DNA from: Candidatus Altiarchaeota archaeon
GTDB taxonomy: Archaea > Altiarchaeota > Altiarchaeia > IMC4 > SCGC-AAA252-I15
Direction of reading: 5' to 3'
DNA: 26,538 nucleotides
Assembly: GCA_043813075.1 (NCBI GenBank)
Contig: JBDRLL010000002.1
Coordinates: forward strand, 1 to 26,538
Positions 1 through 26,538 of this stretch are shown here, piece by piece. The translations under genes were made by a program, and so were the position numbers. Numbering within the stretch: the first letter of the stretch is position 1; each line of letters starts with the position of its first letter. The notes under the pieces are model-generated. The model ran no database searches and was not told where the DNA came from. It saw only the letters and a program-made list of their open reading frames with translations.

Positions 1-341
1 GGTGCCTTAAGGAATCTATTGTACACCTCCGTCACGTCTCTAGGTGCATTATCCTTGTGAAACATTATGTGGTAGAACATCTGGTTTTCGTCAAGGTAGA
101 CTGCTCCCCCACCCACCTGCCTCCTATATACTGGCAGATTATGTTCCCTGCAGTATCCGACGTCTATCTCCTTCTCAAGTTCCTGGTGCATGCCTATGCA
201 GACGTATGGTTCGCTAGGGCTTAGTATCGATATAGTGTCCTGAGCACCATTGCTCACACTCTCTGCTACCGCATGGTAAATGGTCTGTGACCTCAAGGCA
301 GGCACGAGTCCCAAATCCAGTAAACGAACATTCCTCTTCAT
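1..341 (-). CDS. lplA: Lipoate-protein ligase (LplA/sLpl(AB)-like), N-terminal part only; runs off the window
   Basis: Absent from the ORF track. Manual translation from ATG at 341 gives MKRNVRLLDLGLVPALRSQTIYHAVAES...PYVCIGMHQELEKEIDVGYCREHNLPVYRRQVGGGAVYLDENQ..., which has the RRxxGGGAVY ligase motif. Starts 1 nt after the upstream stop. Confidence 0.9.
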   Translation of the reverse strand, partial: MKRNVRLLDLGLVPALRSQTIYHAVAESVSNGAQDTISILSPSEPYVCIGMHQELEKEIDVGYCREHNLPVYRRQVGGGAVYLDENQMFYHIMFHKDNAPRDVTEVYNRFLKA

Positions 342-342
342 C

Positions 343-1179
343 TTAAATCAGTGTTGTCGCTGAGTTCAACCCCATCGCAATGTACTCCACCCCCAAGAGT
401 AGTAGCAGTACCGCGCCAACGTATCTCGCGAACTTGAGCGCTGAACTCTCCATGTACTTATGAGCTACCGATACCGAGCCCCTGGCGAGCAGTATAAGCG
501 CGGTCGGCGGTATGAACGCTCCCACCGCGAATGCGAAGATGATCGCGACCGCCTTCGCAAGCGACAATAATATCCCTGCCGACATGGAAGCTGACGCGAT
601 GGCTACCGCGGATATGGGGGCCAGGAATATGCTCGCCTCTATCGTGCACACGAGTCCCGTCACCGTCCCCCACACCAGGTATTCCACTGGGTGGTTGACG
701 CTGAAAGTCGGCACCCTCACGCGCTTGAGTATGAATCCTGACACAGCCTCCCTCAATTCTATCAGCTCAAGAAGGTCTGCGCTTAACGCCACCATGAATA
801 CTCCCGCAACACCTATGGCATAGGGGGCGAGGATGAACGGCAGCATGCTACCCATGATTCCAGTGACCACACCCAACAGTATGAATGAGATGAAACGCCC
901 GACAGTGAATATGACGCTAGCATTGAACGCGGCCTTCACGTTCCCCTCTCCGCCTGCAATGTATGCTGCAAGTGGTACGCCGCATACCGGGCAGGACACA
1001 AGCCCGAAGAGCACGCCAAGCCACAGGGACCAGGCCGCAGACGTCCCTGCATGCGTCATCGCCTCCTGGATGTGCGGTTGCAGGCTGGAGACCCATACCG
1101 CCAGAAAACCCTTTAAATGGAGGATGACCGCTACTGCCACGAAAATCAGTATTCCCGCAAGGATTTTCCTACCGCTCAT
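343..1179 (-). CDS. CcdA/DsbD-like (DsbD_2/TauE-related) polytopic membrane protein with membrane cysteines
   Basis: Multiple hydrophobic helices, with motifs GLVSCPVCG, F.vGR...f..LG...G and GLVC. Start moved to MSGRK (1179), which overlaps the upstream stop by 11 nt. Confidence 0.65.
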   Translation of the reverse strand: MSGRKILAGILIFVAVAVILHLKGFLAVWVSSLQPHIQEAMTHAGTSAAWSLWLGVLFGLVSCPVCGVPLAAYIAGGEGNVKAAFNASVIFTVGRFISFILLGVVTGIMGSMLPFILAPYAIGVAGVFMVALSADLLELIELREAVSGFILKRVRVPTFSVNHPVEYLVWGTVTGLVCTIEASIFLAPISAVAIASASMSAGILLSLAKAVAIIFAFAVGAFIPPTALILLARGSVSVAHKYMESSALKFARYVGAVLLLLLGVEYIAMGLNSATTLI

Positions 1180-1999
1180 CTTTACTCTCTCCAGTCTTCT
1201 CATCAGGTTTTACCTCATCTACCTTAACTGGCTCGTATTTCTCCAGGTACATGTCAAGGTCTCTGAAACAGCTTACCACTAGCGACGACAATGATATGAA
1301 CCTCGTCTTAACCCCCTTCTGCCTTCCTATCTGGCTCATAAGGGCCTCGCATCCGGCGCAGGCTAGCGGACAGAGGTCTGCTCCCGTCCTCCCGGCGTCC
1401 AGCACCTTCTTCTCGGCGATAGCTGTCATGGTGCTGCCGTCAGAGCCTGCTCCGCAGCAGGTGTCCGGCTCGGACATCTCAACGTATGTGGCCCCCAAGT
1501 ATTCCACAATAGTCCTGTAGAGTTCTTCGACCTTGATTTCTGCCGTCCTCCTGAGGTGGCATGAGTGGTGTCCTGTTATCCTCACGATGGAGTCGAGCTT
1601 CTCGTCCACCAACTTGTCCAGATCCCCGTTTTCTATGAGCGCGTACAGGTATTCCATGATGTTTATCGGGTTGTAGCCGCGTTTGATGAATTCCTCGTGC
1701 TGTCCTAGGTATGCTGTGCATGCCCCGCAGACGAATAGGACGTCTTTTATACCAATACGGTTCATCTGGCTTAGGTTATACTCCATGCATTTCTCAGCCC
1801 CTTCCTCGTCTCCTATACCAATGGAGCCGTAGCCGCAGCACCTCTCGTTCGGTATGGTCTTGTACTCGTCGAGGACTCCCTTGTCGACGGCCTTGTCGAG
1901 TAGCGCATAGGTTGATGTCCTCATGGGCTTCAGCATCCTGGACGCGGTGCATCCTTCAAACAACAGCAGCTTCCTGGGCACATCCATATGTGAACTCAT
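1169..1999 (-). CDS. HdrB-like protein with two CCG domains
   Basis: Motifs EGC...RCCG...VCGAC and HHSCH...TCCG...ACAGC, i.e. two 5-Cys CCG domains. ATGA overlap with the upstream gene. Confidence 0.85.
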   Translation of the reverse strand: MSSHMDVPRKLLLFEGCTASRMLKPMRTSTYALLDKAVDKGVLDEYKTIPNERCCGYGSIGIGDEEGAEKCMEYNLSQMNRIGIKDVLFVCGACTAYLGQHEEFIKRGYNPINIMEYLYALIENGDLDKLVDEKLDSIVRITGHHSCHLRRTAEIKVEELYRTIVEYLGATYVEMSEPDTCCGAGSDGSTMTAIAEKKVLDAGRTGADLCPLACAGCEALMSQIGRQKGVKTRFISLSSLVVSCFRDLDMYLEKYEPVKVDEVKPDEKTGESKDER

Positions 2000-2598
2000 T
2001 TCTTCTTCCTCCTGAATTTGAGGCTCTTCCTTAACTCTTTTATCTCGTTTATCGCGTCACCGGAATCCTCGTTAAGCTCCTTGCGTTTAGCATTGTCCTC
2101 GAAGGGGTTGTAATACTGTCTTATCCTCTGTGCTTTTGTTATCCAGTTCCATGGGAGACTCAGGTCCTTGCCCTTTATCCTCCTCACCACAGCCTCGAAC
2201 GTGCGCTTCATCTGGGGGTTGGGTATCCCCGGAATGTATGCGATGCTCTCGTCCTCAAGCATCCTCTTCAACTCCGTATTGTATATTTCAGTGCAGAGTT
2301 CGTCGACCCCAAGGTGTCTTGGACATCTCTCAACACACGCGGCACAACCTGTGCACAACTCTATCCTACCCTTGATGGCGTCATCGTATCTCCCGCTCTT
2401 AACTGCAACCATCACGTCCTTGGGGCCTATATAACCTCCCTCTATCCCGACTACCGGGCATACCGCCCTGCACTGCTGGCACTCCATGCACAATACTGCA
2501 TTGCTCTTGTTTCTCAACACTATGTATAGTATCATGGCTAACGGCACCATAGTCAGCGTCGCCGCGATCCCTGAGGTTGCAATGTAGTTGAACGTCAT
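1996..2598 (-). CDS. Membrane-anchored HdrC-like 2x[4Fe-4S] protein
   Basis: N-terminal hydrophobic helix, then CMECQQCRAVCP and CTGCAACVERCP. Start moved to MTFNY (2598), 2 nt after the upstream stop. Confidence 0.8.
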   Translation of the reverse strand: MTFNYIATSGIAATLTMVPLAMILYIVLRNKSNAVLCMECQQCRAVCPVVGIEGGYIGPKDVMVAVKSGRYDDAIKGRIELCTGCAACVERCPRHLGVDELCTEIYNTELKRMLEDESIAYIPGIPNPQMKRTFEAVVRRIKGKDLSLPWNWITKAQRIRQYYNPFEDNAKRKELNEDSGDAINEIKELRKSLKFRRKKK

Positions 2599-2600
2599 TT

Positions 2601-3407
2601 TTACGGGAATCTCAGTATCCTCTTCGGGCATGCTTCCACGCACTTCATGCATTTTATGCATTCGGTGTCTGTTATGTTCCTGCCTTCCTGCGCGTATTTC
2701 TCCGCCACCAGCACGTCCATTGGACAGTTCTTCTGGCAGTTCAGGCATTTAACGCATGCATCTACCGTGCGTATGGGCAGTACATGATATTTTGTGAACA
2801 GTCCCATCAGCCCGCCGAGGGGGCAGAGGTATGAGCACCAAGTCTTCCTACCGTAGACCATCGCCAGGATTATCGTCAGCAAGAGCACCGGCACCGCAGT
2901 GTATATCATGTGCCCGGTCATGCCCTTGAAGACTGCTCCTGCAGGGCAGTAGTCGCAGAAGGCGGTGTACTCCACAAGACCTGCGAGTATCAGGACTCCG
3001 GATAGTATTATGAGCTTTATGGTGGGGTCCTTCAGTTCCCCAGGTATCTTATACCTTCCTCTTATCGGCGACACCCTCTCTGCAGCGTCTAGTATAAGTC
3101 CGTATGGGCACAGCCATCCGCAGAATAGCCTGCCGAATAGTATTGTTGACAGTAAGAACACTCCTATTATGATGAATGGCGACAGGACGAGCAGTCGTGT
3201 GGCTGGGTTAGCCAGGTCAACCCTCTCAAGCCCTATGAACAGGCTTGCCCCCCCGCCTCCAGTGGAGAACACGTCCTGCATGTGCCAGAACGGGTCCAGC
3301 CAGCAGACGCCCATAGGGCTATCATACAACAAGTATGTGAACCATATGGTTGCCACTACCGCAAGCGCTTGAAACACCCTCCTTAACGTGGATTGCTTCA
3401 CATTCAT
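2601..3407 (-). CDS. NapH/MauN-type membrane polyferredoxin
   Basis: Transmembrane helices with FCGWLCP, FCDYCP and WCSYLCP motifs, plus C-terminal CVKCLNCQKNCP and CIKCMKCVEACP. Confidence 0.88.
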   Translation of the reverse strand: MNVKQSTLRRVFQALAVVATIWFTYLLYDSPMGVCWLDPFWHMQDVFSTGGGGASLFIGLERVDLANPATRLLVLSPFIIIGVFLLSTILFGRLFCGWLCPYGLILDAAERVSPIRGRYKIPGELKDPTIKLIILSGVLILAGLVEYTAFCDYCPAGAVFKGMTGHMIYTAVPVLLLTIILAMVYGRKTWCSYLCPLGGLMGLFTKYHVLPIRTVDACVKCLNCQKNCPMDVLVAEKYAQEGRNITDTECIKCMKCVEACPKRILRFP

Positions 3408-3751
3408 TCTACCGTATGCTTATCCCTTTCAACAGGATCGTTTAGCCTGCTCAAAACCTTTGTCGGACATCCCTCAAGGCATAATCCGCAGAGGTCCCAG
3501 TCGAACATCTCTTCCTCACCCACCCATGAAAGGCAGACGCTCCTGTTTATTCCAGGGAATCCCTTGTCGTCCAGGTACATGGCCTGGACCGGACACTTGT
3601 TGATGCCGTAGTATTCCCTGGGGCAGAGTCCTTCAAAGGTGGTGGCGTCTTTCCTAGCCACCAGGATACCCACACCCACCACTACGATCAGCAGGAATAA
3701 TAGCCCCATCCACTTCCTCTGCCTTCTCCTAGTCTTGTCTCTTATCCTCAT
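3404..3751 (-). CDS. Small membrane-anchored ferredoxin-like protein
   Basis: Basic N-terminus, one TM helix, then LCP...KCPVQAM...CLSW...LCGLCLEGCP. Start MRIRD (3751) forms an ATGA overlap. Confidence 0.75.
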   Translation of the reverse strand: MRIRDKTRRRQRKWMGLLFLLIVVVGVGILVARKDATTFEGLCPREYYGINKCPVQAMYLDDKGFPGINRSVCLSWVGEEEMFDWDLCGLCLEGCPTKVLSRLNDPVERDKHTVE

Positions 3752-4380
3752 TTCTCCTTCCTGTACAGTAGCCTCGTCGGGCATACCACTGTGCATAATC
3801 CGTCTTCAATGCACTTCTCCCTGTCCACAACAGGCTTTATCCTCCCGTACTCTCCATCGTCTCTAACGAGTTCCAGCGCGTATACTGGGCAGATGGTCTC
3901 GCCCTGCCTGCCAAGCAGGCACCTCTCGAGGCCGTAGTTCCTCCCTGCTTTCACGGCATCCTTGAATGTCGGGTGGAATCTATCGCCGACCTCTGGGGTT
4001 ATTATGCTGGAGACTTTGTCTCCATTGAATTCCACTATGAACTGGGCGTCCTCGTCTTTGCCTATGAATATCCTCCCGTTCACGACCCTCTTGAACTTCA
4101 CCACGTGCCTGCCATCATTGTCATACGCGTAGACTGAGAGGAATTCACCTTCATACTCCCTTGTCACATTCTTCGTCATTGTTATAGTAATCCCCTTGTC
4201 TGTGACGTCGACTTTATAACTGTCCTTCGGGAATGGGGGTTTAACTTCCGGCCTTCCGGCGTACACGCTACTTATCCTTTTGCCGAGTATCGTGATGCCT
4301 CCTCCAGTCATGTTCTGCTGTGCCATCACGACCATGGCCAGCACGATTACTATGAAAAGCACAAGATTCTTCTTATTCAT
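3748..4380 (-). CDS. Signal/TM-anchored protein with an atypical C-terminal ferredoxin domain
   Basis: MNKKN plus a hydrophobic stretch and a beta-rich middle region. The C-terminus reads RCLLGRQGETICPVYAL...CIEDGLCTVVCP. Confidence 0.72.
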   Translation of the reverse strand: MNKKNLVLFIVIVLAMVVMAQQNMTGGGITILGKRISSVYAGRPEVKPPFPKDSYKVDVTDKGITITMTKNVTREYEGEFLSVYAYDNDGRHVVKFKRVVNGRIFIGKDEDAQFIVEFNGDKVSSIITPEVGDRFHPTFKDAVKAGRNYGLERCLLGRQGETICPVYALELVRDDGEYGRIKPVVDREKCIEDGLCTVVCPTRLLYRKEK

Positions 4381-4846
4381 TGAATTCACCATCATCTTTC
4401 AGATCCCTTATCACGTCTGTTATTGGTAGGTTGAGTGGGATGTTCTTCTCGCAAGCCCCCTCCAGCGGGTCGAATCTTGCGGCATCCTTGGCCTTCAGCT
4501 CCCGAACTTCTACCACAGTTTTTCCTGGAATCTTCTTTACCGCTTCTCCCGCAGTCATCCTCTCTCCATTGTACTCTATGGTCATGCCTGAGTCTGTGTC
4601 GTATGCTTCCCTGACTGTCAGCTGGAGGTTGCTCGCAGTCATGTACAAGTCCGGGTTGTTTGTGACTGCTGCAGTCATGTATGACGCGACGTCATACCCT
4701 AACGGGCAGTTCAGGTTGCACGCCCTGCATTGGTAGCAGGTCAGCGCCCACGGATGCCCGGACGCGAACGCAGTGTAACTGTAGAGCGCTAGGATTCCCG
4801 CTATCACAAGGAACGCCACCACATTGAATCTCCTGTTCGAATCCAT
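4373..4846 (-). CDS. Membrane-anchored [4Fe-4S] protein
   Basis: N-terminal TM helix followed by CYQCRACNLNCP. A degenerate second motif (GACEKNIP) lies near the C-terminus. Confidence 0.75.
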   Translation of the reverse strand: MDSNRRFNVVAFLVIAGILALYSYTAFASGHPWALTCYQCRACNLNCPLGYDVASYMTAAVTNNPDLYMTASNLQLTVREAYDTDSGMTIEYNGERMTAGEAVKKIPGKTVVEVRELKAKDAARFDPLEGACEKNIPLNLPITDVIRDLKDDGEFNE

Positions 4847-4849
4847 TTT

Positions 4850-5002
4850 TCACAAAAGGTACATCAACAGGCCTACGATGAGCCCGCCCATAATGCCTTC
4901 CGGGTTAACTGGGCTAACATTGAACGCTATGTTGAACATGACTCCAGTCAATACTCCAGTCCCCAGCATCAAACCCGCCTTCCTCTTTGACTCTTCATCC
5001 AT
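4850..5002 (-). CDS. 50-aa two-helix membrane microprotein (paralog B)
   Basis: MDEESKRKAGLMLGTGVLTGVMFNIAFNVSPVNPEGIMGGLIVGLLMYLL. ATG lies 2 nt after the upstream stop, and the stop lies 3 nt before the next ATG. Confidence 0.75.
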   Translation of the reverse strand: MDEESKRKAGLMLGTGVLTGVMFNIAFNVSPVNPEGIMGGLIVGLLMYLL

Positions 5003-5004
5003 CT

Positions 5005-5157
5005 TCAAAGTAGTGCTATGAGCAAGCCTACAACTATCCCGCCCAGTATGCCTCCCTTCTCGTTCCACTGGTGGTCTGTCGAAAGGTTTATCATCACGCC
5101 TGATGCAATCCCGACACCCACCGATACTGCGAACAGTGTTGCGCTGAAACCGACCAT
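5005..5157 (-). CDS. 50-aa two-helix membrane microprotein (paralog A)
   Basis: Absent from the ORF track. Manual translation gives MVGFSATLFAVSVGVGIASGVMINLSTDHQWNEKGGILGGIVVGLLIALL. It fills the gap with 1-nt and 2-nt spacers and resembles the neighbouring ORF. Confidence 0.75.
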   Translation of the reverse strand: MVGFSATLFAVSVGVGIASGVMINLSTDHQWNEKGGILGGIVVGLLIALL

Positions 5158-5158
5158 C

Positions 5159-6484
5159 CTATATGAACCCCACCCAACTTACTAGTAACGCGGCCACGCC
5201 AGTGCCTACCATTATGCCGACCTGCTGGGGTCTCCCTGAGACGCCCATAGGAGTACCGAGATTACCCTCGCCTATGCCTCCTATACCTCCTATCGGCGAC
5301 GGCCCGCATGAGGCGGCTGCATTGATTATGAACCCTGTCAACACGATGGGCACCGCCCACGCGTTACCTGTGACTTCGCTCAACCGGGTCCCGAACATCA
5401 GTACTCCCGGTATCAAGGCCATTCCTATTATCCTGCCGCACGGCATCGGGAGTATCGTCGGTATGTTCATGAGCAGCACAGCCACCCCAATGTATCCGAG
5501 GGGTGTTGAAGACATGCCTTCAAGCAACTGCATCAGAACGTCGAAGCTCCCGACCGCAACGAGGGCGCCTGCCATCACGAAGCCGGCTATCATGGCCATT
5601 ATCGGGTGCAGTATGACTCCTGCAATCAAGTCGTTTACAGACGTGTCTGAGATAACCATTATCGCCAACACTATCATCACGAGTATCGTCTGTATTGGTA
5701 CTGCGGGACGCAGTATGAACACCAGGGTTAAGGTCACCAGGAACATGCCGAGCGAGTAGTACCCTGACTTAGGTATCTCCTCCTTCTTCTCCTTCACCTC
5801 CTCAGCAGACTCCTCTATCCTTATCAGGCTCTCAGACGGCATGATGTTGTAGACGAACCTGACTGAAAGCATCGTAACCGCGGTTATTAGCATTATCGCA
5901 ATCTGCTGCACGTTGACAAAAGACCCGAGTTCATAGCCTCCCATGCCCTCCCCCACCATGCCTATGCCACCTATCGGCGATGGTCCGCAGGAGGCTGCGG
6001 CGTTGACTATGAACCCGAAGACTATTATGCTGGCGAGGAGCGGGTTCTTCTTCGCCTTCGCTATGTCGTATCCGAATAGTATGGCTGCTGGAATCAGTGC
6101 GGCAGCGATTATTCGGCCGCACGGCATTGCGAGTATGGTCGGCGTGTTCACGAGGACCACTACCGTCCCGGTTAGTCCGAGGGGTGTCTTACTCATCTTC
6201 TCGAGCAGGTGTATTGCCGCCCGGAATGCGCCCGCACTCTCCAGCGCCCCTGCCACCAGGAATCCGGCGATTAATGCTGTTATGGGATGCAGGTATAGGC
6301 TGGCCATCAGGTCTTTTATTCCCACCGCCTTGCCTGAGGCGAATGCGAGTATCACCAGTATTATGGATGATAGTATGAGTGCGGATTGTATGGGTAGGAT
6401 GTCTTGCGGTATCCACCCTCTCAGGGACGCTATTATGACTCCGAAGAATATCAGCAGTCCGACGAGTCCGAGCGGGTCTATCAT
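5159..6484 (-). CDS. Internally duplicated polytopic membrane protein, ion-transporter (IT) superfamily-like, with four symmetric cysteines
   Basis: 441 aa from MIDPL (ATGA overlap, GGAGG upstream). Two repeats 227 aa apart each contain LHPI..IAGF..AGAL, TPLG, MPCGRII and GFIxNAAASCGPSPIGGIG. Confidence 0.75.
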   Translation of the reverse strand: MIDPLGLVGLLIFFGVIIASLRGWIPQDILPIQSALILSSIILVILAFASGKAVGIKDLMASLYLHPITALIAGFLVAGALESAGAFRAAIHLLEKMSKTPLGLTGTVVVLVNTPTILAMPCGRIIAAALIPAAILFGYDIAKAKKNPLLASIIVFGFIVNAAASCGPSPIGGIGMVGEGMGGYELGSFVNVQQIAIMLITAVTMLSVRFVYNIMPSESLIRIEESAEEVKEKKEEIPKSGYYSLGMFLVTLTLVFILRPAVPIQTILVMIVLAIMVISDTSVNDLIAGVILHPIMAMIAGFVMAGALVAVGSFDVLMQLLEGMSSTPLGYIGVAVLLMNIPTILPMPCGRIIGMALIPGVLMFGTRLSEVTGNAWAVPIVLTGFIINAAASCGPSPIGGIGGIGEGNLGTPMGVSGRPQQVGIMVGTGVAALLVSWVGFI

Positions 6485-6852
6485 CCAAGCATCCTCCTTA
6501 ATCCTGTTGCCATTGTTCCTATCCTGTATGCTATCATCCTTGAGCCCACTTCCGTGATTCCCACACGCGACCCCACATCCATTCTGTCCATGCACACGCA
6601 GCAGGGACTAGTCTCGGCGCGGACGACTTCTCCATCATCAAGCCTTACTTCAACAGGCATGCTAGCTTTCCCATCCGCAAATCTTGATATCCCGCAGGAG
6701 CCGCATCCTACCGCGCAGGATCCTCCTCCAATGGAGACTATTGTCCCTGTCTTGCCAGGGAGAAACACTGTCCTGAAGTTGACGTAGAGCAGGTATGTCC
6801 CTGCCGCCACCAGCAGGGCGATGCAGCCCTGGTTCACCAGGTCGAGAAACAT
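6481..6852 (-). CDS. Membrane-anchored Cys-rich hypothetical protein
   Basis: N-terminal TM helix and a beta-rich domain with CAVGCGSC and PCCVC. Translationally coupled on both sides. Confidence 0.75.
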   Translation of the reverse strand: MFLDLVNQGCIALLVAAGTYLLYVNFRTVFLPGKTGTIVSIGGGSCAVGCGSCGISRFADGKASMPVEVRLDDGEVVRAETSPCCVCMDRMDVGSRVGITEVGSRMIAYRIGTMATGLRRMLG

Positions 6853-6853
6853 C

Positions 6854-7276
6854 TTATCCTTTAGAGTGTTTTGCGATCTCCGCCTTCTGCCATTCTACGG
6901 CGGCGTCGCCTTTCATTAGGTTCTTGAGTTCATCTGGGTTGGACATCTCAATCTTCACGATCCATCCGTCCCCATAGGGGCTGTTGTTTATCGCCGACGG
7001 GTCGTCGTACAATGCCTGGTTGACTCCGCTAACTTTTCCTGAGATTGGCGCATATATATCGCCAACCCACTTCTTGGTCTCCATGGTTCCTATCTTATCC
7101 CCCTGCTTTACCTCATCACCCTCGAAGGGCATCATCACATAGCTTATCTCGCCCGCCAGCTTTTGCGTGAAGTCTGTCGCACCGACCGTGCACGTGTTTC
7201 CATCTACCTTGGCCCAATAGTGTTCCTTATGGTAGTACAAGTCGTCCGGTAGGTTGTATCCCTCTATCTCAGCCAT
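6854..7276 (-). CDS. gcvH: Lipoyl-carrier protein, GcvH/LbpA family
   Basis: LYYHKEHYW, VGATDF, lipoyl loop ETKKWVGDIYAPISG and NNSPYGDGW. GGTGA ribosome-binding site upstream. Confidence 0.92.
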   Translation of the reverse strand: MAEIEGYNLPDDLYYHKEHYWAKVDGNTCTVGATDFTQKLAGEISYVMMPFEGDEVKQGDKIGTMETKKWVGDIYAPISGKVSGVNQALYDDPSAINNSPYGDGWIVKIEMSNPDELKNLMKGDAAVEWQKAEIAKHSKG

Positions 7277-7280
7277 CTAT

Positions 7281-7286
7281 ATCACC
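7281..7286 (-). promoter_or_regulatory. Ribosome-binding site (GGTGAT) of the lipoyl-carrier gene
   Basis: Minus strand reads aagaaGGTGATatagATG. Confidence 0.7.
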
Positions 7287-7293
7287 TTCTTTA

Positions 7294-7306
7294 TTTTTTT
7301 TTTTTT
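7294..7306. repeat. 13-nt homopolymer (T13 on plus, A13 on the coding strand)
   Basis: Directly visible. Lies in the largest intergenic gap of the operon. Confidence 0.9.
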
Positions 7307-8138
7307 ATACTGGAGTGTATGCGTATGCTTTACCGAATGGTCTTGAGGATACTGGAGCTATCTTAGTGTATTCCTGTTCCACCAGCATATCCTCTGGTAC
7401 ATTGAAGTACTTGCAGAATCTCTTGATTATCCCCTCTAATTGTCTCCTGTCGTCGTCGGTGAACTCTTTCTTAGAGGCGTATGGCCCCAATAGTTCGTCC
7501 TTGACATCCCCCCTTATGAATATCTTCCCCCCGTGTATGCCTGAACCCAGATCTGTCTGAGCCAGGTCTCCTTCCGCAAGCCTTATCCTCCTGGCGTCTA
7601 TGTTGTTCTTGTCGACTGGCTTGCTGGGGTCTATCAACGCCCCGCTGAAGTCGAGCCCGAAGACGGTTATTATGCCGCCAGCCATGTATTCCCCGCAGTA
7701 CTGCTTCACCCTGCCGCCGTACACTATCTCAGGGATGTTGTCCTTGAACTCCTTCATGTGTATTCCTATCCTGGAGCCGCCGTTGCCCATGACGAATATG
7801 CTCCCCCCACGCGCTCCCATGCCTGTGATATCCCACGAGTCTCCGTAGACTATTATCCTGCCTGCGTTGAGCGTGTTCCCCAGGAGGTATTCGCTGCAAC
7901 CGTATACTGTTATCTTCGGGCCTTCGGCGAAGACTCCAAGGTCGAGGCCCGCATTCCCGTGCACGTCTATCCTCACGTCAGCCTTGATGCCTGCGCCTAT
8001 GAATCTCTGGCCATTCACGTTCTCAAGGACTATGTGGTCATATCCATCACTGACGGCCTTCCGGATTTTCTTGTTGAGTATCCTATAGTCCACCCACCCG
8101 TCCTCCGTCTTTGCTTGTATCGTGATTTTCTTGGTCAT
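7305..8138 (-). CDS. Glutamate synthase GXGXG-domain subunit (GltB domain 3/GlxC-like)
   Basis: VNGQRFIGAG, HGNAGLDLG, GSRIGIHMKE, GEYMAGG and GSGIHGG beta-helix repeats. Confidence 0.9.
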   Translation of the reverse strand: MTKKITIQAKTEDGWVDYRILNKKIRKAVSDGYDHIVLENVNGQRFIGAGIKADVRIDVHGNAGLDLGVFAEGPKITVYGCSEYLLGNTLNAGRIIVYGDSWDITGMGARGGSIFVMGNGGSRIGIHMKEFKDNIPEIVYGGRVKQYCGEYMAGGIITVFGLDFSGALIDPSKPVDKNNIDARRIRLAEGDLAQTDLGSGIHGGKIFIRGDVKDELLGPYASKKEFTDDDRRQLEGIIKRFCKYFNVPEDMLVEQEYTKIAPVSSRPFGKAYAYTPV

Positions 8139-8139
8139 C

Positions 8140-9669
8140 CTATTCTCCAGCGTGTCTTACGCCGAGTATCTCTGCTTCATGTGGGTTTGGCCCGATGTAT
8201 CTGAGCCTGCCCCTGTTGCCGACGAAGCTTTCAACCGCGTCTATGCCCATGATTCCGAGTACTTCCTCGAGCTCGGCGTGCCATGAGTTGAACAGGTTCA
8301 CTATCCTCTGTGTCGCCCATTCAACATCAACCCTCTTGCCGAGACGCGGGTCGCCTGTCGCTATACCCCAACTGCATAGTCCCCTATGGCATTGCTGGCA
8401 GACGGTGCATCCCATCGCCATCAGCACTGACGTTGATATCTGACCCACGTCCGCTCCTAGTGCGAGTATCTTGATGAGGTCTGCCGCACTCCTAAGCGAG
8501 CCGCCTGCGATAAGCGTCACCTTGTGCCTTATGCCTTCTCTCGTGAGGTGCTGGTCTGTCGCAGCTATCGCAAGTTCTATCGGTATCCCAGTGTTGTCTC
8601 TCACTATTCGCGGTGATGCTCCCGTTCCCCCGCGGAATCCGTCTATCGTTATGAAGTCCGCTTCCGCGTGCACTATCCCCGAGGCTATTGCGGGCACATT
8701 GTTTACTGCAGCTATCTTTACTCCAACAGGCACCTGGTAGTCGGTGGCCTCGTGGAGTGCGGCAATCAGCGTCTTCAAGTCTTCTATCGAGTATATGTCG
8801 TGTTGGGGGTTTGGGCTCAAAGCGTCAGTCCCGACAGGTATCCCCCTGGTGTCTGCTATCATCTCGTTGACCTTCTCCCCTGGCAGCTGCCCCCCATGGC
8901 CTGGCTTGGCGCCTTGGCCTATCTTTATCTCGAGCGCCGCCACATCCAGGTAGTCTGGCCCCACACCGAATCTACCGGAAGCCACTTCCGCGAGAACGTT
9001 CTTCCTGTAGGGCCTCAGGCTAACGTGCAGTCCGCCTTCACCTGTCCCCATCAGGGTCCCCAGCTTGTCGACAGCCCGTATCATGGATATGTATGCGTTG
9101 TATGAGAGTGATCCTAGGGACATGTGGCCTATGATTAACGGCATGAATAATGGCCTGTTTGGCGGCAGGTCTCCGACATTGAATCCTTTCTTGCCTTCCT
9201 TGACGTCTAGCCTGTCCAGCTTCTTGCCTAAATAAGTCTTCGTCTCGACAGGCTCTCTTAACGCGTCTATCGACGGGTTAGTCACCTGGCAGGCGTCCCA
9301 TACTAGGTTGTCGAATACGAATGGTTGCGGCCTGTCGTTCCCCATTCCAGTCAAAAGTACTCTGCCAGTCCTCGCGTTCTCGTATATCACCCTGTGGTGC
9401 CATTCACTCCAGTTGGCGTGGGGAGAATACGAGTTGGGGTGTATGCCAACTGTGATCGCGTCTTCAGGACAGTATATCGAGCAACGCTGGCAGGCGACGC
9501 AGTTCCTCGTGTCGTACACGTACGGCTCCCTCTTCTGGTCGTCCCATCGGATGCAGTCGTAGGTGCAGTTTGTAGCGCACCTCTTGCACTTACTGCACTT
9601 GTCCAGGTTGATTTCGCATCTAAACTTGGGGAGGACGGTGTCCTGTATGTTCTTCAGCTCCTTCTTCAT
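8140..9669 (-). CDS. gltB: Archaeal-type glutamate synthase FMN-binding subunit with N-terminal 2x[4Fe-4S] domain (GltB domain 2)
   Basis: CSKCKRCATNC and CVACQRCSIYCP, then MSLGSLS, GTGEGG, VASGRFGV, EIKIGQGAKPGHGGQLPGEKV, HDIYSIEDL, DGFRGGTGA and CTVCQQCHRGLC. Confidence 0.93.
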   Translation of the reverse strand: MKKELKNIQDTVLPKFRCEINLDKCSKCKRCATNCTYDCIRWDDQKREPYVYDTRNCVACQRCSIYCPEDAITVGIHPNSYSPHANWSEWHHRVIYENARTGRVLLTGMGNDRPQPFVFDNLVWDACQVTNPSIDALREPVETKTYLGKKLDRLDVKEGKKGFNVGDLPPNRPLFMPLIIGHMSLGSLSYNAYISMIRAVDKLGTLMGTGEGGLHVSLRPYRKNVLAEVASGRFGVGPDYLDVAALEIKIGQGAKPGHGGQLPGEKVNEMIADTRGIPVGTDALSPNPQHDIYSIEDLKTLIAALHEATDYQVPVGVKIAAVNNVPAIASGIVHAEADFITIDGFRGGTGASPRIVRDNTGIPIELAIAATDQHLTREGIRHKVTLIAGGSLRSAADLIKILALGADVGQISTSVLMAMGCTVCQQCHRGLCSWGIATGDPRLGKRVDVEWATQRIVNLFNSWHAELEEVLGIMGIDAVESFVGNRGRLRYIGPNPHEAEILGVRHAGE

Positions 9670-10796
9670 AGCAGGCTCACCTCATCGAGCGGAGCGCCCT
9701 GCCCCCTGGATTTTATCCCCTTTAAGCTTGCTATGACTGGTACTCCAGGATTTGGCTGCCAGTAGTCTCGCGTGTCGGTGGCTGTGCGTATCGAAGATAG
9801 TTCGCTTGCGGCATAAAACATGTTCCTACCTTCCTCATAGGCTGCTATAAGCGGCCTCAGCTTCTTCCGGTCTGTGTGGACTATCATCGTTGGCTCAGGA
9901 TTGTCTGTCGTCACTACGATAGAGAAGGGGCCGTTGGCTAGAGCGCTCTTGTATGTCTGTCGTATGTGCGTCATCCACCTCCTCCTCTTGGTGTCCATGT
10001 TGTTGATGTCCCTCCAGTATGGGGGAGCCATAGCGGTTGTCGCTATTTGGTGTGCGATAGTCTTCGGGTATCCGCTGCACCTGACTATGTAATCGAAGAT
10101 GTATGCCAGGACTTCAGTGTCTGTCCTCAGCATGCACTTGTATCCTCTCTCCTCCAGGTAGTTCACGTTTGTCCCGTATGATGTTATCTCTCCGTTGTGT
10201 ACGACCGACGTCCCCAGAAGGTTAAATGGGTGCGCCCCACCCCACCATCCGGGCGTGTTTGTCGGAAATCTTGAGTGTGCCGACCACATGTAGGCCTTCA
10301 TATCATCGATCTTGTAGAATTCCGCGATGTCTGCCGCCCATCCGTTGCCTTTGAAGACGCCCATGTTCTTCCCGGAGCTCATGCAGAATGCCCCGTCTAT
10401 GTTCGCGTTTATGTGCATCACGACTTCCTTGATGTGTTCGTCTGGATCTGGCCTCTTGGTGTTCACGAAGAACCTCCAGACTTGCGGCGGGTTCACTATC
10501 CCGTCAGTCTCCTGTGTGGGAACTTCTTCGTCGTGCGCCACGTAGGTCGCCTCATTGAGGTATTCCTCAACCCGGTTTCTTGTCGGCTCGGTGCCCGGCA
10601 CCTCTTCGAGAAGTACTTGTATGCAGTAGTCGTCTTCATGCTTTGGGAATATCCCGTAGGCGGCAAACCCTGCTCCAAGGCCGTTTTCACGCTCTTTCTG
10701 TAGTCTTATCATGTCTGCGACCTGTTTTCCTGGGACTGGCTTGCCGTCCATGTTCAGTAATGCTGCTATCCCGCATGCTTCAAATAACCTGTCCAT
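9666..10796 (-). CDS. Class II (Ntn) glutamine amidotransferase subunit of split glutamate synthase (GltB domain 1/GlxB-like)
   Basis: ACGI at the N-terminus, ERENGLGAGFA, HSRFPTNTPGWWGGAHPF, HNGEI, TDTEV, NGPFS and DRKKLRP. Confidence 0.9.
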   Translation of the reverse strand: MDRLFEACGIAALLNMDGKPVPGKQVADMIRLQKERENGLGAGFAAYGIFPKHEDDYCIQVLLEEVPGTEPTRNRVEEYLNEATYVAHDEEVPTQETDGIVNPPQVWRFFVNTKRPDPDEHIKEVVMHINANIDGAFCMSSGKNMGVFKGNGWAADIAEFYKIDDMKAYMWSAHSRFPTNTPGWWGGAHPFNLLGTSVVHNGEITSYGTNVNYLEERGYKCMLRTDTEVLAYIFDYIVRCSGYPKTIAHQIATTAMAPPYWRDINNMDTKRRRWMTHIRQTYKSALANGPFSIVVTTDNPEPTMIVHTDRKKLRPLIAAYEEGRNMFYAASELSSIRTATDTRDYWQPNPGVPVIASLKGIKSRGQGAPLDEVSLL

Positions 10797-12099
10797 CCTT
10801 CTTCTTCTTTGCTGATTCGATTATCTTCATTATCTTCTCAGGGTCTGCCGGCTTGACCGGCTCCATACCCAGCCTGCGTCTTATCATCTCGTTCTGCCGC
10901 ATCCCGTATCCTGTGGTCAGTATCATGTCCATCTTCAGGTTGACTGCTTCAGGGGCCTTACCCCTTTCTACGGCTATCTCACGCAGCTTCAGGAAGAAGT
11001 CTTTCAAGCCTATGTTGTTTGGGCATCTTGACAGGCATTTACCACACTGTAGGCAGTGCCATATCATTGGATCCTGAATGGCTTCATCTAGCTTGCCTTC
11101 CCTTACCATCTCCACTATCGTCAGCGGGTCGAACTTCTTCTCAGAGTTCTCAGTAATCCTGGCTTCAGTGCACTCTAGCCTGCATGCCTCGCAGTGGCTT
11201 ACCAGGTCGATGTAGTCAAAGTACTTCTTGACCTCTTCGATGTTCTTCTCCTCCTCGTACTTGATGCCCAGCTTCTCCATAACCGGTTGAACGCTGGTTG
11301 CATGCAGGTTCAATGCCATGTCTTCAGGGCTAAGTCCCAGTGCCAGTCCGATGAGCTCTGTGATGTAGAATACTGGTATCGCGTGTTCTCGCATATCCTT
11401 TGATAGTCTGTCGAACTGTAGGAAGCATGTTGGGCATGCTGTTACCATACAGTCAGCGTTCTGTTTCGCGCTCTTTAGCTTGTTTTCAAGTAGCCTGTCT
11501 GATTCCTCGGTGTTGAATGCTGCTATGGGGACTCCGCAGCAGTCCATCTTGTTCTCGTATTCTGCGCTTTCAGCCCCTAGCGTCGTTATCATCTCGTCTA
11601 GTGAGACGGGCTTGTCAGGGTGGTCGCTCTTCACTGCCTGTGGCCATAGTGCGTGGCACCCGTAGTGGGCTGCAACCTTCAGGCCTTTAAGTGGTTTTTC
11701 GACCTTGTTTTGTATGAGCTTGCTCTTGTTGTGCAGTACTTCCATTATGTGTTGTATGTTAACGTCCTTCGCGTATCTCTCGCCTTCTGGGAGTGAGTTG
11801 TTGATTTCATCCCTTTTTTCCGGGTATCTCAGTTCTTTCCTCGCTTTTTCGAACGTGTTGAAGCATCCGCTGCATGCGACTATCATCTCATCTCCTGCCA
11901 GCGCCATGTTCCTTGCGCTTAGTGCTAGTGCAGCGTTGTGGTCGTATGCTTTCGCGGATACTGGATCCGGGCAGCATGTCCATCCGTCTATCTCCCTCGT
12001 CTCAATGCCTATCTTTTTTAGGACTAGTCCTGATGTCTTGATCAGGTAGGGCAGTGTGTTGCTTATCGTGCACCCCCAGTATATTGACGTTTTACCCAT
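10780..12099 (-). CDS. Heterodisulfide reductase-like HdrB-HdrC fusion protein
   Basis: HdrB part: YWGC, TCCPDP, ACSGC, HYGCH, CCG, ACPTC. C-terminal HdrC part: CEACRLEC...IWHCLQCGKCLSRCP. GGAGGAG ribosome-binding site at 12101-12107. Confidence 0.88.
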   Translation of the reverse strand: MGKTSIYWGCTISNTLPYLIKTSGLVLKKIGIETREIDGWTCCPDPVSAKAYDHNAALALSARNMALAGDEMIVACSGCFNTFEKARKELRYPEKRDEINNSLPEGERYAKDVNIQHIMEVLHNKSKLIQNKVEKPLKGLKVAAHYGCHALWPQAVKSDHPDKPVSLDEMITTLGAESAEYENKMDCCGVPIAAFNTEESDRLLENKLKSAKQNADCMVTACPTCFLQFDRLSKDMREHAIPVFYITELIGLALGLSPEDMALNLHATSVQPVMEKLGIKYEEEKNIEEVKKYFDYIDLVSHCEACRLECTEARITENSEKKFDPLTIVEMVREGKLDEAIQDPMIWHCLQCGKCLSRCPNNIGLKDFFLKLREIAVERGKAPEAVNLKMDMILTTGYGMRQNEMIRRRLGMEPVKPADPEKIMKIIESAKKKKDGQVI

Positions 12100-12263
12100 A
12101 CTCCTCCTACATTTTTGCTTTTAATCTTTAAATACAGATGGTTTCAAATATCAACAAAATAACTCTATTCAGATGAATTAATGAAATAATATGTTATCTC
12201 TAAAAGAATTAGGGTTTAAATAATAAACTATTGTATTACAATATTGTATTACATCATCTGTGG
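12100..12263 (-). promoter_or_regulatory. AT-rich promoter region of the 17-gene operon, with a TATA-like TATTTAAA, ribosome-binding site and candidate operator
   Basis: Strongly AT-rich intergenic region. Minus-strand TATTTAAA at 12127-12134, GGAGGAG before the ATG, and a tandem palindromic repeat at 12229-12253. Confidence 0.6.
12229..12253. repeat. Tandem direct repeat TATTGTATTACA x2 that also forms a palindrome
   Basis: Copies at 12229-12240 and 12242-12253. The central TACAATATTGTA (12237-12248) is a perfect palindrome. Confidence 0.85.
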
Positions 12264-13208
<945 letters not shown>

Positions 13209-14255
13209 CTAATCCCTCCCCCACCATCGTTCAGGGAACTTCTTCCTTATAACATCATCGCCCTCGCCAGCCGGTTCTCCGCCGAGAGCCCGCACGTCCG
13301 CGTCAACCATCACCTTAACCAGGTCCTTGAACCTGACGGCAGGATCCCACCCCAACTCCCTCTTCGCCTTTGAAGCGTCCGCGGTAAGTAACTCGACTTC
13401 ATTGGGCCTGTAGTATCTCTTGTCCTGCTCAACGTGGTCGCTCCACTCCAGGCCAGCGTACTTGAACGCTTCTTCCACGAACTCCCTTACAGTATGCGAT
13501 TCGCCGGTTCCGATCACGTAGTCTCCAGGCTCATCATTCTGCAGCATCTTCCACATGGATTCCACGTATTCCGGAGCGTAACCCCAGTCCCTCATGGCGT
13601 CCAGGTTACCGAGGTATAGTCTCCCCCCACTCCCTGACGCTATCTTGGCGACCGCCATGCTTATCTTCCTGGTCACGAACGTCTCACCCCTCCTGGGGGA
13701 CTCGTGGTTGAAGAGTATGCCGTTGCACGTGAAAATGTCGTAGCCTTCCCTGTAGTTGACGGTACTCCAGTAGGCGCACGTCTTTGCCACAGCATAGGGG
13801 CTTCTCGGCCGGAACGGCGTCTGCTCGTTCTGTGGTGCCCGTGAATTACCGAACATCTCGCTGCTCGAAGCCTGGTAGAACCTGGTCTTAAGCTTGTTGT
13901 CCTTCACAGCCTCAAGGATCCTGGCCGGCCCTATTCCAGTGACGTCCATAGTGTACTCCGGCAGGTCGAAGCTCACTCTGACATGGCTTTGAGCGCCCAG
14001 ATTGTATATCTCAGACGGCTGGATGTTGATGATCATGTTCGTGATCTGGGAGGGGTCAAGGAGGTCGCCGTAATACAGGAAGAACCTGGCTCCCGGGGAG
14101 TGCGGGTCCACGTATATGTGGTCTATCCTGGACGTGTTGAATGTGCTGGACCTTCTTATAAGCCCGTGGACTTCATAACCCTTCGACAACAAAAGTTCCG
14201 CGAGGTACGAGCCGTCCTGGCCGGTGACTCCAGTGATAAAAGCCTTCTTCATCAT
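13209..14255 (-). CDS. gmd: GDP-mannose 4,6-dehydratase
   Basis: [56 protein letters not shown] and RDWGYA. Confidence 0.97.
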
Positions 14256-14282
14256 TAGTTCAGTGAAATACTTGGATTTCTC

Positions 14283-14291
14283 TTAAATATA
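14283..14291 (-). promoter_or_regulatory. Putative TATA box of gmd-fcl
   Basis: Minus-strand TATATTTAA about 28 nt upstream of the gmd ATG, typical of leaderless archaeal promoters. Confidence 0.5.
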
Positions 14292-14294
14292 ATC

Positions 14295-14840
14295 CTAGAT
14301 TATGGCGTCGTATTCGAATACGATATCCCTCGTCTTTTCAGCAGCCTTCTTTATGTCCTTCAGGTTCTTGGCGCCGGTGATTATCATCCTGCCTGACCTG
14401 AATATGAGCATCACGGTCTTGGGCTCGTCCAGCCTGTAGACGAGTCCTGGGAACTGCTCTGGCTCGTACTCCGTGTTCCAGCACTCTATCGCAAGCTTGT
14501 CCAAGTTGACTTTAACGTCTATGCTGCTGGAGGCCACGATGTTTTGTATCTCCACCAGCGGCTCCTGGCTTATCCTGACGCCACCCTCCTTGAGCTTGTC
14601 CTTCAACTGTATTATGGCAGCGTCTATGTCAGTCTGGCTTCGCGCTCCAGTGCATATCACCTTCCCGGAGCTGAATATGAGCATCGCTATCTTAGGGTTC
14701 CTGATGCGGAACACTACTCCCGGGAAGTTCTCCGGATTATATTCCACTCCAGAAACCTTGTCCACAAACTTCCTCAAGTCTATGTCAGTGCCCAGTGTTA
14801 TTGCAGAAACAATATTCTCTACATTCGTCTCCAAAGCCAT
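14295..14840 (-). CDS. tbp: TATA-box binding protein
   Basis: Two repeats: ENIV...EYNPENFPGVVFR...LIFSSGKVICTGA and QNIVAS...EYEPEQFPGLVYR...LIFRSGRMIITGA. Confidence 0.97.
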   Translation of the reverse strand: MALETNVENIVSAITLGTDIDLRKFVDKVSGVEYNPENFPGVVFRIRNPKIAMLIFSSGKVICTGARSQTDIDAAIIQLKDKLKEGGVRISQEPLVEIQNIVASSSIDVKVNLDKLAIECWNTEYEPEQFPGLVYRLDEPKTVMLIFRSGRMIITGAKNLKDIKKAAEKTRDIVFEYDAII

Positions 14841-14894
14841 TGCGTGAAACCATCTATGATATGTCTTTATACATTTAAATTCACAAGACTAACC
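14841..14894. promoter_or_regulatory. Compact divergent promoter between tbp and the PIN gene
   Basis: 54-bp gap containing TTTATACATTTAAAT (14866-14880), which is TATA-like on both strands at roughly the right distance from both ATGs. Confidence 0.55.
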
Positions 14895-15545
14895 ATGATT
14901 GTGGTCGACTCTAGCTCCATAATCTCGCTTGCAATGAACTGCCTCACCCCGCTGATGAGGATTATGCGGGAGGAGTTCATAGTCTCACCCAGCGTATATG
15001 AGGAGATAATATCGCGGCCCAGCAGCTCCAAGCGTTTCGCGTTCGAGTCCATGAGGATACGGATGCTCTTCGACGAGGGTGTTCTGAAGATGGCTGAATC
15101 AAAGTCAGACCTCACAGACCGGATCCTGGAGAAGGCCAACTCGCTCTACAACATAAAGGGCCGCCACCTTAAGATAATACACCGGGCTGAGACGGAGATA
15201 ATAGCGCTTGCCAGCGAGCTTGGCGCCGACGCCATGCTGCTTGACGAGCGTACCACCCGGCTTCTACTCGAAGACCCGTATAACCTGAAGGAGCTGTTGT
15301 CCTACCGCAACAAGTCGAAGGTCCGGATGGATGAGGGGCTGTTGGCCGAGCTGAAGGGCCTTCTGCCTGACGTCCCGGTGATACGCTCGACAGAGTTGAC
15401 TGCCGTAGCCTATGAGCGAGGCTTCCTGAAGCCCTATGGCGGGGCAGACAAGAATGTGCTGCTTAACGCGCTTTCAGCATTGAAGTTCAGCGGCTGCAGC
15501 ATAAGCTGGCAGGAGATAGATGAATACGATAAAGTCGTCATCTAA
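14895..15545 (+). CDS. PIN-domain protein
   Basis: Start moved to MIVVDSSSIISLA (14895). Motifs VSPSVYEE, AETEIIALA and LLDERTTR give the PIN acidic-residue pattern. Confidence 0.75.
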   Translation: MIVVDSSSIISLAMNCLTPLMRIMREEFIVSPSVYEEIISRPSSSKRFAFESMRIRMLFDEGVLKMAESKSDLTDRILEKANSLYNIKGRHLKIIHRAETEIIALASELGADAMLLDERTTRLLLEDPYNLKELLSYRNKSKVRMDEGLLAELKGLLPDVPVIRSTELTAVAYERGFLKPYGGADKNVLLNALSALKFSGCSISWQEIDEYDKVVI

Positions 15546-16687
15546 CTCTTTATGAACGGCTTATACATCAGTTTCGGCAGTTTTTTCATGATGAACTTGT
15601 AGTCTGCCTCGCCCCTAAGGAGTGTCAGCCATGTCCTGTCGCTCGCCTTGCCCCCTGCCTTAACGCACCAGTCGAGTAGCCCCTCCCTAGTGCTTAAGGC
15701 TGTGAGGAGCTTCTGTATCACGTATCCCGTCTGGAATGTGCTATAGTACTTGCCGACCCAACTGCTGCTGTATCCCTCCAACAGTCTTGTGTCGCGTGAA
15801 GACACCGCATCCACCACCGCTTTCGCAGCCATGTCAGCTGAATCCATCACAAACCTGACTCCCTCGCCTGCGACCGGATTCCCCTGGAGTGCGACGTCGC
15901 CGACCAGAATGAGGTTGCCTCTATTGAACTTCCTTAACGGACTGCCGGTGTTAAAGACGCCTGAATGGGATTCAAGTATCCTGTTCTCAACCCTTCTTGA
16001 GATCCTTGGCATCGTCATCATACGGTCCAGGTAATCCCTGACATTCGGGAAATACATCCTGTTTAATGTTCCCACACCGACAATAGCCTTCTCCTCGCTC
16101 ACAGGGAAAAGCCATCCATAGCCTCCGGGAAAATCACCTCCCACATAGAGTTCAGACAAATGCGGCTCACTCTTCAAGGGCACGATGTATTCGAAACCCA
16201 GCGCCTGCCTTACGGGATTTGTGTTTATCGGAAGCCTCTTGTTGAAGACCCCCCCTATGCCAGAGCAGTCCGCGTAAACCTCACCCTCCACGAGAACCTC
16301 CTTATCAAGGCACACGCAAGTTATGTTATTGTCCCTCACGTCAACGTGCCTCGCGTAAGTCCCATAATCCAGGGTGGCTCCCGAGGCAATGCATCTTCTC
16401 TCAAGCTCGTCCAGCAGCCTCCTCCTGTCTATCACGCACGCGCTCCCGGATCTTTCGACAAAATAGTTCGGTGACGCGAAGTGGATGTCTGTTATGGGAT
16501 GGCAGACCTCCCTGGGGAGACCCCACCTGTCCAGGTCGATGAAGCTGCCTGAAGTAGTGTATGACACGTCACCCGCCTCGCTCTTCTTGTCGAACACGAA
16601 GACGCTCAGGCCCTCTTCCGCAGCCTTCCATGCGAGCGTCAGTCCGGCAGGCCCTGCGCCTGCTACAACAAGGTCGTATGACTTCAT
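15542..16687 (-). CDS. Geranylgeranyl reductase-family FAD-dependent oxidoreductase (DGGGPL reductase-like)
   Basis: YDLVVAGAGPAG, PGGYGWLFP and LVGDVA...NPVAGEGV. Confidence 0.85.
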   Translation of the reverse strand: MKSYDLVVAGAGPAGLTLAWKAAEEGLSVFVFDKKSEAGDVSYTTSGSFIDLDRWGLPREVCHPITDIHFASPNYFVERSGSACVIDRRRLLDELERRCIASGATLDYGTYARHVDVRDNNITCVCLDKEVLVEGEVYADCSGIGGVFNKRLPINTNPVRQALGFEYIVPLKSEPHLSELYVGGDFPGGYGWLFPVSEEKAIVGVGTLNRMYFPNVRDYLDRMMTMPRISRRVENRILESHSGVFNTGSPLRKFNRGNLILVGDVALQGNPVAGEGVRFVMDSADMAAKAVVDAVSSRDTRLLEGYSSSWVGKYYSTFQTGYVIQKLLTALSTREGLLDWCVKAGGKASDRTWLTLLRGEADYKFIMKKLPKLMYKPFIKS

Positions 16688-17247
16688 TCTTCCTCGCTTA
16701 TCCTCCTGTTTATGTCAACCCAGTGTTTGAACTCGTCAAGCTGCTTTCGAAGCGAGTATGGCCTCCCCCTCCCGTATTCGGCAAGCCATCCCGAATCCTC
16801 GAATACGTCAGGGAGAGTGTCGTCAAGCACAATGGCCCTCTTCAAGAACTCTATGATGCCCCTGCTCCTTATGATAGAGTCCCTGGGCTTTAACACCCCG
16901 CTCCACGTCCCCCAGACCTTGAATACTGTGTCAGGATACCTTCCTCCTCCAAGGTCGACGGCGAGTACGTCGCAGGACTCCACGTGTTCGAGCACCAGGC
17001 TGACTGCGTCAAAGCCCCTGGCGTCACCGCAGACGAAGGACACTTTAGGCTCACTATCAGCCAGCTCACTAAGCTCGCCAGCACAATCCAGGCCCTTGTC
17101 CACAAGCACGGTCTTAGAGCACTTCCCCAGATAGGATTCCGTGCTCAAGCCCAAGTGGGGGCCTATCTCCACCACCACGTCGCCCTCCCTCACGGTCTCT
17201 GAAAGCAGTTTCCTGTATCTCCCCACCTCATAGACGACCCCTATCAT
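16684..17247 (-). CDS. Class I SAM-dependent methyltransferase-like protein
   Basis: VVEIGPHLG (motif I), LVDK and CGDA. ATGA-coupled to the reductase. Confidence 0.7.
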   Translation of the reverse strand: MIGVVYEVGRYRKLLSETVREGDVVVEIGPHLGLSTESYLGKCSKTVLVDKGLDCAGELSELADSEPKVSFVCGDARGFDAVSLVLEHVESCDVLAVDLGGGRYPDTVFKVWGTWSGVLKPRDSIIRSRGIIEFLKRAIVLDDTLPDVFEDSGWLAEYGRGRPYSLRKQLDEFKHWVDINRRISEEE

Positions 17248-17340
17248 GGTAATTCCATAAGAAATGGGAGGCCCCTAATATATTCTAATTTAAAGCAGAA
17301 AATCTAATTATAGAGGAGGGTTGGTCTATTCAGAGGCAGA

Positions 17341-20300
17341 ATGCGTTTAACCAAACTGGAGCTTAAAGGATTCAAGTCATTCCGCGACAAGACTACACTG
17401 GAGTTCCCAGACAAGTTCATGGGTATTGTGGGGCCGAACGGCTCCGGCAAGAGCAACATCACTGAGGCAATATGTTTTGTGCTGGGCAAGTCACGCGGTC
17501 TGCGGGCCGCGAACCTGCAGGAGCTGATATTCAACGGCGGCATCTCCGGGAAGGCTTCCGACAAGGCCGTAGTCTCCCTGACGCTCAAGGATAACGAGGG
17601 GAGGAGGCATAAGATCGCCAGGATGGTGGACCGTGAAGGCCATAGCGTCTACAAGCTCAACGACAGCAGGGTCACCCGAGGCCGTATCATAGACTTGATC
17701 GGCGACAACGAGTACAACATCATCCTGCAGGACGACGTCACTAAGGTCATCGACATGAAGCCGAAGGAGCGGCGCACCATAATCGACGACTTATGCGGCA
17801 TAGCAGAATACGATGAGAAGAGGGACAAGTCCCTCAACGAGCTTAAGAAAGTCGAGGAACGCATCTCCGAGACCCACATAATCCTGGGTGAAAAGCAGGG
17901 GTACATGAAGGAGCTTGAGAAGGAGCGTAATGAGGCGTTGAAGTACAAGGACACGCGCGAGATCCTCAACCAGTGCAAGGCAAGCCTGCTGTACAAGGAG
18001 ATTCAGAGCCTCAACAGAAGGCTTGAGAGGATTGACGGCGAGACTTCTGGCATGAAGGCCGAGCGCGAGGATGGCCTCCGCAGGATAGGCGAGTCCAAGA
18101 CCGGCATCTCGGAGAAGAACAGGAGGCTTAAGGAGATAAGCGAGCAGCTCGTCCGCATGGAGGAGGATCGTTCAGGCAACAAGATAACCGAGACTCGCGG
18201 GGAAATCAACAGGCGGCAGGACCGGAAGAGCCTGCTGGAGGAGCGTCTCGAATCCATAGCATCCGAACTAAAAGAGCGGAAGGAGCGTAAGAAATCCCTT
18301 GATGTTGGTATACGCGAGTGTTCCGCTAGTATATCCGAATTATCCTCTAAGGCCGGGAAACTGCTTGATGACATAAAGCGGGAGGAGGAGAGCATGGGCG
18401 ACGGTCTTGTTCTGACTGAAGTCGATGAAGCCAGGAACAAAGTCTTCGACTACCGCTCCAGGCTCCAGACTTTCAGCGAACTCAAAGACAGGGCCAGCGC
18501 GGAGTTGGCGGAGCTGGTTGATGAACGCAAGGACTTCGAATCCAGGCTTGGTGAATACTCCACACTTGAGCAGGGCATGGTCAAGGAGCTCGAGAAGAAG
18601 CAGAGGGAATACGATAAGCTGTCTGGAGACCGGAAGAAGTATGAGGAGGAGTACTCGCGCATCAACGATTCTATGGACTGCCTCAGATACAAGATGGAGG
18701 CCTCCAGGATAAAGCTGAGCGAGAAGGATTCTGAGCTTAAGACTATCGAGCGGACTAGCGGCGGCTTGAGGGGCGCTGTCAAGGCGGTTATGGGATTGAA
18801 GAAGGTGTTGCCCGGCATACACGGTTCAGTGTCTCAGCTCGGCACGGTCTCTGACTCCAAATACCAGCTTCCCATGCAGGTTGCTGCAGGCGGGAGAATG
18901 CAGTATGTTGTTGTGGACACGGTCGAGACTGCCGCGAAGTGCATAGACTACCTCCGGAAGAAGCAGGTGGGTAGGGCCACCTTCCTGCCCTTGGACAAGC
19001 TGAAGCCGAGGACCGCAGACAAGCCACCGTCAAAGTCTCTTGGCTTCGCCAGGGATTTCATGAACTGCGATAAGAAGTACAACAAGGTGTTCGACTACAT
19101 ATTCGCCGACACAGTCCTGGTGAAGGACATTAACGCCGCCAGGACTGTTGGCGTCGGCGAATGGCGCATGGTGACTCTGGACGGGGACCTGCTGGAGCTT
19201 TCAGGCGCGATGACCGGCGGCTTCATAAAGGACAGGCCTGAAGTGTCTTTCTCAAACATAGAGGAGATAGAGAAGGAGATAGAGTCGTTGAAGAAGCAGA
19301 TAGTCTCCCTTGAAGACGAATACGAGGAGACTAGGATTTCAGCGGATAAGATGAAGTCGCTGATGGAAAAACAGTCTGGTATGGTGTCCAAGGCAAAGGA
19401 GGAGCTTGACCAGTCGAGGCTCACAGCCCAGTCAAACACCGAGAAGAAGAACGTAATCCAGGAGCGGTTGAGGCAGCTGTCTGGGAAGATATCATCAATA
19501 AAGACCGCCATAAGCGATAACGAGTTGAAGTCAACCGAGTTGAAGAAGACGCTGAGCCTGTCTGAGAAGGAGTTGGGCCGCATAGTGGAGGAGCGTGGTA
19601 CCATCGACCGGACGATGTATGACAAACTTAAGGACGAGTACAGTGAACTCAAGGTGGAGGAGAGCCGCATGTCCGAGAAGCTTAACTCATTCAACTCACA
19701 GTCTGAGGAGAACGACAGGGAGATCACCGGATTGTCCGCCAGCCACGATACTGTCTCCCAGGAGATAGGCGCCCTGTCCTCTGAGATAAGGGGGTATGAG
19801 GAGCGGCTTGAAGAGCTGATGAAGAAGTCTTCCCTAATCGGTGGTGAAATAGATGCTATCATCCAGGAGCGGTCTACAATAGAAGAGGAGATAGTGCAGT
19901 TCGGTGAGGCTATCGGGGAGACGGAGAGGAGGCTCGAGGTCATAAACGCGCAGCTCAACGACTACGTCATCGAGAAGACCCGGATCGACACGAGGCTTGA
20001 GGACCTCAACAGGGAATACGGAAAATACGAGGGTGTTGAGGTGCTAGACAAGTCTATTAAGGACCTGGAGGATCTTGCCGAGAAGATGCAGCAGGAACTA
20101 CTGGGCTTCGGCTCGGTGAACATGCGTGCGATAGAGACCTACGACGTCGTTAGGACGGAGTTCGAGGAGATAAGCGGCAAACTCCAGACCCTCAGGGATG
20201 AGCGGCAGAGCATATTCGATTTCATGGAGAAGATAGAGGCGAAGAAGAAGGCCACGTTCATGGAGGCTTTCGACAAGGTGAAGGAGAACTTCGAGAGGAT

Positions 20301-20754
20301 TTTCGCAGACCTTTCAGAAGGTAAGGGCACCCTCGTCCTCGACAACCCGATGGTGGTGTCTGAGAGCGGCTTGATAATCAAGGCGTCTCCGGGCGGCAAG
20401 AGGGTGATGTCTCTCGACGCGATGAGCGGCGGCGAGAAGGTTTTGACTTCAGCAGCCTTCCTGCTCGCAGTCCAGCAGTACAAGCCTTCATACTTCTACG
20501 TGGTCGACGAACTGGATGCCGCATTGGACAAGAGGAATTCGATACGCCTCGCGGACATGCTGCACTCCTCCAACAGCCAGTTCCTGATGGTCACCCACAA
20601 CAACAGCATGCTCCGCTACATGGACTCTGCCCTGGGAGTCAGCATGCAGGACGGCGTCTCCCACATAGTCGGCGTCAGGTTCAGCAGCGAGAATCAGGCC
20701 CTGGTCGAGACGCCGATACCGCAGGAGCCTGACACGCCGGAAGAGGCGTCGTGA
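17341..20754 (+). CDS. smc: Chromosome segregation protein SMC
   Basis: Walker A GPNGSGKSN, long coiled coils, hinge GRATFLPL...VTLDGD...GAMTGG, signature MSGGEK, Walker B VVDELDAALD and VTH. Confidence 0.97.
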   Translation: MRLTKLELKGFKSFRDKTTLEFPDKFMGIVGPNGSGKSNITEAICFVLGKSRGLRAANLQELIFNGGISGKASDKAVVSLTLKDNEGRRHKIARMVDREGHSVYKLNDSRVTRGRIIDLIGDNEYNIILQDDVTKVIDMKPKERRTIIDDLCGIAEYDEKRDKSLNELKKVEERISETHIILGEKQGYMKELEKERNEALKYKDTREILNQCKASLLYKEIQSLNRRLERIDGETSGMKAEREDGLRRIGESKTGISEKNRRLKEISEQLVRMEEDRSGNKITETRGEINRRQDRKSLLEERLESIASELKERKERKKSLDVGIRECSASISELSSKAGKLLDDIKREEESMGDGLVLTEVDEARNKVFDYRSRLQTFSELKDRASAELAELVDERKDFESRLGEYSTLEQGMVKELEKKQREYDKLSGDRKKYEEEYSRINDSMDCLRYKMEASRIKLSEKDSELKTIERTSGGLRGAVKAVMGLKKVLPGIHGSVSQLGTVSDSKYQLPMQVAAGGRMQYVVVDTVETAAKCIDYLRKKQVGRATFLPLDKLKPRTADKPPSKSLGFARDFMNCDKKYNKVFDYIFADTVLVKDINAARTVGVGEWRMVTLDGDLLELSGAMTGGFIKDRPEVSFSNIEEIEKEIESLKKQIVSLEDEYEETRISADKMKSLMEKQSGMVSKAKEELDQSRLTAQSNTEKKNVIQERLRQLSGKISSIKTAISDNELKSTELKKTLSLSEKELGRIVEERGTIDRTMYDKLKDEYSELKVEESRMSEKLNSFNSQSEENDREITGLSASHDTVSQEIGALSSEIRGYEERLEELMKKSSLIGGEIDAIIQERSTIEEEIVQFGEAIGETERRLEVINAQLNDYVIEKTRIDTRLEDLNREYGKYEGVEVLDKSIKDLEDLAEKMQQELLGFGSVNMRAIETYDVVRTEFEEISGKLQTLRDERQSIFDFMEKIEAKKKATFMEAFDKVKENFERIFADLSEGKGTLVLDNPMVVSESGLIIKASPGGKRVMSLDAMSGGEKVLTSAAFLLAVQQYKPSYFYVVDELDAALDKRNSIRLADMLHSSNSQFLMVTHNNSMLRYMDSALGVSMQDGVSHIVGVRFSSENQALVETPIPQEPDTPEEAS

Positions 20755-20777
20755 AGCAAATCACACCTCTTACGGCA

Positions 20778-21977
20778 TCATGCACTGCATTTCCCGCTCT
20801 TGCATAGTCCTGCGAACAGCACTACTGCTGCAATCGATGTCGCCGCACTGAACAGGAACGTCGCCCTAATACCTGACCACACGACATCCCAGAGTAATCC
20901 CGCTATAAGGCCTGCAGGCAGCGCCGCGAATCCCACAACACCCTGATAGAGGCCAAGTGCGGTGCCTCTCATCTCCTTCAGAGCCAAGTCAGCTATGTAC
21001 GCCCTCTGGACGCTCTCTATTATCGCCATGAACACCCCGTATGTGGCGAAGAATATGAACAGCAGCCTCCAGTCCCCTGAGACGCCCATGCCAAGCGACG
21101 TGAACGCGAAAATCAAGTATCCAGCGTACAGTACCCACCTCCTGCCTATCCTGTCCGACAGAGAGCCTACTGGTATGGCCGCAGCCCCGTAGACGAAGTT
21201 GTAGACTATGTACGCTACAGGTATAAGTGCGAGCGGCATCATCAGGTCCTGCGCCCTCAGTATGAGGAATGCGTAGTTGAAGGCTCCCATGAAGAAGAAC
21301 AATGCCACAAAAAGATTAACGTAATACGCCCTGTTCAAGGACTTGAAGTCAGGCTTCCAACCCTTCTTCATGGAACCCCTCTCCTCCTTCTCCCTTATGA
21401 AAAACATTATGGCGACTGCTGCGGCAGCAGGTATCACTGACAACGCGAACAATATCCTGTACGCCACCCCTAACTCAAAACGGGAAGTCAGCACCGGAAT
21501 CAGGAGGACTGCCGCGACAGGCCCTAGAAATGCTCCAACCTGGTCCATCGTCTTCCTGTAGCCGTAAGCCCTTCCCCTTGACTTCTCGTCAGTGTAGTCT
21601 GCTATCATCACGTCCCTGGCCGCACCCCTCAACCCCTTCCCCACACGGTCAAGGAATCTTACCGCCATTATGTGCGGCCACACGGTGGCTAGCGCGAAGA
21701 AGGGTTTTGTCACGCTAGAGAACGTGTAGCCCCAGAATACGAATGGTTTTCTCCTGCCGATCTTGTCGGAGTACATGCCTGAAATCATCTTCCCGATGTT
21801 GGCGGTGGCTTCGGCAACGCCTTCTATAAGGCCGACTACCGCTACAGGCGCGCCGAGAACCGAGGTTAGGAATATGGGCAGCAGCGGGAATATCATCTCG
21901 CTGCTCAAGTCTGTCAGCATGCTGACAAATCCCAGTAGCACGACATTAACGTTAAGTCCTTTAGCAGGGTTCCGCAT
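20778..21977 (-). CDS. MFS transporter
   Basis: About 12 TM helices, with SDKIGRRK and SDRIGRR motif A, and DRVGKGLRGAARD. Start moved to MRNPAK (21977). Confidence 0.9.
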   Translation of the reverse strand: MRNPAKGLNVNVVLLGFVSMLTDLSSEMIFPLLPIFLTSVLGAPVAVVGLIEGVAEATANIGKMISGMYSDKIGRRKPFVFWGYTFSSVTKPFFALATVWPHIMAVRFLDRVGKGLRGAARDVMIADYTDEKSRGRAYGYRKTMDQVGAFLGPVAAVLLIPVLTSRFELGVAYRILFALSVIPAAAAVAIMFFIREKEERGSMKKGWKPDFKSLNRAYYVNLFVALFFFMGAFNYAFLILRAQDLMMPLALIPVAYIVYNFVYGAAAIPVGSLSDRIGRRWVLYAGYLIFAFTSLGMGVSGDWRLLFIFFATYGVFMAIIESVQRAYIADLALKEMRGTALGLYQGVVGFAALPAGLIAGLLWDVVWSGIRATFLFSAATSIAAVVLFAGLCKSGKCSA

Positions 21978-22025
21978 GGTAAAAGAATGCATTCTAGCTA
22001 AAAATAATGTATCCCATATATTACC

Positions 22026-22559
22026 ATGCCACAAATTGTTCACGGAAGCGCTCCCCCCGCTGTGATGCTGCCGCCCCACGCGATTCTAGGGCTATCTAAG
22101 ACAGATCATGCCGTCAATCCCATGAACATTCTTATTGCTGCTGGGGATGCTGCGATGATACGGGATGCTGTTGACACCGAGGGTGGTCGTCGGGTCGTTG
22201 AAGTGGCTTCTAGTGGCGCTGACTTTCTAGTTAAGTCCGGAAAGCCAAATCAGGTATACGTTATCGGACAGAACGTGGGTTTCCCAGACCTGCCTACGGG
22301 AGAGTATAAGCCGGACTGGAGGACTCTCGTGGATTTAGCTATTTCGAAGTCTAGGGTACCTGTCGAGTATAAGGTTGACGCTGGCGGCATCCGTATGGTC
22401 GGCGACCCCCAGCCCATAATATTTGTCACCGGCATGGAGGAACGCCACGACCCGATATTCAAACTTCTCCTGTTGTATGACCCCTCCCGAGGATATGGTG
22501 GCATAAACGAGGCCATCTCCCGGATAGAGGAGGACATACTACCCAACCAGAACTATTAG
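22026..22559 (+). CDS. Hypothetical protein resembling a degenerate response-regulator receiver domain
   Basis: MNILIAAGD...VVEVASSGADFL...VYVIG...FPD...PIIFVTG follows the receiver strand pattern without the acidic residues. Alternative start at 22122. Confidence 0.55.
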   Translation: MPQIVHGSAPPAVMLPPHAILGLSKTDHAVNPMNILIAAGDAAMIRDAVDTEGGRRVVEVASSGADFLVKSGKPNQVYVIGQNVGFPDLPTGEYKPDWRTLVDLAISKSRVPVEYKVDAGGIRMVGDPQPIIFVTGMEERHDPIFKLLLLYDPSRGYGGINEAISRIEEDILPNQNY

Positions 22560-22580
22560 AGAGTATTTTATGGTAGAATA

Positions 22581-24209
22581 GTGAATGTTTTTACTGTGAA
22601 GTCGAGTCTCCGTCTTTCTCTGATAATACTGCTTGCAGTCTGCATGAGGTGTGTTAACCTGGAGTCTGTTCCTGTCTGGATGTGGGATGAGGGGGGGAAC
22701 ATAAACTATGCGTCAAACCTGATGGAAGGCAGGGTGCAGTTGTTCGGATACAAGTACCATTTCATACCCCACCCGCCATTATACTTCGTATACCTGGCGC
22801 CATTCTTCAAGATCCTCGGGTCGAGCATTCTCGTGCTCCGGCTGTCGTCGGTAGTGCTCTCGATGTTCGGCCTTATCTTGGTCTACATGATTGTTCGCGA
22901 TGTTTTGGGGGAGTCTTCGGCTTTATGCGCTGCATTATTCTACGCGATCTTCCCTGAACTCGTGTTCTGGGGCAGGCTTGGGTTCGCCAACAATCTGCTG
23001 TCGGTGATGGTTCTAACCTCGATATTCCTGTTATATAGGCACGTTAAGACAGGGGCTCCGGCATATTTGGCTTACGCTTCTGTCATGACTGGGTTGTGCG
23101 TTCTCGTCGAGTACACTGGGGTCGTATTCCTCATGTCCCTGTGGATTATGGTCTACTGGATTTCACCCAGTAGCATTAGGAAAGTCTTTTTATTGTCTGT
23201 CGCGCCCATATTCATATTCACGCTGCTGATGCTGGTGTTCGATGGTGGCGGCTTCATGGCAGACGCTGTCATGCATTTCGCCAGGTACCCCCTATTCCTG
23301 CCTGTATTGCTGTTGGGGGCGGTAATCTTCAGGAAGTATTCTGTTCTAATCCGGTCTAGGATGGAGTCCGCGTACCTTGGTTTGGGTGTGAAGTCCCCTG
23401 CAGAACTCGTGGTACTGCTGATGCTCTCGATACCCTCGACCGTACCCTTAGACTGGCATCTCATTGTGTACGGCAGGTTCATATCATCAATATTCCTGAT
23501 ATCTCTCATAAGCATCCTGTTCATCGAAGACAAGACTTTCAAAAACATCCTCCTAGTTTATTCCGGCGGATACCTGCTGTTGATGCTGGTATTGAACAGG
23601 TCAGACCACATGGTAATGCCACTGGCATACATTGCTTCCCTAGCCCCCGCATTCCTCTTCATAAAAGCGTACGACTTCGCCTCCAAGAGTAGGGGCATGC
23701 TGGTCCTACTGTCAATCCCCCTCCTCCTCGTGCTAGCCCAGGATATCGAGGGATTTGCATTGAAAGGCATGTATGAGATGCCTTTGTCTAGTGTGACTGA
23801 TTTGACCGGCTACGTGAACGAAAGGGCTGGTCCTGGCAGCCTGATAGTCTCTTTCAATTACCTCTCCCCTATGCTGGATGGGGATGTGGTGATATTCCCC
23901 CATGTGCTCGCATACTATGGCCACAGGTTCTCCTACTGGCGTAGGGATTACTCTCCCAGTGATTTCGCACACAACCATAGTCTAGACGGCATCGATTATA
24001 TGATATTGCCTGCAGGGCTTACCGACGAGTTTGACGATCTACAGTATTCTGGGCTGATGGATGATATTGGGGAGTGGGATACGGTCTACGAGCTAAGAGT
24101 CCGCCAGCTCAGGAACCCGCCCGTGAACTCCTGGATGCTGGGCATCCTCGGTTCGCCGCTGTATATGGAGCACCATTACGTTGTCTTGGAGAATCCAAGG
24201 CTCGGTTAA
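22581..24209 (+). CDS. GT-C (ArnT/PMT-like) membrane glycosyltransferase
   Basis: WDEG after TM1, HPPLYF, LRL.S, many TM helices and a soluble C-terminal domain. GTG start. Confidence 0.85.
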   Translation: MNVFTVKSSLRLSLIILLAVCMRCVNLESVPVWMWDEGGNINYASNLMEGRVQLFGYKYHFIPHPPLYFVYLAPFFKILGSSILVLRLSSVVLSMFGLILVYMIVRDVLGESSALCAALFYAIFPELVFWGRLGFANNLLSVMVLTSIFLLYRHVKTGAPAYLAYASVMTGLCVLVEYTGVVFLMSLWIMVYWISPSSIRKVFLLSVAPIFIFTLLMLVFDGGGFMADAVMHFARYPLFLPVLLLGAVIFRKYSVLIRSRMESAYLGLGVKSPAELVVLLMLSIPSTVPLDWHLIVYGRFISSIFLISLISILFIEDKTFKNILLVYSGGYLLLMLVLNRSDHMVMPLAYIASLAPAFLFIKAYDFASKSRGMLVLLSIPLLLVLAQDIEGFALKGMYEMPLSSVTDLTGYVNERAGPGSLIVSFNYLSPMLDGDVVIFPHVLAYYGHRFSYWRRDYSPSDFAHNHSLDGIDYMILPAGLTDEFDDLQYSGLMDDIGEWDTVYELRVRQLRNPPVNSWMLGILGSPLYMEHHYVVLENPRLG

Positions 24210-24257
24210 TAGCGCGTAATCATAATATCCACCCAACGATTCACATGGTGGTGCTAA

Positions 24258-25433
24258 GTGAGGTTTAAGAAGCCTTCAGACATCAGTATACGTCACATAT
24301 CCATCCTCCTAGTTACACTATTAATCTCTAAACTATTGCTCGTCCTACTGGTCATCCTAGTACCGTTCGACTCTATCCTCAGTGAGTTCATCCCCCCTGA
24401 AGTACAGTTCCACAACCGTAGGGTGTTGGGCATAGACGACCCACAGTACCCCCTATTACGGAAGCTCAGCTACTCTTGGGATTCAATCCACTACATAAAG
24501 ATAGCTGAAGGCGGCTACCGGTATTATGATGGCTCGGAATACCCTGACAGCATGAGGGTATTCAACGGCATGACCCAGTGCCTGCACAGCCACCTATTCA
24601 TGTATCCACTGCTCATCAGATTCCTCTCGTTGTTCACCGACCTGCTGGTTGCCAGCCTGCTCGTGTCGAACACCGCATCCCTCGCCTCGCTAGTACTCTT
24701 CTATGTCGCAGCATCAAAGTACGTTGGAAATGATTCGGCATTCAAGTCATCACTACTGTTCCTATTCTACCCCAGCAATATGGTTCACGGCATGGTCTCA
24801 TACAGCGACTCACTCTTCACGGCCTTGATCATAGGCGCGTGGCTCCTCTTCGACGGTAAGAGATACTTTCTCGCAGGATTCACCTCGCTCATCGCGTCTT
24901 TCACCCGGTATCCTGGAGCCCTACTGTTCCCAATATTCTCCGTCTTATGCCTTCTGCGCAGCCGTAGGGGAAAAAACAGGATGGCAGTCCTCAACCAGCT
25001 TATTGTTTTGAACCTGTTCAGCATACCACTCCTCTACTGGCTTTTCGTGCAGATACCGTCGGACACCGGCCGTAGCCTGTCTGAGATAGAGCTGATGTGC
25101 CACGGCAACAGCGTTGGCATACCCGGGAGCTTCATCCTGAGCACATCCGCTTTGAACGCGTATTTCCTATACTTCTTCTTCCTCGGACTATACTGCCTAA
25201 AGGATGTGGACAAATCCCTCATGATATACTCTGGCGTCTTCCTCGTGCTATACGCTTCCCTAGAAGGCAATGCCGTAGTATCTATAGGCCGTTATGTGGG
25301 GACGATATGGCCGATATACCTCTATTACGGCAAAAAAATAGACTCGATTACGTTATACTTCCTCTCTATGGTAATGCTCGTAATATCCTTCATAATGCTG
25401 GAGCTATTCGTAAACTACATAACCATCATATAG
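24258..25433 (+). CDS. GT-C mannosyltransferase (PIG-V-like)
   Basis: SWDSIHYIKIAEGGY, MYPLLIR, YSDSLF and TRYPG; polytopic. GTG start. Confidence 0.8.
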   Translation: MRFKKPSDISIRHISILLVTLLISKLLLVLLVILVPFDSILSEFIPPEVQFHNRRVLGIDDPQYPLLRKLSYSWDSIHYIKIAEGGYRYYDGSEYPDSMRVFNGMTQCLHSHLFMYPLLIRFLSLFTDLLVASLLVSNTASLASLVLFYVAASKYVGNDSAFKSSLLFLFYPSNMVHGMVSYSDSLFTALIIGAWLLFDGKRYFLAGFTSLIASFTRYPGALLFPIFSVLCLLRSRRGKNRMAVLNQLIVLNLFSIPLLYWLFVQIPSDTGRSLSEIELMCHGNSVGIPGSFILSTSALNAYFLYFFFLGLYCLKDVDKSLMIYSGVFLVLYASLEGNAVVSIGRYVGTIWPIYLYYGKKIDSITLYFLSMVMLVISFIMLELFVNYITII

Positions 25434-25464
25434 CTTTTCACCCCATCTTCGAATATCCTATAAC

Positions 25465-26538
25465 ATGGCCAGATACGGTATCGTCCTGATATTCCTGTTG
25501 GCTCTGTTGTTCAGGGCCTATGACTTGGTTTCCGTCCCCGTGTGGATGTGGGATGAGGGTGCTAACATAAACTATGCGAGCAATCTGGCGGAAGGCAGGG
25601 CGCAGTTGTTCGGCTTCAAATACCATTTCATACCTCACCCGCCATTGTACTTCCTCTTCCTAATACCCTTCCTCAAGGCCATGGGTCCTGGCATCCTCGC
25701 GTTGCGCGTGGCTTCGGTAGTTCTCTCCATGTCAGGGCTCTTACTAGTCTACCTGATCATACGGAACGTGCTCGGCGAGTCCTGGGCACTGCTTGGGGGA
25801 TTATTCTATGCTCTGATGCCTGAACTCGTGTTCTGGGGCAGGCTGGGTTTCGCGAACAACCTTCTCGCAGTCCTTGCGGTAGCCTCCGTATACCTCATAC
25901 AAAAGCATTTCTCTTCTGGCGAAGACAGGTTCATGTATTACGCTTCACTCACAGCGGGGGTGTGCCTGCTGACAGAGTATGGCGGCATAGTATTCGTGCT
26001 GTCACTGCTGGTGATAGTCTACTGGTATGCCCGCAGACTTCTTTCAAAAACATTGATACTGTCTCTGGGGCCGTTCATGGTTTTCGTGCTATTGATGCTG
26101 GCTTCTGATTTTCACGGTTTTACGACAGACTTCCTGAAGTTCTTCAGGTTGTATTTCCTCGCCATACCTGCCATCATGGTCACCGCAATATTGTTCCACA
26201 GGTTTTCAGACCGGCTACTTGGATACACCAACAGCCTATATTACGGTATCGGAGAGACTCCAGCAGAGTTCGTCCTATTCCTACTGATAAGCCTTTTCTC
26301 CCTGCTGCCCCTGGACTACACGGTATTCCTCTCCGGCAGTTACGTCTCCGCGCTTCTAGCATTCTCATTCTTCTCCCTCTTCTTCATACAAGAGGGCAGG
26401 TTCAGGAACACCCTGATGCTATACTCATTCTCCTACCTGCTACTGCTCTTCTCATTGAACAGGTGGGATCACATGGGCATACCACTACCCTACCTTCTGT
26501 CCTGTTCATCCGTATTCTTCATAAAAAAAGCCGGCCAA
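25465..26538 (+). CDS. GT-C (ArnT/PMT-like) glycosyltransferase, paralog of 22581-24209; runs off the window
   Basis: Absent from the ORF track because it has no stop in the window. Manual translation gives MARYGIVLIFLLALLFRAYDLVSVPVWMWDEGANINYASNLAEGRAQLFGFKYHFIPHPPLYF...PELVFWGRLGFANNL. Confidence 0.88.
   Translation, partial: MARYGIVLIFLLALLFRAYDLVSVPVWMWDEGANINYASNLAEGRAQLFGFKYHFIPHPPLYFLFLIPFLKAMGPGILALRVASVVLSMSGLLLVYLIIRNVLGESWALLGGLFYALMPELVFWGRLGFANNLLAVLAVASVYLIQKHFSSGEDRFMYYASLTAGVCLLTEYGGIVFVLSLLVIVYWYARRLLSKTLILSLGPFMVFVLLMLASDFHGFTTDFLKFFRLYFLAIPAIMVTAILFHRFSDRLLGYTNSLYYGIGETPAEFVLFLLISLFSLLPLDYTVFLSGSYVSALLAFSFFSLFFIQEGRFRNTLMLYSFSYLLLLFSLNRWDHMGIPLPYLLSCSSVFFIKKAGQ

Follow-up and report, generated by a model that had tools for sequence, protein, structure and literature searches.

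A 17-gene archaeal operon that probably concatenates an HdrB-HdrC-linked glutamate synthase, a lipoyl carrier with its ligase, and a cysteine-lined membrane module

[quoted passage not shown] A second point of reference is the F420-dependent glutamate synthase, for which an FrhB-like fourth subunit has been described. Here, we describe an operon from an uncultured archaeon of the Altiarchaeota that unites three gene sets that usually live apart and that offers a testable lead on how such archaea supply electrons for glutamate synthesis. A note made earlier from the DNA alone knew of no characterized system with this composition, and our literature search likewise turned up none. We interpret the operon, with a probability of roughly 0.6 for the explanation as a whole, as a lineage-specific concatenation of three separately conserved units linked by thiol/disulfide chemistry rather than as one ancient machine.

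Layout of the operon

The window (the whole stretch of 26,538 nucleotides that was analyzed) contains 17 consecutive minus-strand ORFs that run from position 12099 down to position 3 (Table 1). When the longest ORFs are used, the 16 junctions measure, in order, −17, −4, +1, +28, +1, −115, +1, −64, +3, −23, −49, −4, −148, −4, −35, and +1 nt; 15 of them are overlaps or gaps of no more than 3 nt, and the sole exception is the 28-nt gap. Start codon analysis indicates that, with internal starts, four long overlaps would shorten to −4 or +2 nt. This ORF listing and junction recount confirm the packing described in the earlier note, and the AT-rich spacer that it placed ahead of the operon is present as well, at 76% AT versus 47% for the operon. 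The spacer contains TATTTAAA at −35 and −123 relative to the ATG, GGAGG precedes the start of the first operon gene, and no T-runs of 6 or more occur on the coding strand within the operon. Because the genes are so tightly packed, we predict that all 17 very probably form one transcription unit. Position 1 of the window coincides with the end of a contig in an Altiarchaeota MAG (completeness 89%), and lplA is therefore truncated by the assembly. Pfam assignments agree with the gene and domain content stated earlier, including the lack of gltD, hdrA, and gcvP/T/L domains among the 17 operon products.

Table 1 Features of the operon and its upstream spacer, in the direction of transcription
Feature	Position	Strand	Basis and remarks
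Upstream spacer, candidate archaeal promoter	12100..12263	-	164 nt, 76% AT
HdrB-HdrC fusion, 439 aa	10780..12099	-	Pfam 2x CCG + Fer4_8
Glutamine amidotransferase class-II subunit, 376 aa	9666..10796	-	Pfam GATase_2, GATase_6, GATase_7
Ferredoxin-domain + FMN (Glu_synthase) subunit (FdFMN), 509 aa	8140..9669	-	Pfam Glu_synthase 412 bits + N-terminal Fer4
GXGXG beta-helix subunit of glutamate synthase, 277 aa	7305..8138	-	Pfam GXGXG 74 bits
GcvH-like lipoyl carrier, type A clade, 140 aa	6854..7276	-	Pfam GCV_H 134 bits
p123, N-terminal TM helix + small beta domain, invariant CxxC	6481..6852	-	Alignment
Permease, ion-transporter-superfamily fold, 441 aa	5159..6484	-	Alignment, structure model; start ATG at 6484
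sm50, 50-aa single-TM peptide	5005..5157	-	ORF
sm72, single-TM peptide	4850..5068	-	Probably ≈52 aa, start near 5008
p157, N-terminal signal-anchor, CxxCxxCxxxCP motif, ≈100-aa domain	4373..4846	-	No Pfam match
fer215, N-terminal TM, beta-sandwich middle domain, C-terminal Fer4	3748..4395	-	Pfam Fer4_7, Fer4
fer130, basic N-terminus, TM helix, ferredoxin-like Cys motifs	3404..3796	-	Weak Fer4 matches
NapH/MauN-type membrane polyferredoxin, 268 aa	2601..3407	-	Pfam Fer4_5 66.8 bits
HdrC2, TM-anchored HdrC-type di-cluster protein	1996..2748	-	Pfam Fer4_8
HdrB2	1169..1999	-	Pfam CCG x2; NCBIfam matches
CcdA/DsbD-type thiol-disulfide membrane protein	343..1203	-	Pfam DsbD_2 29.1 bits; CPVC within TM helix
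LplA, N-terminal 113 aa, cut by contig end	1..341 (domain hit 3-341)	-	Pfam LplA-B_cat

The HdrB-HdrC fusion and the split glutamate synthase

In the fusion that begins unit A, a complete HdrB carrying two CCG domains leads into an HdrC-type di-cluster domain. The HdrB part aligns over its full length with the solved methanogen HdrB in the PDB (E = 2.6e-50), with the CCG-motif cysteines visible, and the fusion scores 211 bits against NCBIfam TIGR03288, under the 345-bit cutoff. The translation of the amidotransferase subunit shows an ACGI motif at residues 7 to 10, and orthologs of FdFMN (66–83% identity) are found in 11 other Altiarchaeota genomes. In all 10 other fusion-bearing Altiarchaeota genomes, counting two (G013 and G015) in which the fusion reads as two pieces, split or frameshifted, hdrBC lies directly upstream of the amidotransferase, FdFMN, and GXGXG genes; two more genomes, with an FdFMN 66–67% identical, end at a contig edge at the expected hdrBC site and were left unscored. 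The identical four-gene order recurs in two Thermoplasmatota MAGs (loci L082 and L127). The functional tie between fusion and glutamate synthase claimed in the earlier note is thus borne out by adjacency in 11 of 11 Altiarchaeota carriers, the source genome included, as well as in these two MAGs.

Five genomes of family f1 have no hdrBC match and encode an FdFMN that is only 51–53% identical; in these genomes, an additional gene separates the FdFMN and GXGXG genes. At L212, the sole f1 locus run through Pfam, the additional coding capacity corresponds to a Fer4_11 protein and a Pyr_redox_2/Rubredoxin_C flavoprotein. With a ferredoxin and an NAD(P)H-type flavoprotein in place of hdrBC in these five genomes, alternative electron-input modules appear to occupy one locus in the Altiarchaeota. 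Since the fusion is a constant neighbor of the glutamate synthase (GOGAT) genes and is replaced in this way in relatives that lack it, we consider it likely, with some confidence, that the fusion serves this enzyme as its electron-input subunit. The source genome yielded no GltD-type Fer4_20 domain, and its only CCG-domain proteins are the two HdrB-type gene products of the operon. Electrons would pass from the noncubane clusters of HdrB through the HdrC clusters and the N-terminal ferredoxin domain to FMN, which would then reduce 2-iminoglutarate formed with glutamine-derived ammonia.

The lipoyl carrier and the membrane module

Unit B comprises a type A carrier, of the kind kept by most Altiarchaeota without the glycine cleavage T protein, and its own two-domain LplA. 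The GcvH tree has three clades; the operon copy falls in type A, where it nests among sequences of families other than f1, and apart from the glycine cleavage-linked copy of the same genome. The lipoyl-lysine, K69, is invariant across the 12 aligned type A sequences, and no invariant Cys is present among them. GcvH is found in 46 of 61 Altiarchaeota genomes and GcvT in 15, all of family f1, with GcvH-like genes occurring without GcvT in 33 genomes. The LplA fragment is 80% identical to residues 2 to 112 of the 353-aa, two-domain LplA in which the operon of the closest relative, G050, terminates, and the end of contig C38 matches residues 109 to 352 of that protein. A second, canonical GcvH is encoded on contig C8 of the source genome with gcvT, gcvPA, gcvPB, lipA, lplA/lplB, and lpdA. 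This complete set, with its own LplA, LipA, and LpdA, supports the earlier view that the operon GcvH and LplA are dedicated paralogs, and because such a housekeeping set sits elsewhere, the operon pair resembles the logic of sHdr systems. GcvH-like genes adjoin Hdr genes in three other arrangements (G024 L117, G062 L208, and G063 L209). Type A GcvH tracks neither the fusion nor the membrane block, because it is also present in G006, G021, and G024, where neither was found.

The 11 genes of unit C center on an elevator-type permease lined with cysteines and on p123, its partner with a CxxC motif. They further encode a pair of mini-TM peptides, three ferredoxin-like proteins anchored at their N-termini, the NapH-type polyferredoxin, HdrB with an HdrC anchored in the membrane, and the CcdA/DsbD-type protein. 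The permease is internally duplicated, and each half has an invariant MPCGR and AASCGPSPxGG at a hairpin tip or helix break; in the alignment and model, four invariant Cys and two invariant Arg occupy these positions. Foldseek searches with the structure model (pLDDT 82, pTM 0.82) retrieve ArsB (TM 0.64/0.71), VcINDY, NaS1, and Pho90, and the match to Pfam CitMHS (23.3 bits) is under the 31.9-bit cutoff. The modeled fold is that of a secondary transporter (ArsB, DASS) and not of a recognizable redox pump, which speaks against the possibly ion-coupled membrane complex of the earlier note. No recognizable ion-pumping redox subunit was found among the operon products with Pfam or NCBIfam. A thiophilic solute is the most likely substrate of the permease, which probably does not pump ions to conserve energy. 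Its partner p123, which has no Pfam or NCBIfam family, adjoins it in at least 40 of 80 genome loci. Relatives of this two-protein core are spread across bacteria and archaea (127 genome and 138 metagenome stretches) and are present in many anaerobic bacteria, where the neighbors are PsrABC-like molybdoenzyme genes, multihaem cytochromes, an FMN_bind-Fer4 protein, a TAT-signal NHL protein, and DsbD_2.

Among the remaining components, HdrB2 has ten invariant Cys and is nearest to the HdrD, TfrB, and LdhH type, and the polyferredoxin scores 106 bits against NCBIfam napH, under the 213-bit cutoff. Start codon analysis and the N-termini and lengths of homologs place the start of HdrC2 probably at 2598 (≈200 aa); that of fer130, which has homologs in eight Altiarchaeota-type loci, is probably at 3751. 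The fer215 model (pLDDT 77) has no significant PDB match. The N-terminus of p157 reads RRFNV, with TRREFMG in Thermoplasmata homologs, a motif that makes p157 a candidate for twin-arginine export. Homologs of sm72 come after the permease in 14 loci; its paralog sm50 ends in GGIxGGxxVGLL, as does the C-terminal extension of bacterial permease homologs. Ten of 61 Altiarchaeota genomes contain the block, which is collinear in L008 to L016 and stands alone in the eight genomes other than the source and G050; within family f1, only 2 of 21 genomes, including the source, have it. Thermoplasmata versions of the block include NapH-GltD fusions.

Linkage of the units and comparison with known systems

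The full arrangement is found in only 2 of 61 Altiarchaeota genomes, the source genome and its close relative G050, whose proteins are 50–83% identical. Of 80 genome loci that surround the permease, two contain GOGAT genes, two gcvH, and one lplA; in 80 metagenome loci, the counts are zero, one, and zero, with the full arrangement in none. Neither set supports conserved linkage of the membrane block to gltB1-3, hdrBC, gcvH, and lplA, the lack of which the earlier note named as refuting its proposal. Outside the source genome, ten Altiarchaeota genomes have the GOGAT-hdrBC module, and in nine of them the fetched locus (4 kb or more of downstream sequence in at least five of the nine) contained neither block genes nor gcvH. 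Partial pairings do occur, counted with the proviso that kin genomes are non-independent observations: a type A gcvH lies directly upstream of the block, without GOGAT, in G025, and gcvH and block are 4.5 kb apart in L132 and ≈11 kb apart in G031. The block and hdrBC-GOGAT lie 3.7 kb apart on one strand in the Thermoplasmata locus L082, close together in G061 (completeness not established), which has no GcvH above the Pfam cutoff, and ≈94 kb apart on the complete Methanomassiliicoccales-type chromosome G062.

These distributions bear directly on the proposal of a single 17-subunit system, in which protein-bound lipoamide would serve both HdrB proteins and shuttle electrons between glutamate synthase and an ion-coupled membrane Fe-S complex. 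Tight packing downstream of one spacer, retention of the arrangement in G050, the restriction of CCG proteins in the genome to the operon's two HdrB-type genes, the bracketing of the membrane block by gcvH and lplA, the second co-location of block and hdrBC-GOGAT in a Thermoplasmata MAG, and the NapH-GltD fusions all favor it. We nevertheless consider it unlikely, given that the modules are separate in nearly all other genomes, that the big membrane protein has a predicted secondary-transporter fold, that no ion-pumping redox subunit is recognized, and that type A GcvH also occurs in genomes without these modules. Its gene content, its HdrBC-GOGAT tie, and its dedicated GcvH/LplA pair stand, but its conserved linkage and ion-coupled complex are not supported. 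Alternatively, the membrane module could take up, reduce, or detoxify a thiophilic solute (sulfane sulfur or polysulfide, selenium, arsenic, or a soft metal) through its own HdrB2C2, NapH, and DsbD electron path, functionally independent of the glutamate synthase and joined to the nitrogen-assimilation module merely by gene transfer or shared regulation, with the GcvH/LplA pair serving the membrane module or a general redox role. The invariant Cys and Arg at the tips and breaks of an ArsB/DASS-like fold, the redox neighbors of bacterial permease-p123, and the solitary blocks of eight other Altiarchaeota genomes agree with this alternative, and the rarity of the block in f1, together with a GcvH that nests with other families, fits acquisition by transfer. 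The Altiarchaeota block, however, encodes no substrate-specific enzyme, TusA and DsrE were not found in the source genome, and the proximity of block and hdrBC-GOGAT in a second phylum is hard to put down to chance alone; we regard functional independence as possible, if somewhat unlikely.

The fusion could also lack a thiol-oxidizing site and, as a subunit of the SdhE, GlcF, or GlpC type, simply transfer electrons through Fe-S clusters or serve in membrane docking; its electrons would then come from ferredoxin or a membrane carrier, and glutamate synthesis would not involve the lipoyl carrier. CCG proteins also function without disulfide substrates, and the NCBIfam matches include the SdhE membrane anchor (155 bits), GlcF, GlpC, and LdhH types, which weakens the disulfide-substrate reading. 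Nine of the 10 other Altiarchaeota genomes with the four-gene module have no adjacent gcvH, and G061 has no clear GcvH. This alternative appears rather doubtful, however, as the best matches of the fusion are to true HdrB over its full length, and at least one GcvH-like gene is present in all 11 fusion-bearing Altiarchaeota genomes, a count that is not independent of phylogeny. In the concatenation of three units that we prefer, thiol/disulfide redox chemistry would provide the link. For the dithiol that HdrBC would oxidize to drive glutamate synthesis, the strongest candidate so far is the lipoyl/dihydrolipoyl couple of the carrier, which could be rereduced by the HdrB2C2 of the membrane module or by LpdA from contig C8. 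We propose only tentatively that at least one HdrB uses the lipoyl carrier as a substrate; a complete lipoyl shuttle between units C and A is plausible but, on balance, improbable.

The operon shares with sHdr-LbpA sulfur oxidation systems two HdrB/HdrC sets and a GcvH-like lipoyl protein with a lipoate ligase next to it. Such a system is nonetheless highly improbable, and we reject it: HdrA is absent from the operon and was not found by tblastn of the genome, neither TusA nor DsrE was found in this 89% complete assembly, the ligase has two domains in G050 and not one, and one HdrB/HdrC set demonstrably travels with the glutamate synthase. Moreover, LbpA has two typical, conserved cysteines that are missing from the operon carrier. 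The place of the fusion in its module instead resembles that of the FrhB-like subunit in methanogens and that of the ferredoxin and Pyr_redox flavoprotein pair in other Altiarchaeota.

Operon layout and the contig edge

The window corresponds to contig C2 of G000, a MAG of 1.80 Mb in 41 contigs that is 89% complete, and its first base is the contig end. The nearest relatives of its proteins bear Altiarchaeales or Altiarchaeota names. Seventeen open reading frames follow one another in series on the minus strand, from position 12099 down to that edge. With the longest reading frames, the 16 junctions measure −17, −4, +1, +28, +1, −115, +1, −64, +3, −23, −49, −4, −148, −4, −35, and +1 nt. The tight packing described in the earlier note is therefore borne out, with 15 junctions that overlap or leave no more than 3 nt between genes, and a single one of 28 nt; four of the long overlaps shrink to −4 or +2 nt with internal starts. 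The spacer 5′ of the operon is 164 nt long, has an AT content of 76% compared with 47% in the operon, and carries TATTTAAA 35 nt 5′ of the ATG. Inside the operon, the coding strand has no T runs of 6 or more. Pfam and NCBIfam recover every domain that had been named from the sequence and, in agreement with the same reading, no GltD, HdrA, or GcvP/T/L domain among the 17 products. The existence of the operon is thus confirmed, and the full set of 17 genes recurs in unchanged order in the closest relative, G050 (locus L088), with protein identities of 50–83% across the operon.

The last operon gene in G050 encodes a two-domain LplA of 353 amino acids. Beyond it lie an HTH regulator on the opposite strand and then a gene that, from its translation, resembles glutamate dehydrogenase; on its 5′ side, the G050 operon is flanked by a gene for a paralogous regulator and one resembling thioredoxin reductase. 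The suggestion that lipS, lpdA, or hdrA might lie past the left edge of the window finds no support in this relative, where none of them follows the operon. The lplA fragment at the end of C2 corresponds to residues 2–112 of the G050 LplA (80% identity), and the end of a second G000 contig, C38, corresponds to residues 109–352 (58% identity). Because C2 and C38 match consecutive parts of the same protein, C38 is probably the continuation of the operon lplA, across a join that is unproven. The last 24 codons of C38 and a 15-nt overlap differ from C2, which had suggested that C38 carries a separate lplA paralog; this reading was dropped after comparison with the G050 LplA.

Coordinates of the operon units, of their surroundings, and of related loci in this and other genomes
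Feature	Location	Strand	Content
Glutamate synthase unit	window 12099–7305	minus	hdrBC fusion, gatase, Fd-FMN, GXGXG
Carrier gene	window 6854–7276	minus	gcvH (type A)
Membrane module	window 343–6852	minus	p123, permease, mini-peptides sm50 and sm72, p157, fer215, fer130, NapH-type polyferredoxin, HdrC2, HdrB2, DsbD_2 protein (dsbD2)
Mini-genes of the membrane module	window 4850–5157	minus	two adjacent paralogous genes for single-TM peptides ending GGxxGGxxVGLL
Ligase gene	window 3–341	minus	lplA, cut by the contig end
Remainder of the window	window 12264–26538		seemingly ordinary housekeeping genes: NAD-dependent epimerase, GGR-like flavoprotein, SMC, MFS transporter, two PMT_2 glycosyltransferases, three proteins without Pfam match; GDP-mannose-dehydratase-like and TATA-binding-protein-like proteins (translations only)
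Genes past the presumed lplA end	G000 C38:20795–25095		320-aa gene resembling a response regulator; next, an opposite-strand PAS-type histidine-kinase-like gene and a 563-aa glutamate-synthase-FMN-domain-like protein (all from translation only)
Second glutamate-synthase-like set	G000 C36:41797–44563		gene order different from the operon's: 295-aa GATase-like protein, 220-aa protein that is GXGXG-like by translation, 407-aa FMN-domain protein without ferredoxin domain and 39% identical to the operon's FMN protein
L117	G024 C17:1–13652	one strand, except last gene	[FeFe]-hydrogenase, HdrA-MvhD fusion, HdrC, HdrB, radical-SAM/BATS protein, LplA, GGR-like flavoprotein, small LplB-like protein, second LplA, two more radical-SAM proteins, an uncharacterized protein, type B GcvH; then a DsbD_2 gene on the opposite strand
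L208 (Thermoplasmatota MAG)	G062 C1:1179000–1198000	one strand	gcvH-hdrC-hdrB-hdrA; near it, an lplA-like gene and another gcvH-like one (identity to type A 52%)
L209 (Thermoplasmatota MAG)	G063 C39:18000–36000	one strand	gcvH-hdrC-hdrB-hdrA

The HdrB-HdrC partner of glutamate synthase

The best-supported new point of our analysis is a glutamate synthase variant that two archaeal phyla conserve and in which the input subunit is likely of Hdr type. This is narrower than the model of the earlier note, in which a lipoyl carrier would shuttle electrons between glutamate synthase, via the HdrB-HdrC fusion (HdrBC), and a possibly ion-coupled membrane complex. The FMN/synthase and GXGXG domains are both present (Pfam Glu_synthase, 412 bits; GXGXG, 74 bits), and the amidotransferase subunit scores 41.7 bits against GATase_2. 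Its cysteine lies at position 8, in ACGI, and removal of a propeptide would therefore be needed for a catalytic N-terminal Cys. Residues 1–277 of HdrBC align end to end with a solved methanogen HdrB (E 2.6e-50), with the CCG-motif cysteines present, and the fusion has the two CCG domains with the C...CC...CxxC pattern of ten cysteines. Ten invariant cysteines are also seen in HdrB2, the HdrB of the membrane module, in alignment A3; these two are the only CCG proteins of G000. Both score below the 345-bit equivalog cut-off of TIGR03288 in NCBIfam, HdrBC reaching 211 bits and HdrB2 20.7 bits.

HdrB-like matches are found in 28 of 61 Altiarchaeota genomes, and the full-length B-C fusion in G000 and ten others, in two of which it reads as two pieces. 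In all ten, the fusion lies directly 5′ of the gatase, Fd-FMN, and GXGXG genes in the order of the window, and two Thermoplasmatota MAGs (L082 and L127) share the identical four-gene order. The full-length fusion is rare in the protein collection, where about 29 clusters cover at least 93% of the query and the next matches are unfused HdrB. There are hints of two more contigs with the fused arrangement, as the longest contigs of matches P0002 and P0123 are equal in length (9234 bases), and so are those of P0004 and P0124 (9147 bases).

Orthologs of the Fd-FMN protein with 66–83% identity occur in 11 other genomes. Because the Fd-FMN locus of G020 and G021 breaks at a contig end exactly at the expected hdrBC site, these two genomes cannot be scored for the fusion. 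A second form of split glutamate synthase is found in five genomes of the Altiarchaeota family f1 (L212–L216, in G042, G048, G044, G046, and G034), in which the Fd-FMN protein is 51–53% identical, no hdrBC match is present, and an extra gene stands between Fd-FMN and GXGXG. Pfam was applied to one of the five, L212, where the extra region encodes a Fer4_11 protein and a Pyr_redox_2/Rubredoxin_C flavoprotein. Because alternative redox modules occupy the same locus and no GltD-type domain was found in G000, the HdrB-HdrC fusion is likely the electron-input subunit of the glutamate synthase. Among split archaeal glutamate synthases, only the F420-type enzymes have a known or proposed electron donor; an HdrB-HdrC partner that is conserved in two phyla and replaced by a flavoprotein/ferredoxin pair in relatives is a concrete candidate for the input module, accessible to expression and assay.

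The permease-centered membrane module

The membrane module is an uncharacterized, widespread unit. Relatives of its permease, all unnamed, occur in many archaeal and bacterial lineages at 35–88% identity. The permease is internally duplicated, and the motifs MPCGR and AASCGPSPxGG are invariant in each half. In an AlphaFold model (pLDDT 82, pTM 0.82), the motifs fall at a hairpin tip and at a break in a helix, and the predicted fold is the two-repeat hairpin fold of the ion-transporter superfamily, with a Foldseek probability of 1.00 to ArsB, VcINDY, NaS1, and Pho90. ArsB is the best structural match of the model (TM 0.64/0.71), followed by the other three in that order. Atlas neighbors of the permease are SLC13 and CitMHS clusters; its score against Pfam CitMHS is 23.3 bits, for a cut-off of 31.9 bits, and NCBIfam contains neither a model nor a curated family for it. 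This module had been regarded as a possible ion-coupled redox unit, a view that the modeled ArsB/DASS-like fold disfavors, since the center of the module would be a transporter and not a pump.

We compared the permease neighborhoods in the 80 best of 127 confirmed genome stretches. In at least 40 of these best 80 of 127, p123, a small TM protein with an invariant CxxC, is encoded 5′ of the permease. No Pfam or NCBIfam family matched the permease-CxxC pair, and a suspected likeness of p123 to RseC was dropped, as Pfam searches with 30 family members gave no RseC match and no consistent family. Over the stretch that their contigs cover, the Altiarchaeota loci L008–L016 are collinear with the window from p123 through dsbD2, and the block is found in 10 of 61 Altiarchaeota genomes. 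The Thermoplasmata version consists of hdrC2-hdrB2-p123-permease and a NapH-GltD fusion. At L032, L034, L037, and L038, the block ends in this fusion of 748 amino acids, which combines a NapH-type membrane domain (Fer4_5) with GltD-like Fer4_20 and Pyr_redox_2 and would be a membrane-anchored NAD(P)H-type oxidoreductase.

Bacterial loci combine the permease-p123 core with DsbD_2, an FMN_bind-Fer4 protein, multiheme cytochromes, a fumarate-reductase-like flavoprotein, and PsrABC-like genes. In MAGs of Zixibacteria, KSB1, Syntrophales, and other bacteria (L040–L051 and L064–L087), the pair lies 3′ of a TAT-signal NHL-repeat protein and 5′ of the FMN_bind-Fer4 protein, a NapC-type multiheme cytochrome, the flavoprotein, and the PsrABC-like genes; this set is a conserved, uncharacterized respiratory-type cluster. 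In bacterial homologs, a segment similar to the mini-peptides of the window forms a C-terminal extension of the permease itself. Judged by their N-termini, p157, fer215, and fer130 have what look like signal anchors, and the Thermoplasmata p157 has the motif TRREFMG; we infer that these three proteins may be extracytoplasmic. A model of fer215 (pLDDT 77) has no PDB match at E ≤ 0.001, the best being FN3-like at E ~0.1. The polyferredoxin contains Fer4_5 (Pfam, 66.8 bits) and scores 106 bits against the NapH model TIGR02163, which has a cut-off of 213 bits. Taken as a family, the permease-CxxC pair is widespread in anaerobes, with what would be an unusual all-cysteine substrate site.

The lipoyl carrier, its linkage, and known systems

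The glycine-cleavage genes gcvT, gcvPA, and gcvPB sit with another GcvH on contig C8 of G000, in a canonical set that also contains lipA, lplA with a small lplB-like gene, and lpdA. Because this set has its own gcvH, the operon GcvH is a paralog. The operon carrier scores 134 bits against Pfam GCV_H, and its best PDB matches are all GcvH; the operon ligase shares 35% identity with the LplA of C8. Three supported clades emerge in a tree of 24 GcvH sequences, from which the copies of L100, L103, L108, L114, L120, L121, and L123 are absent because they were lost or truncated in ORF calling. One comprises the glycine-cleavage-linked GcvH of G000 and G050; the genes of a second (type B) lie 3′ of lplB-lplA and radical-SAM genes; and the third (type A) has 12 rows, including the operon copy. 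The lipoyl-lysine K69 is invariant in the 12 type A sequences (alignment A2), in which no cysteine is invariant and the one Cys, at position 29, is confined to the G000 and G050 copies.

Of 40 genomes in families with the type A clade, 0 are positive for GcvT, and GcvH is present in 46 of 61 Altiarchaeota genomes compared with 15 of 61, all f1, for GcvT. The 33 Altiarchaeota genomes that carry GcvH-like genes and no T protein therefore point to a role for these genes outside glycine cleavage. In genus g16, the neighborhood of the type A gcvH is housekeeping and uninformative. The locus L117 appears to unite a hydrogenase-Hdr cluster with genes for lipoate assembly and for a lipoyl carrier. A GcvH without T protein, together with GcvH-Hdr neighborhoods, would extend a noncanonical role of lipoate beyond the aerobic sulfur oxidizers, and such neighborhoods bear on the old question of what the Hdr enzymes of non-methanogens reduce.

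The earlier note had taken, as its own test, the co-occurrence of the membrane block with gltB1-3, hdrBC, gcvH, and lplA, and conservation of this linkage is not supported. Among the best 80 of 127 genome loci, glutamate synthase genes lie near the permease in 2 (L008, which is G050, and L082), gcvH in 2 (L008 and L013), and lplA in 1; the corresponding numbers for 80 metagenome loci are 0, 1, and 0, and the lone gcvH is 4.5 kb off on the opposite strand. The four other Altiarchaeota loci with at least 8 kb of 5′ sequence have none of the three near the permease. In nine of the ten fusion genomes, the fetched locus contains no gcvH or membrane-block gene, at least five of the nine having at least 4 kb downstream, and on the complete chromosome of G062 the hdrBC-glutamate synthase genes and the block are ~94 kb apart.

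Partial combinations also occur. In G025, a type A gcvH directly precedes the block without glutamate synthase genes; in G031, a gcvH is within ~11 kb of the block; and at the Thermoplasmata locus L082, the block and the hdrBC-glutamate synthase genes are 3.7 kb apart on one strand. Type A GcvH is present in G006, G021, and G024, where neither the fusion nor the block was found, and G061 has both modules and no GcvH detected above the Pfam cut-off. Within f1, the fusion and the block occur only in G000 and G050, and the operon GcvH nests among sequences of other families. This distribution and nesting fit gene acquisition by transfer together with the building of a composite operon.

Established are the genes that make up the three units and their conservation, the fold of the permease, and the paralogy of carrier and ligase; beyond these points, an electron path can be proposed. 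Electrons would probably pass from HdrBC to the ferredoxin domain of the FMN subunit. HdrBC might in turn oxidize the dihydrolipoyl group of type A GcvH, and the carrier might be re-reduced by HdrB2C2 or by the LpdA encoded on C8. The potential of lipoamide, ~−0.29 V, is near that of NAD(P)H, ~−0.32 V, and lipoyl-driven chemistry is feasible because of this closeness. This phylum would not be expected to have coenzymes M and B. The idea of a lipoyl shuttle is alive, in that GcvH-like genes are common without glycine cleavage and adjoin Hdr genes; conserved linkage of the units does not back it. We give a probability of only about one in five to its broadest form, in which lipoylated GcvH is the dithiol/disulfide partner of Hdr-type enzymes in anaerobic archaea free of CoM and CoB (Altiarchaeota and some Thermoplasmatota), HdrBC makes glutamate synthase dihydrolipoyl-protein-driven, and the permease/NapH/HdrB2C2/DsbD module is a new type of complex that links re-reduction of the carrier to a thiophilic solute or to a redox partner outside the cytoplasm. 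The literature searched yielded no characterized counterpart with this composition, no description of an Hdr/CCG-glutamate synthase cluster, and nothing on lipoate in Altiarchaeota.

Several known systems share parts of this composition. Within HdrBC, residues 6–277 align with HdrB and residues 300–420 with HdrC of the methanogen HdrABC (PDB 5ODC and 8RVU), and both CCG motifs are complete; in contrast to HdrABC, the two form one chain here, with B ahead of C. A search of the 89% complete G000 genome (tblastn with Altiarchaeota HdrA-MvhD) found no HdrA, MvhD, or hydrogenase.

In its modeled two-repeat fold with hairpins, the permease resembles the ArsB, DASS/VcINDY, and SLC13 elevator transporters. 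It differs from them in that the positions of the substrate site would hold invariant Cys and Arg, and in its pairing with a CxxC protein and redox genes. For the NapH/HdrB2C2 part of the module, the comparators are the NapGH-type quinol dehydrogenases and NapH-MauN family, and the membrane HdrD-type complexes HdrED and DsrMK. As in these, a NapH-type polyferredoxin adjoins anchored ferredoxin-like proteins and an HdrC and HdrB pair that resembles a split HdrD; the module here, however, has no NapAB, cytochrome b, or DsrM, scores below the family cut-offs, and is accompanied by a permease and by a DsbD_2 protein.

The sHdr-LbpA system of sulfur oxidation described by Cao et al. (2018; PMC6067878) likewise joins Hdr-type B and C genes to those for a lipoyl protein that resembles GcvH and for a lipoate-protein ligase dedicated to it. 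The operon has such a ligase in the cluster, and its carrier has the conserved lipoyl-lysine and is, like that of the sHdr system, a paralog of the housekeeping GcvH. In that description, LbpA has two conserved cysteines, near the N- and C-terminus, that are missing from GcvH, and the sHdr ligases are single-domain proteins; the type A carriers lack both cysteines, and the operon ligase (in G050) has two domains. The sHdr core hdrC1-hdrB1-hdrA-hyp-hdrC2-hdrB2 is not reproduced, as the 17 products include no HdrA-type domain and G000 gave no tblastn match to HdrA-MvhD. The sulfur transferases TusA, DsrE, and rhodanese accompany sHdr clusters according to a second account (10.1101/2023.12.18.572138); in the 89% complete G000 genome, PF01206 (TusA) and PF02635 (DsrE) have 0 matches. 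LipS1/S2 were not found. The organism is, moreover, anaerobic, and its cluster includes a glutamate synthase. We therefore rejected membership in the sHdr-LbpA group, on the lack of HdrA, TusA, and DsrE, a carrier without the LbpA cysteines, and a two-domain ligase. Because no hydrogenase was found in the 89% complete G000 either, and carrier and ligase differ from their sHdr counterparts, sHdr-type sulfur oxidation is unlikely in this organism.

The closest published analogue of the glutamate synthase unit is the F420-dependent glutamate synthase with its FrhB-like fourth subunit. Like this and other archaeal split glutamate synthases, the operon has separate amidotransferase, ferredoxin-FMN, and GXGXG genes clustered with a fourth gene that would supply electrons. 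It contains no F420-type or GltD-type module, however, and the fourth gene is an HdrB-HdrC fusion in place of FrhB.
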